Shown here: positions 1-64,000 of the stretch, piece after piece
How positions within the stretch are numbered: the stretch's first letter is position 1
Layout: each line of letters begins with the position of its first letter
Source of the DNA: Anaerolineales bacterium
GTDB lineage: Bacteria; Chloroflexota; Anaerolineae; Anaerolineales; UBA11858
Length of the DNA stretch: 64,000 bases
Reading direction: 5' to 3'
NCBI GenBank assembly: GCA_041686005.1
Contig: JAWLER010000007.1
Location: 8,794-72,793 of the forward strand
Position numbers and translations under genes: made by a program
The notes under the pieces: generated by a model
What the model was told of the DNA's origin: nothing
Database searches by the model: none
Seen by the model: only the letters and a program-made list of their open reading frames with translations

Positions 1-1
1 G

Positions 2-469
2 AGCGCAGGTCAGGGGCTAGGAGAGGTTAAGGTGTGGGGAAATGAACTAATTCAGAGATGGATACCCACAACGGTTTTAGCAGCCATGACCTTCCCACTG
101 ACCCAGAGCGCCAGCAACGCCATCTGGCAGTCCAAAGTGGCTCCGGACATCCAGGGGCGGGTTTTTTCGGCGCGGAGGTTGATCGCCTGGATGGTCGAAC
201 CGATCATGCCGGTGGTAGCAGGCGCGCTGGCCGATTTTGTGACCGAACCGGCCATGACCTCGCAAACGGGATTGTCCAGAGCTTTTGGATGGCTGGTGGG
301 TACTGGGCCCGGGTCAGGGATGTCTCTGCAGTACCTCGTTTCAGGTCTGGGCTACATTTCCATCGTCGTCATCGCCTGGTTCATCCCCACCCTCCGGGAT
401 GTGGAAGAGATCCTCCCTGATCATGACCAGCTTGAGAAAGCGGGTGAGGAAAAAGCACCAAAAGAGTGA
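2..469 (+). CDS. MFS transporter (MefA/DHA3-like), C-terminal part, truncated by window edge
   Basis: Frame is open from base 2. SNAIWQSKVAPDIQGRVFSARR is typical of the C-terminal half of macrolide-efflux-like MFS proteins. Hydrophobic helices present. Confidence 0.8.
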   Translation, partial: SAGQGLGEVKVWGNELIQRWIPTTVLAAMTFPLTQSASNAIWQSKVAPDIQGRVFSARRLIAWMVEPIMPVVAGALADFVTEPAMTSQTGLSRAFGWLVGTGPGSGMSLQYLVSGLGYISIVVIAWFIPTLRDVEEILPDHDQLEKAGEEKAPKE

Positions 470-565
470 TCCCCAAAAATTGTGGTGTTTTTTGTGAATA
501 AAAAGGGGGCCAGCCGGGAAGGGTGTCTAGACACACATGTGGTTTTAATAATTCCAGCAAGGGGG

Positions 566-1180
566 TTACGACACACGCTGCCGATACAAAGCTGGATCGA
601 CGACGTCGACCATACCATCGATATCAGATTCTAAATCCAAAAATCGCCTTATTTTTTCAATATCCTCCGTTGGATCCCTGAGGATGTCGTTGTAATCACA
701 AATGATATAAGAGACGTTGTCATTTGCATTCATAAACTGGAATACGGAATCCAGATTCTTTTCGAAGATATCTTTCATTTTTTCTTCTTCGACACCTTGA
801 GGACCCTCTCCTCTTCTCTGCAGCATCTTTCGTTGAGAGGATAGAATTTCTTCCATGTTCCGATTCATAAAGACCACTTTGTATTGATAGGCATCCGGGA
901 GATAGGGCAGCAGAGGGGCGATGATTTTCACTGCTTTTCCGACGGCGTCAGATAACCAGGCATGGTTACCCTCCGACAGTTTCTTTACTCTTTCCCATTC
1001 GAAATACCCTCGGGGATTATCTTGATCCGCTTTGCGAAGGTTGTCTGTCAGCAAGGAGATCCCCCCTGCATGAAGGATTTCCATCATCATCGATGTCCCA
1101 GAGCGGGGTAATCCGGAGACAACGATGATTTCTGGCTTCCTGCTTTTCTTGAAGAGGGAACGGATTTTTTTCAGTAGCAT
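566..1180 (-). CDS. Sulfotransferase family protein
   Basis: PAPS-binding P-loop IVVSGLPRSGTSMMM, NPRGYFE motif, VFMNRN..EILSSQ 3'-phosphate motif. Confidence 0.85.
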   Translation of the reverse strand: MLLKKIRSLFKKSRKPEIIVVSGLPRSGTSMMMEILHAGGISLLTDNLRKADQDNPRGYFEWERVKKLSEGNHAWLSDAVGKAVKIIAPLLPYLPDAYQYKVVFMNRNMEEILSSQRKMLQRRGEGPQGVEEEKMKDIFEKNLDSVFQFMNANDNVSYIICDYNDILRDPTEDIEKIRRFLDLESDIDGMVDVVDPALYRQRVS

Positions 1181-1224
1181 TGATCAACTCAATGATGGAT
1201 GCAGGCCTTTTCTATCCTTTGATC

Positions 1225-1809
1225 TCAAGCGAAGTTGCGAATCAGGATCATGATCAGTCCAAGCGCATCGAGGGATAAATAGAGAACCATAAGCGGTGCG
1301 ATCCGGTCCAGAATCGCTGGTATCACGTTTTGACAGGTATCGGAATAGGCAGCGAAATAAGCCGATGATAAGACGATAGGAAGGATTAGAACGCTCAAGG
1401 CACCATATATGAACCACATGGGATTTTGCTTGGTGGTGAGAAATGCGCCTATCTGTGATGAAAACGGCAGCTGGATGATTTCTACATATTGCCCACATAT
1501 CGCGCCTAATATGGTCACCAAGATGAGGACGGACAGCACAGAGACACGTTTGTTTTCTGACCAATTTCTGAGCAAAAGAGAGCCAAACAGGACTGCGACA
1601 ACCCAGATCAAGAGGCTTTCAAGCAGTGAAAACACCAGTTCATATCCTGCGACCCCAATGGCGTCCCAGATATTCGTGCGTTCTGCTACCCAAGGGATAT
1701 CGCGCAATGCCAGGATGATCGACCAGACATGGATAGGGAATGCTGCGGCCACAAAGATCTGCCACAACTCATGTTTTCTGAGGAGAAAATGCTTCTTAAA
1801 GGTAACCAA
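1225..1809 (-). CDS. Hypothetical integral membrane protein (about 5 TM helices)
   Basis: 194 aa with alternating hydrophobic segments. Overlaps the stop of the upstream AlkP gene (operon-like). Confidence 0.7.
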   Translation of the reverse strand: MVTFKKHFLLRKHELWQIFVAAAFPIHVWSIILALRDIPWVAERTNIWDAIGVAGYELVFSLLESLLIWVVAVLFGSLLLRNWSENKRVSVLSVLILVTILGAICGQYVEIIQLPFSSQIGAFLTTKQNPMWFIYGALSVLILPIVLSSAYFAAYSDTCQNVIPAILDRIAPLMVLYLSLDALGLIMILIRNFA

Positions 1810-3631
1810 GTCCCTTTAACCTTTCTTCTAGCGTTTCCTGGTCCTCATCACTGAGTACGGGTTCAGCGGGTTTTTGGTCATCCAGAGCCCTTCCGATGGT
1901 CATGGCTGGGATATCGGTGTAAGATGGGGTGGGGAAATTGCCTAATCCGTGGCTGTTGAAAATAACCCCGGGAACCGCATCCGCGTCGAAGCAATGATCG
2001 GCTCCCCAATGATCTGTATTTTTCCGGATGGTTTTTTCATGCCACCTGCCTATCCCATTCTCGGGAGATGCCCGGTAGCCGGGGGAAAATCCCAAAACCA
2101 GGTCGGGCCCATATTTTGCAAGGGGTCCATGGAATGCTTTTTCATTCCGCTGAACGTTAGCGAATACCTTTCTCCCATCCGGACCGGTCCACTCAAGAAG
2201 CGCAGCCCGCAGCCTCTCGAGGATATCCTGTGACTGGTCATTGGTGACTGTCCCCTGTTTTTCTCGTCCAGCAAGGTTTAGATACAAACTGTTCAATCCG
2301 ATGGCATAGGCTTGACTCCTTCCCCAATCCACCCCTGAAAGGCCCTGGGCGTTGGATTCCCTGGATGGGCTTAGATATCCTTGACGGATGAGCCAGCGAT
2401 TGACGTTAACTTTGAAATCGTAGTTTTGAAAGCCGTGATCTGAAAGGAACATCAGGTTGATCTCGTCCCCATCCGCTTTTGCAGCCAATTTGGCTGTGAT
2501 TCGACCTGCTAGATCGTCCAATTTGAGATACCAGGATTCGACGACCTCGGGCTGGTTTTTCCAGAACATATGTTGGATGCGGTCCAGAGAATCAAACACA
2601 CACGCCAACAGTCCTTCTGTGAAAGAGTCCAGCATGTCCATAAGAACCTGCTCGCGCTGCATACGGATCTGATCGCATAGACGAAGGAATTGGTCCTCGG
2701 TTATGAATCCTTCTTCCAATGCGGTCGTATCTTGAGGCCAACCTAGGGTTAAAAATGGCCCCTGGGTTTTCCAGATCTTTCTGAGCATTCCTTTGGGGGA
2801 CCCGTAAGGCCAGGGGCTTTTTAAAGGGTGGAGTTGTAAAGGCAGGACATAGAGTGCGGGTGCGGGTTGCATTTTTGTCAGGAGGATCCGGGTGACGATT
2901 TTCAATGAAATCAGGAAGCCAATGTTGAAGTTGAGCTCGATCACCGGGCTCCAGATACCCTTTTGGAGATCTAAGACTTGTTTCCCAATCGAAAATTTCG
3001 CGGATTCTTCATCCAAAACCGTCAAGCGGAAATCCAGGGTTGTATCTTTTCTTCTTGAGTGGTTTTGTTGGTCGGGGCCGAACAAAGTTCCTTGGTATAC
3101 ATCCTTTCCTCGTCTGTGAATGCGGGCTGTCCGCGTCTTGAGATTTGCCTCATCGGTAAAGGGTTCTACGGAATAGGAAATACCCGCCCCTAATTTACCG
3201 AATATATCCGGTGTGCCCAGACCGGGGATGGAACGGACAGGCAATCCTAATCGGGCGGGAAAGGTGGCCGGCCACCACAGGGAGGTGGCGGGATAACCGT
3301 CTTTAGCCGCGGCATCGAAAATCGTTTCCGTTTGGTGAGGAGGGATAAATGCCTTACCCAGGATACTCTCTTGGGTCGGCAAGAGGGATACAAATAACCC
3401 ATAGGTTTTCGGGTTCCGATGGACGAAGTCAAAAATGCCGTGCCCGCCAGGGTTCAATCCGGTGGCGATACTGGTCCAGGAGACCTCACTTTGTGGGGGG
3501 TTGGATACTCGCAAAGGGGCATACCCTGAAGATGCCAAGAATCGACTTATATTGGGCATATTCCCCTGGTTATGGAGTTTTTCATATAAGTGGGGATCGA
3601 AGGCGTCAAAGCCGACTAGGATTGTCTTCAT
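1796..3631 (-). CDS. Alkaline phosphatase superfamily protein (type I phosphodiesterase / nucleotide pyrophosphatase-like)
   Basis: N-terminal ILVGFDAFD, PPQSEVSWTSIATGLNPGGHGIFDF (Ser nucleophile), LDRIQH, LSDHGF, W.ADH metal ligands, C-terminal ERLKGLGYL. Confidence 0.85.
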   Translation of the reverse strand: MKTILVGFDAFDPHLYEKLHNQGNMPNISRFLASSGYAPLRVSNPPQSEVSWTSIATGLNPGGHGIFDFVHRNPKTYGLFVSLLPTQESILGKAFIPPHQTETIFDAAAKDGYPATSLWWPATFPARLGLPVRSIPGLGTPDIFGKLGAGISYSVEPFTDEANLKTRTARIHRRGKDVYQGTLFGPDQQNHSRRKDTTLDFRLTVLDEESAKFSIGKQVLDLQKGIWSPVIELNFNIGFLISLKIVTRILLTKMQPAPALYVLPLQLHPLKSPWPYGSPKGMLRKIWKTQGPFLTLGWPQDTTALEEGFITEDQFLRLCDQIRMQREQVLMDMLDSFTEGLLACVFDSLDRIQHMFWKNQPEVVESWYLKLDDLAGRITAKLAAKADGDEINLMFLSDHGFQNYDFKVNVNRWLIRQGYLSPSRESNAQGLSGVDWGRSQAYAIGLNSLYLNLAGREKQGTVTNDQSQDILERLRAALLEWTGPDGRKVFANVQRNEKAFHGPLAKYGPDLVLGFSPGYRASPENGIGRWHEKTIRKNTDHWGADHCFDADAVPGVIFNSHGLGNFPTPSYTDIPAMTIGRALDDQKPAEPVLSDEDQETLEERLKGLGYL

Positions 3632-3731
3632 ATATTTCTGTATCTTTGGAAAACAGTAACTAGCATCCTAAGCTGGTTCCATAAGAAGTATCTGTATACT
3701 ATCCCTGTCAGGCGAGGATCGATCCGATTCA

Positions 3732-3932
3732 TTAATCCCCCTTGACCTCTTCTGAACCGGCTGTGTTGCCTGGGGGGTCTTTTGGATTTGTCTTTTCGCG
3801 GAGAGATCGTCGCAGTCGGGCAAACCACATTTTGATTTTCCTGGAGAAGATCAGTACAGCCCCGGAAATCACTCCAAAGGCTATCAGCAAAACTTGAAGC
3901 AGCAACCCCCCGAAATTTGGGTCGATGTACAT
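3732..3932 (-). CDS. Small single-pass membrane protein with N-terminal YIDP motif
   Basis: 66 aa: MYIDPNFGGLLLQ, one TM helix and a basic tail. AAGGA RBS upstream. Confidence 0.7.
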   Translation of the reverse strand: MYIDPNFGGLLLQVLLIAFGVISGAVLIFSRKIKMWFARLRRSLREKTNPKDPPGNTAGSEEVKGD

Positions 3933-4115
3933 ATTTGTTTTCCTTAACTTGACTGCGTCATCCTATTTTATATGGTCCCGGCAACCTTAGCGGATATCGT
4001 TTCATTTGAAAAGGAGGAAATCTGGGATTGATCCCCTCTTCCATGTCTCTCCACCTAGTATTGGACCATATAGGACAATCTATTTCACTTGGGAATAAAT
4101 GTATCCATCGGATGC

Positions 4116-5642
4116 CTAGCGATATGGTTCATCAGCGGCACGAATTTGTGTCTCTAACTCCTCCAAAAGCCGCCTTGTGACTTGCGGATGGCTGGTGGAC
4201 ATTTCATGCATTTCTTCGGGATCTTGATCGATATCATAGAGTTCGACGAGAGGGTCGCTTTGGGGAAGGTGTCGGTATCCGGAGTATTTTGTTAATTTAT
4301 ATCCTCCTTTGATGATCATAGCACTCCCTGCGTTGAGGGGGAGGAGCGATTTATTAGTTTTTGCCTCTAGGGCATATAAACTGCGTCCGTCTGGTGGTGA
4401 ACCATAGGGCGGTAAAACGAACCCTTCAGCCCAAGGGGGGATTTTCTTCCCTGTCCAATGCAGTATGGTTGGTAGTAGGTCTACAGCGTTTGTTTTGGAG
4501 TAAACATCTTTTCTATGTTTTTGACCGGGTTCAAAGATCAGCAGGGGGACCCTGACGACGGGTTCATGCAAACAAGGCGTCATATGACCCATGATCCCCC
4601 GCTCAAACATCTCCCCATGGTCTGAGGTGAGGATAAGATACGTGTTGTCCAGGGCTCCATTTTTCTCTAGTGCCCGGTACAACCGATTAAATTCTGAGTC
4701 CACGTAGAGGATAAACTCATCGTACGCTCTGCGGTGGGGATCCATATTTTGGAAATGTTTTTCCCGTCCGACCTTGGCCAGAGGATGTTTGGGTTTGCTT
4801 ATCGTTTGGATATCCTTATCAAGGAAGATTTCGTGAAATTCACCCCGCGTGTGGTACGGGGCGTGGGGGGGAAGGAGGTGAAAATATCCCAGGAAGGGAT
4901 TTGGTGGATTGGTGAGGATATGCTTCATCCAATCCACAGCGTCTTCCAAGAGGAAAGTATCCACTGAGGAGACTGGTAAACCAAGCGGGAACACCTTTTC
5001 TAACAATGTATTTTTTTTATCATTGATATATGAGATAAGCTCCGCCAGGAACAGGGAAGATTGGAGACCGTGATCGATGTGACCGCTGATCCTTGCCCAA
5101 CTCACGGTTGCGGTATCTTGATCATTTGCGAATAATTTCGAGAGCCACTTGTTTTTTCCTCGGGTGAGATCCTCCCGGGGTTTATAGAGGTCAATGTCCT
5201 CCATAAACTGATCCTGGAGGATATTGACAAGCTGGTTGTGGCTGTAGGTGATCCGGAAGAAATCATCCATGAGATGAAATATGTTTTTGGTTTGGAAGTC
5301 ATTGTGGACCTTGTTGTTGATTTGGATCGCGCGATGGGTCCAGGGGTATGTTCCCGTGAGCAATGAAGCGGTTCCCGAGGTGGTGAAATTGCCGGCTGCG
5401 TAGTGGTTGTGATACACCGTAGCCCTGTCAGCCAAAGCCTCCAGATGTGGCGTCGTCTTTCGGGGATAACCATATAGGGAGATATTGGAGGTTGAGAAAG
5501 CGTCGAAGACAATCATCAGGACATTAGGGTAGGTTTCTTCCAACACCTTTCGTTTAGGCAGGCTACCCCTTGCCTTGGAAAAAATAAAAGGCATTAACCC
5601 TAGAATCTTGAGGAAGTCACGCCGGTTTATGTGGTGGACCAT
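4116..5642 (-). CDS. Sulfatase-like hydrolase/transferase with twin-arginine-like N-terminus
   Basis: RRDFLK, PNVLMIVFDA, TTSGTASLLTG (non-canonical sulfatase signature), PPHAPY, TSDHGE, ELYD...DPEE. Confidence 0.85.
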   Translation of the reverse strand: MVHHINRRDFLKILGLMPFIFSKARGSLPKRKVLEETYPNVLMIVFDAFSTSNISLYGYPRKTTPHLEALADRATVYHNHYAAGNFTTSGTASLLTGTYPWTHRAIQINNKVHNDFQTKNIFHLMDDFFRITYSHNQLVNILQDQFMEDIDLYKPREDLTRGKNKWLSKLFANDQDTATVSWARISGHIDHGLQSSLFLAELISYINDKKNTLLEKVFPLGLPVSSVDTFLLEDAVDWMKHILTNPPNPFLGYFHLLPPHAPYHTRGEFHEIFLDKDIQTISKPKHPLAKVGREKHFQNMDPHRRAYDEFILYVDSEFNRLYRALEKNGALDNTYLILTSDHGEMFERGIMGHMTPCLHEPVVRVPLLIFEPGQKHRKDVYSKTNAVDLLPTILHWTGKKIPPWAEGFVLPPYGSPPDGRSLYALEAKTNKSLLPLNAGSAMIIKGGYKLTKYSGYRHLPQSDPLVELYDIDQDPEEMHEMSTSHPQVTRRLLEELETQIRAADEPYR

Positions 5643-5666
5643 TTTTTCATCTCTATACCAGTTATG

Positions 5667-7253
5667 TCAGTTGATTTTTTTATGGTAATCTTCCCAAAAA
5701 GGTGCCCGGAGATCGCGCTTAAGTATTTTACCTGTACCTCCTTTAAGGAAAGCATCCCGGAATTCGACAGTTTTAGGCGCTTTGTAATGGGCTAGGTGAT
5801 GCCGGACAAAATCGATGATCTCTTCTGCTGATGCACTCTTTCCCGGTTTGAGAACCACCAATGCTTTGGGGACCTCGCCCCATTTTTCATCTGGAACGCC
5901 TATGACAACAACCTCAAAGACGGCAGGATGGTTCTGGATGACCTTTTCAACCTCTACGGAGGAGATATTTTCACCACCGGAGATGATGATGTCTTTTTTG
6001 CGGTCCACAATGGTGATGTATCCTTCTTCGTCGACCACTGCCATATCCCCGGTATGAAGCCAGCCATCTCTTATGGTTGCTTCTGTTTCCTCCTGATCTT
6101 TTAAATACCTGTCCATGACCTGGTTACCCCGGACCACGATTTCACCGATCGACTTCTCATCGCGGGGGACGTCATTCCCTTCTTCATCGGTGACTCGTAT
6201 CCGAACACCCACCAGCGGCAAGCCTGTTTTCACCTGGTAAGATCGGCGTGTGGCGGTGTCATGAGTTAGATAAGGTTTGGGTCTGGCGATGACGATAAAC
6301 GGGCAGGTCTCGGTTAACCCATATCCCACATATGCGTGGCAGCCTATTTTCTCTTCGATCCCCTCGATCAAAGCGTAGGGGGAAGGCGCTCCACCGATGA
6401 TCACTTCTCGCAAACTGCTCAGGTCATATTTGTTTAAATCCGGATGATGGATTAAGCCATTGAAGATGGTGGGCACACCCAACAGCTTGGTGATCTTTTC
6501 GGTTTCAATCAACCGAAGCATTTCTCCATAATCTATCTTCCGCATCATGACGTGTTTCCCGCCTACAGCCGTCAGGAACTGGGGTGTGCCCCAGCCGTTG
6601 ACATGAAAGAGGGGCACGACATGCAGGAGATTGTCCTCGTCGCTGATCTGGAATCCGTTGATGGCCGTCAAGGTATGGATATAGAGCGAGCGATTTGTGA
6701 TCGCCACACCCTTTGGATCACCTGTTGTGCCGGAGGTGTAGAAAAGTTCGACAACCGCGTTCTCATCCACCGCATCCAGGTCCACTTCCGCTGTTGGGGA
6801 GGCATCTTCTAAGAGATCTTCGTATTTGTGAGCCCAGGGGAGGGGATCTTCGGATTCCACGATGATGAAATGATGGATGTCGTTCAATTCCCCGCGCATT
6901 TTATCGATGGTGGGATTAAAATCCTTGTGAAAGCACAACACCCGGCTCTCGGCATGGTTGAGAATGTAAGAGATCTCATGATGGGAGAGGCGGATGTTAA
7001 TGGGATTCAGGACAGCTTTGATTTGGGGGACCGCGTAATAGGCTTCCAGGAGTTGGTGGGAATTATAGGTGAGGAAAGAGACCACATCCCCTTCATTAAC
7101 CCCCAACTTGTGGAGGGCATTCGCGAAGCGGTTGACGTGTTGATCGAATTCTTGATAGGTGAAGCGCAGATCCCCATCCACCACCCCTACTTTTTGTCCG
7201 TATAGGGAGGTTGCGCGCTGACGGAATTCCAATGGATTCAAGGGGACGATCAT
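5667..7253 (-). CDS. AMP-forming (long-chain-fatty-acid-type) acyl-CoA ligase
   Basis: YTSGTTGDPKG, YGLTET, GWLHTGD, DRKKDIIISGGENI and TGKILK adenylate-forming motifs. GAGGAGG RBS. Confidence 0.92.
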   Translation of the reverse strand: MIVPLNPLEFRQRATSLYGQKVGVVDGDLRFTYQEFDQHVNRFANALHKLGVNEGDVVSFLTYNSHQLLEAYYAVPQIKAVLNPINIRLSHHEISYILNHAESRVLCFHKDFNPTIDKMRGELNDIHHFIIVESEDPLPWAHKYEDLLEDASPTAEVDLDAVDENAVVELFYTSGTTGDPKGVAITNRSLYIHTLTAINGFQISDEDNLLHVVPLFHVNGWGTPQFLTAVGGKHVMMRKIDYGEMLRLIETEKITKLLGVPTIFNGLIHHPDLNKYDLSSLREVIIGGAPSPYALIEGIEEKIGCHAYVGYGLTETCPFIVIARPKPYLTHDTATRRSYQVKTGLPLVGVRIRVTDEEGNDVPRDEKSIGEIVVRGNQVMDRYLKDQEETEATIRDGWLHTGDMAVVDEEGYITIVDRKKDIIISGGENISSVEVEKVIQNHPAVFEVVVIGVPDEKWGEVPKALVVLKPGKSASAEEIIDFVRHHLAHYKAPKTVEFRDAFLKGGTGKILKRDLRAPFWEDYHKKIN

Positions 7254-7342
7254 CACTTCCTCCTCAAATATATGTCATTAGTATGGGAAAATATACCCAA
7301 AGGGGTTGAAAGTTTTCAATTTTATTTTATATTAATAATAAC

Positions 7343-7360
7343 AGACAGACCAGTCTGTCT
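7343..7360. promoter_or_regulatory. Palindromic operator (probable TetR site) between the divergent ligase and tetR
   Basis: Perfect inverted repeat AGACAGAC-CA-GTCTGTCT just downstream of an AT-rich promoter-like tract. Confidence 0.7.
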
Positions 7361-7380
7361 CAATAGTGGAGGGTGAAATC

Positions 7381-7989
7381 ATGTGTGAGTTAAAAGATAA
7401 TATCATCCACGAGGCGCAAAAATTATTTTCCTTGAATGGGTATTTGAACACCGGTGTGAATGAGATCATCGAGGCCTCTGGAACTTCCAAAGGCGGCTTT
7501 TATAACCATTTTGCGAGCAAAGAGGAATTGTTCTTGGAAGTCCTTACCCAGGCGCAGAAGATATGGCGGGGAAGAGTCTTTCATGGACTTGATGAGATCG
7601 AGAGCCCAACGGAAAAAATCATTCAGATGCTCACAAATTATCGAGATCGCTATATCAAGGACACAGAGAATTTCCCTGGGGGGTGTATTTTCTTGACCTT
7701 TTCTGTGGAGTTGGATGATACCCGACCACATTTAGCAAAAGAGGTGTACAAAGGCTTTGCAGGTTTCAAAGGTTTGTTGAAGGAGCTGTTGGAGGAAGCC
7801 AAAAAGCAAGGCGAAGTATCTAATGATCTGGAACCGGAAGAAGTCTCTGAAATGATATTTGCGGGTATGTTGGGAGCTGCTGTCCAATTTGGGATCGACA
7901 AATCCATTCCTATCCTAAATCGGTCATTTCATTCTTTGATCAAATATATTCAATCATTCAGAGAGAAGCAGTTGTTACGTCAGAAATAG
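7381..7989 (+). CDS. TetR/AcrR family transcriptional regulator
   Basis: HTH ..TGVNEIIEASGTSKGGFYNHFASKEEL and a GGC motif in the C-terminal domain. Confidence 0.93.
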   Translation: MCELKDNIIHEAQKLFSLNGYLNTGVNEIIEASGTSKGGFYNHFASKEELFLEVLTQAQKIWRGRVFHGLDEIESPTEKIIQMLTNYRDRYIKDTENFPGGCIFLTFSVELDDTRPHLAKEVYKGFAGFKGLLKELLEEAKKQGEVSNDLEPEEVSEMIFAGMLGAAVQFGIDKSIPILNRSFHSLIKYIQSFREKQLLRQK

Positions 7990-8151
7990 GAAAAGCCGAA
8001 CCATTCCCTCCAGTGATGTTAAGGGAATCACGGTGTATGGTCATTGGATATTAGATAGGAGGAGGTGATATCTTCAGTTGAAACATAAAACCAAGAACAG
8101 TAAGTTCAATCTAATCTGGCTGTACCAGAATGACAATAAAAGGAGGATGTC

Positions 8152-9858
8152 ATGAGAAGCAAATACTGGAGATGGATCTCCCTTCTAACCATCATCGCGT
8201 TGATCATTCCAGTCTTAGCAGCCTGCCAACCCGCAACACCCACCGAGGTCGAAGAAGAGCCCACAGCGGAACCCACGGAACCTCCCGAACCCACAGAACC
8301 ACCTGAACCCACAGAACCACCTGAACCCACGCCTACACCTGGACCGGTGACCATGCGCGTGGGTACGACGTGGATCTGGGATGGTCTGAACCTGGGGGTG
8401 GAAGCGACCGGGTGGCTTCCCTACCGTTTGATCTTCGATTCCATCGTTGAATTTGGACCCAATGGTTCCTTCATACCAGGGCTGGCGAAAGACTGGTCGG
8501 TGGACGAATCGGGATTGGTTTGGACGTTCAACATCCAAGAAGACGTGACGTTCCATGATGGCACCCCGTGTACGGCGGAAGATATCGCGTGGAGCCTGAC
8601 CTGGATGGAGGAGGTAGGTTTCGACAGCATCGCCTATATGTGGGCGGGTTTATTTGAAGAGGTCAAGGCCTTAGATGAAACGACCCTGCAAATCACTACC
8701 AAATCTCCTGTCAGCTACATGGAATATGTATTGTCCTATTCCTTTGTCGTGCCCAGAAGCGTGTGGGGGGAGATCACGGACAATGAAACCATGGCCAATT
8801 ACACGGAAGAGGATGCGACGATAGGCACCGGTCCCTTCAAGTTTGTGGAATGGGTCCCGGATGAATACCTCATCATGGAGAGAAATGAAGACTATTGGGG
8901 CGAGGTACCTGCTTTCGATGAGTTGATTTTCCAGCAGTATGCCACCGAAGATGCCATGGTCAGCGCTCTCCGGGCTGGGGAAATTGACGGCGTGACGGTT
9001 GTTCCTGCTACCGCTGTGGACACCTTGCAGGGGGAAGAGAATATCAAAGTAAACATTTGGGATGGTTGGGGCGTTCATGAGATGACCATCAACTCTTATG
9101 CAGAGGGAACACAACCGGAAAGTTTGGGTGATCCCATCGTCAGAAAAGCCATGGAATACGCCATTGATCGCGAGAAGATCAATGAGGTGGTTTTCATGGG
9201 CTACAATACACCTGCCACCACTTTTATCGCACCGATCTTGGGGAAGTGGCATAACGACGAGCTCGAGACCATTTCCTTTGACATAGACATGGCCAACCAA
9301 ACCCTAGATGATGCAGGATACACGGATAGTGACGGGGATGGTCTGCGTGAGTGGTCCGACGGCAGCCCCCTGCAGTATCGTTTCTTGATCGATGATACAG
9401 CCCTCAGCGCTCGTCTGGCTGAAGTGGTCGAAAGCGGATTTTCCCAAGCTGGCATTGGTCTTGATATCCAGGCTGTAGACTACAATACCCAGATGACCAA
9501 CGTTTTCTATTACTATGACTATGATCTCACCTACTGGTATTGGGGTGCTGATCCGGATCCAGATTTCTTAGGGACTGTCTTTTCTTGTGATCAGCTCTGG
9601 TGGTGGAATGACTCCGGGTATTGCGATGAAGAATACGACGAAATGTACCAGGCTTCTCGTACCGCGATCGATGAAGAGGAGCGCCAAGGGTACGTATGGC
9701 AGATGCAGGAAAAGATCTACAACGATCGACCCTGGATCGTCCTACTCTACGGTAGTGTGATATCCGCTTATCGAACGGATCGCTTCACGGGCTTCAGCCC
9801 TGATGCGCGCTATATATTCGGTAAGTGGTCCATCCTCCAGGCCGAACCCATCCAGTAA
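8152..9858 (+). CDS. ABC transporter substrate-binding lipoprotein, family 5 (DppA/OppA-like)
   Basis: Lipobox VLAAC, PGLAKDW, VTFHDGTP.TAEDI, IGTGPFKFVEW. AAGGAGG RBS. Confidence 0.92.
   Translation: MRSKYWRWISLLTIIALIIPVLAACQPATPTEVEEEPTAEPTEPPEPTEPPEPTEPPEPTPTPGPVTMRVGTTWIWDGLNLGVEATGWLPYRLIFDSIVEFGPNGSFIPGLAKDWSVDESGLVWTFNIQEDVTFHDGTPCTAEDIAWSLTWMEEVGFDSIAYMWAGLFEEVKALDETTLQITTKSPVSYMEYVLSYSFVVPRSVWGEITDNETMANYTEEDATIGTGPFKFVEWVPDEYLIMERNEDYWGEVPAFDELIFQQYATEDAMVSALRAGEIDGVTVVPATAVDTLQGEENIKVNIWDGWGVHEMTINSYAEGTQPESLGDPIVRKAMEYAIDREKINEVVFMGYNTPATTFIAPILGKWHNDELETISFDIDMANQTLDDAGYTDSDGDGLREWSDGSPLQYRFLIDDTALSARLAEVVESGFSQAGIGLDIQAVDYNTQMTNVFYYYDYDLTYWYWGADPDPDFLGTVFSCDQLWWWNDSGYCDEEYDEMYQASRTAIDEEERQGYVWQMQEKIYNDRPWIVLLYGSVISAYRTDRFTGFSPDARYIFGKWSILQAEPIQ
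8269..8330 (+). repeat. 18-bp tandem repeat encoding an (EPTEPP)n linker
   Basis: GAACCCAC(A/G)GAACC(A/T)CC(C/T), three copies plus a partial copy. Confidence 0.85.
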
Positions 9859-9870
9859 TGTCGTTGAATA

Positions 9871-9909
9871 GGGTCTGATCGGTCAAGGATGCCTTGGCCG
9901 ATCAGATCT
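9871..9909 (+). promoter_or_regulatory. Intercistronic stem-loop after the SBP gene (probable mRNA-stabilising hairpin)
   Basis: GTCTGATCGGTCAAGG-ATG-CCTTGGCCGATCAGAT inverted repeat with no U-tract. Confidence 0.55.
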
Positions 9910-9924
9910 GTCCGGGAGATTCAC

Positions 9925-12054
9925 GTGCAACGTGGCCGATATCTACTAAACAAATTCGTTCTTGCATTTATCACGTTAATAATCATTATCGTTTTTAATT
10001 TCTTCCTGTTCCGGATCCTTCCTGGCGATCCGGCCAGGGCGCTGGTAAAACCGGGGAGGATGAAGCCCGATACGGTGGAGTTGATCAGGGAGCAATTTGG
10101 ATTAGACAAGCCTGTCTGGGTGAATGTCGAAAAACTGAAAGAGGGGGATTTTCGCAGCGGTCTGGACAGTCAATTTTTCGCTTATATTCAGAACTTATCA
10201 CGGGGTAATTTGGGGATTTCTTTTTCAAATCGCTTAGAGGTAAAAGAGATCCTGGCCAACCGGGTCTGGAAAACGGTCTTATTATTATTTTTAGGGCAGC
10301 TTGTATCCATTCTATTGGGCTCCGTTTTAGGGATTATCGCTTCTTGGCGGCGGGGATCGGCGCTCGATGTGGGGATTCTGGGAGGGGGGCTCTTTACCTG
10401 GTCTATCCCCACTTTCTTCTTTGGCATTATCCTCGTGGTCTTGGCTCGAGGTTATCTTCCCACCGGCATGATGGTTACGGTGGGTTTGAAACCGGAAGAC
10501 GGCTGGGTATATTGGAAGGATGTCGGGAAACATTTGATCCTCCCCACCATAACCCTGGGCATTGGTTACATCAGTTCCTACATGATGGTCATGCGCAGCA
10601 GCATCACCGAAGTTTTGAGTGAAGATTATATTCTCTCTGCGAAGGCAAAGGGTCTCAACAGTGTGGAAATATTACGGGATCACGCCCTGAAAAACGCCAT
10701 GCTTCCTATGATCACCCTTATTGCCTTGAATTTAGGCTACACCGTGGGTGGAGGGATCCAGGTGGAAACCGTCTTTTCATGGCCGGGGTTGGGGCGATTG
10801 ATCTTTGATTCCGTGGGCAGACAGGATTACCCAGTCTTACAAGGTGCGTTTTTGCTTTTGGCGGTCAGTGTGATTGGGGCCAACTTCTTGGCTGATTTGA
10901 TTTACTCCTTGCTTGATCCCCGCGTCCGCATGGATAAACCTTCCAGCGCCCGTCAAACCGAAACTGCATCGGTAAGGGTCCAGAGGACCTTTTCAGGTTT
11001 AGGAAATGCTTTGTTAGGTCTTCCTAGAGTCATCCTGAAAAGTGTGCTCGCCATCCCCAAATCATTCACCCGTTTTCTGAGGTGGGGGCGGGAGGCTTTG
11101 AAGAAAGGATGGCAGGGCCTAACGGTTTTTTGGCAAACCCTGAAGCGAAAACCCATGGCCATGCTTGGTGTGGGGATGCTCTTCATCGTAATTTTCGTAG
11201 CTGTATTCGCCCCCTGGATAGCCCCCTTTACGCTGGAGGAATTGGATACTTTGGACGTTAAGGCGGAAGATATCCTGGCCCCACCTGATGCTGAACATAT
11301 TTTGGGGACAGACGACGCTGGGAAAGACGTACTCTCCCAACTGATTTATGGAGCACGGATTTCCCTGATCGTGGGATTTGCGGCGTCCTTCATGTCCTTG
11401 ATTATCGGCACGATTGTGGGTATGATCGCCGGCTACTTTGGCGGCAGAATCGATACCTTTTTCATGCGTTTGGTGGATTTCTTAATGGTCATCCCCACTT
11501 TACCTCTGATGATGATCATCATATCTTTTTGGGGCCGCGGATTGGAAAAGATCATCATCGTCATCGGTCTTCTGTATTGGACCTACATGGCGCGTTTGGT
11601 GCGCTCCCAGGTGATCTCCCTTAAAGAGCGGCCCTATATTTTGCGTGCCAAAGGGATCGGCGCCAGCGATTTCCGGATCATCCTCCGTCATATCTTCCCT
11701 CAAGTGGTTCCGCTGATCATTGCCCAGGGAGTGTTAGATACATCTACGGCGATCATCGCGGAATCCTCTTTGGCGTTCTTAGGATTAGGCGATCCCACCA
11801 TTGTCAGTTGGGGGATGATGCTCAACTTTGCCTTTGCCAGAGCGATCAGCAAGGAAGCTTGGTGGTTCTTGCTGCCCCCGGGATTTGCGATTGTTTGGGT
11901 GAGCTTGGCTCTGGTGTTGATTGGAACTGCGCTGGAAGAGGTTTTCAATCCCCGGCTTAAGACCCACCACCTATTTAACCCGCGTAAGATGGTCTCCCTT
12001 GTGAAGGACACTGAATCCCAGACTCAAGTACTCAAAGCGCCGGAGCGTGTCTGA
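9925..12054 (+). CDS. Fused ABC permease (DppB+DppC domains)
   Basis: DppB motifs (LPGDP, EDYILSAKAKG, ETVFSWPGLG, LDPRVR) followed in the same frame by DppC motifs (HILGTDDAGKD, GARISL, ESSLAFLGLG). Probable GTG start with RBS. Confidence 0.9.
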   Translation: MQRGRYLLNKFVLAFITLIIIIVFNFFLFRILPGDPARALVKPGRMKPDTVELIREQFGLDKPVWVNVEKLKEGDFRSGLDSQFFAYIQNLSRGNLGISFSNRLEVKEILANRVWKTVLLLFLGQLVSILLGSVLGIIASWRRGSALDVGILGGGLFTWSIPTFFFGIILVVLARGYLPTGMMVTVGLKPEDGWVYWKDVGKHLILPTITLGIGYISSYMMVMRSSITEVLSEDYILSAKAKGLNSVEILRDHALKNAMLPMITLIALNLGYTVGGGIQVETVFSWPGLGRLIFDSVGRQDYPVLQGAFLLLAVSVIGANFLADLIYSLLDPRVRMDKPSSARQTETASVRVQRTFSGLGNALLGLPRVILKSVLAIPKSFTRFLRWGREALKKGWQGLTVFWQTLKRKPMAMLGVGMLFIVIFVAVFAPWIAPFTLEELDTLDVKAEDILAPPDAEHILGTDDAGKDVLSQLIYGARISLIVGFAASFMSLIIGTIVGMIAGYFGGRIDTFFMRLVDFLMVIPTLPLMMIIISFWGRGLEKIIIVIGLLYWTYMARLVRSQVISLKERPYILRAKGIGASDFRIILRHIFPQVVPLIIAQGVLDTSTAIIAESSLAFLGLGDPTIVSWGMMLNFAFARAISKEAWWFLLPPGFAIVWVSLALVLIGTALEEVFNPRLKTHHLFNPRKMVSLVKDTESQTQVLKAPERV

Positions 12055-13019
12055 TGACGATGTTGGAAGTCCAAAACCTCTCTGTTTCCTACTTAACCGA
12101 GGATCAAGAAGAACTGAACGCAGTTGAGAATGTCAGCTTCCGCCTTGAAGCAGGGCGTTCCTTGGGCATTGTAGGGGAAAGCGGTTGTGGGAAAACGACC
12201 ACGATCTTAGCCCTCATGCGCTTGCTTCCTGAAGCGGGACGAATAAAGGCTGGCCGGATTCATTTTCATGACAAAGAACTATTACAGATCAGTGAAGCGG
12301 ACATGCGATGTGTGCGCTGGTGTGAAATTTCCATGGTCTTTCAGGGTGCCATGAATTCTCTAAATCCTGTGCGTACCATAGAAAGCCAGATCGTGGAAGC
12401 TTTGCTAAAACATAATCAAGCAGATACGAAGCAACAGGCTCGCCAGCGAACAGCGGATCTTTTGGAAATGGTGGGGATTGCTTCAGAACGGGGGAAGCAA
12501 TATCCACATCAATACAGCGGTGGCATGCGTCAACGGGCTTTTATCGCCATGGCCCTGGCTTGCAATCCGCAGATTTTGATCGCCGATGAACCGACGACAG
12601 CCCTGGACGTCATGATCCAAGCCCAGATTATTCAGCTTCTAAAAAAACTGCAGGAAGAGTTTGATCTCACCTTGATTCTGGTCACCCACGATCTGGGTGT
12701 GGTCGCCGAATTGTGTGATGATGTCCTGGTCATGTATGGTGGGAAGGTGGCTGAGTACGCCAGCAGCGATACGATCTATAACGCTGCAAAACACCCTTAT
12801 ACAAGAAGGTTATTAAGAGCCTTTCCGGATGTCGATCATCTGGATGCGGATCTGGTTTCCATACCCGGTGTTCCGCCGCGCTTGGATGACTTTCCCCTGG
12901 GTTGTCGTTTCAGCCCCCGCTGCCATGTCTGTAAGGATAGATGCAAGCGAGACACACCCCCTTTGGTGGAAATTGAAGATCATCATTATGTAGCCTGCCA
13001 TATGTACAGTCGGAAATGA
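12054..13019 (+). CDS. Peptide/nickel-type ABC transporter ATP-binding protein (DppD-like)
   Basis: Walker A GESGCGKT, SGGMRQR, ADEPTTALD, HPYT and a C-terminal Cys motif. Confidence 0.93.
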   Translation: MTMLEVQNLSVSYLTEDQEELNAVENVSFRLEAGRSLGIVGESGCGKTTTILALMRLLPEAGRIKAGRIHFHDKELLQISEADMRCVRWCEISMVFQGAMNSLNPVRTIESQIVEALLKHNQADTKQQARQRTADLLEMVGIASERGKQYPHQYSGGMRQRAFIAMALACNPQILIADEPTTALDVMIQAQIIQLLKKLQEEFDLTLILVTHDLGVVAELCDDVLVMYGGKVAEYASSDTIYNAAKHPYTRRLLRAFPDVDHLDADLVSIPGVPPRLDDFPLGCRFSPRCHVCKDRCKRDTPPLVEIEDHHYVACHMYSRK

Positions 13020-13032
13020 AAGGGACTCAATT

Positions 13033-14085
13033 ATGGTTGAACCGTCACTGCTAAGGGTCGAAAACCTCACCAAATATTTTCCCGTCTCTCGTTCCTTTTT
13101 CAGAAAGTTATTTGGACAAGGGGAGAGGGTCGTCCATGCTGTGGATGGGGTCAGTTTTTCCTTGAAAACAGGGGAGATTTTAGCACTGGTCGGGGAGTCA
13201 GGTTCCGGAAAGACGACGGTGGGCATGAATGTTTTGGGTTTGCAAATTCCAACCAGAGGTAAAGTGATCTTCGACGGGATCGATGTGGCAGACTGGGGGC
13301 AGGGCAGGGTTGATCCATCGCAGTACATGGGGGAAGAGGAGCTGGCGAAACGAAGCGCTCGCGAACAAGTATTATTGCTTCGAAAACGAGCGCAGATGAT
13401 CTTCCAGGATCCCTATGAATCCCTCAATCCGAGACAGAAGGTTTTTGAGATTGTCGCTGAACCTTTGGATGTCCACGGTTTATCAATTTCAGAGGAGGAT
13501 CGGAAAGAAAAGGTTCGCGATGCCTTGGAGACCAGCGGTCTGGCGCCTGCGGATCATTATTGGGGCCGATATCCAGAAGGGCTTTCGGGGGGCCAGCGTC
13601 AGCGGGTGGTCATCGCCGGCGCTTTAGTGCTTGAACCTGATCTATTGGTCGCTGATGAACCGGTGTCCATGTTGGATGTATCTATCCGGGCGGAATTGTT
13701 AAATTTGTTGCTGGCAATCCGTGATCAAAGGAATATCTCCATCATTTACACCACCCACGACCTGGCGACAGCGGGGTATTTTACGGATCGGATGGCGGTG
13801 ATGTATTTGGGCCGGATCGTTGAGATCGGACCTACGCGGGAAGTGTTGTCGGATCCTCGGCATCCATATACAAAAGCGCTTGTCTCTGTACTGCCTGTAC
13901 CCAACCCTCGTAGGCGTCGGGAGAAAGTCATTTTAAGGGGGGAGGTTCCAAATCCCATTGATCTTCCAGTCGGTTGCCGGTTCCATCCTCGGTGTCCGGA
14001 GGCGATGGACGTATGCAGAGAGATGGACCCTGATTTTGTGCAAATTTCTAAAGAGCATAAAGTCGCTTGTCTTCTTGCTCAATAA
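13033..14085 (+). CDS. Peptide/nickel-type ABC transporter ATP-binding protein (DppF-like)
   Basis: GESGSGKT, LSGGQRQR, ADEPVSMLD, GCRFHPRCP. Confidence 0.93.
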   Translation: MVEPSLLRVENLTKYFPVSRSFFRKLFGQGERVVHAVDGVSFSLKTGEILALVGESGSGKTTVGMNVLGLQIPTRGKVIFDGIDVADWGQGRVDPSQYMGEEELAKRSAREQVLLLRKRAQMIFQDPYESLNPRQKVFEIVAEPLDVHGLSISEEDRKEKVRDALETSGLAPADHYWGRYPEGLSGGQRQRVVIAGALVLEPDLLVADEPVSMLDVSIRAELLNLLLAIRDQRNISIIYTTHDLATAGYFTDRMAVMYLGRIVEIGPTREVLSDPRHPYTKALVSVLPVPNPRRRREKVILRGEVPNPIDLPVGCRFHPRCPEAMDVCREMDPDFVQISKEHKVACLLAQ

Positions 14086-14160
14086 GATGGAGGGAGGTGG
14101 CGGAGTTTTTTAACAAGGTACGATGGATCACCTTATGTGATGGGATAAAAGGAGTGAGTG

Positions 14161-15621
14161 ATGACACTTAAAACACGGGAAGAATACCTGGCTGATTTAA
14201 AAAAGTTGAAACCCAACATGTATAAATTTGGGGAGCAAATCAAGGATGTCACCCAGCATGCAGCCACAAAGCGCACCGTCGAAAGCCATGCTCGTAATTT
14301 CGACGCATCCCATGATCCGGATCTGGCTGAGATGTACACGACAACATCCAAATTCACAGGGGAGAAAATTCACCGTTGGAATTCGATGACCCAGAGTTCA
14401 GACGACCTCATCGCCAATATGAAGATGAAGCGCCAGAATTACCGTCGTACAGGGACATGCACCGGTGGGGTTTGTGTGGGATGGAATGCCCAGAACGTGA
14501 TGTGGGCTGTCACCCAGGACATGGATGAGGAATACGGCACCGATTATCAGCAGCGATTAAAGGATTGGATTCTGCATGCTCAGGAAAACGGGTTGGTCGT
14601 CGCCGGGGCCCTTACTGATGCCAAAGGGAGCCGGAGTTTGAAACCTTCCCAGCAGGAAGACCCGGACTTGACCCTGCGGATCAAGGAGGTTCAGGAGGAT
14701 GGGATCGTCATCCAAGGCGCAAAGCTGATGATTTGCGGTGTGGCGGCCTCCCATGAAATTTTCCTGCTCCCGGGTGGCGTATACAAGGAACCGGATCAAG
14801 ATTATGCCGTGGCTTGTGTCGTGCCCCGCGACATTGAAGGGTTGACCATTGTGGAAGCAACCCGTCCCAGTGACCGACGGGACCTCGAAAAGTCCGCAGA
14901 GGGAGAGGTGCCGGATACCGGGATCACCCAGGGCTTGTTGTTATTTGAAGATGTTTTCGTTCCCAATGAGCGTGTCTTCATGTGTAAAGAGTACAAACAC
15001 ACTCTGAAGATCATTCAATATTTCACGGCAAACTATCGGGCCTGTATCGGTGCGTGTGTTGCGGGACAAGGGGATGTGATGATTGGCGCCTCGGTGTTAA
15101 TGGCGCGGGCCAATGGTCTGCCGATGAAAACCTTCATGAATGACTTTATCGAGATGTCCATGAACAATCAGATTACCTTTGGATTGGGAGTGGGGGCCTG
15201 TACCTTGGGTTTCCAACATCCATCTGGATCCTTTGTCGCTGAACCGCTCACAGCAAACACCAATAAGGTGATGGTGGCAACGCTGCCTTATGAAACCAAG
15301 CGGATCACTCAGGAAATCGGTGGGGGCATGGTGGAGACGGGTTGTATGCCTTCCTACCAGGATTTCACCAGTCCGGAGTATGGCGATTTACTGCATAAGT
15401 ACTACAAGGCCGGTTCAGGAAGCGCTGAGACCCGCTATAAAATCGCGCGCTTGGCTGAATGGTTGAGCATTGGCGGTGGCGTGCCGGGCTGCATGCACGG
15501 AGGCGGTTCTCCAGGCGGGGCGAGATTGATGGTGCGTTTCACCACCCCCTTCGAAGAGTACGCGGAATACGCAAAATCTTTGATGAATATCGAAGAAGAA
15601 GTGCCTGAACCTCAGAAATAG
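14161..15621 (+). CDS. 4-hydroxybutyryl-CoA dehydratase / 4-hydroxyphenylacetate 3-hydroxylase family flavoprotein (divergent)
   Basis: GALTDAKGSRSLKPSQQEDPD, FEDVFVPNERVFMC, GDVMIGA and MHGGGSP follow AbfD architecture. Catalytic positions are substituted. Confidence 0.85.
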   Translation: MTLKTREEYLADLKKLKPNMYKFGEQIKDVTQHAATKRTVESHARNFDASHDPDLAEMYTTTSKFTGEKIHRWNSMTQSSDDLIANMKMKRQNYRRTGTCTGGVCVGWNAQNVMWAVTQDMDEEYGTDYQQRLKDWILHAQENGLVVAGALTDAKGSRSLKPSQQEDPDLTLRIKEVQEDGIVIQGAKLMICGVAASHEIFLLPGGVYKEPDQDYAVACVVPRDIEGLTIVEATRPSDRRDLEKSAEGEVPDTGITQGLLLFEDVFVPNERVFMCKEYKHTLKIIQYFTANYRACIGACVAGQGDVMIGASVLMARANGLPMKTFMNDFIEMSMNNQITFGLGVGACTLGFQHPSGSFVAEPLTANTNKVMVATLPYETKRITQEIGGGMVETGCMPSYQDFTSPEYGDLLHKYYKAGSGSAETRYKIARLAEWLSIGGGVPGCMHGGGSPGGARLMVRFTTPFEEYAEYAKSLMNIEEEVPEPQK

Positions 15622-15639
15622 GAACAGTGAGGATGATGT

Positions 15640-17181
15640 ATGTTTTATGGTGATTGGTTACATAGACGTGCGTTATTGTCGCCCCATAAAATAGCCCTCA
15701 TTGACGCTGAAAAGGGTGATTTGGAGATCTCGTATCGGGAGTGGAACGCCCGGGTTAACCGCATGGCGCACTTCTTTCAGGAAGAGCTTGGGATCAAGAA
15801 AGGGGACCGTGTTTCCATTTATTCCGTTAACCGGATGGAATATGTAGATGCTCTGTTTGCCTGTAATAAATTGGGCGCAGTCCTTCAAGTCATCAATTGG
15901 CGTCTGACAATCGAAGAGTTGGAGATGTTAATCGGTGAAGTGGAACCGAGGGCATTAATCTACAGCGAGGAGTGGATTGAGGAGGTGAATAGTCTCCGAC
16001 CCCACTTAAAGAGTGTGGAGGGATATGTAGGTTTAGATACCAAGGCAAAAGAGAGCGATCTCACCTGGGATGGGGAAGAAGCAGAGCGCTGGCCGGAGTC
16101 CCAGCCTGATCCGGTGGGGTTGGATTGGGAAGATCCCTGGGTGATCTGTTATACGGGCGGGACCACAGGGTTGCCGAAAGGTGCTGTGCTTCATTATCGA
16201 TCCATGACCTGGAATTCCATCAATACGGTCATGAGCTGGGGCTTGCAGTCCGATGAAGTGGTCCCTCATTACATGCCTATGTATCACACAGGGGGGATCA
16301 ATGTCATGCTCCTTCCCATCGTCCACATTGGGGCCACAACCGTTTTCTGCGAGCGGTTTGACGTCGATCAACTTTTTGATCAGATCGACCGTTTAGGGAT
16401 CACCTTTTTCTTTGGTGTGCCGGCCATGCTCTTGGAAATGATTCAGCATCCCAGATGGGAGTCTTTGGATTTGTCCAATGTGCGCCTGGTGATGGCGGGT
16501 GGGGGCAATTGTCCCCAAGTTATCTATGAAGCTTTTTGGGAGAAAGGGGTGGAATTCAAAGAGGGGTATGGATTGACGGAAGCTGGGCCCAATACCTTTT
16601 GGCTCCCCTCGGAGTTTCTAAGGTCGAAAGTTGGGTCGGTCGGACGCCCCTTGTTCCACGTCGACGTGAAAATTGTCGACCATGAAGGTAATACCTTGGG
16701 TGTTGAGGAGGTGGGAGATTTAATGGTGCGGGGACCGCATGTCTTTGGCGGATATTGGGGTCGCCCAGAAGCCACGGAAGCGGTTATGGACGATGGGTGG
16801 CTCCACACCGGAGATCTTGCCAAGGTGGACCAGGACGGTTGTTATTACATTGTGGGCCGCCTAAAAGACATGATCAAATCTGGAGGAGAGAATATTTATC
16901 CCGAAGAGATTGAGGATATCCTCCACAGCCACCCTGCGATCTTAGAAGCAGCGGTCATCCCTGTCCCTGATCCGAAATGGGGGGAGGTGGGATGTGCTGT
17001 GGTGTCCCGTAAACCCGGTAAAGCATTATCCGAAGACGATTTGATCCAGTGGATGAGAGGGGAGATGGCCCACTACAAAGTCCCCAAATCGGTGATTTTC
17101 GTCGAGATACTGCCGAAAACCGGGGCTAATAAAGTGGATAAAAAAATCTTGGTGGAAAAGTACGGCAAAAAGGAAACGTAG
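15640..17181 (+). CDS. AMP-forming acyl-CoA synthetase
   Basis: YTGGTTGLPKG, GYGLTEAG, GWLHTGD, KSGGENIYP, KTGANK. Confidence 0.92.
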   Translation: MFYGDWLHRRALLSPHKIALIDAEKGDLEISYREWNARVNRMAHFFQEELGIKKGDRVSIYSVNRMEYVDALFACNKLGAVLQVINWRLTIEELEMLIGEVEPRALIYSEEWIEEVNSLRPHLKSVEGYVGLDTKAKESDLTWDGEEAERWPESQPDPVGLDWEDPWVICYTGGTTGLPKGAVLHYRSMTWNSINTVMSWGLQSDEVVPHYMPMYHTGGINVMLLPIVHIGATTVFCERFDVDQLFDQIDRLGITFFFGVPAMLLEMIQHPRWESLDLSNVRLVMAGGGNCPQVIYEAFWEKGVEFKEGYGLTEAGPNTFWLPSEFLRSKVGSVGRPLFHVDVKIVDHEGNTLGVEEVGDLMVRGPHVFGGYWGRPEATEAVMDDGWLHTGDLAKVDQDGCYYIVGRLKDMIKSGGENIYPEEIEDILHSHPAILEAAVIPVPDPKWGEVGCAVVSRKPGKALSEDDLIQWMRGEMAHYKVPKSVIFVEILPKTGANKVDKKILVEKYGKKET

Positions 17182-17955
17182 ATGGAGAGGAAGACCATGA
17201 GACTCAAGGGAAAAGTGGCCTTAATTACAGGCGGCGCTGCCGGGATTGGGAAAGCGACTGCGAAAGTTTTTATAGAACAGGGAGCCACTGTTTGCATCTG
17301 TGATGTGGACGAAAAGACTGGGGAAGAGGTGGCAGAGGAATTGGGTTGCAATTTTGCCAAGGTCGATGTCTCTGACCGACGGGCTGTGCAGGCGTGGGTG
17401 GATGGGATCGGGGAAGAGTTTGGCAGGATAGATATTTTGATCAATAATGCGGGGATTACCAAAGATGGCCTTTTCGTAAAAGTCAAGGATGGAGAACTGG
17501 TCAAACAGATGCCGGAGGAGGACTTCGATGCGGTGATCTCAGTCAACCTAAAAGGGGTTTTCAACTGCACCCAGGCGGTCGCCCCCTATATGATCCCTCA
17601 AAGCTCAGGCTCCATTGTCAATGCTTCCTCTGCGGTGGGATTGGATGGAAACTTCGGCCAAACCAACTATGTGGCGTCCAAGGCCGGGGTGGTGGGGATG
17701 ACCAAAGTCTGGGCGCGTGAACTGGGTCGCTACAATATCCGGGTTAACGCTGTGGCCCCGGGTTCGATTCAGACGGAGATGTTGGCATCCGTACCAGAGA
17801 AAGTCTTAACTGAATTTAAGAAGCACCAGCCCTTGGGCCGCTTTGGAGAACCTGAAGAAGTAGCCTATGCCTACCTTTTCTTGGCATCTGAAGAAGCCAG
17901 CTTTGTATCAGGAGCGGTCCTGCGGGTCGACGGGGCTTTGGTAGTGGGAACCTAG
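17182..17955 (+). CDS. SDR oxidoreductase, FabG / acetoacetyl-CoA reductase-like
   Basis: TGGAAGIG, NNAGI, GNFGQTNYVASK (YxxxK), NAVAPG. Alternative start at 17197. Confidence 0.9.
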   Translation: MERKTMRLKGKVALITGGAAGIGKATAKVFIEQGATVCICDVDEKTGEEVAEELGCNFAKVDVSDRRAVQAWVDGIGEEFGRIDILINNAGITKDGLFVKVKDGELVKQMPEEDFDAVISVNLKGVFNCTQAVAPYMIPQSSGSIVNASSAVGLDGNFGQTNYVASKAGVVGMTKVWARELGRYNIRVNAVAPGSIQTEMLASVPEKVLTEFKKHQPLGRFGEPEEVAYAYLFLASEEASFVSGAVLRVDGALVVGT

Positions 17956-17970
17956 CAGAGAGTATTGGGT

Positions 17971-18996
17971 ATGGCAAAAGAAGAAACAAACCTTGGTATC
18001 GTCAGCACAGGCATGTACCTTCCTGAAAAGGTGGTCACGTCTTCCGACATCGCTGCCGAGAGCGGCATTGAGGAATGGGTCATCCGGGAGAAATTTGGCA
18101 TCCTTGAGAAGCGGATGGCGGGTCCGGATGACCAACCCACCCGTATGGCGTATTTGGCGGTCCAGGATTGCCTCTCAGGCTGTGATATTTCACCCGAAGA
18201 GATCGACTTGGTTTTGTGCACCACAGAAGAGTGGAAGGAATACATCAATTGGACAGCAGGGATTGACCTCGCCTATCAAGTGGGGGCCACCAATGCTTGG
18301 GCGATGGATATCCACATGCGCTGCTGCACCACCATCAGCGCCCTGAAACTTGCCAAAGCCATGGTTCAAACCTATCCCGATCTGGAGACGATTCTCATCG
18401 CTGGCGGCTACCGGGCAGGGGATTTCATTGACCTGTCTAACCAGCGAACCACCTTTGCCTATAACATCGGCGCCGGTGCGGGGGCTATGCTTTTGAAGAG
18501 GGATTGGCCGTCCAATCATGTTTTGGGAAGCCACTTGATGTCGGATGGAAGCCTGAGCCGGCATATTGTCGTCCCTGCTTCCGGTACGCTCCAACACCCC
18601 ACCGATGAAGCGGTAGAAAAGGGATTATTTCATCTGGATGTTTTCAACATCGATGAGTTGAAAGGTCATCTCAACAAAGTGTCCATGGAAAACTGGATGC
18701 TTTGCATTGATCAGGCGCTGGAGAAAAGCGGTTATATCCGCAGCGATTTGGATTTTTTGAACATGATCCTCGTCAAGCCGTCTTCTTATCGAGATATGCT
18801 CCAGCGTTTAGGGCTCAGTGAAGAACAAGGCGTGTACAACAACACCTACGGACATATCGGGGAACAGGACAGCATCATCAATATCATTGAGGGGCAAAAG
18901 CAGGGCAGGCTTAAGGACGGTGATTTGATGATCATCGTGGCAGCCGGGATGGGCTATGTATGGGGCGCTGCCTGTGTCAGGTGGGGTCCCTGTTAG
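17971..18996 (+). CDS. 3-oxoacyl-ACP synthase III-like (FabH-like condensing enzyme, atypical active site)
   Basis: GMYLP, active Cys in MRCCTT, GAGAGAMLL, YGHIG, AAGMGYVWGA. Confidence 0.85.
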   Translation: MAKEETNLGIVSTGMYLPEKVVTSSDIAAESGIEEWVIREKFGILEKRMAGPDDQPTRMAYLAVQDCLSGCDISPEEIDLVLCTTEEWKEYINWTAGIDLAYQVGATNAWAMDIHMRCCTTISALKLAKAMVQTYPDLETILIAGGYRAGDFIDLSNQRTTFAYNIGAGAGAMLLKRDWPSNHVLGSHLMSDGSLSRHIVVPASGTLQHPTDEAVEKGLFHLDVFNIDELKGHLNKVSMENWMLCIDQALEKSGYIRSDLDFLNMILVKPSSYRDMLQRLGLSEEQGVYNNTYGHIGEQDSIINIIEGQKQGRLKDGDLMIIVAAGMGYVWGAACVRWGPC

Positions 18997-19018
18997 TGGA
19001 ATGGATGGTTGGAAAATA

Positions 19019-20080
19019 ATGAGCATTCCCACGCTTGAGGACATTGAAGCCAAGCCTCTGACAACTGAAAGGATTACGAGTCGGGTTTTATTCTCCCCCA
19101 AACGGGGGGAGGCCCCCGTTCTCATCCTGCACGGCAACTGGTCCAGTGCTACCTGGTGGGAGGAAGTCATGCTGGGGCTCCCCTCCGGATTTTGGGGTAT
19201 TGCCCCGGATCAACGGGGATATGGAGAGGCGGATATCAGTAAAAAGGTCGATGCCCGGCGTGGTGCGCGTGATTGGGCGGATGATATCTTGGCTTTGCTT
19301 GATCATCTTCACATCCAAAAAGCTCATATTTTGGGATGCTCCTTGGGTGGATATATTGCCTGGCAGTGTTTGAAAGATTTCCCGGAGCGAATGTCGTCAT
19401 TGATCCTGGTAAATCCCGTTTCCCCGTATGGTTTTTGTGGGACCAAGGATCCCGAAGGGACGCCCTGTTACCCGGATTTCGCTGGCACAGGAGGGGGGAT
19501 CAAGAATGAAGAGCTGATTCAGAGGGCCAAGGAGAGGGACCGAAGTTTGGAGAGTGAATCCTCTCCGCGTTCCAGCATGCGTTCGCTTTTCAAGCCGCCC
19601 TTCATTCCCAATCGGGAAGAAACGTTGCTCTCCTCTGTGCTGGCCACGCACCTGGGGGAGAAAGATCTCCCCGGTGATTATGTTCCCTCGCCCCATTGGC
19701 CCTTTGTCGCGCCGGGGATTTGGGGACCTTTAAACGCGACTTCTCCAAAGTATGCGGACGATATCCAAGCGCTATATGAGATAAGCGAAAAGATACCTAT
19801 TCTCTGGATACATGGAAGCCATGATCAGGTCATTTCTAACCGGTCTACCTCAGATATCGGATATCTTGGCAAACTGGGTTTGATCTCAGGTTGGCCGGGG
19901 GAGGATGTCTATCCCCCCCAGCCTATGATCAGGCAAACGAGAACGGTTTTGGAGAAGTATGCTTCTGCGGGTGGATCTTATCGAGAGGTCGTGATTGAAG
20001 GCGCAGGTCATGTCCCTTTCCTTGAGAAGCCCGATGCATTCAACAGCGTTTTCCATTCCTTCTTAAAGGAAGTGGCATAG
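19019..20080 (+). CDS. Alpha/beta hydrolase (esterase/lipase-like)
   Basis: LHGN, APDQRGYG, nucleophile elbow GCSLGG, G.HD..I, GAGHVPFLEKP. Confidence 0.88.
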   Translation: MSIPTLEDIEAKPLTTERITSRVLFSPKRGEAPVLILHGNWSSATWWEEVMLGLPSGFWGIAPDQRGYGEADISKKVDARRGARDWADDILALLDHLHIQKAHILGCSLGGYIAWQCLKDFPERMSSLILVNPVSPYGFCGTKDPEGTPCYPDFAGTGGGIKNEELIQRAKERDRSLESESSPRSSMRSLFKPPFIPNREETLLSSVLATHLGEKDLPGDYVPSPHWPFVAPGIWGPLNATSPKYADDIQALYEISEKIPILWIHGSHDQVISNRSTSDIGYLGKLGLISGWPGEDVYPPQPMIRQTRTVLEKYASAGGSYREVVIEGAGHVPFLEKPDAFNSVFHSFLKEVA

Positions 20081-20119
20081 AGACGCTTATTGATCAGTTT
20101 GGATAAGAAAGGATGGGTG

Positions 20120-21427
20120 ATGGTTAACCCAGATCAGCTGGACATCCAATTATCACCAGAAGAGTTGAAGGTCCTGAGCGGTGCGCACGGCGAGGTGTTG
20201 CAGAAGGTCATGGAGACGGTGGTGTTGTTCGGTGAAGCGCTGGGTGCGGAGCGTCTGGTTGAGATTGAGGGATCCGGTCATTTCGTCATCCCTTGGTGTT
20301 ATCCGGGCATTGCCCCGCCTATAGATATGCTGGAAGAACTGGTAAATGCAGGGTTAAAGACGAAGTTCCCCTTTACCTTGGATCCTTATCCGCCCTTGGA
20401 TTTCGAAAACTTGAATTTAGAAACGGAAGTTGAAGAGGCGATCGAAGCGATGTACGCTGATCAGGACAGATATGATGAGTTGATCTCTCATTTGGGGTTG
20501 CGAGATGATCAGGCCTATACCTGCAATCCCTATCAACCAGAAGTGGGGAACATCCCTGAGCGGGGAACGATTCTGGCCTGGTCGGAATCCGCGTGTGCGA
20601 TTTACGCTAACGCAGTCCTTGGAGCGAGGACGAACCGGAATGGCGCGATCATGGATCTGCTGCTCAACATCCTTGGGAAAACCCCCCTGGCGGGTTTGTT
20701 AACGGATGAGGGTCGTAAGGCGAATTGGTTGGTGGACATAAGAACGCAAAGGCTGCCTGATCCCCAACTGCTGGGTGCGGTGATTGGTTTAAAGTTACTC
20801 TCTGGCGTCCCTTTTATTACTGGTCTGGATCGATTCCTCAACCCAGATCTGGATGAAGACACGAGGGACTACCTTCAAGAGATGGGTGCCATGATCGCGA
20901 CCTACAGCGCGGTGGACCTTTTTCATGTCGAGCATATCACGCCCGAAGCTGCAGACATTGGGAGGGATCTTTTACGGCCAGAATACGAATCGTGCATCAT
21001 CAATGAGACTGATCTTGAAAACGTGCTGGATTCCTTTCCCGTGCAGTGGGATGATCCAGAAGCCAAACCGGAGAAGTGCTATATCGGATGCCCGCATCTC
21101 AGCCTGGACCTAATATATACGTGGGCAGAGCGAATTGAAAGGGAATTAAACGTACAAGGCCAGGAACACTTGGCTGTGGATACGGTCCTTTGCGCTGCTC
21201 CCCAGGTGCTGGAGAAGTTCCAGCACGATCAGGATACATATCAAAGGATGTTGGAGGTAGGGGTGCGTTTCAGCCCCACGTGTAGTGAGACCATTTTCGA
21301 AACTGGGCTGTGCGCTGGAAAGCCTGTGGTCACCAGTTCCAATAAGTTAAGGGCATATACATCTGCCAGGTATTATGGGGATCGGAAACTCGTTGAAATC
21401 CTGGTCAAAGGGAATGTGGATGGCTGA
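20120..21427 (+). CDS. Aconitase X catalytic (large) subunit (DUF521)
   Basis: TCNPY, AWSES...YANAVLGARTNR, LFHVEHITPEA, IGCPHLS, TC, TSSNK. Confidence 0.88.
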   Translation: MVNPDQLDIQLSPEELKVLSGAHGEVLQKVMETVVLFGEALGAERLVEIEGSGHFVIPWCYPGIAPPIDMLEELVNAGLKTKFPFTLDPYPPLDFENLNLETEVEEAIEAMYADQDRYDELISHLGLRDDQAYTCNPYQPEVGNIPERGTILAWSESACAIYANAVLGARTNRNGAIMDLLLNILGKTPLAGLLTDEGRKANWLVDIRTQRLPDPQLLGAVIGLKLLSGVPFITGLDRFLNPDLDEDTRDYLQEMGAMIATYSAVDLFHVEHITPEAADIGRDLLRPEYESCIINETDLENVLDSFPVQWDDPEAKPEKCYIGCPHLSLDLIYTWAERIERELNVQGQEHLAVDTVLCAAPQVLEKFQHDQDTYQRMLEVGVRFSPTCSETIFETGLCAGKPVVTSSNKLRAYTSARYYGDRKLVEILVKGNVDG

Positions 21428-21908
21428 AAGGGAAGGGGTCAGGCAATTTAAGGGAAGACCGATTCTTCCCGGGGATGTAGTGGGTGAGGCTTTGGTTACC
21501 CATTTGGGTTTCAACGCTTACGCCAGTTTTTATGATTGTTTATCTGGGAATGTGGATACCGCGGTGTGCGCCGATGCCGGGAATGACGAGTTGTATGGAA
21601 GGCGCCTGGATAGCAAGATTATCTGCCTTCCGCAGACGATCGGCTCCACATCAGCAGGCGCGGTGTGGCAGCGGGTGGCGGATTTAGGTCTGGCCCCCAA
21701 AGCCATGTTGTTTTCGAAACCCATAGATTCCCTGGCCGCAGGGGGGTTAATCGTGGCGGATGTGTGGACGAACGTCCGCATCGTCACAGTCGATCAGCTC
21801 GGGGAAGATTTCTTAATTGCGGTGGAGAGCGGTGGACGAGTACATGTAGGGGAAGATGGAACTGTGGTTGTAAGGAGAAGCGGTGAGGGCGAGCATGAAA
21901 TCAAGTGA
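21420..21908 (+). CDS. Aconitase X swivel (small) subunit (DUF126)
   Basis: G.VVGEALVT, KIICLPQTIGSTSAG, APKAMLF. Overlaps the stop of the large subunit. Confidence 0.85.
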   Translation: MAEREGVRQFKGRPILPGDVVGEALVTHLGFNAYASFYDCLSGNVDTAVCADAGNDELYGRRLDSKIICLPQTIGSTSAGAVWQRVADLGLAPKAMLFSKPIDSLAAGGLIVADVWTNVRIVTVDQLGEDFLIAVESGGRVHVGEDGTVVVRRSGEGEHEIK

Positions 21909-22614
21909 ATCCGATAAGCTCCGGGAGATGATCATAAACAAGGCCAAAGAATTTGGTGCTACCCTAGCTGGCATTGGAAGGGTAGTCGATCTCAAGACGA
22001 CACCGACCTATGAAAAGTATGATCGGGTTCCCTATCTCGACTTTTTTGAGGCATTGCCGGAATGGCCGTCAGACGCGGAATCGATCTTGGTATTCGCCTT
22101 GCTCCATCCGAGAACCGAACCGGTCTTGGATTGGTGGGATTCCAAGCCGGGAGGGACGCCTGGAAATCGCGTCTTGATCCAAATCCAGAATAAAATGGAG
22201 GATTGGCTAAGGGAAGAGATGGACATCAAAGCCTATTCTCTGGCATATCATCTGGAAAAAGGTGGGGTATTTTTGAAAGACGCTGCGGTGTGTGCCAGTT
22301 TGGGCGTGATTGGGAAGAACAATTTGCTCATAACGCCTGAATATGGGCCAGACGTTCGCCTCAGAGCTTCTTTATTAGATGTAGCATTGGATCCAAGCGA
22401 ACCTCTGGATTTTGATCCCTGTGCAGGCTGTGATAAGCCCTGCTTTCAGGCCTGCCCCCAAGACGCTTTCAGAAGTGGTTCTTTTGAACGAAAATATTGC
22501 CGTATCCAAATGCGGAAGGATCAAGAAAACGCACGGTCATTACCCCATGACCCCAAAACAGTCTATGTCCGTTGGTGCCGTGCCTGTGAGCTTTCCTGTC
22601 CGATAGGGCGTTGA
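21883..22614 (+). CDS. QueG / reductive-dehalogenase-like double [4Fe-4S] protein, copy 1
   Basis: FGATLAGI, KDAAVCASLGVIGKNNLLITPEYGPDVRL, CAGCDKPCFQACP...C...CRACELSCP. Confidence 0.8.
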   Translation: MRASMKSSESDKLREMIINKAKEFGATLAGIGRVVDLKTTPTYEKYDRVPYLDFFEALPEWPSDAESILVFALLHPRTEPVLDWWDSKPGGTPGNRVLIQIQNKMEDWLREEMDIKAYSLAYHLEKGGVFLKDAAVCASLGVIGKNNLLITPEYGPDVRLRASLLDVALDPSEPLDFDPCAGCDKPCFQACPQDAFRSGSFERKYCRIQMRKDQENARSLPHDPKTVYVRWCRACELSCPIGR

Positions 22615-22749
22615 GGGATGATATGAATTCTGGAAGGGTGAGAAGTATATACTTCCCAATTTATCAAAGCAAGGTGATCATGATACATATTTTCTGGTGC
22701 CTCGTTTTCTGTGTTTTTACCAGCCTTGCTTTTTTGAGGAGGTAAACCT

Positions 22750-24807
22750 ATGTCGCTTGAGCGTCTATTAAAGCCGCGTTCCATTGCTGTTTTCGGCGGC
22801 GCCCAAGCCCAAGAGGCGATTCGCCAGTGTGATCGCATGGGATACAAAGGGGAAATATGGCCGGTCCATCCTAAAAAGGAGGAGATGTTAGGTCGCCGGG
22901 TTTACCGCTCTGTCGAGGATCTGCCGGAAAGCCCCGATGCCGCCTATGTCGCTGTGAATCGCTATATCACCATCGATATCGTCAGGGACCTCGCCGCCCG
23001 GGAAGCGGGTGGGGCGATTTGTTATGCCACCGGTTTCACGGAAGCAGGGGAGGAAGGATCTGAACTTGGAGAGCAGCTTTTGGAGGTCTCGGGAGACATG
23101 CCCCTCATCGGCCCGAATTGTTACGGCCTCCTCAACTATCTCACCGGGGCCATGCTCTGGCCAGACCAGCAAGGTGGCCAAAGAGTAGACCAAGGCGTGG
23201 CCATTATCACCATGTCATCGAATGTGGGCTTCAACCTCACCATGCAGCGGCGGGGCCTGCCCATTGCCTATATGGTTTCCCTTGGAAACAGGATTAAGTT
23301 TGATCTCCAGGATGCCGTGCGTGCCTTTGCCCGGGAAGATCAGGTCACAGCGTTAGGGTTGTTTCTGGAGACGATTCCGGATCCAAAAGCGTTCGAGCAG
23401 GCGGTTACTTTCGCTAAGGATATGGGAAAACCCACGGTAGCGATCAAGACCGGACGTTCTGAAGTCGCCAAGAAAATGGTCATGTCCCACACGGCGTCCC
23501 TGGCCGGTTCTGACGTTCTGGTGAGTGCTTTATTCGAGCGACTCGGTGTGGCCCGCGTGGATTCTCTGGAGGCGCTCATAGAGGCCCTGAAGGTATTGCA
23601 TGTTCTCGGTCCATTGGACGGCGGTCGAGTTGCAGCCATGAGCACTTCAGGCGGCGATCTCACGCTTCTCGCGGATGCTTTAGGACCGAAACTGGACATG
23701 CCTCAGCTATCCGAGGAGGTGAAGCGAAAATTTCGCCAGACGCTTCATGAACGGATGGTGGCAGCCAATCCGTTCGATTTTCAGATGTTTTACTGGAATG
23801 ACGAGGAACGCATGGCCGAACAATTTACAGCTTTTTTGGAAGATGATTTTGACGTGGCATTGTGTTTACTCGACTACCCGCGGGAAGATCGCTGTGACCA
23901 ATCGACTTGGAGAGGGGCTGAGAGGGGGTTTGTCCGGGCGGCGCAGCAGACCGGCACCAAAGGTGCGGTGATGGCGACCTTCTCGGATACGATTTCAGAA
24001 CCGGTGGCAAAGCGGTTAATGGAAGATGGGATTGCTAATCTGGCTGGCATTAAGGATGGTATCGCGGGCATCCAGGCGGCAGTGGATGTAGGTGTAGCTT
24101 GGAAACAACCACCCAGCCCACCGCTGTTAGAGATCCCTGACCAGCTGCAGGACCAACCTGTCAAAGTGTTAGATGAAGCTGAAGCCAAAGATCATCTAGC
24201 CCGGATTGGCGTTCCCATCCCCTCCGGCCGTGTCGTTACCGATACTGAAGAGGCGATTATGGCGGCTGAAGCATTGGGTTACCCGGTCGTTTTAAAAGCG
24301 TTAGGCCTCACCCATAAGACCGAAGTTAATGGCGTCAGGCTCAACCTTAGTAACCCAGAGGGATTAGCGACAGCAGTGGCAGAGGTGTCAGAACTCTCTG
24401 GATCCATGTTAATCGAACAAATGGTCGAGGATGTTGTCGTAGAGCTTCTGGTCGGCGTAGCCTGGGATGTCCAATTTGGACCCTTCCTTATGGTCGGAGG
24501 TGGCGGAATCCTCGTCGAGATGATGAAAGATACCGTTTCACTCCTCTTGCCAGCCAGCAAAGAAAGGGTACTGGACGCGTTGAATACGCTAAAATGCGCT
24601 CCGCTTTTCAGCGGGTTCAGGGGAGGGCCACCAGCCGATCTGAACGCTGCTGTTGATGTCATCTTGGCGGTTGCGGGTATGGTAGAGGATGATCCAACAT
24701 CCATCATTGAGCTTGACATCAATCCTTTGTTGGTTTTGGCTGAGGGGCAGGGTGTGGTGGCGGCCGATGCCCTGATCAGTATCCCTACGGATGATTTAAA
24801 CACATAG
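22750..24807 (+). CDS. ADP-forming acyl-CoA synthetase (acetate-CoA ligase family, fused alpha/beta)
   Basis: PRSIAVFG, GPNCYG, SHTASLAG (phospho-His), GYPVVLK, HKTE..GV.L, ELDINPL. Confidence 0.9.
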   Translation: MSLERLLKPRSIAVFGGAQAQEAIRQCDRMGYKGEIWPVHPKKEEMLGRRVYRSVEDLPESPDAAYVAVNRYITIDIVRDLAAREAGGAICYATGFTEAGEEGSELGEQLLEVSGDMPLIGPNCYGLLNYLTGAMLWPDQQGGQRVDQGVAIITMSSNVGFNLTMQRRGLPIAYMVSLGNRIKFDLQDAVRAFAREDQVTALGLFLETIPDPKAFEQAVTFAKDMGKPTVAIKTGRSEVAKKMVMSHTASLAGSDVLVSALFERLGVARVDSLEALIEALKVLHVLGPLDGGRVAAMSTSGGDLTLLADALGPKLDMPQLSEEVKRKFRQTLHERMVAANPFDFQMFYWNDEERMAEQFTAFLEDDFDVALCLLDYPREDRCDQSTWRGAERGFVRAAQQTGTKGAVMATFSDTISEPVAKRLMEDGIANLAGIKDGIAGIQAAVDVGVAWKQPPSPPLLEIPDQLQDQPVKVLDEAEAKDHLARIGVPIPSGRVVTDTEEAIMAAEALGYPVVLKALGLTHKTEVNGVRLNLSNPEGLATAVAEVSELSGSMLIEQMVEDVVVELLVGVAWDVQFGPFLMVGGGGILVEMMKDTVSLLLPASKERVLDALNTLKCAPLFSGFRGGPPADLNAAVDVILAVAGMVEDDPTSIIELDINPLLVLAEGQGVVAADALISIPTDDLNT

Positions 24808-24916
24808 TGGGCCACAGAGTGTGGAGGGTAAGTGCTTTGAATCTCATATGGTTAGCTGCTAGTAGGGCATGATCTAAAAGGAACGCCCTGTAAGTGGGTG
24901 AAAAGGAGGTTCATTA

Positions 24917-25678
24917 ATGACATCTGAGAATCATATCCTTCGAGAAACCATCCTGGAGAAGGCAAAAGAATTGGGTGCCTCAGTAGTGGGGATCGCCAGG
25001 ATGGAAGACCTTAAAGACTCCCCCTCTTTTTGCATTTATGAAGAGAAACCGTTCTATGAAGAATATGATCCCTCTTCCTCTGATTTTTATGAATTTAAAG
25101 GTTTTGATTGGCATGAGCCTCACAAGTCAGTCCTTGTGTGGGGTTTGTCTCATCCACCTTCCAAACCCGTCCTCGATTGGTGGAGCATGAAGGTCCCGGG
25201 CTTTACCCCTGGCAACCGCATATTGCGAAGCCAGTCGCATGAGCTCCGGGTTTGGCTGGAGGAGAAGCTTGGCATCGATGCCCTTTCACTGCCTTATCAG
25301 GTTGAGTTTGGCGGGACTTTCCTCAAAGACGCCGCCCACCTGGCTGGCTTGGGGGTGATCGGCAAAAATAACCTCTTGATCACACCGGAGTATGGACCTC
25401 GCGTGCGTCTCCGGGCGATCTCCCTGGAGGCTGTGTTCGAGCCAACAGGCCCCATCGATTTTGATCCCTGCAAAGGGTGCGATATGCCCTGTCACCGGGC
25501 TTGTCCGAGGGACGCGTTCCGAAGTGGATCATTTGAAAGACCCTATTGCAAAGAGGAGAATGACGCCCGATATGATAACGAAGAATTAATCGATGGTTCG
25601 GTGATGGGGATCGACGAGCCCAGCATGGTCATGAAACCTTGCCGGTTTTGCGAACTCGCCTGCCCCATCGCTAAGTGA
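24917..25678 (+). CDS. QueG / reductive-dehalogenase-like double [4Fe-4S] protein, copy 2
   Basis: Paralog of 21883-22614: KDAAHLAGLGVIGKNNLLITPEYGPRVRL, CKGCDMPCHRACP...CRFCELACP. Confidence 0.8.
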   Translation: MTSENHILRETILEKAKELGASVVGIARMEDLKDSPSFCIYEEKPFYEEYDPSSSDFYEFKGFDWHEPHKSVLVWGLSHPPSKPVLDWWSMKVPGFTPGNRILRSQSHELRVWLEEKLGIDALSLPYQVEFGGTFLKDAAHLAGLGVIGKNNLLITPEYGPRVRLRAISLEAVFEPTGPIDFDPCKGCDMPCHRACPRDAFRSGSFERPYCKEENDARYDNEELIDGSVMGIDEPSMVMKPCRFCELACPIAK

Positions 25679-25768
25679 ATAGATCAGCGAGCAAAGGTTA
25701 CATGAGAAGTTGAGAGCACTCCTAGTTGTGAAATTTGGTAGATCGGGATAGGACAACGGAGATTTGAG

Positions 25769-26968
25769 ATGAGAGTATCACAGCCAGAAGAAGTGGGTAT
25801 GTCGTCGGAACGATTAAAACGGATAAACGATTTTATGAAATGCTATGTCGATGGCGGGAAAGCTGCGGGTTTTGTGACCCTGGTCGCTCGGGGGGGGAAA
25901 CTCATCTACTTGGATAAATACGGTTATCAGGACCTTGCCACCCAGACCCCCATCGAGCTGGATACGATTTTTCGCATCTATTCGATGACCAAACCGATCA
26001 CCAGCGTGGGTTTTATGAAGTTGTTTGAACGCGGTCTGGTGCGCTTGGAAGACCCGGTGAGCAAGTTTATTCCAGCGTTTAAGGACGTCAAGGTGTACGG
26101 TGAGGAAGGGAAACTGGTGGATCCCATCCGCGAGATCACAGTTCATGATTTGCTGATCCACACGGCAGGTCTCAGTTATGGGGGGATCCAGGAGACGGAA
26201 ATCATCGTCGACGAGTTTTATGACCGGGCGGAGCTGTTCAGCCCGGATATCGATCTGGAAGAGATGGTGCAAAGGATCGCTTCTCTCCCGCTAGCTTACC
26301 AACCGGGCACGGTGTGGCACTACAGCGTATCTATGGATGTTTTAGGACACTTGATCGAAATCATCGCCGATATGGCGTTGCCGGATTATCTGAATGAAAG
26401 CGTGCTTAACCCACTGGGTATGAAGGACACCTCCTTCCAGGTCCCAGCTGAGAAGGCGGATCGTTTTTCTACCCTCTACGGTAAGACGGACGAGAGTGAC
26501 CTCGTTGTCATTCCCGATGAAATTGGGGGGGATTATTTTGACGTCAGCTTATATTTGGGCGGCTCAGGGCTGGTATCCACGATAGCTGATTATTACCGAT
26601 TTGCGCAAATGGTGTATAACCGGGGTGAATTGGACGGTGTCCGTATGTTGAGCCCGAAAACGATGGCATACATGACCGCCAATCACCTCCCCCGTGATCT
26701 GCTGCCCATTTCTATGGGAGAGGTGTGGCCGGGCATGGGCTTTGGTTTGGGATTTAGCGTTGTCTTGGATGTCCCCTTGTCTGGGATGATGGGATCGGTT
26801 GGCCTTCACGGCTGGGGTGGGTGGGCGAAAACACATTTTTGGGTGGATCCCCGAGAGAAGATGATCGGGATTCTGATGATGCAGTTTATCCCCCAGGGGA
26901 CGACCCCTGTGACCAATGATTTTCGGACAGCGGTATATCAAGCGATCTTGGATATGTATGATTCCTGA
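25769..26968 (+). CDS. Beta-lactamase-family serine hydrolase (EstB-like esterase/amidase)
   Basis: FRIYSMTK (SxxK), LLIHTAGL, WHYS, GWGG. No signal peptide. Confidence 0.88.
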   Translation: MRVSQPEEVGMSSERLKRINDFMKCYVDGGKAAGFVTLVARGGKLIYLDKYGYQDLATQTPIELDTIFRIYSMTKPITSVGFMKLFERGLVRLEDPVSKFIPAFKDVKVYGEEGKLVDPIREITVHDLLIHTAGLSYGGIQETEIIVDEFYDRAELFSPDIDLEEMVQRIASLPLAYQPGTVWHYSVSMDVLGHLIEIIADMALPDYLNESVLNPLGMKDTSFQVPAEKADRFSTLYGKTDESDLVVIPDEIGGDYFDVSLYLGGSGLVSTIADYYRFAQMVYNRGELDGVRMLSPKTMAYMTANHLPRDLLPISMGEVWPGMGFGLGFSVVLDVPLSGMMGSVGLHGWGGWAKTHFWVDPREKMIGILMMQFIPQGTTPVTNDFRTAVYQAILDMYDS

Positions 26969-27014
26969 GTAAGCAGGGAAACTACGCTGGTTTTTGATAC
27001 AAAGGAGATTTGTT

Positions 27015-28217
27015 ATGAAGGATGTAGTCATTGTCGATGCAGTGCGAACCCCTGTAGGTAATCATGGAGGAATGTTTCGTGATCTGAATGCGGATGAGTT
27101 GGCTCAGGCCGCGATTGAGGGGCTGCTGGAGCGAACGGAGCTTGATCCATCATCGATTAATGAGGTAATTTTAGGGAACGTGTTCCAATCCAGCGATGCG
27201 CCCAATATCGGCCGGGTGGCTGCCCTGAAGGCGGGTATCCCCATAGAAGTGCCTGCATATACTACAAACCGGAATTGCACATCGAGTATGGATGCTATTG
27301 TGTATGCTTGGCGGAGCATTCAGGTCGGGGACGGGGATATCTATCTCGTGGGCGGGGTGGAATCCATGAGCAACATCCCATATCTGGCGAGAGGAGCGCG
27401 CTGGGGGCTTAGACTCCGCCACGCACAGTTTACGGATTCTTTGTGGGAGGGTTTGACCGATCCGGTTTGCGGGCAGATCATGGGCCGCACAGCAGAGAAC
27501 CTTGCTGAGGAATTTCATATCACCCGCCAGGAACAGGATGAGTTCGCGGTGGGCAGCCATCAGAAGGCATACCATGCCCAGCAAGAGGGGAGATTTGAGG
27601 AGGAGATCGTCCCCGTGGAAATCACCAAAAGGAGGAAGGGGAAAGTTCTCCTGGATCAAGACGAGACCATCAATCCGGATTTGACGGTGGAAAGGGCCAG
27701 CCAGGCGCCAGCGGTCTTCAAAGAAGGGGGTACTGTCACTCCTGCCAATGCCTGTAGTATTTCGGACGGGGCTTGTGCCATGTTGGTCATGAGTGCCGAG
27801 AAAGCGGATGAGTTGGGTTACACTCCATTTGCCCGGATTTTAGGGTACGGTTATGCGGGTGTGGAACCTCACCGGATGGGGATCGCTCCCGTGATTGCTG
27901 TGCCCAGGGCCCTTGAAAAAGCGCAGTTAGATCTGGAAGAAATGGATTTGATCGAACTCAATGAGGCCTTTGCTGCTCAGGTGCTTTCCGTGGGCAAAGA
28001 ACTGGATTGGAATTGGGATATTGTAAACGTAAATGGGGGCGCGATTGCCCTTGGACACCCCGTCGGTTCATCTGGATGTCGGATTGTCGTTACACTTTTG
28101 TATGAGATTCACCGCAGGAAAAAAGAGGGTGATTCAATGAAATATGGATTGGCGACTTTATGTGCGGGAGGTGGACAGGGCAGCGCTTTGGTTGTCGAAA
28201 TTCCTAATGGTAAATAA
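27015..28217 (+). CDS. Acetyl-CoA C-acyltransferase (thiolase)
   Basis: NRNCTSS, GGVESMS, NEAF, GGAIALGHPVG, LCAGGGQG. Confidence 0.95.
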   Translation: MKDVVIVDAVRTPVGNHGGMFRDLNADELAQAAIEGLLERTELDPSSINEVILGNVFQSSDAPNIGRVAALKAGIPIEVPAYTTNRNCTSSMDAIVYAWRSIQVGDGDIYLVGGVESMSNIPYLARGARWGLRLRHAQFTDSLWEGLTDPVCGQIMGRTAENLAEEFHITRQEQDEFAVGSHQKAYHAQQEGRFEEEIVPVEITKRRKGKVLLDQDETINPDLTVERASQAPAVFKEGGTVTPANACSISDGACAMLVMSAEKADELGYTPFARILGYGYAGVEPHRMGIAPVIAVPRALEKAQLDLEEMDLIELNEAFAAQVLSVGKELDWNWDIVNVNGGAIALGHPVGSSGCRIVVTLLYEIHRRKKEGDSMKYGLATLCAGGGQGSALVVEIPNGK

Positions 28218-28292
28218 TCAATATAGACAATGGATTATCAATTTTTGTTCCCATGAGAAACATAAACCCCAATGCTCAGAGGAGGTACCGAG

Positions 28293-29429
28293 ATGATTGA
28301 CTTTACATTTACTGAAGAACAAGAACTGTTCCAAAAAGCCGCCAGAGAGTTCGCAGAGACCGAACTCGCCCCTCATGTTCCGGCCATGGAAGAGAATGAT
28401 GAATACTGGGAGCCGGTGATCGATGCGCTGTGCGAGGCAGAGATGATGGCCATCACCATCCCAGAAGAATACGGAGGCTTGGGATTGGGTTATGTGGAGC
28501 GTTTGATCGCTTTAGAAGAAATCGCCCGCATTTCTTCCGCGACGGCGATGATGATGCAGGTGGGTGGTTTGGGGATCGCACCTATCCTTGTGTTTGGGAA
28601 TGAAGAACAAAAACAGAAATACTTGCCCGGTTTGGCTTCTGGGGAGCATTTTGCCACCGTCGCGGTCACCGAACCATCTGGTGGTTCCAATCCCAAAGAT
28701 TGTTCTACCACCTATGTCAAGGAAGATGGCAAATACATTTTGAATGGTCGAAAATGCTTCATCACCAATGCTCACATCGCGGATGTTCAGGTCGTATTTG
28801 CAGCCGATGCGGATGACCCATCAACCCATTCCACATTTATTGTGGAAAGCGGATGGGAGGGTTTTAAAGCTACTCATATTGAACACAAAGTGGGATGGCG
28901 CGGTTGCAATACCGGGGAGATCGAGTTGAAGGATTGTGAAGTACCCGCTGAAAATCTCTTGGGACCGGAAGGAAAGGGCATGCGCGTGGCGATGACGGTG
29001 ATCAGCGATGTAGGCCGGGGTGGTATGGTGGGCTGCGCCTTAGGCATCCAACAGGCCTGTCTGGACGCATCCATCGAGTTTGCCAAAGAACGTGAACTAT
29101 ACGGTAAGCCGATCAGCTATCTGCAGGCCATCCAGTTCAAGCTGGCCGAGATGAAAATCGACCTGGAAGCTGGGAGACTGCTGGGGTACCGGGCAGCTTC
29201 CATTCAGGATGCTGGGGGCAATGCCGGGAATGAGTTTGCGGTGGCGAAATACTATACCACGGAAGCAGCGCAAAAAGCGGCCAAAATGGCTGTGGATATC
29301 CATGGTGGATACGGCGTCATGCAGGAAGTGGATATTACCCGCCACCTCCGGGACTCATTTGTATTGGGTCCGTCAGCTGGCACTTCGGATATCATGAAGG
29401 TCATCATCGCCCGGTGGGTGCTGTCCTAA
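28293..29429 (+). CDS. Acyl-CoA dehydrogenase
   Basis: IPEEYGGLG, AVTEPSGGS, LNGRKCFITN, QAIQFKLAEM, IHGGYG. Confidence 0.93.
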   Translation: MIDFTFTEEQELFQKAAREFAETELAPHVPAMEENDEYWEPVIDALCEAEMMAITIPEEYGGLGLGYVERLIALEEIARISSATAMMMQVGGLGIAPILVFGNEEQKQKYLPGLASGEHFATVAVTEPSGGSNPKDCSTTYVKEDGKYILNGRKCFITNAHIADVQVVFAADADDPSTHSTFIVESGWEGFKATHIEHKVGWRGCNTGEIELKDCEVPAENLLGPEGKGMRVAMTVISDVGRGGMVGCALGIQQACLDASIEFAKERELYGKPISYLQAIQFKLAEMKIDLEAGRLLGYRAASIQDAGGNAGNEFAVAKYYTTEAAQKAAKMAVDIHGGYGVMQEVDITRHLRDSFVLGPSAGTSDIMKVIIARWVLS

Positions 29430-29513
29430 CGCGTGTCTAAGTAGTTTTTGTGTGGGTAACAGGTCACGATCTGATACCTACTTTTAAGCATATCGGCTAC
29501 TCGAGGATATTGC

Positions 29514-30311
29514 ATGGTTTCTATTGTAGTTTGTGTCAAGGCCGTCCCTGACCCTGAAAAAGCGGACGAAATCAGGATCGATCCGGTCACCAAAGCCCTG
29601 CCCAGGCAGGATGTCCCCTTGGTGATTAATCCCCTGGATCGAAATGCTCTGGAGGCAGCGTTACAGTTTAAAGAAGGGGGGAAAGTGCATATCACTGTGG
29701 TCAGCATGGGACCCCCTCCAGCTGGAAAAGTGGTCAAGGAATGCTTGGCTTTGGGAGCAGATGAGGGGATCCTTTTATCTGATCCCGCCTTTGCAGGGGC
29801 AGATGCCTATGCGACTGCGTTTACGCTTGCCAAGGCCATCCAGAAACTGGATAAGACAGACTGCATCCTCTGTGGGAGGGCGAGCAGCGACGGGGCAACT
29901 GAGTGGGTGGGGCCTGAGTTAGCCACCTTTTTGGGTATACCGGTAGTGACCATGGTCCGCGAATTCGTTGCGACTGGGGATGAGAGATGGAAAGTCAAAG
30001 CTGATCTCGCGGACGGATACCGATTGGTCGAAGTAGAGATGCCGGCTGTATTTACAGTGACCAAGGATCTCAACACACCCCGTACCCTCCGTTATTCAGG
30101 GATCATAAAGGCCAGAAAGAAGGGGATCACCACCTGGGGGTTGGATGAGTTAGACGTGTCCGAGTCCTCCGTGGGATTGAAAGGCTCTCCTACGGTGATG
30201 TCCGATTTGACGTATGTCGAAAGAAAATCCACCTGTCAGTTCATCGAAGGCACATTGGAAGAGAAAGCGGATTTTCTGATCCAGAAGATGATGGAGGTAG
30301 GGGTGTTATGA
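29514..30311 (+). CDS. etfB: Electron transfer flavoprotein beta subunit
   Basis: IVVCVKAVPD, INPLD..ALEAAL, SMGPP, FAGAD..ATA, GLKGSPT. Confidence 0.92.
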   Translation: MVSIVVCVKAVPDPEKADEIRIDPVTKALPRQDVPLVINPLDRNALEAALQFKEGGKVHITVVSMGPPPAGKVVKECLALGADEGILLSDPAFAGADAYATAFTLAKAIQKLDKTDCILCGRASSDGATEWVGPELATFLGIPVVTMVREFVATGDERWKVKADLADGYRLVEVEMPAVFTVTKDLNTPRTLRYSGIIKARKKGITTWGLDELDVSESSVGLKGSPTVMSDLTYVERKSTCQFIEGTLEEKADFLIQKMMEVGVL

Positions 30312-31303
30312 GTCGAGGGTCAACCAACTCCGTCTGGGTCATTGCCGAAGGCATTGGGGGGCGCATCCCCGGGGTCTGTCTTGAGTTAATCGGAAAAGCG
30401 CGAACATTAGGGGACACATTAGGAGGAGAGGTTGGGGTCCTTCTTCTGGGGTATGGGATTCAAGAGCAGGTGGATGAGCTTTTTCATGCAGGTGCGGATG
30501 TGGTTTATCTGGGAGATTCGCCTGTATATGAAAAGTATCAACCCGAGATTTTCACGGAAACAATCGTTCCTTTGTCAAAAGAGGTTCAGCCCCAGATCAT
30601 CTTGCTGGGTTCGACATTCATGGGTAGAGAGCAGGCGCCCCTTATCGCTGCCCGGCTTGGCACGGGGTTAACCGCCCATTGTATCGACCTGATCATCAAT
30701 GAAGAGGGGATTCTGGAGCAAAAGATCCCGGCCTATGGGGGGATGATGACCATCGTCTGCCCGGAAAAACGACCTCAAATGGCGACTGTCACCCAAGGCG
30801 TTTTTCCCATGCCCGATTTGGACATGAGCCGGTCGGGGAAAATCATACCCGTCGAACCGCCGGAAGGGCTTAGGACTCGCGTGGAGACCCTCAAGGTGGT
30901 CAGGAAAAAACCGGAAGGCGTCCCCCTCGAATCCGCGCCGGTGGTGATCGCTGGCGGGGCAGGGGCGGGATGCGCTGAAGGTTGGCAGGAGATTGAAGAT
31001 TTAGCGAAAACGCTGAATGCAGCTGTGGGTTCAACCCGTCCTGCTGTTGACGAGGGGTGGACGGAACTGGAGACCATGATTGGTCAGAGTGGGAAAATGG
31101 TCCATCCTGAATTCTACATCGCGGTCGGGATCTCTGGCGATATGCAGCATATGGTGGGCATCAGTGGGGCGAAAGCCATGGTGGCTGTTAACAACGATCC
31201 CCAAGCCCCGGTTTTCGAACAGGTGGATTACGGTATTGTGGCAGATTGCCGTGAGTTTATCCCCATTTTGTTACGAAAGTTGAGGGAGAAAGGCGATTTG
31301 TAA
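30308..31303 (+). CDS. etfA: Electron transfer flavoprotein alpha subunit
   Basis: GLTAHC, RPQMATV, GSTRPAVDEGW, IGQSGK.V.P..YIAVGISG..QH. Confidence 0.93.
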   Translation: MSRGSTNSVWVIAEGIGGRIPGVCLELIGKARTLGDTLGGEVGVLLLGYGIQEQVDELFHAGADVVYLGDSPVYEKYQPEIFTETIVPLSKEVQPQIILLGSTFMGREQAPLIAARLGTGLTAHCIDLIINEEGILEQKIPAYGGMMTIVCPEKRPQMATVTQGVFPMPDLDMSRSGKIIPVEPPEGLRTRVETLKVVRKKPEGVPLESAPVVIAGGAGAGCAEGWQEIEDLAKTLNAAVGSTRPAVDEGWTELETMIGQSGKMVHPEFYIAVGISGDMQHMVGISGAKAMVAVNNDPQAPVFEQVDYGIVADCREFIPILLRKLREKGDL

Positions 31304-31352
31304 GTGACAGGTTTATAAGATCGTCAATGCCCTTTCTAGTGGAGATATTCCG

Positions 31353-32861
31353 ATGATCGATCTTGAAGAGCGCAAAGCCAGCATCCAACCCATCAAGTCC
31401 AAGTTACAAATCAGTATTCTTGATGACCAGGAAATTAAGCAGATCAATGAGAGCACGCGCGCGGTTTTAGAGGAGATCGGCGTGAAGTTCCCCTCCTCAA
31501 AAGCACTCCAGCTTTTTGCGGATGTGGGCGCGGATGTCGATTTTAAAACCCAGATCGTCAAGATCTCCCCTGATTTGCTTGACACATATCTTGAGACTTC
31601 CCCTCGTTCGTACAAGATGGCGGGGCTGCGCCCTGATCTCGATGTCCCTGTGGGAGAAGGAGAAGGGACATATTTTTACTGCAGCGGTGAGGCGCCCAAA
31701 ATCGTTGATTTTAAGACGGGAAAACGCCGGCTCTCCGTAAAAGAGGATATCGCGAACCATGCCCGCATCGCTGATTATCTTCCGATCGTATCCCTGGTGT
31801 GGCCGTCGGTCAGTGCCAGCGATAAAGATGTGACCTCCCCTCTTCACGGCTTGGAAGCCTGTTACAACAATACGGAGAAACACATCGAGACCGAATCGGT
31901 CATGGATGAAGTTTCAGCTCAATATGCAGTAGATATGGCTACTGTCATCGCTGGGAGCAAAGAGAAGTTGCGTGAACGACCGATTCTATCGCAACTCCTC
32001 TGTGCCATCGCCCCCCTGGCGCATGATAAAGGGGGAATAGAGGCTGCGATGGTCTTTGCTGAGCACGGCATACCGGTTGGCCTGATGTCGATGCCTACCT
32101 TAGGCCTTACAGGCCCGCCAACCGCTGCCGGGTCTTTGACATTGGCCATGGCTGAGGTGCTAAGTGGCATCATGCTCACCCAAATCATTTACCCCGGAGT
32201 GGGAAATTACATCTCCATAAACCCGGGGAGTATGGACCCTCGCACGGGGGAATATTTCATGGCTTCAGGTGTGGTACAGGTCACCAATGTCGCCGGTATC
32301 CAGCTATCACACGCCAACGGCATCCCCGTGCTTGCCTGCCATTCCTTTGGCGGTAGCCAGTATGAATTAGGCAATTGGCAGGCCGGTTATGAAAATTTAT
32401 ATTCTCACTTTTTGGCGGTGATGAGTGGGGCAGATATGTCCTTTGGTCCCAGTGGGATGTATGAAGCGGTCAGCCTGCTTGACCACCCCCGGATTTTATT
32501 TGATCGCGAAATCCTGCGTGTGATCGATGAGATCACGCAGGGGATCGAGGTCAACGAGGAGACGCTTGCTTTTGAGATGATCCGCGAAGTTGGGCATCAA
32601 GGTATTTATGTCTCACGAAAAGAAACGGTGGATTTTTACCGGTCGATGTGGCCTCAGGACTCGATTCTTTATGAAGACGGAAAAGCAGAAGGGCGGAAAT
32701 GGCGCGATCCGGTGGATGTGGCGCGAGAAAGGATCGGCTGGATCCTTGAAAACCATAAACCGGAACCCCTACCTCAGGATGTCAAGGCAGAGGTCAGGAA
32801 AATTGTGGCTGCGGCCGATCGGGATGAAGAGTTGGAAAAAGCAGTCAGAGGAGGGAGATGA
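31353..32861 (+). CDS. Trimethylamine methyltransferase (MttB) superfamily protein, non-pyrrolysine
   Basis: VLEEIGV, G.TGPPT.AG.L....AE.LSG...Q...PG, MDPRTG, GIEVNEETLA...IREVG, H.PEPLP. No in-frame UAG. Confidence 0.88.
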   Translation: MIDLEERKASIQPIKSKLQISILDDQEIKQINESTRAVLEEIGVKFPSSKALQLFADVGADVDFKTQIVKISPDLLDTYLETSPRSYKMAGLRPDLDVPVGEGEGTYFYCSGEAPKIVDFKTGKRRLSVKEDIANHARIADYLPIVSLVWPSVSASDKDVTSPLHGLEACYNNTEKHIETESVMDEVSAQYAVDMATVIAGSKEKLRERPILSQLLCAIAPLAHDKGGIEAAMVFAEHGIPVGLMSMPTLGLTGPPTAAGSLTLAMAEVLSGIMLTQIIYPGVGNYISINPGSMDPRTGEYFMASGVVQVTNVAGIQLSHANGIPVLACHSFGGSQYELGNWQAGYENLYSHFLAVMSGADMSFGPSGMYEAVSLLDHPRILFDREILRVIDEITQGIEVNEETLAFEMIREVGHQGIYVSRKETVDFYRSMWPQDSILYEDGKAEGRKWRDPVDVARERIGWILENHKPEPLPQDVKAEVRKIVAAADRDEELEKAVRGGR

Positions 32862-32908
32862 ATGGGAGCGGGGTTCTTAGGAAAGGGGGATTCCTGTAAT
32901 GAGGTCTT

Positions 32909-34177
32909 CTAGGGGTTCTTGACCAGGCTCAGCTCGCCCTCAGCCGCTGCCTGCAGCACGGATCCCATGTATTCATCCACCATCTCGGGGGAGAGGGGGA
33001 TGGGCATGTTCTGAAGCTTCATCTTCAGTTGGGGGTCCTTGGCTGCCGTCAGCGCACGCTGAATGTGTCCCTCTGTGAATCCCTCTACCTCTCCCAGATT
33101 GGTGGGGAAACCGATCTCGCGGCTCAAAGCCAGCATGACTTCGCCGACCGCCAACCCCAGATCGCGACCGGACAGGTCCTCGATGCTCGCGTCAGTGAAA
33201 CCGGCCTCCCGGTAAATCCCCCCGATCACCTTGAGCGGCTTCTGGATGGCGGGGGCGAAGAACACCGTGTAGTAAGGGTTCATGATCGCGCAGGCCCGCC
33301 CGTGGCTGAGGATGTCCACCAGTGAAAAGCTGGTCAGGTGGCCTCCGTTGGTGCCGCCCACCATGATCGCGTATCCGCCCAGGTCGGTGCCCAGACAGAG
33401 TGCCTCTCGGGACCGGACATCTTTGGGGTGTTGGATGGCATCTGGGAGGTGTTTGACGATCAGGCTGATCCCGACTTCCGCGATCTCTTCTGCTTTCTCG
33501 TAATAGGGCTTCCCCACCGCGCCGTAGAGGACTTCCAAAGAATGGGAAATGCCGTCCATGGCCCCATCCACGGTGAGGTCGAAGGGGGCATCATATGTGG
33601 TCACATCATCGAAGACTGGGCAGTCGGGCACGATGGCTTGGTCGACGATTAACTTCTTCTGTCCCGTGGAGAGGTCGGTGATATTGGCATATTTGGTCAG
33701 ATGGGCTGCGGAACTCGCCGCGGTCTGGATGGCGATGTGGGGGGATAATGATTTTCCACTCTTTTCTAGGGTTTGCGTGATCAGACCTGTGCCGAAGTAG
33801 TCGTCGATCTCACCCCCCAGCGTACGCAGCACCTCCGCGGCCTTGCTGGCGTCGATGTTGCTGCCCCCGCCGAAGCTGACCACCACATCGGGGTTCGCTG
33901 CTTTGAGTTCCGCGGTCATGCGCATGAGATCCTCGCGCGGCGCGTTGGGTCGCGGTCCCTTGATCACGCCGACAAAGGCGAGCCCCAAGGTATGGAGCGA
34001 TTCCTGGATGGCGTGCACATAATCGTCCGTACCAGGAAAGGTGCTGCGTATCAAGACAGGTCGCTCCCCCTTCTGGGCGATGATCTCGCCCACCCGCGAT
34101 AAGACGCCCGCCCCATAAAGGTATCGATTTCCCTTAAACTCGTACAGCAGTTTCCGGGCCTGCCTGAACCTATCCAT
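32909..34177 (-). CDS. Iron-containing alcohol dehydrogenase family protein
   Basis: SFGGGSNIDASK, DGAMDGISHSLE, GGH, SHG...A. Confidence 0.88.
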   Translation of the reverse strand: MDRFRQARKLLYEFKGNRYLYGAGVLSRVGEIIAQKGERPVLIRSTFPGTDDYVHAIQESLHTLGLAFVGVIKGPRPNAPREDLMRMTAELKAANPDVVVSFGGGSNIDASKAAEVLRTLGGEIDDYFGTGLITQTLEKSGKSLSPHIAIQTAASSAAHLTKYANITDLSTGQKKLIVDQAIVPDCPVFDDVTTYDAPFDLTVDGAMDGISHSLEVLYGAVGKPYYEKAEEIAEVGISLIVKHLPDAIQHPKDVRSREALCLGTDLGGYAIMVGGTNGGHLTSFSLVDILSHGRACAIMNPYYTVFFAPAIQKPLKVIGGIYREAGFTDASIEDLSGRDLGLAVGEVMLALSREIGFPTNLGEVEGFTEGHIQRALTAAKDPQLKMKLQNMPIPLSPEMVDEYMGSVLQAAAEGELSLVKNP

Positions 34178-34362
34178 GTCTACTCCTTGTTACGGTTCTG
34201 GATCAAGGGGGCCTCCCCCCATAGCCCTAAGTTTTTTGTTGTCTCAACCCATCATAATAGGGACGTTTTCCATCTAGAAAAATAAAAAGTTTTATCCTCA
34301 ATATATTGTATAGTAAATACATAGGTATCTGGTCAGGTCCAATTGGGCAATAAATCAATGTT

Positions 34363-34404
34363 TTGTAATAAATTTATGACAAGCGTAAACTAAAATGCTA
34401 TAAT
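34363..34404 (+). promoter_or_regulatory. Sigma70-type promoter of the ZIP gene with an overlapping palindromic operator
   Basis: ATGACA-17 nt-TATAAT with TG extension. Near-perfect palindrome TTGTAATAAATTTATGACAA (34363-34382) overlaps the -35. Confidence 0.55.
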
Positions 34405-34443
34405 GAGGGTGCTTGTAAGCATTGAGTCCGGAAAAGGGATCCC

Positions 34444-35181
34444 ATGTTTTCAACCACATTTCTTTCTGTCTTTGCCGCCAGCTTGGTGGCCTGCCTGGTG
34501 ACCATGGTGGGCATCTTTGTGATCAATAAATATGAGGAGTGGGGCAGCGCGAATGTGGTCTATTTCATGAGCTTCGCTGCCGGGGTGCTGATCTCCGTGT
34601 CCTTCCTGCACATCGTCCCCAAATCCCTGACCATGACTGATGCTGCTCCTGCCTTCCTGCTGGCAGGTTTCTTGGTCCTCTACCTCATCAACCGCTTCTT
34701 GCACACCTATATTTGCCACGAATACGATTCCGAGGCTTATGTGTGGGGTTTAATACCCATGTTGGGGATCGGTTTTCACTCTTTTTTGGATGGGGTCATT
34801 TACTCGGTGTCCTTTCGGGTCAGCATTTTCACGGGCGTGTTAACGGTGATTGGCATGATCCTCCATGAATTTCCGGAAGGGATCGTGACCTTCCTTCTCT
34901 TGGAACGGGGGGGACTCGGTCGCAGGAAATCGGTCTGGCTGGCGATTCTATCTGCTGCGATCTCCACACCATTGGGCACGCTGGTATCATATCCATTGAT
35001 CAGCGAAATCGACCAGACCACGCTCGGGACCCTCCTGGCCTTGTCGTCCGGGGCTCTCGTCTATGTGGGCGCGTCCCACCTCCTGCCCGCAGTGGAGAGG
35101 GAGGAGAAACGCTATTCCTTGGTTTCCTTGGCCATGGGCGTTTTAGTCGCTGTCATCATCGTGATGTCCAAGGGCAAATGA
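34444..35181 (+). CDS. ZIP family metal transporter
   Basis: SFAAGVL, HSFLDG and LHEFPEG metal-site motifs. Multiple TM helices. Confidence 0.92.
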   Translation: MFSTTFLSVFAASLVACLVTMVGIFVINKYEEWGSANVVYFMSFAAGVLISVSFLHIVPKSLTMTDAAPAFLLAGFLVLYLINRFLHTYICHEYDSEAYVWGLIPMLGIGFHSFLDGVIYSVSFRVSIFTGVLTVIGMILHEFPEGIVTFLLLERGGLGRRKSVWLAILSAAISTPLGTLVSYPLISEIDQTTLGTLLALSSGALVYVGASHLLPAVEREEKRYSLVSLAMGVLVAVIIVMSKGK

Positions 35182-35273
35182 AGTATGAAAATTCCGGAGT
35201 GAAAGTTTTTCCTTGATGATTTGTCACTGCCTATCAAGGGTTTTTTGTTTTTATGGCTAAGGGATGGACGGGT

Positions 35274-36044
35274 ATGAATTTAAACGGGAAAATCTCTCTT
35301 GTCACCGGCGGAGCGGGGGGAATTGGGAGGGCAATCTGTGAGAAGTTAGCTGGCTTGGGATCGTTTGTTTATATCTGCGATATCAAAAAGGCAGAGGAGG
35401 TGGCACAGCGCATCAATGCTGGATATCAGGAGGTGAGAGCCAGCGCAGCACCTTGTGATATAGCAGATCGAGCCGCTGTGGAATCCCTGTATGCCCGTAT
35501 AGGGCAAGAAAAGGGCGGGGTGGATATCCTCGTAAACAATGCTGCGGTATACGGTCCGCTGGCGGATCATCATTTCCCCCACTTGTCCCATGAAGACTTT
35601 ATTAAAACCATCCAGGTTGACCTCTCCGGGGCGATGTACTGCACCCTCTTGGCCCTTCCCCGCATGATGCGGGAAGGGTGGGGAAGGATCCTTTTCACCG
35701 CGGCACCCATGTCCTCCTCCGGCATTCCCTCTCCATACCTCGCGGGAAAAGCTGGCTTTATGGGGCTGACTAAGTATCTCTCCCGGCGTTACGGGGAAGA
35801 CGGCATCTTTACCTTCGCCCTGGCGCTCAGGCATGTCGACACCCCGATGATAAGAAAGGTGATGAAGAGCAGGGGACATGATCCCGCGAGCGCTGTCAAG
35901 TCCCTCCACGAGGAGTCGCTGACGGGACGAATGATCACCCCTGAAGAAATCGCCGATATCTACGCCCATGTGATCTGCACAGCACCTCCTGGGCTGAATG
36001 GGATGGTCATCCCTGCAGATGGCGGGATCACGTACCTGCGATAG
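35274..36044 (+). CDS. SDR family oxidoreductase
   Basis: TGGAGGIG, VNNAA, YLAGK (YxxxK), DGG. Confidence 0.88.
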   Translation: MNLNGKISLVTGGAGGIGRAICEKLAGLGSFVYICDIKKAEEVAQRINAGYQEVRASAAPCDIADRAAVESLYARIGQEKGGVDILVNNAAVYGPLADHHFPHLSHEDFIKTIQVDLSGAMYCTLLALPRMMREGWGRILFTAAPMSSSGIPSPYLAGKAGFMGLTKYLSRRYGEDGIFTFALALRHVDTPMIRKVMKSRGHDPASAVKSLHEESLTGRMITPEEIADIYAHVICTAPPGLNGMVIPADGGITYLR

Positions 36045-36056
36045 AGGAGACATGTT

Positions 36057-36773
36057 ATGAGGGCTGAGCCCATGATGGACTATGCAGGCAAGAGGGGGGT
36101 CATATTTGGGGCGAGCAGTTTTGTGGGGAAGGTGGTGGCGAGTGATCTCGTGCAGCGCGGCGTCCACCTGTGTTTGCTCGATCTTCAAAATCATGTCGAT
36201 CCTGATCTGTTACAAGGCGTCCAAAGTCTTGGTTCCGATGGCGAGGTCATTTCAAAGGTTGTAACTTCCGGGGAGGAAGACGATTTTATCAAAGCGCTGG
36301 ATCAAGCTGTGGATGAGCTGGGTGATCTTGATTACTTAATCTGCGCATTCTATCTGGAGAGGGGGTATGAGAGCCAGGGGATGGATGACCTGAATCTGGA
36401 CAGCTGGGATCAGCTCCTGGGGGATTGGGTGGTGAACACTTTTTTGGTTACCCGGGCTGCTTTCCCCCACTTGGCCCGGGAAGGAGGGGGAAGGATCGTC
36501 TTCTTTAATGCCACAACGGGGTATACCGGCGAGGGGGAGGGGGAAGGAGAGGTGACGGTCGAGGGTTCCATCCTTGAGTGCGCTTGCTCCAGCGCATTAA
36601 CGGGGATGATGACCTCCATCGCCCGCGATATCATCCCCGAGGGTGTCTCGGTCAATGGCGTCGCTTTGGGTCCGAATTATAGGGACGATTTGGATAGGAT
36701 CCTCTGGGCCACTGATTTCTGGCTCTCCGGGATGTGTGATTATGCCTGCGGGCAGATATTGAGACTATACTGA
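36057..36773 (+). CDS. Degenerate SDR-fold protein lacking catalytic YxxxK
   Basis: GASSFVG, GGRIVF, SVNGVALG and GQIL match SDR layout. The catalytic motif region reads ECACSSA. Confidence 0.75.
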   Translation: MRAEPMMDYAGKRGVIFGASSFVGKVVASDLVQRGVHLCLLDLQNHVDPDLLQGVQSLGSDGEVISKVVTSGEEDDFIKALDQAVDELGDLDYLICAFYLERGYESQGMDDLNLDSWDQLLGDWVVNTFLVTRAAFPHLAREGGGRIVFFNATTGYTGEGEGEGEVTVEGSILECACSSALTGMMTSIARDIIPEGVSVNGVALGPNYRDDLDRILWATDFWLSGMCDYACGQILRLY

Positions 36774-36803
36774 ATAGAGGCCTACGAGGAAGCTGAACAA
36801 AGG

Positions 36804-37445
36804 ATGAAACACATGGAGAACGAGTGGAGAAGAGAAATACTCAAGGCATGGGGCATCGATAATCTCCCACTAGACCAGCAGGTGATTGAGGTTTTTGAAA
36901 AAGTTCGCGATATCCCCTTTGGGCGCATGGGCTCGCGAGATCCGTGGGATGTGTACCGGCGGAACAAGGGCACCTGTTCGGGGAAGAATTTCCTGCTCAA
37001 AGCGCTCTATAAAAACCTTGGTTTGGAAACTAGGGACATGATCTGCCTCCAGCGCTGGAAGGACCTGACCTGGTTCCCAGATGACACCTATAGGATCGTC
37101 GAGTTCCCGGATGAATTGCTGGAAATGATGGGGGAAACGGAGATCGTCGATTTTCACAATTACCTGCTCGTACAGCGGGACGGGCGCTGGGTCCGGGTGG
37201 ACGCGACGGTCGACCTCCCCCTCACCAAGTTGGGGTTCTACACCACGGATGAGTGGGACGGGATGTCGGATATGCCCCTCTGCTTTGTGGGTACGGACAA
37301 GGTCTGGGACTGCGGCGACAGGGGGCGTGAAAAGAAAGCGAACTTGACTGCCTCTCTCCCTGAAGAGATCCGAGAGGCGCGAGACCTCTTCCTGGAGAGA
37401 ATGACAACCTGGATTGATGAGCTGCGGGAGCGCGGGGAGATCTGA
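36804..37445 (+). CDS. Transglutaminase-like domain protein
   Basis: Putative Cys-His-Asp triad: GTCSGKN, FHNYL, VDAT. Confidence 0.7.
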   Translation: MKHMENEWRREILKAWGIDNLPLDQQVIEVFEKVRDIPFGRMGSRDPWDVYRRNKGTCSGKNFLLKALYKNLGLETRDMICLQRWKDLTWFPDDTYRIVEFPDELLEMMGETEIVDFHNYLLVQRDGRWVRVDATVDLPLTKLGFYTTDEWDGMSDMPLCFVGTDKVWDCGDRGREKKANLTASLPEEIREARDLFLERMTTWIDELRERGEI

Positions 37446-37532
37446 TCCTTTCTCTCAACGAAAGACTTTTTCTAATTTCCCTAAGATAGACCTCCACAGC
37501 TTCCGATATTTGACGTCACGGTTTTTCTCTGT

Positions 37533-38825
37533 TCACTTGCTCCCCAAGGCTTGTTCCAAATCCCACAGGAGATCATCGATGTCCTCCAGGCCGATGCTGA
37601 GCCGGATGTAATTGGGGGATACACCGGCGTCCGCCAGCTGCTGCGGTGAGAGCTGGCTGTGGGTGGTGCTGGCGGGGTGGATGGCCAGGCTGCGCGTGTC
37701 CCCCACATTTGCCAGATGGGTGATCAGCTGTAGGCTGTTGATGAACCGCTCCCCCGCCTCTCTTCCACCAGTAATCCCAAATCCTAAAATCCCTCCCGGC
37801 CCTTTGGGTAGATACTTCTGGGCTTTCTCGTGATCGGGGTGGCTTTCCAACCCGGGATAGGACACCCATTCCACGGCTGGATGGCCCTCCAGGAATTCGG
37901 CCACACCCTGGGTGTTGTGGACGTGGCGGTCCATGCGCACGCTGAGCGTTTCCAGTCCCTGGATGGTCAGCCAGGAATTGAAGGGGGCCTGGGAGGCGCC
38001 CAGGTCGCGCAGGATCTGAGACCGGGCCTTGGTGATGAAGGCTTCCTCTCCCAACTCAGCATAGACCAGCCCTTGATTCCCCGGATCCGGGGTGGTGAAA
38101 TCGGGGAAGCGCTCGCTTTGGGCCCAATCGAAATTCCCGCCGTCGACGACGATGCCGCCGATAGTGGTCCCGTGTCCGCTGATGAATTTGGTCGTGGAGT
38201 GGACTACGATGTTGGCCCCCCAATCCAAGGGGCGGCAGAGATACGGCGTGGCGAAAGTGTTGTCGATCACCAGAGGTAAGGCGTGTTCACGGGCGATCCG
38301 GGAGACCTCTTCGAGGGGGAAGACATTGATGCTCGGGTTGCCCAGGATCTCCCCCCAGATCAATTTTGTGTTGGGCTGGATGGCGAGGCGGAAGTGCTCC
38401 GGGTCGGTTGGGTCGACAAAGGTGGTTTTGATGCCCAGACGGGGAAACGTGTAGGCCAACTGACTGATGGTCCCCCCATACAGGGTGGAGGCGGCCACGA
38501 TATGATCCCTGGCGCTGCACAGGGTGAGGACCACCATGACCTGCGCGGCATGCCCGGAACTGGCGGCCAGCGCCCCTGATCCCCCCTCTAAATTCGCCAT
38601 GCGGCGCTCCAAGACATCGCTGGTGGGGTTCATGATCCGGGTGTAGATGTTCCCCTCCTCCTTGTGGGAAAACAAACGGGCGGCATGTTCCGTGCTTTCG
38701 AAGGCATAAGAGGAGGTCTGGTAAATGGGCACGGCGCTGGATCCCGTGGTTGGATCGGGTTCATAACCGGCGTGGATCTGGCGGGTCGAGAACCCATATG
38801 GGTGAGGGGAGGATGATTTTTTCAT
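37533..38825 (-). CDS. metY: O-acetylhomoserine aminocarboxypropyltransferase / cysteine synthase
   Basis: VPIYQTSSY, IYTRIMNPT, IDNTFATP, HSTTKFISGHG (PLP Lys), LANVGD.RSL.IHPASTTH, IRLSIGLE. Confidence 0.92.
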   Translation of the reverse strand: MKKSSSPHPYGFSTRQIHAGYEPDPTTGSSAVPIYQTSSYAFESTEHAARLFSHKEEGNIYTRIMNPTSDVLERRMANLEGGSGALAASSGHAAQVMVVLTLCSARDHIVAASTLYGGTISQLAYTFPRLGIKTTFVDPTDPEHFRLAIQPNTKLIWGEILGNPSINVFPLEEVSRIAREHALPLVIDNTFATPYLCRPLDWGANIVVHSTTKFISGHGTTIGGIVVDGGNFDWAQSERFPDFTTPDPGNQGLVYAELGEEAFITKARSQILRDLGASQAPFNSWLTIQGLETLSVRMDRHVHNTQGVAEFLEGHPAVEWVSYPGLESHPDHEKAQKYLPKGPGGILGFGITGGREAGERFINSLQLITHLANVGDTRSLAIHPASTTHSQLSPQQLADAGVSPNYIRLSIGLEDIDDLLWDLEQALGSK

Positions 38826-39037
38826 CGGAAATATCTCCTAGGATATGCAGGGATGATTACCTGAAGCGGTGGAAGATTTGTCTTGGATCTGCATGCTTTC
38901 AAGTCCAGAAACCGCATCCGCGCTGACTAGACTTATTATACTTAGGAATGACGTTGGTGCTTATCCATCCCGCCGACTGGATCGCTCGCAGAGAACGGTG
39001 ATGAAGAAGGGCCGAAATATTCAAGCTTTAGTCACGA

Positions 39038-39071
39038 AAAGAAGCCAGGGGCGATCTCTGAGGATCACCCC
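39038..39071 (-). terminator. Probable intrinsic terminator downstream of trpB
   Basis: Minus strand GGGGTGATC-CTCAGA-GATCGCCCC followed by TGGCTTCTTTT. Confidence 0.45.
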
Positions 39072-39124
39072 CGCTCCGCGCCCATGGTTCAGGCTTGATC
39101 ATGTTGGGGCCAGCCTGTTTAAAC

Positions 39125-40342
39125 TCAGGCTCCAGCCGGCGCTATTTCTTTGGATTCCGCCAGCAGATTTTCAAAGACGTTTTCCACATCCTTGTCGCCC
39201 CGGCCGGAGAGGTTGATGACCACCAGGTCGTCTGATTGGTATCGATCCGGATTCTGAAGCAGGTAGGCTATGGCATGGGCGGACTCCAGGGCGGGGATAA
39301 TGCCCTCCAACCGTGATAGATGGAGGAGGGCATCGACGGCTTCCCGATCCGTGACCTCCCCAAGAGACAGCCGGCCCGTTTCTTTCAGATCCGATAAGAT
39401 GGGGCTGACGCCGGGATAATCCAGGCCGGAAGCTGCGCTGTAGGATTCTTTGACCTCCCCGTTTTCATCGCTGAGGACCAGAGTCTTGAACCCATGTAAG
39501 ATCCCTGGGATACCTGTGCCCAAAGCCAAGCCATGCTTCCCGGTCAATTTCCCTTTCCCAGCCGGTTCCACGGCCACGATCTCCACCTCCCGGTTGGAAA
39601 TGAAGGCTGTGAAGGCGCCCAAGGCGTTGCTTCCCCCACCCACACAGGCGATGACCGCAGTAGGAAGGCGGCCTTCCATGTCCTGGATCTGCTCCTTGAT
39701 TTCTTCTCCAATGACCTTTTGAAAATCCCTCACCATGGTGGGGTAGGGGTGGGGGCCGACCGCGGACCCGAGCAAATAGTAGGCCTGACCCACCTCTTCA
39801 GCGTAAACCGTCAGGGCGGCATCCACGGCGTCCTTTAACGTGCCCTGTCCCTGGGACACAGGCGTCACTTTGGCCCCTAAGGCTTTCATGCGGTAGACAT
39901 TGGGCTTTTGGGCTTTGATATCTCGCTGCCCCATGAAAACCTCACAATCCAACCCCAGGTAGGCTGCGATGGTAGCTGTGGCCGTGCCGTGCTGTCCTGC
40001 GCCCGTTTCGGCGATCAGCTTCGTTTTTCCCAAAGATCTGGCCACCAGCCCCTGGCCGATGACGTTGTTGATCTTGTGGGCGCCGGTGTGGTTGAGGTCC
40101 TCTCTCTTTAGATAGATTTTGGGACCGCCAATGTCTGCTGTCAACCGCTCCGCGAAATACAGCAAGCTGGGCCGGTTGGCGTATTCGCGGTAAAGGCGTT
40201 TTAATTCCTTTTGAAACGAGGGATCAGCCCGCAGCGTTTCGTACCCTCGGGCCAGTTCTGCCAGGATGGACGCCAGGCCTTCCGGGAGGTACACACCTCC
40301 GAACTGCCCGAAAATTCCCTTTCCGTCATGACTTGTGTTCAT
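39125..40342 (-). CDS. trpB: Tryptophan synthase beta chain (stand-alone)
   Basis: KREDLNHTGAHKINN, AETGAGQHG, CVGGGSNA, GLDYPGV, LSGRGDKD. Start MNTSHDG has an AGGAG RBS. Confidence 0.95.
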   Translation of the reverse strand: MNTSHDGKGIFGQFGGVYLPEGLASILAELARGYETLRADPSFQKELKRLYREYANRPSLLYFAERLTADIGGPKIYLKREDLNHTGAHKINNVIGQGLVARSLGKTKLIAETGAGQHGTATATIAAYLGLDCEVFMGQRDIKAQKPNVYRMKALGAKVTPVSQGQGTLKDAVDAALTVYAEEVGQAYYLLGSAVGPHPYPTMVRDFQKVIGEEIKEQIQDMEGRLPTAVIACVGGGSNALGAFTAFISNREVEIVAVEPAGKGKLTGKHGLALGTGIPGILHGFKTLVLSDENGEVKESYSAASGLDYPGVSPILSDLKETGRLSLGEVTDREAVDALLHLSRLEGIIPALESAHAIAYLLQNPDRYQSDDLVVINLSGRGDKDVENVFENLLAESKEIAPAGA

Positions 40343-40469
40343 TTTCTTCTCCTGTCTTAAAAATCGTATGGGTGATGGATCGATGTTCAATAAATCGAAG
40401 CAAGGTTGATCAGGTGCTGTTTTCCATGTGGAAACCTCCTTGATCGGTGCCCAAACTGCCGGTTGTGAA

Positions 40470-40818
40470 ACAAAAACGCCTTCTCTCGGATCAAGGGCGA
40501 GAGAAGGCGTTCGCGGTGCCACCTTGCTTAGGCTGGTTCAAGGGTTAAATCAAAAACCCGCCGATGAAACACGACGGGAGATCCATCAAAGCCAGCCTCA
40601 CTTCTTTACGCAGTCTACTAAAAGATTTCAATCATCTCTTTTATGGCAACTGCTGTACTCTGATAACGGTGTACCTCCGGCAAAGGTTAATGGGCTTTCT
40701 TTCAGCGGTTCGCCTGTGCAATTCCGAGGGCCATTCGACCTCAGCGTACGGGTAAGGATTTCACCTGGGCCTTACTCTCTGGACCGCCGTTCCGAGGCCT
40801 ACTATTCCTCTTCACCAT
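40470..40818 (-). ncRNA. T-box riboswitch (Trp specifier)
   Basis: Stem I with AGTA, AGAGAG and GGTGAA, specifier GAA-UGG-C (40731-40733), CCGTTA. T-box AAGGTGGCACCGCG (40512-40525) and terminator AACGCCTTCTCTCG..CGAGAGAAGGCGTTTTT. Confidence 0.92.
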
Positions 40819-40970
40819 TTTTCTCTATGTAGTTGGCTAGAACTATAACATGACCAGGTACGGCTGTCAAGAAAAAACAGTTTGTGCGCCGGACCGTCTG
40901 GGCCGCACCTGTGACTGGAGGGCATCCCGGTCACCGCGGAAAACGAACTGTCGGAGCCTCAAAGTGGGGA

Positions 40971-42104
40971 TTAATAAGCGCGGGAGAGGAGATGCCGGTT
41001 TCCGATGCGGACGTTTTTCAACCCCGAGGCCCGGGCTGCAGCGGCCGCTTCTTCCGCGTGGTTGATGGAGGTGCGGGGCAGATCGGACATCGTGAAGGAG
41101 GGGCTGAACCCTAACAGGGCGTAAGGGATGTTCACGTCGAATTCAGCGATAAAGGCTGCGATCCGACCCACCTCCTGAGCATCCACGTAACCCGGCACCA
41201 GCAGCGTGCTGGCCATCACCAGGGGGAGCTGGGGGCGTTCGGAAAATCGCCCTGCGGCGTGCGCGAAATTTGCCAGTGTGCGCTGGTTGGGTACCCCTGC
41301 CAGGGCGGTGTGTAAGGTTTCGTCATACGCTTTGAGGTCGAATTTCACCAGTCCTCCGCTTTGGAAAGAATACTCAACCGCTCTCCGCATCAGTTTGGGA
41401 TTCGCCGTCCCGTTGGTCTCCCAGCACACCCTCACACCTCGCTCGGCTAAGGGCTTGGATGCAGCCAATGCATGGGGCATTTGTGAGGTGGGATCGCCCC
41501 CAAAATAGCAAACACAAAACGTGCGCTCGTTCGCTGCATGCGCCAGTTCCTGCGCGCTGATTGTCCTCTTTGCCAACGATTCTGGAACGCCATCTTTGAT
41601 TTCGGATCGATCGGGCAGCATATCGCGATAGTGCCAATTCTGGCAGAACAGGCAGTTCACCGTGCAGCTGCCGTAAAAGACAGCCAGATTGTGCATCCCA
41701 TGCTGACCTTGCCCCCCACAAGTCCACATGCCCACACAGTTGGTGGGCAGGGGGTCGCGGTACCAGTGCAGCAGGCCGCGTGGGGCCGTGCCGGCGAGAT
41801 GGACCAAGCGTCCTTCCTGGACCGTTCTCAATCCGCAATACCCGATCTCGCCCTCTCCCATCTGGCATTCGTTGACGCATAAGGGACAGGTCACGCCGCC
41901 CTCCGTGCGCGGCGGGTGCAGAGGTTGGTCGAATTCGCGCCGCACCTCCGCATGGGTTGCTTGGATATACGCCTGGGCCTCATCGGGGCGCTGGCGGATG
42001 CAGTCCAAACACACTCCCAAATGAGAGGCGATCAGATAGGATGAACCCCCGCAGATCCTGCACTTATGTTCCTTCGCAGGAAGATGCGGTGTATTGAAAA
42101 ACAT
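40971..42104 (-). CDS. Radical SAM protein (PFL-activase / AmmeMemoRadiSam-like, with N-terminal Cys clusters)
   Basis: CTVNCLFCQN (CxxxCxxC), FGGDP, ETNG, FDLKA, VRIGN. N-terminal CRIC..CLDC and CPLC..C..GYCG. Confidence 0.88.
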   Translation of the reverse strand: MFFNTPHLPAKEHKCRICGGSSYLIASHLGVCLDCIRQRPDEAQAYIQATHAEVRREFDQPLHPPRTEGGVTCPLCVNECQMGEGEIGYCGLRTVQEGRLVHLAGTAPRGLLHWYRDPLPTNCVGMWTCGGQGQHGMHNLAVFYGSCTVNCLFCQNWHYRDMLPDRSEIKDGVPESLAKRTISAQELAHAANERTFCVCYFGGDPTSQMPHALAASKPLAERGVRVCWETNGTANPKLMRRAVEYSFQSGGLVKFDLKAYDETLHTALAGVPNQRTLANFAHAAGRFSERPQLPLVMASTLLVPGYVDAQEVGRIAAFIAEFDVNIPYALLGFSPSFTMSDLPRTSINHAEEAAAAARASGLKNVRIGNRHLLSRAY

Positions 42105-42316
42105 GGTTGGTTGTGGATATGTTTTCCGAATGCAGCGGATCAATGGTTGAAATACAGGCACCAAAAGAGCACAAAAAACTGTCGATGTTTTTCCTGTTTT
42201 TGATATGGATTGGGTTGGGGGCCAGGAGTGGGAAATCAGCATAGGATGATGGAGCGACATCCCGTGATGGAATTGAAGCAAAGGCTTCAACTATGCCGTC
42301 TGATTTCTTTGCCTCA

Positions 42317-42514
42317 CTAACGCTTATAAACAACAAGGGTCACGCCCAGCGCATCTTCCAAGGCCTGGATGCGGTTTAACTGTCCTTCGGAAAGATCAGC
42401 GATGTCAAGTCCCGATTCAAAGGCCATGATGTGTACATCCATCTCTTTTTCGATTTCTTTTATTTGGGTGACGCTTTCGTCATCGAGATGGGCGATCTTC
42501 AGGAATTCAGTCAC
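42317..42514 (-). CDS. Small protein (65 aa) with internal duplication
   Basis: AGGAGG RBS before GTG at 42514. Two copies of an IA.L......I..(I/L)E......(M/V)(A/V)(F/Y) unit. Confidence 0.65.
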   Translation of the reverse strand: MTEFLKIAHLDDESVTQIKEIEKEMDVHIMAFESGLDIADLSEGQLNRIQALEDALGVTLVVYKR

Positions 42515-42655
42515 TTTTTCCTCCTGTATGGAAACGAATCGTCTACCTGGATTGTAAATCAACCTTCCTCATCGCGTCAAACAACCAGCTGGTGCGTTCC
42601 CTGAGGTTTATGGTGGGAACCATGATCGACCAGTGATATGTAGAAGGGAAACATA

Positions 42656-44341
42656 TCAGAAGGTCACCCCATGGTCATGGGAGAGGATGTCCAGGGTCCG
42701 TTGGATTTCCTCCTCTTTCCGTGCCTGGGACCAGCCCAGTTGCTGGGCGGTGATCTCCGCCAACTCATCCAAAAGTTCCGGGGTGACCTCGCCCATCCAG
42801 GCCATGATCGTGCGACGCAAAGGGATGTCATCTAGATGGGTGACCATTTCGCGCTCCACCAGGAAAGTGATCTCCCGTTGGGTGTAGCCGGGATGGTGTT
42901 CTAGAGGGCGGTCTTGCTCTTGGGCGAGGTAGGAGGCTATCTCCTCAGCCCGGGTTCCATATCGCTCAAAGAGGATCCTGGCCCGATCTTTGGATATGCC
43001 CGTCTCCTCCGCCAGGGATTTGATCCAGGCCGCCTGCTTTTCATCTCCCTCCGGATATGCCCGGCCGCCCCCGATGGGCAAATGGTCGGTGCTCGCTTGG
43101 CGTGATTTTCCCAAACGGCGGAGGACCTCATCTGTCGTTTCCTCTGAGAGGGCGCGGTAGCTGGTCCATTTTCCGCCTACCAGGCTGAGGATGGGCGCGG
43201 GATTCCCGTCTCCTTCTTCGACGATTTCAATGGAGTGGTCGCGGCTGATCTGTGATGTGACACCTTTGGCAGGCGGCAGGGGACGGACGCCAGAGAACTG
43301 GAAGATGATGTCCTCGCGGGTGACTTCGAGATCGGGGAAGACTCGGGGCACCATGCCTAAGATGTAGTCTATCTCTTCCTCTGTGCATTGGGCTTGGTCG
43401 GGATCCTGGATGCGGATGTCTGTGGTCCCCAGGAGGACATGTTCCCGATAAGGGAACATGAGCACGATCCGCCCATCGTAGTATTCGAAGAAAAACTCGT
43501 GATCCCCGATCGCTTCCCTTAACCCGGGGTGATCGATGATCAGGTGAGAGCCCTTGGTGCCGCCGATGAAATGGGTGTCCCCGTCCACCTTCTGATTGAT
43601 GAAATCGATCCAGGGTCCGCCGGCGTTGACCACGACCTGGGGCCGGACGGTAAACGTGTCTCCGCTGAGTTCGTCTTTGAGCAAGATGGCTGAATCTTCA
43701 TTTCCTGCAGCGCTGACATAATTGAGCGCCTGGGCATGATCTCCCTCCGCAGCCCCGTCTAACAATATTTCCACGGCTAACCGTTCAGGAGAGGGCGTCC
43801 CTCCGTCGTAATAGGTGGCGGCGAAACGGATCTCAGGGTTGAGCTGGGGCCACGTCTCTAACGCTTCCTCTCGGTTGAGCAGTCTGTGTTCAGGCATAGG
43901 GCTGTCCCCGCGGACGTAGGCATCGTAGAGCATCAACCCCACTTTGATGATGATCACACCCCGTTCTGCGGGTTCGTCCAGTAAACCGACGAATTTCAAA
44001 GGGGCGTTGAGCAGGCCAGAGAACCATTTAAAGATGGGGATGGTCGTGGGGAGGGGATAGGTGAGGTGGGGTGCGTTCCGGAGCAGGTTGTTGCGCTCAT
44101 GGAGCGCTTCCCGGACCAGGCGAAATTCGCCGTTTTCAAGATAGCGGATGCCGCCGTGCAGCATATGAGAGGAAGCCATGCTGGCGCCAGAGCAGAAATC
44201 TCCCCGATCGACGATCAGACAATCCACCCCTTGCAATGCCAAATCCCGGAAGGTGCCGATGCCGTTGATACCCGCCCCGATGATGAGGACGGAGATGTCT
44301 GGATGTTTCCGAATGTGATCCAAGGTGTTTCTGCGATTCAT
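42656..44341 (-). CDS. glpD: FAD-dependent glycerol-3-phosphate dehydrogenase/oxidase
   Basis: IIGAGING, SHMLHGGIRYLE, NAGGPW, KGSHL, GVRPL, GGKWTSYR. A related polyol-phosphate dehydrogenase is possible. Confidence 0.85.
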   Translation of the reverse strand: MNRRNTLDHIRKHPDISVLIIGAGINGIGTFRDLALQGVDCLIVDRGDFCSGASMASSHMLHGGIRYLENGEFRLVREALHERNNLLRNAPHLTYPLPTTIPIFKWFSGLLNAPLKFVGLLDEPAERGVIIIKVGLMLYDAYVRGDSPMPEHRLLNREEALETWPQLNPEIRFAATYYDGGTPSPERLAVEILLDGAAEGDHAQALNYVSAAGNEDSAILLKDELSGDTFTVRPQVVVNAGGPWIDFINQKVDGDTHFIGGTKGSHLIIDHPGLREAIGDHEFFFEYYDGRIVLMFPYREHVLLGTTDIRIQDPDQAQCTEEEIDYILGMVPRVFPDLEVTREDIIFQFSGVRPLPPAKGVTSQISRDHSIEIVEEGDGNPAPILSLVGGKWTSYRALSEETTDEVLRRLGKSRQASTDHLPIGGGRAYPEGDEKQAAWIKSLAEETGISKDRARILFERYGTRAEEIASYLAQEQDRPLEHHPGYTQREITFLVEREMVTHLDDIPLRRTIMAWMGEVTPELLDELAEITAQQLGWSQARKEEEIQRTLDILSHDHGVTF

Positions 44342-44529
44342 GCAAGTGCTCCTCGTTGTCTAGCGGTAGCGTCGTTCCATGCAGCGGCGATTAAGATATG
44401 CGACCAATCAAAATCTTAACCCAGATAAGTGAACGATGGAAGGGATATGTTTGTCATCCAGGGGGAAAGCGGTGAAGATGGGTATCCTCTCTTCCAGGAT
44501 CCCTCCACCTCGACATGCCGGATAGGGCC

Positions 44530-45462
44530 TCATACCCGGGGCAGCACGTTTTCCGCTAGGGACCCCAGCCCGTCCAAGTCGTCCAGATCAAGCCACTGCA
44601 GCATCACACGCTGCACGCCGGCATCAGCGAGATGTCCCAATTGATCCACGATCTGATCTGCGGTGCCGACCACCAAGCCTCGCTCGCGAAGCTCCTCTGG
44701 TGTGGATTTTCCGTTCGTCCGTTGTTTGACTTTCGATATTACTTCTGGATCGCTCTTGCCGTAGACACATCCGGTCATCAGAGAACGACGGACCTCCTCA
44801 GGCTCGCGACCCTGCTCTTGCAGCAGTTTCGTCAACCGGGTGTTGAGTTCCTGGAATTTCTCGGGAGGGATGTAGACCGCGTTCCACTCATCAGAGAAGC
44901 GGGCGGCGAGGGGAAGCGTGCGTTTCGGTCCGTTGCCGCCGATCAATATCGGAGGGCCTCCTTCCCGCTGGGGTCGGGGAAGCAGTTGAGCCTCCCGAAT
45001 CTGAAAATATTCGCCTTCAAAGGTGGAAGGTTCCTCATTGCGCAGCAACTTGGCAATCACCTCGACTCCTTCCTCAAAGCGGTCAAACCGTTCAGGCACA
45101 GGCAATAAATCGTGACCGAACAGGTGATGTTCCCGTTCCTGCCATCCAGCCCCAATTCCCAGGATCAACCTCCCCCCGGAGAGATCGTCCACCGCCGCAG
45201 CCATCCGGGCCGTCATGGTGGGATGGCGGAAGGAGACTGGGGAGACCAGGGGGCCGAAGTCGATCCGCTCTGTATGGTCTGCCAACCAGGTCAATGAGGT
45301 CCATAATTCCAGGGAGGCTTTGTCCGGGGGGTTGGCATTTGTGTAGTGGTCAGATCGATATAGGCCGGCGAAGCCCAATTCCTCGGCAGCCTTGACCAAA
45401 CGTTTCCACCGCGGCCAGGTCATGCCATTTTGTCCTTCTAACATCAATCCTACTTCGATCAT
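44530..45462 (-). CDS. LLM-class (F420-dependent-type) oxidoreductase
   Basis: LYRSDHY, FRHP..TAR.AA.VD.LSGGRL.LGIGAGW..REH, ILIGGNG. Confidence 0.88.
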   Translation of the reverse strand: MIEVGLMLEGQNGMTWPRWKRLVKAAEELGFAGLYRSDHYTNANPPDKASLELWTSLTWLADHTERIDFGPLVSPVSFRHPTMTARMAAAVDDLSGGRLILGIGAGWQEREHHLFGHDLLPVPERFDRFEEGVEVIAKLLRNEEPSTFEGEYFQIREAQLLPRPQREGGPPILIGGNGPKRTLPLAARFSDEWNAVYIPPEKFQELNTRLTKLLQEQGREPEEVRRSLMTGCVYGKSDPEVISKVKQRTNGKSTPEELRERGLVVGTADQIVDQLGHLADAGVQRVMLQWLDLDDLDGLGSLAENVLPRV

Positions 45463-45698
45463 GGTTGTCTCTCCTAGCTGTGAATCTATTTCTTTCCTTA
45501 AAAACCGCTGGAAGATTCTCTTCCACGGTACTGCGATCCCATCCTGGCTGAATGACATTCCGCTCCATTTTGCCAGGTATCTCCGTTCAGTATATCACGG
45601 CCTGCAGCCATCCCCTGGGATATAAGGTGAGCCCTGGTGAAAATCGGCTCTGGCTTGCCGGAGGGGATTGCAGAAAAACATGCTACAATATCAACATC

Positions 45699-46094
45699 AT
45701 GGATGACCACCACAAAGCTTTTCGTAAAGGTGCGTTTTGGCAGATCACCGCTCCTCTTGTCCTGGGGGGCGTCGCCATCTTAAGCTTTGGCGTTTGGGCT
45801 GCGATCGAGGCGGCAGGGGGAGCGGATGTGAGCCGCTATGCGGAGATCTCAGCCGTGTTTCTGGTCATCCCCGCTTTGTTTTTATCCGTCCTTCCTCTGG
45901 CGCTGCTGATTCTGTTAATCTATGGGCTGACCCGGCTCATGCACATCCTGCCCGAAGGTACGCGCCGTGTCAGGCTTTTTTTAGAGCGTGTGCAAAAAAT
46001 GGTGACGGATATCTCAACGAAGATGGTTGAACCGATTTTGTGGATCAAAAGTGCAGGCGCGGGATTGCGATCCATTTTTAAAAGACGACCGTAA
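45699..46094 (+). CDS. Hypothetical membrane protein
   Basis: Two hydrophobic segments after FWQI..P. First gene of a three-gene plus-strand unit. Confidence 0.6.
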   Translation: MDDHHKAFRKGAFWQITAPLVLGGVAILSFGVWAAIEAAGGADVSRYAEISAVFLVIPALFLSVLPLALLILLIYGLTRLMHILPEGTRRVRLFLERVQKMVTDISTKMVEPILWIKSAGAGLRSIFKRRP

Positions 46095-46146
46095 GCGGTT
46101 GATCCCCTTGTTTTGACCGTGGGGATCATGACACAAAAGGTGAGGT

Positions 46147-46365
46147 ATGACAGAGAGCAAAGAAATTCAAATAAGAAAAACAAGTCAAAGCAAGATCATC
46201 CTCCTGGCTACACTGGTTGGCGCTTTGGTGGGTGCCGGAACGGGTTATATGCTTGCCAACCGTTTAGAGGAAGAGGAAGCGATTCGTTTGTCAGCGCGCG
46301 ATGGGTTGAAGCTGGGCGGATCGGTCCTTGCTCTTATGCGCCAGGTCTCAAAGATGGGAGAGTGA
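46147..46365 (+). CDS. Small hypothetical membrane-anchored protein
   Basis: 72 aa with a GALVGAGTGY glycine-zipper TM segment. GAGG RBS. Confidence 0.6.
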   Translation: MTESKEIQIRKTSQSKIILLATLVGALVGAGTGYMLANRLEEEEAIRLSARDGLKLGGSVLALMRQVSKMGE

Positions 46366-46389
46366 TCTCCCACCCTGAATGTAAACCGG

Positions 46390-47418
46390 ATGAAACCTCA
46401 GGATCTGCCCCCGCCAAGCGTGATTTTCGCGGGAGCGCTGCGCCGCGAATTTTTCCTTACCGCTGATGATCGACCTGTCTTAGATATCCCGGGGGGAAAT
46501 GCGCTTTACGCAGCGGTTGGGTATCTGGTCTGGGAAAAGGATCCACCGCCGGGTGTTTTGGCCCGGGTGGGCGAGGATTATCCCCAGCCTTGGTTGGAGG
46601 CCTTCGTTCAGCGCTCCATCAACGTAGAGGGGGTAAACATCCTCCCTCGCTCCATTGACCTCCGGAAATTTTATACTTATACCGATAAAGTGACCCGGGT
46701 GGAGGATTCCCCGATGCCCCATTTTGCCCGCATCGGGCAACCTTTGCCCAAAGCGCTCTTGGATTACGACCCGGATAGATCGTATATCGGTTCTCGGATG
46801 AGAATGGGCGAGATCTCCTTGCGAAAGGACGATCTCCCAGACAGCTACCGGACAGCGACCAACGCGCACCTTTGCCCGCTTGATTATCACACTCACAACC
46901 TCCTCCCGGCCGTTCTCCGGCAGATGGGATTCACCACCGTCACCCTGGATCCTGCATCGGCTTATATGGAACCCACCTTTTACGGTGATCTCCCTGGATT
47001 GGTCACGGGATTAACGGCGTTTTTGCCCACAGAGGAGGATGTCCGCGGGATCTTCCGGGGGGTGGAAGTGGATCTTTGGAAGATGGCTGGGGAGATTGGG
47101 CGCTATGGGTGCCAGATCGTGGTCATCAAACGCGGAGAACAAGGTCAGCTGTTGTATGACGCGGAGACGGCAAGGCGGTGGGAGATCCCGGCTTATCCGG
47201 CCCGGGTTCACAACCCCACCGGGGCAGGGGATGCGTTCTGCGGGGGGTTTCTGGCTGGATACCGGCGGACTTATGACCCGCTGGAAGCTGTTCTGTACGG
47301 GAATGTCAGCTCCTCTCTGGTCATTGAAGGGGATGGCCCTTTCTACGCTCTGGACGCGTTACCCGGGCTTCCCCAGGCACGTTTGGAATACCTCAGGGAC
47401 TCGGTGAGAGAAGTGTGA
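46390..47418 (+). CDS. PfkB family carbohydrate/nucleoside kinase
   Basis: PGGNALYAA, ARVGED, VIKRGEQG, NPTGAGDAFCGG. Confidence 0.9.
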   Translation: MKPQDLPPPSVIFAGALRREFFLTADDRPVLDIPGGNALYAAVGYLVWEKDPPPGVLARVGEDYPQPWLEAFVQRSINVEGVNILPRSIDLRKFYTYTDKVTRVEDSPMPHFARIGQPLPKALLDYDPDRSYIGSRMRMGEISLRKDDLPDSYRTATNAHLCPLDYHTHNLLPAVLRQMGFTTVTLDPASAYMEPTFYGDLPGLVTGLTAFLPTEEDVRGIFRGVEVDLWKMAGEIGRYGCQIVVIKRGEQGQLLYDAETARRWEIPAYPARVHNPTGAGDAFCGGFLAGYRRTYDPLEAVLYGNVSSSLVIEGDGPFYALDALPGLPQARLEYLRDSVREV

Positions 47419-47489
47419 GGCGGGTAAGGGGGGATTTTTCAAGGTTGGGGAAAGCATCGCCGGGAAAGGGCTTAACACCATCAGCGATT

Positions 47490-48701
47490 TTAAGGCCGGA
47501 TGTCAAGGTACCCCTCGCCGCCCATCAGATTCATGAGCTCCTGTGCTTCTAAGGTCATGGCCCTGCTGTTGGCGAAATATGAGAAATCAAATGTCGTGGA
47601 TTCCCCAGCTTTTTTTCCGGGGATGGGCATCAAACGTGCGGTAAGGGGTTTGTCAAGCCGCAGCGAGAGGGCAGCGATGTCCAGCAACACGGCGCTGATG
47701 TCTTCTGGTGTGAGGTCTCCCGGCAGAGGGATGGTGTCCAATCCGGTCCCGCACACAGCGGAGTAGAGCAGAAGGTCTTTGACCGTCAGGGATCCCTCTC
47801 CGGCCCGGGCAGCTAACACATTGTCCTCCAACACGGGCAGCATCAACCCGCTGAAACCCGTGTGGGGAAACCGGGCCCGATCGATGCTGTCCGTCAGGAA
47901 CGCGGCAGCAGCTAAGGAGCCGTGGTTCCCCAAGGCTTTAATGCCGAGATGTTCCAGGGCTTTACCCAGGGATCGACCTTCTTCGGGGAAGGGGGCCAGG
48001 GAAAAATCGAGGCCTTGGAAATCGACCTTGAAATCGCTCTCGAGGCCTGCGGCCACCGCGGTGAGTCTTTCGCTGTGAGACTCCAGGCTGTGGATGAGAT
48101 GCCCTCTGGCTTCTTTTAGATCCTCCGCACCCCGAAAGGCTTCCAGGGCGAGGTCCGCCCCTTCGATGGCCAGGCTGAATACCGGAGGCCCTGGCTGGTG
48201 GTAAGCTGCCGGGAAAAATGGAACGCCGGGGGGCACATTGCCCAAAGCGGTAAAGTAGAGGTTGGCGAAACCGTTCGGATCCAGGGGGGCCAGGGCGTGA
48301 ATAACCGCTCCACAGGCCCGCACCGCTGCCAGGGAGACGCCCTTTTCGGGATCGGTCAAAGACCCGGACAGGAAAACGTTCTCCGTTTCCCGGATCACAT
48401 CGGGGATGGGGGAGTAGCTCTCAGGATAGGAGGGGAGAGCCGGTCCAAGCGCGATGTAGTCAAAACCTCTCTGGATGAAGGCCGCTTCCAGGCTTTGTGC
48501 GTAGGGGATGAGGTGACCCTCGTCCACTGTGTCCAGAAAGGTGGGAAAAGGAGGTGTGGCGAAACGGGCGGTTTGGACCTCATAGCCAGCACTCTCAAAA
48601 GCGGGTCTGGCCCGGGAGATGAATTGTTCGGCCCGTTCCAACACGGTCTCCTGGAAGGGGGCTTGGGGGTTGTCAAAGTAAGTGATGGATCGGATGTTCA
48701 T
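47490..48701 (-). CDS. DUF711 (PFL-like fold) family protein
   Basis: PFFPAAYH, DFSLAP, GFSGLMLPVLED, SAVCGTGLDTIPLPGD, KPLTARLMP. Confidence 0.82.
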   Translation of the reverse strand: MNIRSITYFDNPQAPFQETVLERAEQFISRARPAFESAGYEVQTARFATPPFPTFLDTVDEGHLIPYAQSLEAAFIQRGFDYIALGPALPSYPESYSPIPDVIRETENVFLSGSLTDPEKGVSLAAVRACGAVIHALAPLDPNGFANLYFTALGNVPPGVPFFPAAYHQPGPPVFSLAIEGADLALEAFRGAEDLKEARGHLIHSLESHSERLTAVAAGLESDFKVDFQGLDFSLAPFPEEGRSLGKALEHLGIKALGNHGSLAAAAFLTDSIDRARFPHTGFSGLMLPVLEDNVLAARAGEGSLTVKDLLLYSAVCGTGLDTIPLPGDLTPEDISAVLLDIAALSLRLDKPLTARLMPIPGKKAGESTTFDFSYFANSRAMTLEAQELMNLMGGEGYLDIRP

Positions 48702-48761
48702 AGTTTTGGATAAAGGTTATAAGTGGGGGGATCAAATACGTCGAGGGGGACGGCGTATCAC

Positions 48762-49856
48762 TCACCCCATTTTTTCCCGGAAGCGTTCTCGCAAGCGATC
48801 GATGACCACCATCTCTCCTTCGTTGTTCTTAAAATACCAGTGGTCCCAACCGTTGATGGGGCTCCCGTTCTGAATGTGTCTCGCTGTTTGGTGGATAGAT
48901 CCTTCATAGTCCCCATAGCGTAATTTCCCGTTGGGCTTGAGGGTCGCAGCTTGCTCTGCTTTTTTTTGAAAGTAGAGCCTTTGACCTGGTTTGAGGTACC
49001 CGTGTTCCAAAAGGCGGGAGAAGGGGATCCGGGGAGCGAGGCGTTTTTTATCGCGGATGTCAAACGCCCCTTCCTGATATGGTTCAGGCTGCACAGTCTC
49101 AATCCTCTCTTGGGCTACCTTTACATAGGTGGGATTTCTCTCTATGCCGATCCACTGGCGGTGCAGCCGTTTTGCCACCACACCGCTGGTGCCTGTGCCG
49201 AAGAAAGGATCGAGGACGACGTCCCCCGGGTTGGTGGATGAGACCAGGACGCGGTAGAGAAGGGCTTCCGGCTTCTGCGTGGAATGGGCCGTCTCCCCCT
49301 CGATCCGCACCCGTTCTTTGCCTTTACAAATGGGGAGAAGCCAATCGCTGCGCATTTGTTTGCCATGGTTGAAGGCTTTCATGGCGTGGTAGTTGAAGGT
49401 ATAGCGGCTCTCCTCAGACTTCTTAGCCCAGATCAGGGTCTCATGGGCGTTGGTGAAGCGCACACCGTGAAAGTTGGGCATAGGATTGGTTTTGACCCAG
49501 ACGATTTCATTTAATATCCACAAACCGAGATCCTGGAGGATTTTTCCCACCCGGTAGATGTTGTGATAGGAGCCGATGACCCATAAGCTGCCGTTCTCAC
49601 TGAGCAGCCGTTTGGCAGCGGACAGCCAGGCCCGGGAAAAGCGGTCGTAGGCTTTAAAGTTTTCGAATTGGTCCCACTCATCATCCACGGCATCGACTTT
49701 GCTCAGATCGGGCCGCCACAGTTCATCTTTCAGCTGCAGATTGTAGGGAGGGTCGGCGAAGATGAGGTCGATCGATCCAGGGGGGAGTGATTTCATGACC
49801 TCCACCGCATCCCCGGTGATGATTTTATTGAGAGGTAAGGACTTCTTTTCACCCAT
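48762..49856 (-). CDS. Orphan beta-class N6-adenine DNA methyltransferase, CcrM/M.HinfI-like
   Basis: IFADPPYNLQL, NPMPNF.G.RFTNAHETLIW, H.TQKPEALL, LDPFFGTGT. CcrM-type C-terminal domain GSIH...NGW..W. Confidence 0.9.
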   Translation of the reverse strand: MGEKKSLPLNKIITGDAVEVMKSLPPGSIDLIFADPPYNLQLKDELWRPDLSKVDAVDDEWDQFENFKAYDRFSRAWLSAAKRLLSENGSLWVIGSYHNIYRVGKILQDLGLWILNEIVWVKTNPMPNFHGVRFTNAHETLIWAKKSEESRYTFNYHAMKAFNHGKQMRSDWLLPICKGKERVRIEGETAHSTQKPEALLYRVLVSSTNPGDVVLDPFFGTGTSGVVAKRLHRQWIGIERNPTYVKVAQERIETVQPEPYQEGAFDIRDKKRLAPRIPFSRLLEHGYLKPGQRLYFQKKAEQAATLKPNGKLRYGDYEGSIHQTARHIQNGSPINGWDHWYFKNNEGEMVVIDRLRERFREKMG

Positions 49857-49919
49857 CTTCGGAACCTTTTGGTCGCCTCGTCGGTTGCATTGGGCGTCAT
49901 TCCCATGCATTGGAGAGGG

Positions 49920-50693
49920 TTATGACACATTCCTTTGGCGGACCACTTCAAAAATCAGGATCGCCCCGGCGATGGCTGCGTTGAGGGATTCTGCATCCCC
50001 CGGCATGGGGATGTGCAGGGGCTGGTCCGCTGCTGCCCAGGCTTTTTCTCCGGGACCCCGTGCCTCATTGCCGATGATCAGAGCCAGGGGTTTTGTCAGG
50101 TCAGCTTCGGTGTGAGGGATCCCTTTTTCCACGTCTGCGATGTAAACGGTCAACCCTTGAAGTTCTCCCCTGATCTTCTCCCAGGAGGATTTCGCGACCG
50201 GGAGCTGGAAATGGGCGCCCATCCCGGCCCGGACCACTTTGGGGGCGTGAGGGTCCACAGTGCCTGGGGTCAGAAAGACAGCGTCTACCCCGGCGGCCAA
50301 AGAAGTGCGGAGCAGCGTGCCCAAGTTTCCAGGATCCCGGACCTGATCCGCGACCAAGACAAAGTCCATCTTTCGCGGTCGCGGTTGGCCCTGAAAGGGG
50401 AGGACAGCCAGCAATCCTTGGGGGGTTTGGGTGTCGCTGGCGGCGGACATCACCTCGGGAGACACCTCTTGGGTGGGCACGCCCTGCCCGCGAAAACCGT
50501 TGACCACATCCCAACCCCGTTGGTCCATATCACCGCTGAAGAGGACCAGTTCCGGGGTCCAGGCATGCTGAAGTGCTTCCTCCACCAACCGGAGGCCTTC
50601 GATGACGAATGCCCCCTCCTCCTGCCGGGCTTTGGACCGCTTCTGCAGGTGGCGGATGCGTTTGATGGTGGGATTCTGCGGGGAGGTGATCAT
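49920..50693 (-). CDS. TrmH/SpoU family RNA methyltransferase
   Basis: ITSPQN, EG.RL, DPGNLGTLLR, GNEARG, IPM....ESLNAA. Confidence 0.92.
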   Translation of the reverse strand: MITSPQNPTIKRIRHLQKRSKARQEEGAFVIEGLRLVEEALQHAWTPELVLFSGDMDQRGWDVVNGFRGQGVPTQEVSPEVMSAASDTQTPQGLLAVLPFQGQPRPRKMDFVLVADQVRDPGNLGTLLRTSLAAGVDAVFLTPGTVDPHAPKVVRAGMGAHFQLPVAKSSWEKIRGELQGLTVYIADVEKGIPHTEADLTKPLALIIGNEARGPGEKAWAAADQPLHIPMPGDAESLNAAIAGAILIFEVVRQRNVS

Positions 50694-51256
50694 GACATGT
50701 GTTGGTCCCAGACATCGCTGAAGGCCTGCGCAGTGGGCTCGTCAAAAAGCACAATGCGAACCTCGTTCAATCCAGACTCGGGATGTTGAGACGCATAGGT
50801 CTCAACAGCGTGCAGGATCACTTTCGCCGCCCGTTTTTTGGGAAAACCGAAGATCCCGGTGGAGATGGCTGGGAAGGCCATGGAGCGCAGGTCGAGGTCA
50901 TCTGCTAACCGTAGCGAGCCCAGGACGGCTTTCTCGAGTTTGTCGTCCTCATCCCCTGATCCCCAGCGGGGGCCCACCGCATGGATGACATACTGGCAGG
51001 GCATCTCCCCTCCGGAGGTAAAGGCGGGATTGGCATGGCTCACCGGCCCGTGCTTTTCAACCCAGCGGTTGCTCTCTGCCTGGATCGCGGGTCCGCCTGC
51101 CCGGGCGATCGCCGCAGCCACGCCCCCGCCGTGCTGCAGCCGCTCGTTGGCCGCGTTGACGACCCCACCCACCTCCTGACGGGTGATATCACCCTGCACG
51201 AGGTGTAAGGTGAGTTTGGGAGATAACTTGGTTTGGCGTAGAATCTCGCTCATCAT
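50690..51256 (-). CDS. Macro domain protein (O-acetyl-ADP-ribose deacetylase-like)
   Basis: GDIT, VNAAN..L.HGGGVAAAI, VIHAVGP, FPAISTGIFG. Confidence 0.92.
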   Translation of the reverse strand: MMSEILRQTKLSPKLTLHLVQGDITRQEVGGVVNAANERLQHGGGVAAAIARAGGPAIQAESNRWVEKHGPVSHANPAFTSGGEMPCQYVIHAVGPRWGSGDEDDKLEKAVLGSLRLADDLDLRSMAFPAISTGIFGFPKKRAAKVILHAVETYASQHPESGLNEVRIVLFDEPTAQAFSDVWDQHMS

Positions 51257-51287
51257 AGTTCTCCAGGTTCGATTGTAGCATTAACTG

Positions 51288-51320
51288 AAAAGAACTTCGC
51301 CATTAGCTGCGAAGTCCTTT
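51288..51320 (-). terminator. Intrinsic terminator after rplT
   Basis: Minus strand GGACTTCGC-loop-GCGAAGTTC then TTTT. Confidence 0.6.
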
Positions 51321-51344
51321 ACTTTTATTATGTAGTTGTCTGCT

Positions 51345-51704
51345 TCAATTCTTGATGGCCGCTTTGGCGCGCTCCACGATTTCGGAAAACGCTTCGGGAT
51401 GGCGGACTGCCAGATCCGCCAGCATCTTCCTGTTCAGATCGATGTTGGCTTCTTTCAATCCGTAGATAAAACGGCTGTACGGAAGGCCGTTCTGCCGGGA
51501 AGCGGCGTTGATGCGTGTGATCCACAAACGGCGCAAATCTCGCTTCCGTGTGCGGCGATCCCGATATTCATACCAAAGGCTCTTCAGCATGGCTTCGTTC
51601 GCGCGCTTGAAAAGGCGGCTGCGGGTGCCGTACTTGCCCTTGGACATCTTGATGATCTTCTTATGTCGTTTTCTGCGTTTGGTACCGGTTTTTACACGTG
51701 CCAT
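51345..51704 (-). CDS. rplT: 50S ribosomal protein L20
   Basis: MARVK...[36 protein letters not shown]. Confidence 0.97.
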
Positions 51705-51759
51705 GATTTCACTCTCCTGCAATCCCCTGCGCGCCGGTTACCCGATGTTTCGCGGCACC

Positions 51760-51900
51760 TGTTGTTTGCACACAGCGGTTGCGCTAATCGATGATTATTC
51801 TCTTATTGAACCTGCTTCCTTTCGACACAGAGCAAGCGGGTGCGGTTGGATTTCTTTTTCCACCACACCGGATGATCCTGATGGACAATTACTCTCGGAT
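51760..51900 (-). pseudogene. Possible decayed remnant of rpmI (L35)
   Basis: Sits in the usual rpmI slot between infC and rplT. No intact L35 ORF. One frame reads KKKSNRTRLL..ERKQVQ*ENNHRLAQPL, weakly like the L35 C-terminal half. Confidence 0.3.
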
Positions 51901-51908
51901 GGGAAGGG

Positions 51909-52424
51909 TTAAACTTTTTTGGGAGCCAAGACCATGAGCATGGAATGGCCCTCGCGGGAGGGTTTTTGCTCCACTTCTCCAACATCACTCAGTTCTTCGG
52001 CGATTCCCCTCATGATGTCCAGGGCGATTTCCGGATAATGGATTTCCCGGCCCCGGAATTGGATGCGGACATTGACCTTCTTGTTTTCCTTCAACCACCT
52101 TCGTGCGTCCCTGACTTTGAAATCTCGATGATGCTCGGTGGTCTTGGGACGCAAGCGAATTTCTTTGACCTCGATCGTCTTTTGGGATTTTTTCGCTTTC
52201 TGACGTTTCTTTTCCTGTTCGTAAAGGAATTTCCCCAAATCCATCACCTTGCAAACGGGGGGGTCTGCGTTAGGCGCGACTTCGACGAGGTCCAAGTCAT
52301 GCTTCCGAGCTGTTGCCAGAGCTTTTTCAATGGGGTGAACACCTCGGTTCTCACCTTCGGGGTCGATCACGCGAACCATTTTCGCCCGAATGTGTTTATT
52401 CGCTCTGTAGTTTGTGTCTGCTAT
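51909..52424 (-). CDS. infC: Translation initiation factor IF-3 (non-canonical AUA start)
   Basis: IRA..VRVID..G, LDLVEVAPNADPPVCK, KEIRLRP, FRGRE. AAGGAG RBS precedes an in-frame ATA at 52422-52424. Confidence 0.95.
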   Translation of the reverse strand: MADTNYRANKHIRAKMVRVIDPEGENRGVHPIEKALATARKHDLDLVEVAPNADPPVCKVMDLGKFLYEQEKKRQKAKKSQKTIEVKEIRLRPKTTEHHRDFKVRDARRWLKENKKVNVRIQFRGREIHYPEIALDIMRGIAEELSDVGEVEQKPSREGHSMLMVLAPKKV

Positions 52425-52467
52425 TTTCTCTCTCCTTTTTCTAAATTGCTCTCGCTCTTAGATTTCG

Positions 52468-52497
52468 ATATTACCATAGAGAGGGGAGGGTCGTCAA
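52468..52497 (-). promoter_or_regulatory. Probable sigma70 promoter of infC-rplT
   Basis: TTGACG-18 nt-TAATAT with TG extension. Confidence 0.5.
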
Positions 52498-52656
52498 CAG
52501 GGGAGGGGGGGTGAGAGTGATTTTTTTCTCAGCTTGATGGAAAAATCCAAGAAAACCCGTCCTCCCGGGTAGGCGTTAAGGTGGTTTTTCTCTCTTTAAG
52601 CGGGGGACCAGGGAAGGATCCATTTGTGCACTGCTCGCTGGCTAGATGTATGAATT

Positions 52657-52696
52657 AAAGCTCCAGAAACCGTTGATTTCAGCCTCTGGAGCTTTT
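52657..52696. terminator. Hairpin/terminator downstream of the CSLREA gene
   Basis: AAAGCTCCAGA...TCTGGAGCTTTT inverted repeat. Confidence 0.5.
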
Positions 52697-52717
52697 GATG
52701 GTTACAGCCCGGATTCA

Positions 52718-55306
52718 TCAGGGACATTTGCAGTACGGATCTCCCGCATAAGCTGTAGGGACAAACCATTCTCCTCCTGCCTTTTCACACAGGTCTTTCG
52801 GCAAGTCCGCGCTGCAGACCAGGGGTGTCTCCGTGGGCAGAGGGGGCGCGATCTCGACTTCCACCTGGTCCGGATCGGCCTCCGTTTCCAGGATCAGATC
52901 GGACACCCAGCAGATGATGTCCAGCTGGGGATCGCGGATATACCACCACAGGGGTCTTTCAGGTTCCGAGCGGGCGAGGATTTCCACGAGCCGTCCGGCT
53001 TCGAAGATGGTGATCGTTTCATAATCCGTCCCAGGCCCTTTCCGGCAGCGGCCGGCTTTTCCCAATGTGCCCGATGGCGGAGGCGAAGGCAGGAATTGGT
53101 AATCCCAGCCGAAGTTAACGTCCTCTTCTGCAGCTCCTGTGGAGAGCAACACTTCACTCGCCGCCAGTTCCGCACCCCGGTCCGGGAAGGTCCAACCACC
53201 GGGGATGAGGATGCCGTCATTGGGTGGGTCCAGCGCGCTGATGGAAACACAGTACACGCCGGGATAGATCCCGGAAAAGGTATAATTTCCGGAGGCATCG
53301 GTTAAAGTGGAGGCGGTCCCGCTGCCCGGGCAGGCGCCCGCCCCCAGGCGGACCTCTACGTTTTCAATCCCCGGCTCTGTTGGGTCGTAAATTCCGTCCG
53401 CTTCCAAACCACCGGAGGGCAGCTCTATACAGCCGGGCGGAACCGTCGGGCTGGTGAATTCCGGCACCGCACAAAGGTCATGCCAGACCGTGCCGCTGAT
53501 GGTCCCTGCTGTGAGCGGCAGACCCTGGAAACGGAAGTTGATTTCCTCCAGATGGATGCCAGGTTCCAGGACCAGGTCATAGGATTCAGGATCAAAAGTT
53601 TCCTGGAGAGGGGATTTCGCCAGACAGTATGTCCCAGGTGGGACATCCATCAACTGATAATAACCGCTGCTGTCGGATTCTACGGTTTCTATGTCGTCAG
53701 TCCCGGGGCAGCCTCCTTCTTTGAGCGTCAAGATCGCGCCGCTCACCCAACCCTCTCCCGGATCCCGGAGCCCGTTTTCATTGTCGTCTATGTACGTCCA
53801 GCCGCTGATCGATCCCAGCCCGGTTTGCATTTCTAATGCGCCGCGATCGCAGGCCGCTCCCTGGGGACGGGAAACGCCCCGCTGGTCCTCGGCGACACAG
53901 CGGTCAGGATCGCCGGAATCGATGGCCGGGCTGGCCGGGTCCAGGGTATGGCTGAGCCCGTTGCCCCCGTTCATGGCTGCGGGCTGCAGGAGGGGATCGG
54001 TGTTAGAAAGATCTGCCGCGGAAGAGAAACCGCAGCTCGCCCCATCGTCCAGGTTGTAGCCTTGAGAATCAAGAGGAAGCCCGGCGCAGTTGTCGCCGGT
54101 GTTATCGGCCAGTATCGAACTGCGGATTTTGACCTCTCCGGCGCTGTCCAAGCGGATGCCATCGCTGTCGTTACCAGCCACGGTGATGAATTCCAGCTGC
54201 AGATTGCCGGTGCTGTAAATCCCCCCGCCCCCGGATCCACCTGTGGCGGTGTTTCCACTCACTGTGGTATTCCGGAGCAGCAGACCTCCCAGGCTGCCCT
54301 GATTGTAAAAAGCGCCCCCGGTCCCACCACTGGCGCTGTTTCCCGTGGCGCTGCTCTGGTAGAGGTGGACCATGCCGTCGTTGGTATAGACCGCGCCGCC
54401 CTGGGCGGCGGTGTTGTCTTTGTACCAGGTGCTGTAATGGATGGTGGACCCTTGATCCCAGGTGTAGGATCCACCGCCCTTCTCGGCGGCTTGATTGTCT
54501 TCAAAAAGCACCGATGTAAATGTCGCTGATCCGTTGTTCCAGACTCCCCCGCCGTTGAGCCCAGCGCTGTTCCCCTTGATTTCAAAGTCATCGATCTCTG
54601 CGCTCGCGGTTGGGCTGATCCACATGCCGCCGCCGTGGTCATCTGCCTGGTTACCGATGAAGTAACCGCCGGACATGGTCAAGGAGGCGCCGTCAAAGAG
54701 ATAAATGGCGCCGCCCTGCCGGGCGGAATTTTCCAAGAAATATCCCCCGTTAATGGTCAGGTCCCCGGCGTTAAAGATGCAGCCGCCGCGGGCATCCCCC
54801 ATCCCTCCGGGCGGCATCACCGCTGTGTTGAAGTTGCAGGTGAAACCATCCAAAGTGAGCTGGCTCTCATTCAATAGCCCCGCGCCGAGGATGGCTTCCC
54901 CGTCTGCCAGCCAGATCATCTCCATGTCCACGACTGCTGGGCTGTGGATGTGAAAGGATCGATCCCCATCTCCATGGATGGAGGGGGCTTCGTACCCGAT
55001 CAGGTTGACATCGTCGGTGATATCTAAATCCCCGGTTTCTCCGTCATCCTCATCCGCCCCCGTACGGGTCAGGTGATAGCTGCCGGCCGGGATGTGGATG
55101 GTTTGAGTCCCGGGGCAGGCGTTGGCGTTCTGCACAGCCTCCCGCAGGGAGCAGTCCCCGGCGTTGCACACCCCGTCTGAGGTGTCGTCTGTCTTGGTGA
55201 CATAATAATCGGACACCGCGCAGTTGGGCTCGGGCACACAGGCGGTGGAAAGGATGAAGAGGGCGAGGAGAGTGCCCAGCAGGATGGTGATTTTTTTGGT
55301 GGTCAT
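52718..55306 (-). CDS. Surface lipoprotein with CSLREA, beta-helix (choice-of-anchor-Q-like), two SdrD-B-like and SH3-like domains
   Basis: Lipobox LSTAC, literal CSLREA, GGA(I/V)Y repeats, DQRG..RPQG..CD.GA.E, D.NENG.RDPGE, CRKGPGTDY. Confidence 0.85.
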   Translation of the reverse strand: MTTKKITILLGTLLALFILSTACVPEPNCAVSDYYVTKTDDTSDGVCNAGDCSLREAVQNANACPGTQTIHIPAGSYHLTRTGADEDDGETGDLDITDDVNLIGYEAPSIHGDGDRSFHIHSPAVVDMEMIWLADGEAILGAGLLNESQLTLDGFTCNFNTAVMPPGGMGDARGGCIFNAGDLTINGGYFLENSARQGGAIYLFDGASLTMSGGYFIGNQADDHGGGMWISPTASAEIDDFEIKGNSAGLNGGGVWNNGSATFTSVLFEDNQAAEKGGGSYTWDQGSTIHYSTWYKDNTAAQGGAVYTNDGMVHLYQSSATGNSASGGTGGAFYNQGSLGGLLLRNTTVSGNTATGGSGGGGIYSTGNLQLEFITVAGNDSDGIRLDSAGEVKIRSSILADNTGDNCAGLPLDSQGYNLDDGASCGFSSAADLSNTDPLLQPAAMNGGNGLSHTLDPASPAIDSGDPDRCVAEDQRGVSRPQGAACDRGALEMQTGLGSISGWTYIDDNENGLRDPGEGWVSGAILTLKEGGCPGTDDIETVESDSSGYYQLMDVPPGTYCLAKSPLQETFDPESYDLVLEPGIHLEEINFRFQGLPLTAGTISGTVWHDLCAVPEFTSPTVPPGCIELPSGGLEADGIYDPTEPGIENVEVRLGAGACPGSGTASTLTDASGNYTFSGIYPGVYCVSISALDPPNDGILIPGGWTFPDRGAELAASEVLLSTGAAEEDVNFGWDYQFLPSPPPSGTLGKAGRCRKGPGTDYETITIFEAGRLVEILARSEPERPLWWYIRDPQLDIICWVSDLILETEADPDQVEVEIAPPLPTETPLVCSADLPKDLCEKAGGEWFVPTAYAGDPYCKCP

Positions 55307-55701
55307 GGTTTCTCCTTTGGCGTATGTACTTGTCACCTTATGTGGATTCTTGATCATGGTCACAGCGGGAGCATCAGGACCCTGATGGATCCGGGAAAGG
55401 TGGGAATCAAGAGTTGCTTTGCCTTATAGAGCTATGATCCTTGAAAGGGATGACCCGTCCGGCGCCTTTTTTCTGATCCATAAAGGCACGCCACATCTAA
55501 GCCGGACCAACTGATGAGTTAACGAAAAAAAGATGAGACGATAGAAACTGGTGCCCGATTTCCATCATCTCCGCTTTTCCGCGCCCGTTTCCAGGTCTTG
55601 TTTTTCAACTCTTTTATTTTATCAGAGAAATGGATGAGAACTGTAGAGTGGGATAGGATTGGGTGGATTTCTCCCAAGTTTTAGGGAGGGATGTCTTAGA
55701 G

Positions 55702-55741
55702 AAAAGAAGGGCTCCGGGTTGGAATGGAGCCCTTCTTTTTT
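55702..55741. terminator. Bidirectional-type intrinsic terminator after thrS
   Basis: AAAAGAAGGGCTCC-10 nt-GGAGCCCTTCTTTT perfect inverted repeat. Confidence 0.75.
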
Positions 55742-55762
55742 GTTTCTTTGCTTCCCCCTATG

Positions 55763-57568
55763 TCATTGGTGAGACTCGATCTCTTCCAGCATGCGATCGA
55801 GCAGGTCCTCCACGCTCATGGGGTCCAACTGCTCGCCGGTGCGCAAGCGGGGCGCCACCGTGCCCGCCTCTTCCTCGCGGTCACCGACCACCAGCATGTA
55901 GGGGATTTTACCCTTCTCAGCGTCGCGGATTTTCGCGCCCATGCGGTCGCTGCTGTCATCCACTTCCACACGGATGCCTGCTGCGCGAAGCTGCTCCGCG
56001 ACCTCCTTAACATAGGGGAGGTTGCGGTCGGTGATGGGGATCATCACCGCCTGAACCGGAGCGAGCCAAAGCGGGAAATCACCGCCATAGTGCTCAATGA
56101 GGACGCCGACAAAGCGCTCCATGGAACCCAGCAGCGCGCGATGGATCATGTACGGTCGGTGTTGGTCTCCGTCTTCTCCGATGTAAACCAGATCGAACCG
56201 GTCCGGGAGGTTGAAGTCGAACTGGATCGTGCTCAACTGCCACTCCCGTTCCAGGGCGTCGATCATTTTCAGGTCGATTTTCGGGCCGTAGAACGCAGCT
56301 CCCCCTTCGTCGATCTCATAATCGAGCTCGGCTCGATCCAACGCCGCCCGGAGCGCGTCCGTGGCGTTGTCCCAGCGCTCCTTCTCCCCGGCTGATTTTT
56401 CAGGGTCCCTGGTCGCCAGGTAGGCGTGGAAATCCTGGATCCCGAAGCCGCGCAGGATATGGAGGCAGAAATTCAAGACACGGTCGATCTCCTCGGGCAT
56501 CTGTTCGGGGCTGCAGAAGATGTGGGCGTCGTCCTGCGTGAAGCCGCGCACCCGCATCAGGCCGTGTAGCACGCCGCTGCGCTCGTAGCGGTACACCGTG
56601 CCCCATTCCGCCCAGCGCAGGGGTAGATCCCGGTAGCTGTGGAGGTCGTTTTTGTAGATCATGATGTGGAAAGGGCAGTTCATGGGCTTCAAGAAGTATT
56701 CCTCCTCATCGATTTCGATGGGGGAGTACATGTTCTCGTCGTACCATGTCAGGTGACCGCTCGTCTCCCATAAACTCTTTTTGCCGATGTGGGGGGAGTA
56801 GACCAACTCGTAGCCGTGAGCCAGGTGTTCGTCCTTGCAGTATTCCTCCGCCAGGTGGCGGACCATAGCCCCTTTGGGATGCCAGAGCACCAGCCCGCTG
56901 CCCACCTCCGGTGAGGTGCTGTACAGGTCGAGGTCCTGGCCCAACTTGCGGTGATCCCGGCGCTTGGCCTCCTCCAGCTTGTCAAGATATCTTTCCAAAG
57001 CCTCCTGGCTTTCCCAGGCCGTGCCGTAAATGCGCTGCAGCATGGGGTTGTGTTCATCGCCGCGCCAATAGGCACCGGCCACATTGAGCAGCTTGACCGC
57101 CCCAGGGTCGATCTCTTTGGTGCTTTTCACGTGGGGGCCGCGGCAAAGGTCCACGAAGTCATCGTGTTTGTAGATGGAGATGACCGGTTTTTCGTCCAGC
57201 GGTTGTCCGTGCTCATCCACACCGCCCGATTCCAGGCCGTCGATCAATTCCTGCTTGTAGGGTTGATCCTTGAAGATCTCCCGCGCTTCCTCCGCGGACA
57301 GCTCTCTGCGCTTGAACTCATGATCCTCGGACAACGTCTCGCGCATCTTCTCTTCGATTACCTCCAGATCCTCCGGGGTCAGCGGTCGGGGTAAGTCGAA
57401 ATCATAATAGAATCCGTCCTCAATGGGCGGGCCGATAGCGATTTTCGCTTCCCCTTCTGGGAACATGTCCATGACCGCCTGGGCCATGACATGCGCGGCT
57501 GAGTGCCGGATGCGGTATAGTTTTGACTCTTCGTATCCGTTCCCATTTTCATGTTCCTTGTGGGCCAT
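55763..57568 (-). CDS. thrS: Threonine--tRNA ligase
   Basis: RHSAAH, GPPIEDGFYYDF, DLCRGPH, RDHRKLG, KPMNCPFH, RVRGFTQDDAH, HRALLGSMERF. Confidence 0.97.
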   Translation of the reverse strand: MAHKEHENGNGYEESKLYRIRHSAAHVMAQAVMDMFPEGEAKIAIGPPIEDGFYYDFDLPRPLTPEDLEVIEEKMRETLSEDHEFKRRELSAEEAREIFKDQPYKQELIDGLESGGVDEHGQPLDEKPVISIYKHDDFVDLCRGPHVKSTKEIDPGAVKLLNVAGAYWRGDEHNPMLQRIYGTAWESQEALERYLDKLEEAKRRDHRKLGQDLDLYSTSPEVGSGLVLWHPKGAMVRHLAEEYCKDEHLAHGYELVYSPHIGKKSLWETSGHLTWYDENMYSPIEIDEEEYFLKPMNCPFHIMIYKNDLHSYRDLPLRWAEWGTVYRYERSGVLHGLMRVRGFTQDDAHIFCSPEQMPEEIDRVLNFCLHILRGFGIQDFHAYLATRDPEKSAGEKERWDNATDALRAALDRAELDYEIDEGGAAFYGPKIDLKMIDALEREWQLSTIQFDFNLPDRFDLVYIGEDGDQHRPYMIHRALLGSMERFVGVLIEHYGGDFPLWLAPVQAVMIPITDRNLPYVKEVAEQLRAAGIRVEVDDSSDRMGAKIRDAEKGKIPYMLVVGDREEEAGTVAPRLRTGEQLDPMSVEDLLDRMLEEIESHQ

Positions 57569-57583
57569 TTTGCACCTCCAAAA

Positions 57584-57825
57584 TAAAAAAAACCCCTGCC
57601 CAACTGGGGCAAGAGTTTACTCGCGGTTCCACCCAGATTTACCCTGATCCTCAGGGTATCTCTTTGGGCCGATAACGGGGCCAGTCGATCCACCATACTC
57701 CCTGGTCAGGTTTCCGGTGTCTGCTCACGGGGGGTTTTCGCGGTTTGTCTCTGGGGAAGGTTCTCAACCGGTGACCTTCTCTCTCTGTCAGAGCCTGGGA
57801 CCGCTACTCGTCCCGCTCAACGCTT
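57584..57825 (-). ncRNA. T-box riboswitch (Thr specifier)
   Basis: Stem I with AGTA, AGAGAG and GTTGAGA, specifier GAAA-ACC-C (57733-57735), CCGTTA. T-box TGGGTGGAACCGCG (57622-57635) and a terminator with a long U-tract. Confidence 0.93.
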
Positions 57826-57844
57826 TCCTATTCAAGTTGGGTAC

Positions 57845-57872
57845 ATTATAGCGCCTTTTCTTGGAAATGCAA
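57845..57872 (-). promoter_or_regulatory. Probable sigma70 promoter of the thrS leader
   Basis: TTGCAT-16 nt-TATAAT just upstream of T-box stem I. Confidence 0.5.
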
Positions 57873-58001
57873 GGCTTCCTTGTTAGCGTTTTGTTAACGA
57901 TATCAGGGGCTTGAGGTGGGCTTGCAAGAATGATCCTGGGATTGGTCCCCTGCCCACCCTCTCCCTGGGTAGTATGGGTTGCGTTCCAAGTGTTAGGGTT
58001 C

Positions 58002-59339
58002 CTACTTCTCCTCGGGCTCTTTGGAAAACGTCTCCATATACAGCTTGATTTCAGGCACCGTGGTCAGTTTTTCGTAGAAGAAGTTGTTAACGATGTTGAT
58101 CACCTCATCCCGGGCGGTTTCCACTTCGTCCGTCAGGGCTTGCCCCTCTTTTTGGTCCTCCAGGGCGTCCCGCAGCCGCAGCAGGTGGCGGACGACGATC
58201 GACTCCTCCTCGCCTTCCAAGGCGCCGATCACGGCCATGATCAAGCGGTCCGCCTGACTTTGGACCCGCTCGATGGAGATGCTGGAATCCGGCTGGCTGC
58301 TCTCGTCCATGGTCCGGATCAGGGACCAGACCTGGTAGAGCATGGATGCCGGTTCGTCGAAAAGTTCCCGGATCACGGCTGCTTCCTGGTAGCGGCCCGT
58401 AAGGCGGAAGATGTTGTACATCCGCTTGGCGGCCTTGCCGTAATTGATGTCCCTGTTGAGGTATTTGTTGATTTCCTTTTCCAATTGCTCCACATACTGG
58501 TCGAGGGCGTTGGCGGACACATGCTGGGAAAGTTTTTCGAAGATGGGCACGGATTCTTCCTGTAAATAGACCTCTTGAAAGTAAGGGTCTAAGAAGCCGT
58601 CCAACGGCGTGATGGATCCATCCGGCGCTTCCCAGGTCACATCCAGCATGTTGCTGGCATTGACCAACTCGTTCCGGAGGGGATCGGCGACCACCCAGTC
58701 CAGCTTGCACCAGCCCGGATCGCGGGCGACCTCATCCCATCGCAGATTGATCTTCTCCCCTTCCAGCGTTTGAGCCTGGATCTCGCCCGCCTCCACCTGC
58801 TCAGGTGTCCAAGAGATGGAGCTCCCCCCCTGGTGCTGGCGCCCATGGACGACCAAATTTTGGGGATAGGATCCGAAATGGACCTCCATGAGTTGGTAGG
58901 TCGGCCCGGCCAGGGTTTGCAAGGCTTTCTCACGGATCAGCTTGGCCAAGGTCCGGCAGGCTTCTTCGTGGCTGTCGGCGAGGATGTTCATGCGTTCAAA
59001 ATAATCTGCATCGCCGGGGTAGGTTTGGATTTTCGATTGGGCGGCGGATCCCGAAAGCGCCAGGGCCGTTTCCACTTTACCGGGGATGTCTTCAAATTCC
59101 ACCAGCGCGCCCAGCTTCCGGAAATGAGCCAGGTCCTTTTCGCTGAAGTCCAGCATGCTGACTTTGTGTCCGAAGACGCCGCTGCGCCTGTCGAAGACGA
59201 TGTCCTCCCCTTCTTGGGAAGCGCTGATAGCTCTCAGCCACTCCTTCGCCTCGGCTTCATTCAATTCAATGCCCAGGCGTTGGGCGGAAGCCAGGATCCG
59301 GAGCGTTTCCTTTCGTTCATCGGGTTGGGATGTGGCCAT
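58002..59339 (-). CDS. Uncharacterised protein with a Pol-beta-type nucleotidyltransferase-like motif
   Basis: 445 aa, AGGAG RBS. LSGSAAQSKIQTYPGDADYF fits hGS-x11-DxD. Candidate third Asp in KLDWVV. Confidence 0.6.
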   Translation of the reverse strand: MATSQPDERKETLRILASAQRLGIELNEAEAKEWLRAISASQEGEDIVFDRRSGVFGHKVSMLDFSEKDLAHFRKLGALVEFEDIPGKVETALALSGSAAQSKIQTYPGDADYFERMNILADSHEEACRTLAKLIREKALQTLAGPTYQLMEVHFGSYPQNLVVHGRQHQGGSSISWTPEQVEAGEIQAQTLEGEKINLRWDEVARDPGWCKLDWVVADPLRNELVNASNMLDVTWEAPDGSITPLDGFLDPYFQEVYLQEESVPIFEKLSQHVSANALDQYVEQLEKEINKYLNRDINYGKAAKRMYNIFRLTGRYQEAAVIRELFDEPASMLYQVWSLIRTMDESSQPDSSISIERVQSQADRLIMAVIGALEGEEESIVVRHLLRLRDALEDQKEGQALTDEVETARDEVINIVNNFFYEKLTTVPEIKLYMETFSKEPEEK

Positions 59340-59626
59340 GATCTTCTCTCCTGTGGTGAATTCTAGAAAGGATAGGGATTAGAAGACACAATGGGCTCTA
59401 AAATCCCTTTTGACCTTTTGATTCCTGCTTGCTGGCAGACTGCTCTGATTTGGATCGTACCACAGCTTCAAAAGGGGTATGTTAATAATGAGTGAGAGCA
59501 GGAAGTGGGCTAAGTGATAAAGGTGAGATGCAGGGGAGCTTTGAGAGGCATAATTCGCAAAGTAAAAGGGGAAGGTGGTGATCTGGATACCATCCCTTCC
59601 CCTACCCCTTTCCCCATGCGTGGATA

Positions 59627-60043
59627 CTATGGCTGGCAGTCCCCGGTCAAGAAGTCATATTCAGGGCAAGAAGAGCCGTCCGGGAAGACACACTCTGCGA
59701 TATTGCCCCCTGTCTCTTTCAGGGTGTACCCTTCTTGAGTGCAGTAGGAATATTCCTGACCGCAGCGTCCGGACAGAAAGTCCCACTCTTCGCATTCTTC
59801 CCCATCCGGGAAGATGCAGACGCCGGTCGTCCCTTCCTCGGTCTCGCGCATTTCCAGTTCGTACCCCAATTCCTGGCAGTAAACGGAAGCCGGATTGGCC
59901 ATGCCGCTGATGGGTTCCTTCCCTTCCTCCGCTTCTGGCTGAGGGGTGTTGGTGGGTTCTGGCGGCTGACTCCCGCAGGCCGTGAGCAGGAAGAGGGCAG
60001 TGACCAATATGGATACAAATCGCGTGCTTTTCTTCATTTCCAA
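59627..60043 (-). CDS. DUF333-domain lipoprotein
   Basis: Lipobox LLTAC, MANPASVYC...G...G.C.FPDG..C.EW and a second partial copy. Confidence 0.85.
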   Translation of the reverse strand: MEMKKSTRFVSILVTALFLLTACGSQPPEPTNTPQPEAEEGKEPISGMANPASVYCQELGYELEMRETEEGTTGVCIFPDGEECEEWDFLSGRCGQEYSYCTQEGYTLKETGGNIAECVFPDGSSCPEYDFLTGDCQP

Positions 60044-60477
60044 CTCCTTACGGTAGATATGCCTACCGTTTTTAACCTTTTATCTCCCTAAAGACGGAAA
60101 ATGAAAGTTAATAGTTCCTGGATTGTTGATATGATTCTATCAGTCGCTTTACGCCGCACCATCCTTGTTTGATCCTCTTCTTTATGTGTACGATGTGTAT
60201 TTCCTGATTTATATTATCCCTGTTGCATGTCGTGACTGTGTTGAATGGGTGTTGCATTGGTGTTCAAGGGCATCATGTGATGTTAACTTAATAGGGCTGA
60301 CCCAAAGTTGACATGTGCCCTGTTTTTCTTTCTTTATATGAACATTGGCAGTCTTGGGGTATTGAAACAAGAGAGTGGATCACGCCTACTTCTCGATTCT
60401 TGTTTTCCTTTACAATGGAAGGGAGAACTCGTATTCACAATATGAGATAGGAAAAAATGAGAGAGCGAGGCGAGACC

Positions 60478-61314
60478 ATGAACGAGTTGTTTGAAAAGAA
60501 TCAAAATAGGGGAGAATTGGCAGGTGAGCACGTTTTTCTTACCGGGGCCTCATCCGGCATCGGCCGGGCCACAACCATCCGCCTGGCGCAAGAGGGGGCG
60601 TATGTGGCGGGTGTCGCCCGCACGGAAGAGGATTTGGAGGAGACCAGACGATCGGTCCGCGAGCGGACAGGGGAAGACCACATGATCCCCATCCCCTGCG
60701 ATGTCACGCGGGAAGAGCAGGTTAAAGACGCTTTTCAGCGGGCGGTGGATGCATTTGGCAAGGTCCAGATCGTGGTCGCCAACGCCGGCTCTATGCGGGT
60801 GGCCCCCATCCACGAGACGTCGTTGTCGCTCTGGCAGGAGATGTACGATGTCCTGGCCACGGGGGGGTTTTTGACGGCCCGGGAAGCGTTCCGCCATTGG
60901 CTGGAACGGGGCATCCCCGGCCGTCTGGTTTTCACCTCCAGCAAAAACGCGGTTGCGCCCAGTCCTGGTGCGAGCGCTTATGCCTCAGCGAAAGCTGCCG
61001 TGCAGCACCTGGCGCGGTGTTTGGCGGAGGAGGGGGGACCGCACGGCATCCGCACCAACACCGTCCTCCCCGATGCGGTGATCCGGGGCACGAACATTCT
61101 CTCCGAAGAGGAGTTGAGAAAGAGCGCCCAACGCCACGGGGTCCCGTTTGATGAGATCTATGATTATTACCGGAAACGGAATGCGATGAACGTCTCCATC
61201 ACGCCGGAGGATGTGGCGGAGTCGATCCTCTTCCTGTGCAGCCCGCGCAGCCAAAAGATCAACGGGGCGGCGCTGACCGTGGACGGCGGGTTATCGATCG
61301 CTTATCTGCGTTGA
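60478..61314 (+). CDS. SDR oxidoreductase similar to the SDR domain of bifunctional rhamnulose-1-P aldolase/dehydrogenase
   Basis: TGASSGIG, ANAG, SSKNA, YASAK, NTVLPDAV..G, Y..RN, VDGG. Confidence 0.85.
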   Translation: MNELFEKNQNRGELAGEHVFLTGASSGIGRATTIRLAQEGAYVAGVARTEEDLEETRRSVRERTGEDHMIPIPCDVTREEQVKDAFQRAVDAFGKVQIVVANAGSMRVAPIHETSLSLWQEMYDVLATGGFLTAREAFRHWLERGIPGRLVFTSSKNAVAPSPGASAYASAKAAVQHLARCLAEEGGPHGIRTNTVLPDAVIRGTNILSEEELRKSAQRHGVPFDEIYDYYRKRNAMNVSITPEDVAESILFLCSPRSQKINGAALTVDGGLSIAYLR

Positions 61315-61383
61315 GGGGTTTGTTTCGGTTTTCCCCCTGATCTTGGTTGTTCTTCTATCCGCTATGAATAGCTGGATTTGAGT

Positions 61384-62349
61384 TCAGAGGGACAGCACTT
61401 CCGCAGCTTCCCGCTCTGGTGCCAGAACCTCCTCGGGTGTCATATCTTGGTAATCGCCTTTCCCCAGATAGTCTTTAATCTTTTCCGGCCCTCCGATCAC
61501 TTCCCGGTGCACGATCATGGCCCCGTCCTGGCTGGTCTTTACCCGCCAGCGGACGAGCATGATCTCCCCTTTGTCGATTTCGATCCCTGTGATCCAGCGT
61601 GGGAAAACACAGCTGCCGGCGTTAAAATAAGGTGCTTCATCTGGTTCAGGAAAATGGGCGTCATGAGTGTGGCCGCAGAGCAAAGGATGTGAGTTTTCAG
61701 TGACCCAGTTGATCAATTCCTTTTCTATGTCCCGTTTCCTCTCCGGATTGCGCGAAACGCGGATGGGATTGTGGAGACCGAGCATTTGCAAAGGTCGCCA
61801 CAGATAGCGTAGTATGAAGCGGCTCAGCTGCCAATAACGGTCATTGATAAGTTCTCCCTGGTGGCCGTGGGTGACGAAGAGGTCTTCCCCTGTTTCTTGG
61901 TGCTGGAGCACCAAGCCCTCATGGACGTCAATACCCGGGAAAAGGGGTTCAACCTGATTGGTTTTAAGGTTGTAGTATTTATATAACGCGTTCTTGACAT
62001 TCTCTTTGATTTTGTAGGGGATGTCGTGATTGCCGTGGATGTAGTGAAATCGCCCCCCCGCGAAAAATTTTTTCAATAACTGGAAAACCGGGCCGTGGGC
62101 GATGCGGATGCTCCGGTAGCCAATGTTTTTGATCAACTCATCCCCATCTCCCACTTCGATATACGTAAAACCGTTTCTGTAGTAATACTCGAGAGCGTAA
62201 CTGTAAATGGCCTGGTTGCGGGCGAATTCATCCGCCCAACTGTTATCCCCTCGATGGACATCGCTGAAAAAGATCAGCTTGGCATGATCGTCAAAGGGTA
62301 TTCTAGGGCCCTTTTTGTATACTTCTGACAGTCTTTTTTGTTTATTCAT
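61384..62349 (-). CDS. Calcineurin-like metallophosphoesterase
   Basis: SDVH, GDGDE, GNHD, THGH, GHTH motifs. Confidence 0.88.
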   Translation of the reverse strand: MNKQKRLSEVYKKGPRIPFDDHAKLIFFSDVHRGDNSWADEFARNQAIYSYALEYYYRNGFTYIEVGDGDELIKNIGYRSIRIAHGPVFQLLKKFFAGGRFHYIHGNHDIPYKIKENVKNALYKYYNLKTNQVEPLFPGIDVHEGLVLQHQETGEDLFVTHGHQGELINDRYWQLSRFILRYLWRPLQMLGLHNPIRVSRNPERKRDIEKELINWVTENSHPLLCGHTHDAHFPEPDEAPYFNAGSCVFPRWITGIEIDKGEIMLVRWRVKTSQDGAMIVHREVIGGPEKIKDYLGKGDYQDMTPEEVLAPEREAAEVLSL

Positions 62350-62516
62350 AATGTCCTTGTTGTCTTGCCTTGATGGAAGTCCGAAGCGTCAGGTGATGAA
62401 TGGATCTCCACACACAGTGTAAGGGATGATTCTTAATGTTTTGTAAATGGAATGTAAAAGGGTGATTATCGTTTCCCGGTAAGGCTTAGAGGAGGGCGAT
62501 TCCGGTTGATTTTAAA

Positions 62517-62549
62517 GGAAAAAGTGGAGCGCCATGCTCCACTTTTTCC
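62517..62549 (-). terminator. Intrinsic terminator after the fasciclin gene
   Basis: GGAAAAAGTGGAGC-5 nt-GCTCCACTTTTTCC perfect inverted repeat. Confidence 0.75.
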
Positions 62550-62573
62550 GTGCTATAGGAGGAGAGAAACACA

Positions 62574-63944
62574 TTAAGGTATTAAGACAGCGTCGATGAC
62601 GTGGATCACGCCGTTGGAAGTCTCCAGATCCGTGATGATCACTTCAGCGTCGTTGACCATGACCTTACCGTCCATGACGGAAATGCTGACGTTCTGGCCA
62701 AGTAACGTTTCGGCTTCGCTGAGCTCAATCACATCCTTAGCCATGACTTTGCCGTCCACCACATGGTAGAGGAGGATGTCCGCCAAGGCGGGGGTGTTGT
62801 GCCCCAGGAGCGTGTTCAAGGTATCCTCAGGCAGCGCCGCGAAGGCGTCATCCGTGGGGGCGAAGACGGTCAGGGGCCCTTCGGCCTTGAGGACGTCCAC
62901 CAAGCCGGCGGCTTGCACCGCTGTGACCAGGGTGGAGAAGCGCCCGTCTTCGGAAGCCACGTCGACGATGTCGCGGGTCTCCGGCTGGATGACCGCGTCG
63001 ATGACGTGGATCACACCGTTGGCGGTCTCTATGTCGGTGATGATCACCTGGGCATCGTCGATGAAGACGTTGCCGTCTTCGACTTTGATGTCCACAAATT
63101 GACCTTGCAGTGTCTGGGCCTGTGTCAGCTCAACCACATCCTTGGCCATGACCTTGCCGTCCACTACGTGGTAGAGGAGGATATCGGTCAGGGTGGGGAT
63201 GTCGTTCAAGAGAGCGTCCACTGTCCCTTCGGGCAGCGCCGCGAAGGCGTCATCCGTGGGGGCGAAGACGGTCAAGGGTCCTTCGGCCTTGAGGGCGTCC
63301 ACCAACCCGGCGGCTTGCACCGCAGCGACCAGGGTGGAGAAGCGTTCATCTTCCGCGGCCACGTCGACGATGTCGCGGGTCTCCGGCTGGATGACCGCGT
63401 CGATGACGTGGATCACGCCGTTGGCGGTCTCGATGTCGGTGATGATCACCTGGGCATCGTCGATGAAGACGTTGCCGTCTTCGACTTTGATGTCCACAAA
63501 TTGACCTTGCAGTGTCTGGGCCTGTGTCAGCTCAACCACATCCTTAGCCATGACTTTGCCGTCCACTACGTGGTAGAGGAGGATATCGGTCAGGGAGGGG
63601 ATGTCGTTCAAGAGAGCGTCCACTGTCCCTTCGGGAAGCGCCGCGAAGGCGTCATCCGTGGGGGCGAAGACAGTCAAGGGCCCTTCGGCCTTGAGGGCGT
63701 CCACCAAGCCGGCGGCTTGCACCGCAGCGACCAGGGTCGTGAAACGACCATCAGCGATGGCGGCGTCCACGATGTCCACCGGTTCAGGTGTCGGCTCGGG
63801 GGTCGGTTCCTCGGTGGGCTCGGGCATAGGTGTTGCGGTGGGTTGGGGGGCTTCTGTGGGGACTTCCTCCGTCGCCGGTGCCGCACAGGCACTCACCAGT
63901 AAAACCACTGCCAGTAAGACATATAGAAAAGTTTTTCCCTTCAT
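62574..63944 (-). CDS. Fasciclin (FAS1) domain lipoprotein with three domains
   Basis: Lipobox VSAC, PT/PE linker, 3x [10 protein letters not shown]...ILLYHVV...[10 protein letters not shown]. Confidence 0.93.
62580..63780 (-). repeat. Intragenic ~402-bp tandem repeat (three FAS1 units, two nearly identical)
   Basis: TCGCGGGTCTCCGGCTGG recurs at 62971 and 63373. Long identical stretches between units. Confidence 0.9.
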
Positions 63945-64000
63945 TTTTTCTCCTTGCATAAAGGTTTTGTAAAGCATTTGCCCACATTATGACAAATAAT

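Follow-up and report, generated by a model that had tools for sequence, protein, structure and literature searches.

A run of 22 genes (~27 kb) in an uncultured Chloroflexota bacterium from salt-lake sediment can be read, with moderate confidence, as one co-inherited, TetR-repressed gene set of saline-sediment Chloroflexota (probably Anaerolineae), with which the bacteria likely degrade a small, polar, methylated organic acid under anoxic conditions. The run occupies positions 5667-32861 of the 64 kb stretch of DNA analysed, which is termed the window below. The most probable substrate is a betaine-type (quaternary-ammonium) hydroxy or amino acid, perhaps taken up in conjugated form as an ester or amide; guesses at its identity are acylcarnitine, betaine lipid and hydroxyproline betaine.

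Gene content, layout and regulation

The positions and families given in a first-pass annotation were borne out for 22 of 22 genes by ORF calls, Pfam and NCBIfam. The features are as follows:

5667..7256, minus strand: ligA2, AMP-forming acyl-CoA ligase (Pfam AMP-binding and AMP-binding_C), divergent to tetR
7343..7360, unstranded: candidate TetR operator, perfect 18-bp palindrome AGACAGAC-CA-GTCTGTCT, 6 bp upstream of the tetR start, next to promoter-like hexamers
7366..7989, plus strand: tetR, TetR-family regulator (Pfam TetR_N and TetR_C_13)
8152..14085, plus strand: Opp/Dpp-type ABC importer (Pfam, NCBIfam), comprising SBP_bac_5 (8152..9858), a fused OppB/C permease of 721 aa (9889..12054) and two OppD/F ATPases (12054..13019 and 13033..14085)
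14158..15621, plus strand: AbfD/HpaB-family flavo-Fe-S protein of a variant subfamily (305 bits to 1U8V)
15640..17181, plus strand: ligA1, AMP-forming acyl-CoA ligase (Pfam, NCBIfam)
17182..17955, plus strand: SDR, FabG/acetoacetyl-CoA-reductase-like dehydrogenase (Pfam, NCBIfam)
17965..18996, plus strand: KAS-III-like thiolase-superfamily protein (PRK06840, 404 bits, cut-off 315)
18956..20080, plus strand: alpha/beta-fold serine hydrolase (Pfam Abhydrolase_1/6)
20090..21908, plus strand: two-subunit aconitase X, large (AcnX-L, 20090..21427) and swivel (AcnX-S, 21375..21908) (Pfam AcnX, AcnX_swivel_put)
21883..22614, plus strand: QueG/RDH-like Fe-S protein 1, 243 aa (TIGR00276, 35 bits, cut-off 200; 40 bits to QueG 5D6S)
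22750..24807, plus strand: ADP-forming (NDP-forming) acyl-CoA synthetase, fused alpha-beta (Pfam CoA_binding_2, Succ_CoA_lig, ATP-grasp_5)
24917..25678, plus strand: QueG/RDH-like Fe-S protein 2, 253 aa, with a predicted cobalamin-binding core and two 4Fe-4S sites
25769..26968, plus strand: beta-lactamase-fold serine hydrolase of the family VIII carboxylesterase type (Pfam Beta-lactamase)
26994..28217, plus strand: thiolase, thl (Pfam, NCBIfam)
28272..29429, plus strand: acyl-CoA dehydrogenase, ACAD (Pfam, NCBIfam)
29514..30311, plus strand: EtfB (Pfam, NCBIfam)
30308..31303, plus strand: EtfA (Pfam, NCBIfam)
31353..32861, plus strand: non-pyrrolysine MttB-superfamily methyltransferase (PF06253, 213 bits)
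32909..34177, minus strand: Fe-dependent alcohol dehydrogenase, Fe-ADH (Pfam Fe-ADH; 79 bits to a 4-hydroxybutyrate dehydrogenase model), convergent with MttB

The plus-strand genes from tetR to MttB follow one another in the order listed, with intergenic gaps of at most 162 bp and three overlapping pairs, an arrangement that is above chance, given that these genes are found together in other genomes as well. The membership of the Fe-ADH is doubtful; the related clusters showed no orthologue of it. In two studies, salt-lake RNA libraries yielded contigs that match the cluster at 100% identity, scattered over its length and bridging the thl/acad and acad/etfB junctions, and as they may reflect DNA carry-over they do not prove transcription.

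Orthologues of tetR (59-68% identical) are found in G045, G016, G011, G022, G137 and G177. In G045, G011 and G022 ligA2 is likewise divergent to tetR (76-78% identity), and in G016 a 39-residue ligA2 fragment (77% identical) adjoins tetR at the contig edge. The ligA2 product scores 589 bits against NCBIfam PRK06187 (cut-off 476) and is 34% identical to that of ligA1. The candidate operator is the sole site in the window at three or fewer mismatches (0.14 expected); the palindrome AGAC(A/C)GAC-N2-GTC(T/G)GTCT lies upstream of tetR in 7 of the 7 genomes examined, with a second copy downstream of tetR in G137 and G177. At the first promoter, the TetR control claimed earlier is thus backed by a conserved candidate operator, where TetR would bind before its own gene; promoter and terminator scans stayed at chance level.

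Conservation of the gene set

Co-occurrence was assessed in a single sample, 400 further genomes of the class, using MAGs that are 73-97% complete. Orthologues of MttB were found in 7 genomes, of the AbfD variant in 6, of AcnX-L in 7 (five of them at 59% identity or more) and of the QueG-like proteins in 8, while all four are combined in 4 of the 400 (G137, G177, G311 and G416, from two other families) and three of the four in G192; as kin are not independent, these counts overstate the number of independent events. The co-conservation of these four genes that the first-pass annotation had anticipated was thus found, spanning three or more families of the class in addition to that of the window, and it supports one co-inherited functional set rather than an accidental mosaic.

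The congener G045 has a collinear cluster at 65-81% identity except for the esterase (51%), and cluster fragments are present in G016, G022 and G011. In G137, G177 and G311, which belong to one other family, the clusters lie on single contigs with shuffled gene order. G137 and G177 share the order AcnX-L, aminotransferase, MttB, 3-hydroxyacyl dehydrogenase (3HCDH), AcnX-S, which places MttB between the two AcnX subunit genes. Gene content varies among the four full clusters (G000, G045, G137 and G177): G045 has no AcnX, the window no aminotransferase or 3HCDH, G137 no ADP-forming ligase, G177 no SDR, and neither G137 nor G177 a thiolase. In the family of G137 and G177 the genes are split among two or three sub-operons, and every sub-operon has an ABC importer of its own; together with the variable content, this suggests that more than one substrate may be served. 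G147 and G293 have MttB-3HCDH without the AbfD variant or AcnX.

The window's copy is a rearranged, partly reduced derivative. Three genes found around MttB in relatives, for a corrinoid protein, a class-III aminotransferase and 3HCDH, are not present in it. Relative to G045, ligA1, KAS3-hydrolase and AcnX-QueG1 were gained, and the aminotransferase, corrinoid protein, 3HCDH and a second thiolase are missing.

Methyl transfer and cobalamin proteins

The MttB gene has no in-frame stop, and its product scores 170 bits to the Methanosarcina-type 7XCL enzyme and 157 bits to MtgB. In alignments at ~25-30% identity, Phe occupies the pyrrolysine position of 7XCL, and the four glycine-betaine contacts described for MtgB (PMC13080624) are replaced by Gly, Leu, Gly and Val. 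Outside the window's own cluster, 119 of 119 relatives among the matches listed are at least 74% identical, and the protein belongs to a new, abundant clade. Since MttB orthologues adjoin a corrinoid protein in G045 and G022, methyl transfer, as first proposed, is part of the gene set. The 64 kb window itself contains no corrinoid-protein gene; other contigs of the genome have eight B12-binding matches, six of them small and corrinoid-protein-sized, the best being 44-45% identical to the G022 partner. MttB would transfer one methyl group to a corrinoid protein that, in this genome, must act in trans.

The two QueG-like proteins are paralogues (50% identical) from a family with 2506 relatives at E<=1e-10, in which eight Cys are invariant in 34 sequences. 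An AlphaFold2 model of protein 2 (mean pLDDT 74) retrieved QueG first in Foldseek (E 2e-8, TM about 0.5), followed by PceA, NpRdhA and MMACHC; protein 2 is predicted to be devoid of a tRNA-binding domain. Both proteins are predicted truncated cobalamin/Fe-S folds, and may catalyse some reductive step.

Aconitase X and the AbfD variant

Pfam detects no ECH_1 (crotonase) domain inside the cluster, as the first-pass annotation had noted, and two elsewhere in the 87%-complete genome. AcnX and the AbfD homologue had both been put forward for the (de)hydration step, and they fared differently. AcnX matches TkAcnX (7CNR) at 138 bits and cis-3-hydroxyproline dehydratase at 92 bits, and retains equivalents of the three Fe-S Cys and Glu129. 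In contrast to known AcnX, it is without the phosphomevalonate contacts (phosphate-binding Ser50 to Pro, Asn53 to Tyr, Asn79 to Asp). A 474-aa ORF in G137 fuses 3HCDH to the AcnX swivel; AcnX is also paired with a dehydrogenase in Cyclobacteriaceae and in G011, where AcnX-L is immediately preceded by an SDR orthologue (81%). In Firmicutes, Dojkabacteria and Anaeroplasma the partner of AcnX is an OYE-type enoate reductase, the two being fused in L050. Further SDR orthologues occur in G016, G022, G045 and G137. The pairing and fusion with dehydrogenases lend support to AcnX as the stand-in for crotonase: with a dehydrogenase (the SDR in the window; 3HCDH in G137) it would form a hydratase/dehydrogenase pair acting on the free acid.

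The AbfD variant retains equivalents of Cys99, Cys103 and Cys299. It differs from 4-hydroxybutyryl-CoA dehydratase at five catalytic residues of that enzyme, with His292 to Tyr, Tyr296 to Ile, Lys300 to Val and Glu257 to Gln, and with Glu455 falling in a deletion; the motif NYRACIGACV is invariant across five orthologues. Its nearest representatives include EtfA fusions, an ETF_alpha domain is present in 106 of 120 relatives of P0243 among the matches listed, and in G137 and G177 etfA is directly followed by abfD. The variant is thus probably ETF-linked and unlikely to be a dehydratase, because these catalytic residues are replaced and the subfamily is fused or adjacent to EtfA; it would have a redox role instead of hydro-lyase chemistry, served, like ACAD, by EtfAB.

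Import, hydrolysis and CoA chemistry

The importer has orthologues of 74-79% identity in G045 and G016 and of 56-71% in G137, G177 and G311, and the SBP scores at best 127 bits against solved SBPs. The usual cargo of SBP_bac_5 importers is peptides, metallophores and opines, not betaines, which counts against our main reading. The compound would be imported by this system and the acid freed by the two hydrolases: the family VIII esterase (335 bits to esterase 7PP3, 293 bits to 4IVI), with orthologues of 46-64% identity in every related cluster, and the alpha/beta hydrolase, with orthologues of 63-66% in G016, G137 and G177.

The two AMP-ligases would then form CoA thioesters. G137 has a ligA1 orthologue (68%) and keeps the ligA1-SDR-KAS3 order, with a KAS-III-like orthologue at 73%; ligA1 is absent from G045, and G016 has just a 60-residue remnant. 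The same acad-etfB-etfA order recurs in G016, G045, G137, G177 and G022, with acad cut by the contig end in the last of these; thl lies upstream in G016 and G045. Cleavage to acetyl-CoA would fall to the thiolase and perhaps the KAS-III-like protein, the triad of which is non-canonical (Cys kept; Ile and His at the FabH His and Asn positions in a low-identity alignment, ~25-30%). In G045 and G177 the ADP-forming synthetase has orthologues (72-79%) with a QueG-like gene next in line, and NCBIfam models for acid-activating 3-hydroxypropionate and 4-hydroxybutyrate ligases are also among the closest to it; we infer that it conserves ATP, or else it may activate an acid.

Competing readings

A specific version of the main reading, which we consider unlikely, is a carnitine-type pathway: acylcarnitines are de-esterified, MttB takes a methyl group from carnitine or gamma-butyrobetaine, AcnX converts carnitine and crotonobetaine into one another as free acids, 3HCDH/SDR is the carnitine-type dehydrogenase, a ligase and ACAD/ETF deal with crotonobetainyl-CoA, and removal or processing of the C4 substituent falls to the ETF-linked AbfD variant. 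The MttB superfamily includes MtcB and MtyB, for carnitine and gamma-butyrobetaine (PMC8604678), and PMC8364193 gives a precedent in an ACAD-fold flavoenzyme for C4 trimethylamine elimination from gamma-butyrobetainyl-CoA, likened by its authors to 4-hydroxybutyryl-CoA dehydration. The two esterases would fit, as would a CaiB-family CoA-transferase after the G045 cluster. Carnitine dehydrogenases belong to the 3HCDH family, but the G045 enzyme reaches 154 and 120 bits with their models, for which the cut-offs are 592 and 414, and all carnitine-specific NCBIfam models are far under cut-off (CaiC 269 versus 651, CaiA 201 versus 540, CaiB 161 versus 413); moreover, the importer is not of the betaine/carnitine type, and the relatives' aminotransferase would have no role unless the amine were fully demethylated.

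It is rather improbable that the genes are separate neighbouring operons, namely an importer for peptides, a module for short-chain acyl-CoA fermentation and a stray methyltransferase travelling together, as the variable content, the sub-operons with separate importers in G137 and G177, MttB-3HCDH alone in G147 and G293, the single operator in the window and the chance-level scans might suggest. Each marker occurs in only 6-8 of the 400 genomes, yet four of these combine them all; MttB is found between the AcnX subunit genes, two domain fusions cross the module borders, and the genes stay together despite repeated reshuffling.

Catabolism of peptides or of modified or N-acyl amino acids (e.g., hydroxyproline/proline betaine derivatives, or N-methylated ornithine- or lysine-containing conjugates), with the CoA enzymes fermenting the skeleton or acyl chain, would account for the Opp/Dpp-type importer, the cis-3-hydroxyproline dehydratases among AcnX relatives and the aminotransferase, which is best matched by acetylornithine/GABA aminotransferase models. 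A proline-racemase-family gene adjoins a corrinoid protein at the G137 cluster, and the G311, G016 and G416 clusters contain an OSBS/NSAR-type enolase-superfamily gene and Amidohydro_3 genes; however, neither the window nor G045 has these accessory genes, the cluster has no peptidase, and AcnX falls short of the hydroxyproline dehydratase model (147 bits, cut-off 700), so that we give this reading little credence.

Fermentation of GABA or 4-hydroxybutyrate by the ordinary route of Clostridium aminobutyricum (an aminotransferase and an alcohol dehydrogenase, followed by CoA activation, AbfD-catalysed dehydration to crotonyl-CoA and formation of butyrate and acetate) would draw on the AbfD-family protein, the ACAD/EtfAB, thiolase and ADP-forming synthetase, the adjoining Fe-ADH and the GABA-type aminotransferase and 3HCDH of relatives, but is very improbable given the replaced or deleted residues, invariantly so in five orthologues, the EtfA fusions, the want of an aminotransferase in the window, and the MttB, AcnX, QueG-like proteins and esterases that it leaves unexplained.

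Our preferred reading thus remains one co-inherited set for a methylated organic acid. The pathway drawn in the first-pass annotation is partly supported: it gains support as to the co-inherited set, TetR, methyl transfer and AcnX, is unlikely to hold as to AbfD as a dehydratase and needs correction in that the window's copy is a rearranged, partly reduced derivative. Several enzymes of the cluster, namely the AbfD variant, AcnX, MttB and the QueG-like proteins, differ from their known relatives.

Organization of the island and its genomic setting

The source genome (G000) is a metagenome-assembled genome (MAG) of 2.65 Mb in 117 contigs, estimated as 87% complete; the window corresponds to C8:8794-72793. 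The ORF list and searches with Pfam and NCBIfam models bear out every gene that the first-pass annotation had named at 5667–32861 of the window. These genes are separated by gaps of at most 162 bp in the ORF list, and most of the distinctive ones are single-copy in the genome.

Features of the island in window coordinates, its genes in order
5667–32861: island of 22 genes, opening with an AMP-forming acyl-CoA ligase on the minus strand (ligA2); the lines on gene content below follow on the plus strand
TetR regulator, then an ABC importer of the Opp/Dpp type, its permease fused (721 aa)
HpaB/AbfD-family protein (the AbfD variant), second AMP-forming ligase (ligA1), SDR, KAS-III-like protein (KAS3), alpha/beta hydrolase
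Aconitase X (AcnX) large and small subunits, QueG/RDH-like Fe-S protein, ADP-forming acyl-CoA synthetase (ADPlig), second QueG-like protein, beta-lactamase-fold hydrolase
Thiolase (thl), ACAD, EtfB, EtfA, MttB lacking pyrrolysine
7343–7360: candidate TetR operator
8152–9858, plus strand: SBP of the importer

The island was said to hold no crotonase, and the Pfam search agrees, two such genes being present elsewhere in the genome. No riboswitch and no RNA of any other family came out of an Rfam scan of the island. With a GC content of 0.47–0.53, the island is below its downstream flank (0.55–0.58) but equal to its upstream flank, and we therefore dropped GC content as a sign of transfer. Near-identical DNA occurs in sequencing runs labelled as sediment, freshwater-sediment and hypersaline-lake metagenomes, and the named relatives of the MttB and QueG-like proteins belong to Anaerolineales or Anaerolineaceae MAGs.

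Rfam reports two T-box leaders elsewhere in the window, both exceeding the gathering threshold, at 40490–40824 (minus strand, 101 bits) and 57602–57829 (minus strand, 99.5 bits); they precede a PALP-family gene (39125–40522) and an ORF at 55763–57568, respectively.

Recurrence of the gene set in the genus and the class

We find the genes of the island to be inherited as a set, which has a conserved operator, two cross-module domain fusions and four enzyme families that depart from their characterized members; in relatives its methyltransferase comes with a dedicated corrinoid protein. We examined this in 36 other genomes of the genus and in one evenly drawn sample of 400 other genomes of the class, searched once per marker with MttB, the AbfD variant, the AcnX large subunit (AcnXL) and the QueG-like protein.

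Order of island genes in relatives (hyphens join neighboring genes; ~ marks a fusion)
G045, congener: ligA2, divergently tetR-SBP-permease-atpD-atpF-abfD-SDR-esterase-thl-acad-etfB-etfA-ADPlig-queG-aminotransferase-corrinoid protein-MttB-3HCDH-thiolase2
G011, congener: SDR-AcnXL-AcnXS-esterase
G016, congener: tetR-abfD-SDR; ABC-hydrolase-AcnXLS; esterase-thl-acad-etfBA-AOR
G022, congener: acad-etfBA-AOR-aminotransferase-corrinoid protein-MttB-3HCDH-thiolase
G137, another family, single contig: tetR-ligA1-SDR-KAS3-acad-etfB-etfA-abfD-ligase-hydrolase-queG, LivK-type ABC, AcnXL-aminotransferase-MttB-3HCDH~AcnXS-esterase-Opp ABC

Within the genus, 3 of 37 genomes (G000 counted) encode the AbfD variant. 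The closest parallel is G045 (96% complete), where the island genes lie on one 322 kb contig collinear with the window and encode proteins 65–81% identical to those of the latter, the esterase (51%) excepted. A phosphodiesterase and a sulfatase upstream of the island are common to both genomes, so that the island occupies one and the same chromosomal position in them. In comparison with G045, the window has in addition ligA1, KAS3-hydrolase and AcnXLS-queG1, has ADPlig-queG2 in a shifted position and is without the aminotransferase, corrinoid protein, 3HCDH and thiolase2; no aminotransferase orthologue was found anywhere in G000. Multi-gene DNA matches among 40 relatives were confined to G016, G022 and G011, which hold rearranged fragments of the island.

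Several observations concern the neighborhoods of these loci. Downstream of ligA2, at 566–5642 (minus strand), the window encodes a sulfotransferase, a type I phosphodiesterase and a sulfatase, with 24 bp between ligA2 and the sulfatase gene; G045 has at the same place ORFs alike in length (611 and 508 aa), strand and order, and G011 has instead DUF3179 and DUF547 genes after ligA2. An aldehyde:ferredoxin oxidoreductase (AOR) gene follows etfA in G022 (L065:6350-8083) and G016 (L055:2-940), the best match to it in G000 being 61% identical and located on another contig (C61). Directly upstream of the SDR gene, G011 (L008:7059-8952) and G022 (L066:1905-3799) encode DUF169 and URO-D-family proteins, orthologues of which were not found in G000; the URO-D family includes MtaA-like methyltransferase or decarboxylase functions. 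In G016 a DUF2284 gene precedes the QueG-like gene.

Across the class sample, an MttB orthologue (E≤1e-150, 61–64% identity) was detected in 7 of 400 genomes, the AbfD variant (74–78% identity) in 6, AcnXL in 7 (5 of these at ≥59% identity) and the QueG-like protein in 8; these counts and the co-occurrences among them are descriptive and carry no statistical test, since the genomes are incomplete MAGs of related lineages. The co-occurrence of the four markers that the first-pass annotation proposed to look for is seen in three genera of one family (G137, G177 and G311) and in a member of another (G416), all of which have the complete quartet, and a genome of a third family (G192) has three of the four. 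MttB occurs without the AbfD variant in G147, G293 and G433. Single markers were seen in G376 (AbfD variant), G058 and G102 (QueG-like protein), and G085 and G185 (distant AcnX).

The order in G177 resembles that in G137, but ligA1-SDR-KAS3 is missing, ADPlig-queG2 follows the hydrolase and there is a second Opp-type system; in both genomes, then, the genes of the two AcnX subunits stand on either side of MttB. G311, G433 and G416 share an MttB-3HCDH-AcnXS core, and G147 and G293 only MttB-3HCDH. A single ORF of 474 aa encodes both the 3HCDH and the AcnX swivel domain in G137. The AbfD-variant match of G177 (G177:C41:24227-25684) contains one TAG; since the ORF call ends at 24230, the alignment has probably run past the terminal stop rather than across a recoded codon.

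Regulation and expression

The candidate TetR operator is a perfect 18-bp palindrome (AGACAGAC-N2-GTCTGTCT), the sole such site in the window. With at most two changes it recurs just upstream of tetR, beside promoter-like hexamers, in all seven genomes examined, and in G137 and G177 it is found once more between tetR and the first catabolic gene. The island thus has the features of a TetR-controlled operon, namely a TetR HTH protein with a conserved, predicted palindromic operator at its promoter. Scans for promoter and terminator consensus sequences yielded counts near the shuffle expectation (14 vs 18.1 expected, 31 vs 20.4, 14 vs 10.1 and 13 vs 11.0); they were not used to define transcripts, and hexamers are noted only in the tetR/ligA2 spacer.

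Four salt-lake RNA libraries from two studies contain contigs 100% identical to scattered pieces of the island, some of which bridge thl/acad and acad/etfB. As RNA libraries can hold DNA, these contigs lend weak support to expression; stretches that they leave uncovered, such as 26269–27570, are not counted as silent.

The MttB-type methyltransferase

The window MttB matches PF06253 with 213 bits (cut-off 25), has an open frame and carries Phe at the pyrrolysine position of 7XCL. In being a non-pyrrolysine PF06253 protein of about 500 aa it resembles the MttB-superfamily systems of MtgB, MtpB, MtcB, MtyB and Eubacterium limosum choline use, and as in those systems a corrinoid protein (MtgC-like) adjoins its orthologues in G022 and in G045, and one lies nearby in G137. 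The window itself contains no corrinoid-protein gene. Eight B12-binding matches were recovered from G000, six of them of the size of small corrinoid proteins and all six on other contigs; the best is only 44–45% identical to the partner in G022. Unlike the known systems, the window MttB reaches only 157–170 bits to solved members and is embedded in a CoA-dependent catabolic cluster, between the AcnX subunit genes in relatives, whereas to our knowledge the described demethylation systems stop at the demethylated product. Of the glycine-betaine contacts of MtgB named in PMC13080624 (Tyr97, Arg312, His348 and Phe356), none of the four is retained, Gly, Leu, Gly and Val standing in their places, in a mapping that is tentative at about 28% identity.

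G000 has seven MttB paralogues, of which the one in the window departs furthest from the family model. The six others are on contigs C21, C36 and C71, several of them beside small corrinoid proteins, which indicates a methylated-amine-oriented lifestyle. Outside the window protein's own cluster, all 119 listed relatives are at least 74% identical to it.

A divergent two-subunit aconitase X

The AcnX of the island has a Type II build, its large subunit (PF04412) and swivel subunit (PF01989) being encoded by two genes, and resembles TkAcnX in its three cluster cysteines and its Glu129 equivalent; Cys110, Cys283 and the equivalents of Cys342 and Glu129 do not vary among the 12 sequences aligned. 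It differs from the Type IIb enzyme, mevalonate-5-phosphate dehydratase, whose phosphate contacts are described in PMC8184944 as Gly48, Val49, Ser50, Asn53 and Asn79: the window protein has Val, Ile, Pro, Tyr and Asp at these positions, the last three substitutions (Ser50 to Pro, Asn53 to Tyr and Asn79 to Asp) holding in 12 of 12 aligned sequences. It is likewise distinct from hydroxyproline dehydratase, scoring 147 bits with the equivalog model NF051439 against a cut-off of 700. Watanabe et al. (PMC8184944) describe subclasses Type IIc–f as being of unknown function, and, going by their scheme as described there, the window protein probably represents one of these.

Its gene context also sets it apart from known AcnX proteins, as a dehydrogenase or an enoate reductase is a recurrent neighbor. 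AcnX homologues in Firmicutes, Dojkabacteria and Anaeroplasma adjoin an OYE-type enoate reductase, and in the Cyclobacteriaceae the order is AraC-3HCDH-permease-AcnX-serine hydrolase. The simplest common reading of these contexts is that AcnX would act as a (de)hydratase of free-acid 2-enoates and 3-hydroxy acids. NCBIfam models do not separate CoA-ester from free-acid dehydrogenases for the 3HCDH of the relatives. Among 46 loci with AcnXL in the genome contigs, only L008 (= G011:C79) shares further island genes; the others have none beyond the two AcnX subunits.

The enoate-reductase type of neighbor is a large Oxidored_FMN+Pyr_redox_2 enzyme (L050, L013, L034, L036, L044 and L028), the accompanying AcnX pair being 36–43% identical to that of the window. 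At L050:11278-14028 (plus strand) the AcnX swivel domain is fused to this enzyme, and the combination suggests a hitherto undescribed couple of hydroxy-acid dehydratase and enoate reductase.

The AbfD variant and its ETF-fused relatives

The AbfD variant matches the Pfam domains HpaB_N and HpaB (E-values 3e-77 and 2e-37) and shares this fold with Clostridium aminobutyricum AbfD (1U8V, 305 bits) and the archaeal 4HBD (6VJR, 284 bits). We take the [4Fe-4S] ligands of AbfD to be Cys99, Cys103, Cys299 and His292, and its catalytic residues, as defined by mutagenesis, to be Tyr296, Glu257, Glu455 and Lys300. The variant retains the three cysteines, though with a C-x4-C spacing, but not the complete ligand set, as His292 is replaced by Tyr in 5 of 5 orthologues; the catalytic set is absent, with Tyr296 replaced by Ile, Glu257 by Gln and Lys300 by Val, and Glu455 deleted. 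This variant motif is invariant in the five orthologues, which come from two families.

Among 1.84 billion protein representatives, only three full-length close relatives were found (55%, 54% and 45% identity); those beyond them are 35–37% identical and presumably ordinary AbfD-like proteins. One of the three (P0243) is an EtfA fusion, and among its 120 listed relatives 106 have ETF_alpha and 102 both ETF domains, the named ones being mostly from Acidobacteria and Elusimicrobia. These fusions, together with the adjacency of etfA and abfD in G137 and G177, point to the AbfD variant being an ETF-linked redox enzyme.

Metagenomes widely contain EtfA~AbfD-like fusions, which are about 820 aa long; the named records come mostly from Acidobacteria/Vicinamibacteria and Elusimicrobia, and single ones from Eisenbacteria and Bacteroidales. 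Annotated only as 4-hydroxybutyryl-CoA dehydratase or HpaB-like, they look like an uncharacterized enzyme family in their own right.

Short QueG-like proteins and other enzymes

The two QueG-like proteins (243 and 253 aa) are paralogues with 50% identity. A structural model of only moderate quality (mean pLDDT 74) predicts the cobalamin-plus-ferredoxin core shared by QueG and reductive dehalogenases, and a Foldseek search with it retrieved QueG first (E 2e-8, probability 1.0), followed by PceA, NpRdhA and MMACHC. Eight cysteines are invariant in the family and in this fold would bind two 4Fe-4S clusters. In contrast to QueG, with matched chains of about 370–384 aa, these proteins lack the C-terminal domain, score 33–35 bits with TIGR00276 (cut-off 200) and are encoded in a catabolic cluster, often after the ADP-forming acyl-CoA synthetase. 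The family has 2506 relatives; a metagenome scan with the first protein yielded 2 loci only, one of them a 41% identical relative without other island genes.

KAS III (FabH) has a Cys-His-Asn catalytic triad. KAS3 scores 404 bits with PRK06840 (cut-off 315), and in alignments of 20–25% identity its Cys aligns, with Ile and His at the His and Asn positions; with low confidence, it apparently retains the Cys but not the His-Asn pair. The beta-lactamase-fold esterase reaches 335 bits to a solved family VIII esterase. Compared with solved structures, the SBP finds its best matches, none above 127 bits, among nickel-, dipeptide- and opine-binding proteins, and we therefore infer no ligand from them.

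Comparison with known pathways

In the cai/fix and bbu systems, a CoA ligase, an ACAD-fold enzyme and an ETF act on a C4 acid with a charged substituent. The island shares these three components with cai/fix of E. coli and bbu/gbu of Emergencia timonensis, but CaiD crotonase, a BbuA homologue and a BCCT transporter are all absent, and the carnitine equivalog models score far below their cut-offs (CaiC 269 vs 651, CaiA 201 vs 540, FixA/B 95–111 vs 219–549 bits). AcnX, the QueG-like proteins, MttB and the esterases are additional to those systems. For elimination at C4 catalyzed by an enzyme of the ACAD fold, BbuA provides a precedent (PMC8364193). Among known counterparts, the nearest are MttB-type demethylation, cai/fix, bbu, GABA fermentation by way of AbfD, QueG, and AcnX Types I and IIb; every one of them has a fold or a logic in common with the island but fails at least one tested feature. 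Outside subscription journals and supplements, our literature search found no description of this gene combination. We rate the island as a regulated cluster for anaerobic catabolism that involves corrinoid methyl transfer and in which several enzymes belong to new subfamilies.

Proposed pathway and its significance

The first-pass annotation had envisaged import, hydrolysis, beta-oxidation and demethylation of an N-methylated acyl compound. In the order that we favor, import and de-esterification would be followed by a single demethylation, then by hydration and oxidation of the free acid by AcnX and a dehydrogenase; CoA activation would come next, with ETF-linked chemistry by ACAD and the AbfD variant, and thiolysis, along with the ADP-forming synthetase, would close the route. 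Among candidate substrates we favor a betaine-type hydroxy or amino acid, on account of MttB and the 3-hydroxy-acid enzymes, of the omega-type aminotransferase and the AOR found in relatives, and of the saline habitat. As the gene content is variable and divided into separate sub-operons, related substrates may be handled by exchangeable modules.

We keep a second substrate class in view, a modified amino acid or peptide, in keeping with the Opp-type importer and with the accessory amidohydrolase, NSAR-like and proline-racemase genes of some relatives. A biosynthetic role, as KAS III, ligases and an SDR might suggest, is rejected, as no gap fits an ACP gene and an importer, ETF and thiolase are present.

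The betaine-type reading has a far-reaching form, which we consider improbable: an undescribed anaerobic route that would fully degrade a quaternary-ammonium osmolyte or its ester, rather than merely demethylate it, by means of three unprecedented catalysts. The first would be an ETF-coupled flavo-Fe-S enzyme of the AbfD fold performing a redox-driven reaction, such as C-N cleavage, at C4 of an ammonio- or amino-acyl-CoA. The second would be the aconitase-X/dehydrogenase pair, carrying out a beta-oxidation-like hydration and oxidation on a free zwitterionic acid, and the third the short QueG-type cobalamin enzymes, catalyzing a reductive step on a small molecule rather than on tRNA. Sediment metagenomes are rich in both the MttB clade and the QueG-like family, so that this route, if true, would constitute a widespread sink of carbon and nitrogen in saline anoxic sediments.

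At present, methylated osmolytes are regarded as being used anaerobically mainly through simple demethylation or with release of trimethylamine. An MttB-type methyltransferase coupled to full CoA-dependent breakdown would be a new fate for osmolytes abundant in saline sediments and would also give uncultured Anaerolineae a role. Whatever the substrate, the island offers a testable context for four enzyme groups without known function: the AbfD-like subfamily linked to EtfA, which occurs widely in Acidobacteria and Elusimicrobia; a clade of Type II AcnX that has dehydrogenases or enoate reductases as partners; the short QueG-like proteins, predicted to bind cobalamin and Fe-S clusters; and an MttB clade whose listed relatives outside the window protein's own cluster share at least 74% identity with it.

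Follow-up and report, generated by a model that had tools for sequence, protein, structure and literature searches.

The AbfD-like gene and its surroundings

The window, by which we mean the whole stretch of 64,000 nucleotides that was analysed, contains an array of 21 genes on the same strand (7366-32861), and within this array lies a gene whose product resembles AbfD, the textbook flavin/Fe-S radical dehydratase. This gene and the array members that bear on its surroundings are the following.

7366..7989, + strand: TetR-family regulator (homology), at the head of the array
14161..15621, + strand: predicted AbfD-like FAD/[4Fe-4S] enzyme, 486 aa from ATG (Pfam, HMMER, AF2/Foldseek)
15640..17181, + strand: AMP-forming acyl-CoA ligase (homology), 18 nt 3' of the AbfD-like gene and the presumed supplier of its acyl-CoA substrate
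21883..22614, + strand: QueG/reductive-dehalogenase-like protein with 8 invariant Cys (family fam11, copy 1), which recurs beside the AbfD-like gene in the closest relatives
22750..24807, + strand: ADP-forming acyl-CoA synthetase (homology)
24917..25678, + strand: QueG/reductive-dehalogenase-like protein (fam11, copy 2)
31353..32861, + strand: MttB-family methyltransferase with no in-frame stop, the last gene of the array

The open reading frame listed for the AbfD-like gene begins at a GTG (14158-15621, + strand, 487 aa). A GGAG sits 8-9 nt 5' of the ATG at 14161, and a database protein of 100% identity has 486 aa, matching a start at that ATG; the coordinates 14161..15621 given in the first-pass annotation are thus those of the gene. 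Promoter-like sites between 7000 and 26900 showed no excess over shuffled sequence (16 vs 18.0), there was a modest excess of terminator-like sites in that interval (29 vs 18.8, sd 4.9), and none of the listed terminator-like sites fell inside the two short gaps that flank the AbfD-like gene. The GC content of the array corresponds to genome percentiles 2-25, against 82-97 for the 35-60 kb part of the window, a contrast that gives a weak hint of horizontal transfer.

The AbfD fold is retained

The protein matches just two Pfam domains, HpaB_N (3.4e-77) and HpaB (2e-37), and HMMER aligned it to Clostridium aminobutyricum AbfD (PDB 1u8v) with an E-value of 7e-90 and 34% identity. Its AF2 model (pLDDT 93.7) superposed in Foldseek on 1u8v with a TM of 0.95 and an rmsd of 1.4, and on the Nitrosopumilus maritimus enzyme 4HBD (6vjr) with a TM of 0.94 at 33% identity. 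By both HMMER and Foldseek the AbfD/HpaB fold covers the full length of the window protein, and the structure comparison thereby bears out the earlier claim that an AbfD-type fold had been kept. The ESM Atlas returned only clusters named HpaB or AbfD and held no model of the window protein. Scores against the NCBIfam HpaB equivalogs lay well below their cut-offs (TIGR02309, 117.8 vs 480.2 bits; TIGR02310, 91.6 vs 885.2). None of the Acyl-CoA_dh Pfam domains was matched, which places the protein outside the acyl-CoA dehydrogenase (ACAD) sequence family; the fold of AbfD is nevertheless ACAD-like, and ACAD structures match the model in Foldseek at a TM of about 0.5 (E 1e-10).

Replacement of the active-site residues

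We took the roles of AbfD residues from one source alone (bioRxiv 10.1101/2020.02.05.935528), which in its available portion gives C99, C103, C299 and H292 as the cluster ligands and T190, E257, Y296 and E455 as the important residues. The segments of the window gene that correspond to these residues, or that depart from AbfD near them, are listed below with their occurrence in a clade of 176 proteins that is described in the next section.

14458..14475, + strand: CTGGVC, with cluster Cys101 and Cys106 (AbfD C99 and C103) and a one-residue insertion giving CX4C; 176/176 clade members
14728..14736, + strand: M191-I192-C193 in place of AbfD H188-Q189-T190; Cys193 in 173/176
14920..14934, + strand: GITQG, Gln258 for AbfD Glu257; 175/176
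15034..15060, + strand: YRACIGACV, with Tyr293 for His292, Cys296 for Ser295, Ile297 for Tyr296, Cys300 as the Cys299 ligand and Val301 for Lys300 (alignment)
15334..15345, + strand: ETGC, a two-residue insertion (G395-C396) that brings in Cys396 and is missing in canonical AbfD; 176/176
15484..15510, + strand: PGCMHGGGS, Glu455 lost in a 4-residue deletion and Cys445 for Ser456; Cys445 in 174/176

Three of the four [4Fe-4S] ligands are retained, as had been proposed, with Cys101, Cys106 and Cys300 present in all 176 clade members; the fourth is not, and Tyr293 occupies the His292 position in every one of them. None of the four dehydration residues T190, E257, Y296 and E455 is kept, their places being taken by C193, Q258, I297 and a deletion. 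In the HMMER alignment with 1u8v, GGQE257A of AbfD falls on GITQ258G and A460 on G449, and equivalents of His292, Glu257 and Glu455 were not restored (Y293, Q258 and the deletion). The first-pass annotation had held that the residues activating the 4-hydroxyl group were gone: each replacement was confirmed in this alignment, with the correction that Glu257 is replaced by Gln and not simply lost.

That annotation had also noticed additional cysteines close to the site, and extra Cys residues do stand at active-site positions. Three cysteines have been gained clade-wide (193, 396 and 445), and a fourth, Cys296, belongs to the subgroup of the window protein: it is confined to the main group of unfused proteins (67/68) and is Ala throughout a clade of proteins fused to EtfA (101/101) and in the other members (7/7). 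Residues 293, 296, 297 and 300 share one helix of the AF2 model (H279-318), which suggests that Cys296 faces the cluster side, between two former ligand positions. The ETGC insertion, with its further invariant Cys, had been overlooked earlier; it also contains Glu393, a new acidic residue found in all 8 clade sequences displayed. Ten columns were invariant in an alignment of 65 sequences that included representatives of canonical-type families.

A conserved clade distinct from AbfD

In 121 proteins of 76-100% identity to the window protein the signature positions were invariant or nearly so, and the replacement signature was almost invariant in the 176 proteins of a single clade that spans at least 8 phyla, with 60-86% identity between members from different phyla. 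In the tree this clade was separate with full support (100/100) and a stem of 0.50, and the window protein fell outside the clade of proteins that carry the canonical residue set (100/98). Within the AbfD/HpaB superfamily, the window gene encodes a member of a distinct clade whose conservation is strong. That the substitutions are conserved in orthologues, both in the 121 proteins and in the 176 clade members, argues for a different reaction, as the first-pass annotation had supposed.

Its members occur in Anaerolineae, Desulfobacterota, Syntrophia, Bacteroidales and Bacillota, with Desulfopila aestuarii DSM 18488, Megasphaera cerevisiae DSM 20462 and Neomoorella sulfitireducens as cultured carriers, and DNA carriers of the gene include metagenomes from hypersaline lakes and sediments. 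Among 401 genomes of the window's own phylum, a match above 38% identity was found only in the genome of the window itself, and its relatives were drawn from other phyla. At two loci (L021 and L061) the gene co-occurs with paralogues that bear a different signature in which the His ligand is kept.

The loss of known catalytic residues is the sole point in favour of regarding the gene as an AbfD paralogue that is decaying or catalytically inactive, whether a pseudo-enzyme or a structural subunit, and we consider this highly improbable. The replacement residues are themselves invariant over 176 proteins from many phyla, at the cross-phylum identities given above. Non-synonymous change was low (pN 0.09-0.16); in the comparison with four relatives pN was 0.087-0.141 and pS 0.78-0.86, and pN/pS was about 0.11-0.18 with synonymous sites saturated. 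The reading frame is intact and has a ribosome-binding site, and 4 RNA libraries, originating from 2 studies, contained pieces that match the gene with 100% identity. The invariant replacements together with the low pN led us to reject decay.

It was also conceivable that the canonical chemistry is kept with other residues, the protein carrying out 4-hydroxybutyryl-CoA dehydration, or only the isomerisation of vinylacetyl-CoA to crotonyl-CoA, with Glu393 and Cys thiols acting as acid/base groups and the fourth ligand supplied by a Cys or by Tyr293. Consistent with this are the fold shared with 1u8v at 34% identity, the three retained ligands, the new Glu393, and a quick tree in which the clade grouped with the canonical AbfD clade inside a larger group (97 SH-aLRT). 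Against it, all five non-Cys functional positions are altered, and, according to the available portion of the preprint cited above, dehydration by N. maritimus 4HBD was strongly reduced when the same Glu was changed to Gln (E260Q) and the same Thr to Val (T194V). The long stem and full support of the separate clade, and the presence beside the gene of paralogues that keep the His ligand, which suggests non-redundant roles, weigh on the same side. Furthermore, the array contains no 4-hydroxybutyrate dehydrogenase or AbfT-type transferase, and the sole AcetylCoA_hyd_C gene lies on another contig. We judge the persistence of canonical chemistry to be quite unlikely, even though ACAD and ETF genes acting on crotonyl-CoA, of the kind described next, are its expected downstream partners.

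Linkage to an acyl-CoA dehydrogenase and an ETF

Near its end the array contains three further genes that are pertinent to the function of the AbfD-like protein.

28272..29429, + strand: short-chain acyl-CoA dehydrogenase, orthologue of the ACAD immediately 5' of the AbfD-like gene in relatives
29514..30311, + strand: EtfB, small ETF subunit (homology)
30308..31303, + strand: EtfA, large ETF subunit (homology), fused to an AbfD-like domain in the sister clade

In the window these genes lie 12.6 kb downstream of the AbfD-like gene and are not adjacent to it, and their products are 67-80% (ACAD), 57-66% (EtfB) and 52-65% (EtfA) identical to those encoded directly 5' of the gene in the closest relatives. 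We surveyed the neighbourhoods of 73 loci of the AbfD-like clade with a reach of 10 kb, and found an ACAD within that distance in 51 (within three genes in 34), EtfA in 33, EtfB in 32, and a CoA ligase or CoA-transferase in 33, the usual order in relatives being ACAD-EtfB-EtfA-AbfD-like. Neither ACAD nor ETF lay within 10 kb at 22 of the 73, several of which are truncated, and both were missing from 10 of the 46 loci having at least four ORFs per side. At the loci of rumen Bacteroidales an ACAD accompanies the gene, with no ETF nearby.

The best PDB matches of the window ETF were CarDE (6FAH), 7KOE, 4KPU, 5OL2 and LctBC (7QH2), all of which we take to be bifurcating ETFs. In a sister group that is 53-54% identical, the AbfD-like domain is joined to the C-terminus of EtfA with about 6 residues added between the parts (101 protein clusters, at least 810 aa); the window protein itself is unfused. 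The AbfD-like gene thus shows genetic linkage to a short-chain ACAD and to an EtfBA most like bifurcating ETFs, and this linkage, together with the EtfA fusion of the sister clade, is the dominant signal and points to ETF-coupled chemistry. A fusion between neighbouring genes is not by itself proof of electron transfer, and adjacency to a Bcd-like ACAD and an ETF is equally expected of a plain lyase that yields crotonyl-CoA.

Such a lyase would be redox-neutral and radical-based, and would release trimethylamine, methylamine or ammonia from a 4-substituted butyryl-CoA in the manner of BbuA, with the crotonyl-CoA then reduced by a partner ACAD-ETF or passed to beta-oxidation and the ETF merely the partner of the next enzyme. 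The layout of CoA-activating enzyme, lyase and ACAD/ETF fits this logic, and the available portion of the BbuA paper (PMC8364193) describes direct C4 elimination as chemically analogous to the 4HBD reaction. If the leaving group departs unaided by an acid or Lewis acid, this would account for the missing His292, Glu257, Glu455 and Tyr296; a cationic substrate would be consistent with the loss of Lys300. BCCT transporters occur in the cluster at four loci (L027-L030), including those of D. aestuarii and N. sulfitireducens, both the window and locus L027 contain an MttB gene, the genome has seven MttB genes, and the hypersaline-lake and sediment metagenomes among the DNA carriers are in keeping with such a substrate. 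However, BCCT is missing from 69 of the 73 loci and MttB from 71, the commoner transporters being MFS (19) and CitMHS_2 (10), no BCCT was found in the window's genome (87% complete), and a class III CoA-transferase of the bbu-cluster type was not seen within the window. The idea of an amine lyase also leaves unexplained both why three to four invariant cysteines were gained and why the near-linkerless EtfA fusion is conserved. The first-pass annotation had offered, as one option, that a 4-(methyl)amino group is eliminated, a reaction that would suit the MttB nearby; that gene is indeed in the window, but it closes the array 15.7 kb downstream, and with seven copies in 2.6 Mb the linkage is weak, as is the support for this suggestion. 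On balance we regard the lyase as rather unlikely.

No substrate-specific gene was common to the 73 loci, where transporters (MFS, CitMHS_2, BCCT, ABC) and CoA-activating enzymes vary.

Proposed function

The reading we favour, to which we would give about an even chance, is that the AbfD-like protein is an ETF-coupled FAD/[4Fe-4S]/thiol acyl-CoA enzyme and not a 4-hydroxybutyryl-CoA dehydratase. By homology to AbfD it should contain FAD and one [4Fe-4S] cluster. In the mechanism we propose, the enzyme would dock on the ETF in the manner of an ACAD-type partner and exchange electrons with it. The cluster would have no open, His-ligated Lewis-acid iron, and might function as an electron relay or act together with the new thiols. 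The substrate would be a short-chain acyl-CoA, supplied by the adjacent CoA ligase or, in other lineages, by CoA-transferases, and the reaction would be a net or ETF-primed redox/radical conversion whose product goes to the partner ACAD or whose substrate comes from it. Candidates include a double-bond shift and a gamma-elimination, the latter reductive or redox-assisted.

A more specific version of the ETF-coupled enzyme, which we put forward as speculative and unlikely, would have the AbfD fold as a new ETF partner in which FAD, the [4Fe-4S] cluster and the new cysteines are charged by a bifurcating-like ETF so as to break, radically or reductively, the bond between C4 of a short-chain acyl-CoA and a substituent X (C-N, C-S or C-O). 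For saline-sediment lineages with BCCT, MttB and QueG/reductive-dehalogenase-like genes next to it this would provide a second route, unrelated to BbuA, for the breakdown of osmolytes of the gamma-butyrobetaine or 4-aminobutyrate type. If true, it would be the first Fe-S flavoenzyme wired directly to an ETF via the AbfD fold.

Annotation of the clade and its significance

Our literature search found no paper on the AbfD-like clade or on the EtfA fusion, a proteome paper on Desulfococcus multivorans does not mention the AbfD-like enzyme, and the literature on Desulfopila and betaine yielded nothing useful. JGI names the homologues '4-hydroxybutyryl-CoA dehydratase/vinylacetyl-CoA-Delta-isomerase', and the clade is probably mislabelled in databases and probably catalyses a different reaction. 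This matters in that one metagenome study, in its accessible text, counts K14534 among carbon-fixation marker genes, and another, in the part available, has 4.2.1.120 as a step of scored cycles; were K14534 to capture a clade without the catalytic set, inferences of carbon fixation would be inflated. A sister clade with the AbfD scaffold, with Tyr, Cys and hydrophobic residues standing in for the His ligand and every acid/base residue, and with an EtfA fusion also constitutes a test of how the scaffold can be retuned, and the list of ETF-driven reactions may widen through it. The cultured carriers make the clade open to work at the bench.

Comparison with known systems

The window protein has its full-length fold and three of four cluster ligands in common with AbfD (1u8v) and N. 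maritimus 4HBD (6vjr). It differs from AbfD in having Tyr for His292, in the changes of T190, E257, Y296, E455 and K300 to Cys, Gln, Ile, a deletion and Val, in a CX4C motif where AbfD has CX3C, and in the new cysteines of the ETGC insertion and at position 445. Its clade is separate (100/100) and is tied to ETF genetically, and covalently in the sister group; we know of no ETF partner in the AbfD family.

The ETF and ACAD of the window module are most similar to those of Bcd-EtfAB (5OL2, 4KPU/4L1F) and CarCDE (6FAH), which share the layout of a dehydrogenase-type protein next to EtfBA and a CoA-activating enzyme. In contrast to these systems, the window module holds an ordinary ACAD plus the AbfD-like Fe-S protein. 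To our knowledge, no ETF complex has been solved in which EtfA is fused to its partner, and our literature search turned up none.

BbuA of Emergencia timonensis is a possible functional analogue, being described in the available portion of its paper (PMC8364193) as a flavin enzyme that belongs by structure to the wider ACAD superfamily and eliminates at C4 of a CoA ester, and as an ordinary ACAD-family protein with <10% identity to 4HBD. Its cluster contains a BCCT transporter, an Fe-S protein (ferredoxin), class III CoA-transferases and a thioesterase (same portion of PMC8364193). The window protein is of a different sequence family, and its surroundings are not of the bbu type: a class III CoA-transferase was not seen in the window, the genome yielded no BCCT, and only 4/73 loci have one. 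It is also predicted to carry an Fe-S cluster, whereas the accessible text on BbuA mentions none.

With the HpaB two-component flavin monooxygenases (2yyg, 6eb0) the protein shares the HpaB_N and HpaB domains, and NCBI gives several homologues that name. Identity to these structures is 19-20% and the TM about 0.8, and the window protein differs from them in possessing the cluster cysteines. In further contrast to HpaB monooxygenases, the record titles name organisms that for the most part are known as strict anaerobes.

The AbfD-like gene and its active site

The open reading frame of the AbfD-like protein spans 14158-15621 (+) and gives 487 aa from a GTG start. An ATG at 14161 is preceded by GGAG at a spacing of 8-9 nt and a 100%-identical database protein is 486 aa long, and on this basis the coordinates 14161..15621 of the first-pass annotation are those of the gene. 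The Pfam domains of the protein are HpaB_N (3.4e-77) and HpaB (2e-37); its NCBIfam matches are two HpaB equivalogs only, at 117.8 and 91.6 bits against cut-offs of 480.2 and 885.2. The nearest solved structures are 1u8v (E 7e-90), the 4-hydroxybutyryl-CoA dehydratase (AbfD) of C. aminobutyricum, and 6vjr (2.1e-83), its N. maritimus counterpart 4HBD.

[quoted passage not shown] The first-pass annotation had listed replacements in the AbfD motifs by eye, and an HMMER alignment to 1u8v recovered each one. Given that alignment and the published residue roles, five non-Cys functional positions are all changed, and the T190/E257 pair is replaced by C193 and Q258.

Table. Active-site positions in AbfD (HMMER alignment to 1u8v) and the AbfD-like protein, with occurrence in the clade of 176 proteins.
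AbfD; AbfD-like protein; clade members
C99/C103; C101/C106, one residue inserted (CTGGVC); 176/176
inserted; G103; 176/176
H188-Q189-T190; M191-I192-C193; M191 and I192 176/176, C193 173/176
E257; Q258; 175/176
H292; Y293; 176/176
S295; C296; 67/68 of the unfused main group
Y296; I297; 176/176
C299; C300, kept; 176/176
K300; V301; 176/176
inserted; G395-C396 ('ETGC'); 176/176
E455; within four-residue deletion; –
S456; C445; 174/176

An AlphaFold2 model built from a 65-sequence alignment (pLDDT 93.7) superposed on 1u8v with a TM of 0.95 and an rmsd of 1.4 Å, bearing out the earlier supposition that the AbfD fold is retained. The AbfD-like protein retains the scaffold and three of the cluster ligands but has lost the His ligand and the residues important for dehydration; that other residues carry out the canonical chemistry is improbable. 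Three new Cys are gained clade-wide, plus one in a subgroup. In the model, residues 293, 296, 297 and 300 all lie on a single long helix (H279-318), a placement that would direct Cys296 to the cluster side, between the former ligand positions H292 and C299, and make it a candidate fourth cluster ligand in the unfused subgroup. Given that Cys296 is Ala in the sister groups (101/101 fusion domains and 7/7 others), Cys445 or Cys396 (or Tyr293) would have to be considered as the ligand clade-wide.

Conservation, phylogeny and selection

Among the best 120 database relatives (76-100% identity) the motif positions are invariant or almost so. A scan of species-representative genomes gave 80 loci with AbfD-like identities of 60-86%, assigned by record title to Bacteroidia, Syntrophobacteria, Syntrophia, Desulfobacteria, Clostridia, Negativicutes, Anaerolineae, Elusimicrobia and others, and including the isolates Desulfopila aestuarii DSM 18488, Megasphaera cerevisiae DSM 20462 and Neomoorella sulfitireducens. 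With ORF calling, 72 of the 80 loci yielded the gene (missed: L020, L031, L045, L053, L056, L060, L092 and L097). The exact 14-position signature is present in 65 of the 73 genes, counting the window; three others are C-terminally cut and one contains X. Two further paralogues, L021_14 and L061_18, have different signatures and were left out of this set; at both loci the paralogue keeps the His ligand and lies within ~10 kb of the clade member.

The wider comparison covered 176 clade proteins (68 unfused, 101 EtfA-fusion domains and 7 others) along with 6 canonical-type representatives, none of which (0/6) has the ETGC insertion, a feature absent from the first-pass account. In an IQ-TREE analysis (54 rows, LG+G4) the 13 clade rows fell on a single branch (support 100/100, stem 0.50) with the canonical group apart (100/98), and a quick 94-row tree was concordant on this separation.

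Between the gene and four relatives, non-synonymous differences were 0.087-0.141 per site and synonymous differences 0.78-0.86, the latter saturated (a fifth relative, L025, was left out, having a stop within the excised sequence); the gene is under purifying selection. Identical (100%) pieces of 151-260 nt occur in contigs from four RNA libraries of two studies, at 14520-14670, 14911-15164, 15078-15253 and 15306-15565, and also on the ligase, SDR, KASIII-like, ACAD, ETF and MttB genes. These matches are consistent with transcription, although such libraries may contain DNA and the contigs carry neither strand nor level. Decay of the gene, which the first-pass annotation had tied to substitutions not conserved in orthologs, is extremely improbable, the substitutions being conserved across the 120 relatives, 73 loci and 176 clade members; the clade is conserved, real and widespread.

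The gene array

The AbfD-like gene stands sixth in a run of 21 genes on one strand, in which no gap exceeds 162 nt.

Table. Features of the array at 7366-32861 (+), in order.
first, +, TetR regulator
after TetR, +, SBP_bac_5-type ABC transporter, with permease at 9889-12054
14161-15621, +, AbfD-like gene
18 nt downstream, +, AMP-forming CoA ligase
17182-21908, +, SDR, KASIII-like protein, alpha/beta hydrolase, split aconitase-X dehydratase (AcnX)
20090-21427, +, aconitase-X large
21375-21908, +, aconitase-X small
21883-22614, +, QueG/RDH-like protein
next, +, ADP-forming acyl-CoA synthetase
24917-25678, +, second QueG/RDH-like protein
next, +, beta-lactamase-fold esterase, then thiolase
array end, +, ACAD, EtfB, EtfA, then MttB (31353-32861)

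The KASIII-like protein scores above the NCBIfam PRK06840 cut-off. Parts of the block 17182-21908 recur in Anaerolineae relatives (L020, L026 and L090), and the block could represent another arm of this catabolic island. The two QueG/RDH-like paralogues (~250 aa, 50% mutual identity) had no Pfam match; they share 8 invariant Cys (CX2CX3CX3CP ... C ... CX2CX3CP) and are weakly but specifically similar to epoxyqueuosine reductase QueG and reductive dehalogenases (5d08, E 1.5e-6; 4uqu, 2.6e-6), with a Foldseek TMq to QueG of 0.57 for a model of pLDDT 69.8. The family adjoins the AbfD-like gene in 9/73 loci, including L024-L030 and L090, and may be a small cobalamin/Fe-S reductase of the same pathway.

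The ABC permease is a single polypeptide of 721 aa that contains two BPD_transp_1 domains plus OppC_N, and appears to be a fusion of both permease subunits, as in L020. Divergent upstream of TetR, 566-7256 (-) carries genes for a sulfotransferase, a phosphodiesterase-family protein, a sulfatase and another AMP-forming CoA ligase; L020 also has the sulfatase and the ligase. Over the part of it that is covered, L020 (86% identity) runs collinear with the window, with only a few genes missing. G+C is 0.48-0.52 for the gene array (compared over 1-30000; genome percentiles 2-25) and 0.556-0.576 over 35000-60000 (percentiles 82-97), the genome mean being 0.534. The low array G+C and an identity of 74-76% between the AbfD-like protein and Desulfobacterales copies are jointly a weak hint of lateral acquisition.

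Linkage to ACAD and ETF

Table. Neighbours of the AbfD-like gene in 73 loci.
ACAD; 51, within three genes in 34
EtfA; 33
EtfB; 32
ACAD, EtfA and EtfB together; 32
any CoA-activating enzyme; 33
Pct-type CoA-transferase; 22
MFS transporter; 19
sigma-54 activator; 19
FixC-like / FixX-like; 13 / 10
CitMHS_2 transporter; 10
BCCT transporter; 4
MttB; 2
neither ACAD nor ETF; 22

The AbfD-like gene is linked to ACAD-EtfBA, with CoA-activating genes alongside, and in the sister group it is fused to EtfA. An ACAD or ETF gene is present in 36 of the 46 loci having at least four ORFs on each side, and the commonest order is ACAD-EtfB-EtfA-AbfD-like. The window ACAD, EtfB and EtfA are 67-80%, 57-66% and 52-65% identical to those immediately upstream of the AbfD-like gene in its nearest relatives (L021-L029, L057, L065 and L090), which indicates that this module is present in the window too, its parts 12.6 kb from each other. 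Its ETF subunits best match 6FAH (CarDE), 7KOE, 4KPU, 5OL2 and 7QH2 (LctBC) at E 1e-40 to 1e-70, which we take to be electron-bifurcating ETFs, and match 1EFV or 1O94 much more weakly (1e-25 to 1e-40). The ACAD is of short-chain type (best PDB matches 5LNX, 4L1F and 5OL2_C); among NCBIfam models, acryloyl-CoA reductase AcrC scores highest, with 338.8 bits under a 640-bit cut-off.

Among 50%-identity representatives just three full-length relatives exceed 40% identity, the next reaching at most 37%. One of the three, P0123 (825 aa), carries ETF and ETF_alpha ahead of HpaB_N/HpaB. A search with it listed 120 proteins; 101 of them reach 810 aa or more, and almost all of these carry the four Pfam domains. 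The sources of such fusions include Acidobacteria, Elusimicrobia and Bacteroidales, and the contigs are up to ~1 Mb long. Residues 3-326 of P0123 align to 5-326 of the window's 331-aa EtfA, and its AbfD-like part, 53% identical, begins at 342, facing residue 5 of the window protein; from these endpoints, only ~six residues are added between the two parts.

In the AbfD superfamily at large, many further 50%-identity clusters (representatives P0127-P0271) keep the His and Cys ligands and variously lack E257, Y296 or E455. The canonical residue set is a minority among these representatives, and several further subfamilies not yet characterised may exist.

Proposed function

The mechanism we consider most likely, at about an even chance, is conversion of a short-chain acyl-CoA by ETF-coupled redox or radical chemistry. 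The protein would bind FAD and a [4Fe-4S] cluster, as in AbfD, take an acyl-CoA, and dock on ETF in the manner of ACAD-type partners. The cluster would no longer present His-ligated iron to a hydroxyl group, and might serve as an electron relay or act jointly with the new thiols.

The main rival, which generalises an idea of the first-pass annotation and is rather unlikely in our estimation, is a redox-neutral gamma-lyase expelling a better leaving group than hydroxide and handing crotonyl-CoA to ACAD-ETF. Such a lyase would fit with the BCCT genes of L027-L030, with MttB in both the window and L027, with the seven MttB copies of the window's genome, and with the occurrence of this DNA in metagenomes that include those of sediments and hypersaline lakes. 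On the other hand, BCCT and MttB are rare among the 73 loci, no BCCT gene was found in the window's 87%-complete genome, and a lyase leaves the new cysteines and the EtfA fusion unexplained.

The MttB-family methyltransferase genes of this genome (2.65 Mb) lie on contigs C8, C21, C36 and C71 (loci L101-L107), and their number suggests heavy methylated-amine use. The window MttB scores lowest of the seven against the Pfam model (213 bits) and, at 327 bits, is below the pyrrolysine-type TMA methyltransferase cut-off of 525.

Comparison with known systems

A full-text literature search, in which subscription journals were scarcely covered, found no description of the clade or the EtfA fusion. The clade is a widespread, not yet characterised sister clade of a textbook radical enzyme, and database sources label its members as that enzyme, 4-hydroxybutyryl-CoA dehydratase, whose KO is listed among carbon-fixation marker genes in a metagenome study. 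The AbfD-like protein differs from AbfD in ligands, catalytic residues and tree position, falls outside HpaB by curated cut-offs, and is of another sequence family than BbuA. While its partners resemble those in Bcd-EtfAB and CarCDE, it is not itself an ACAD-family protein.
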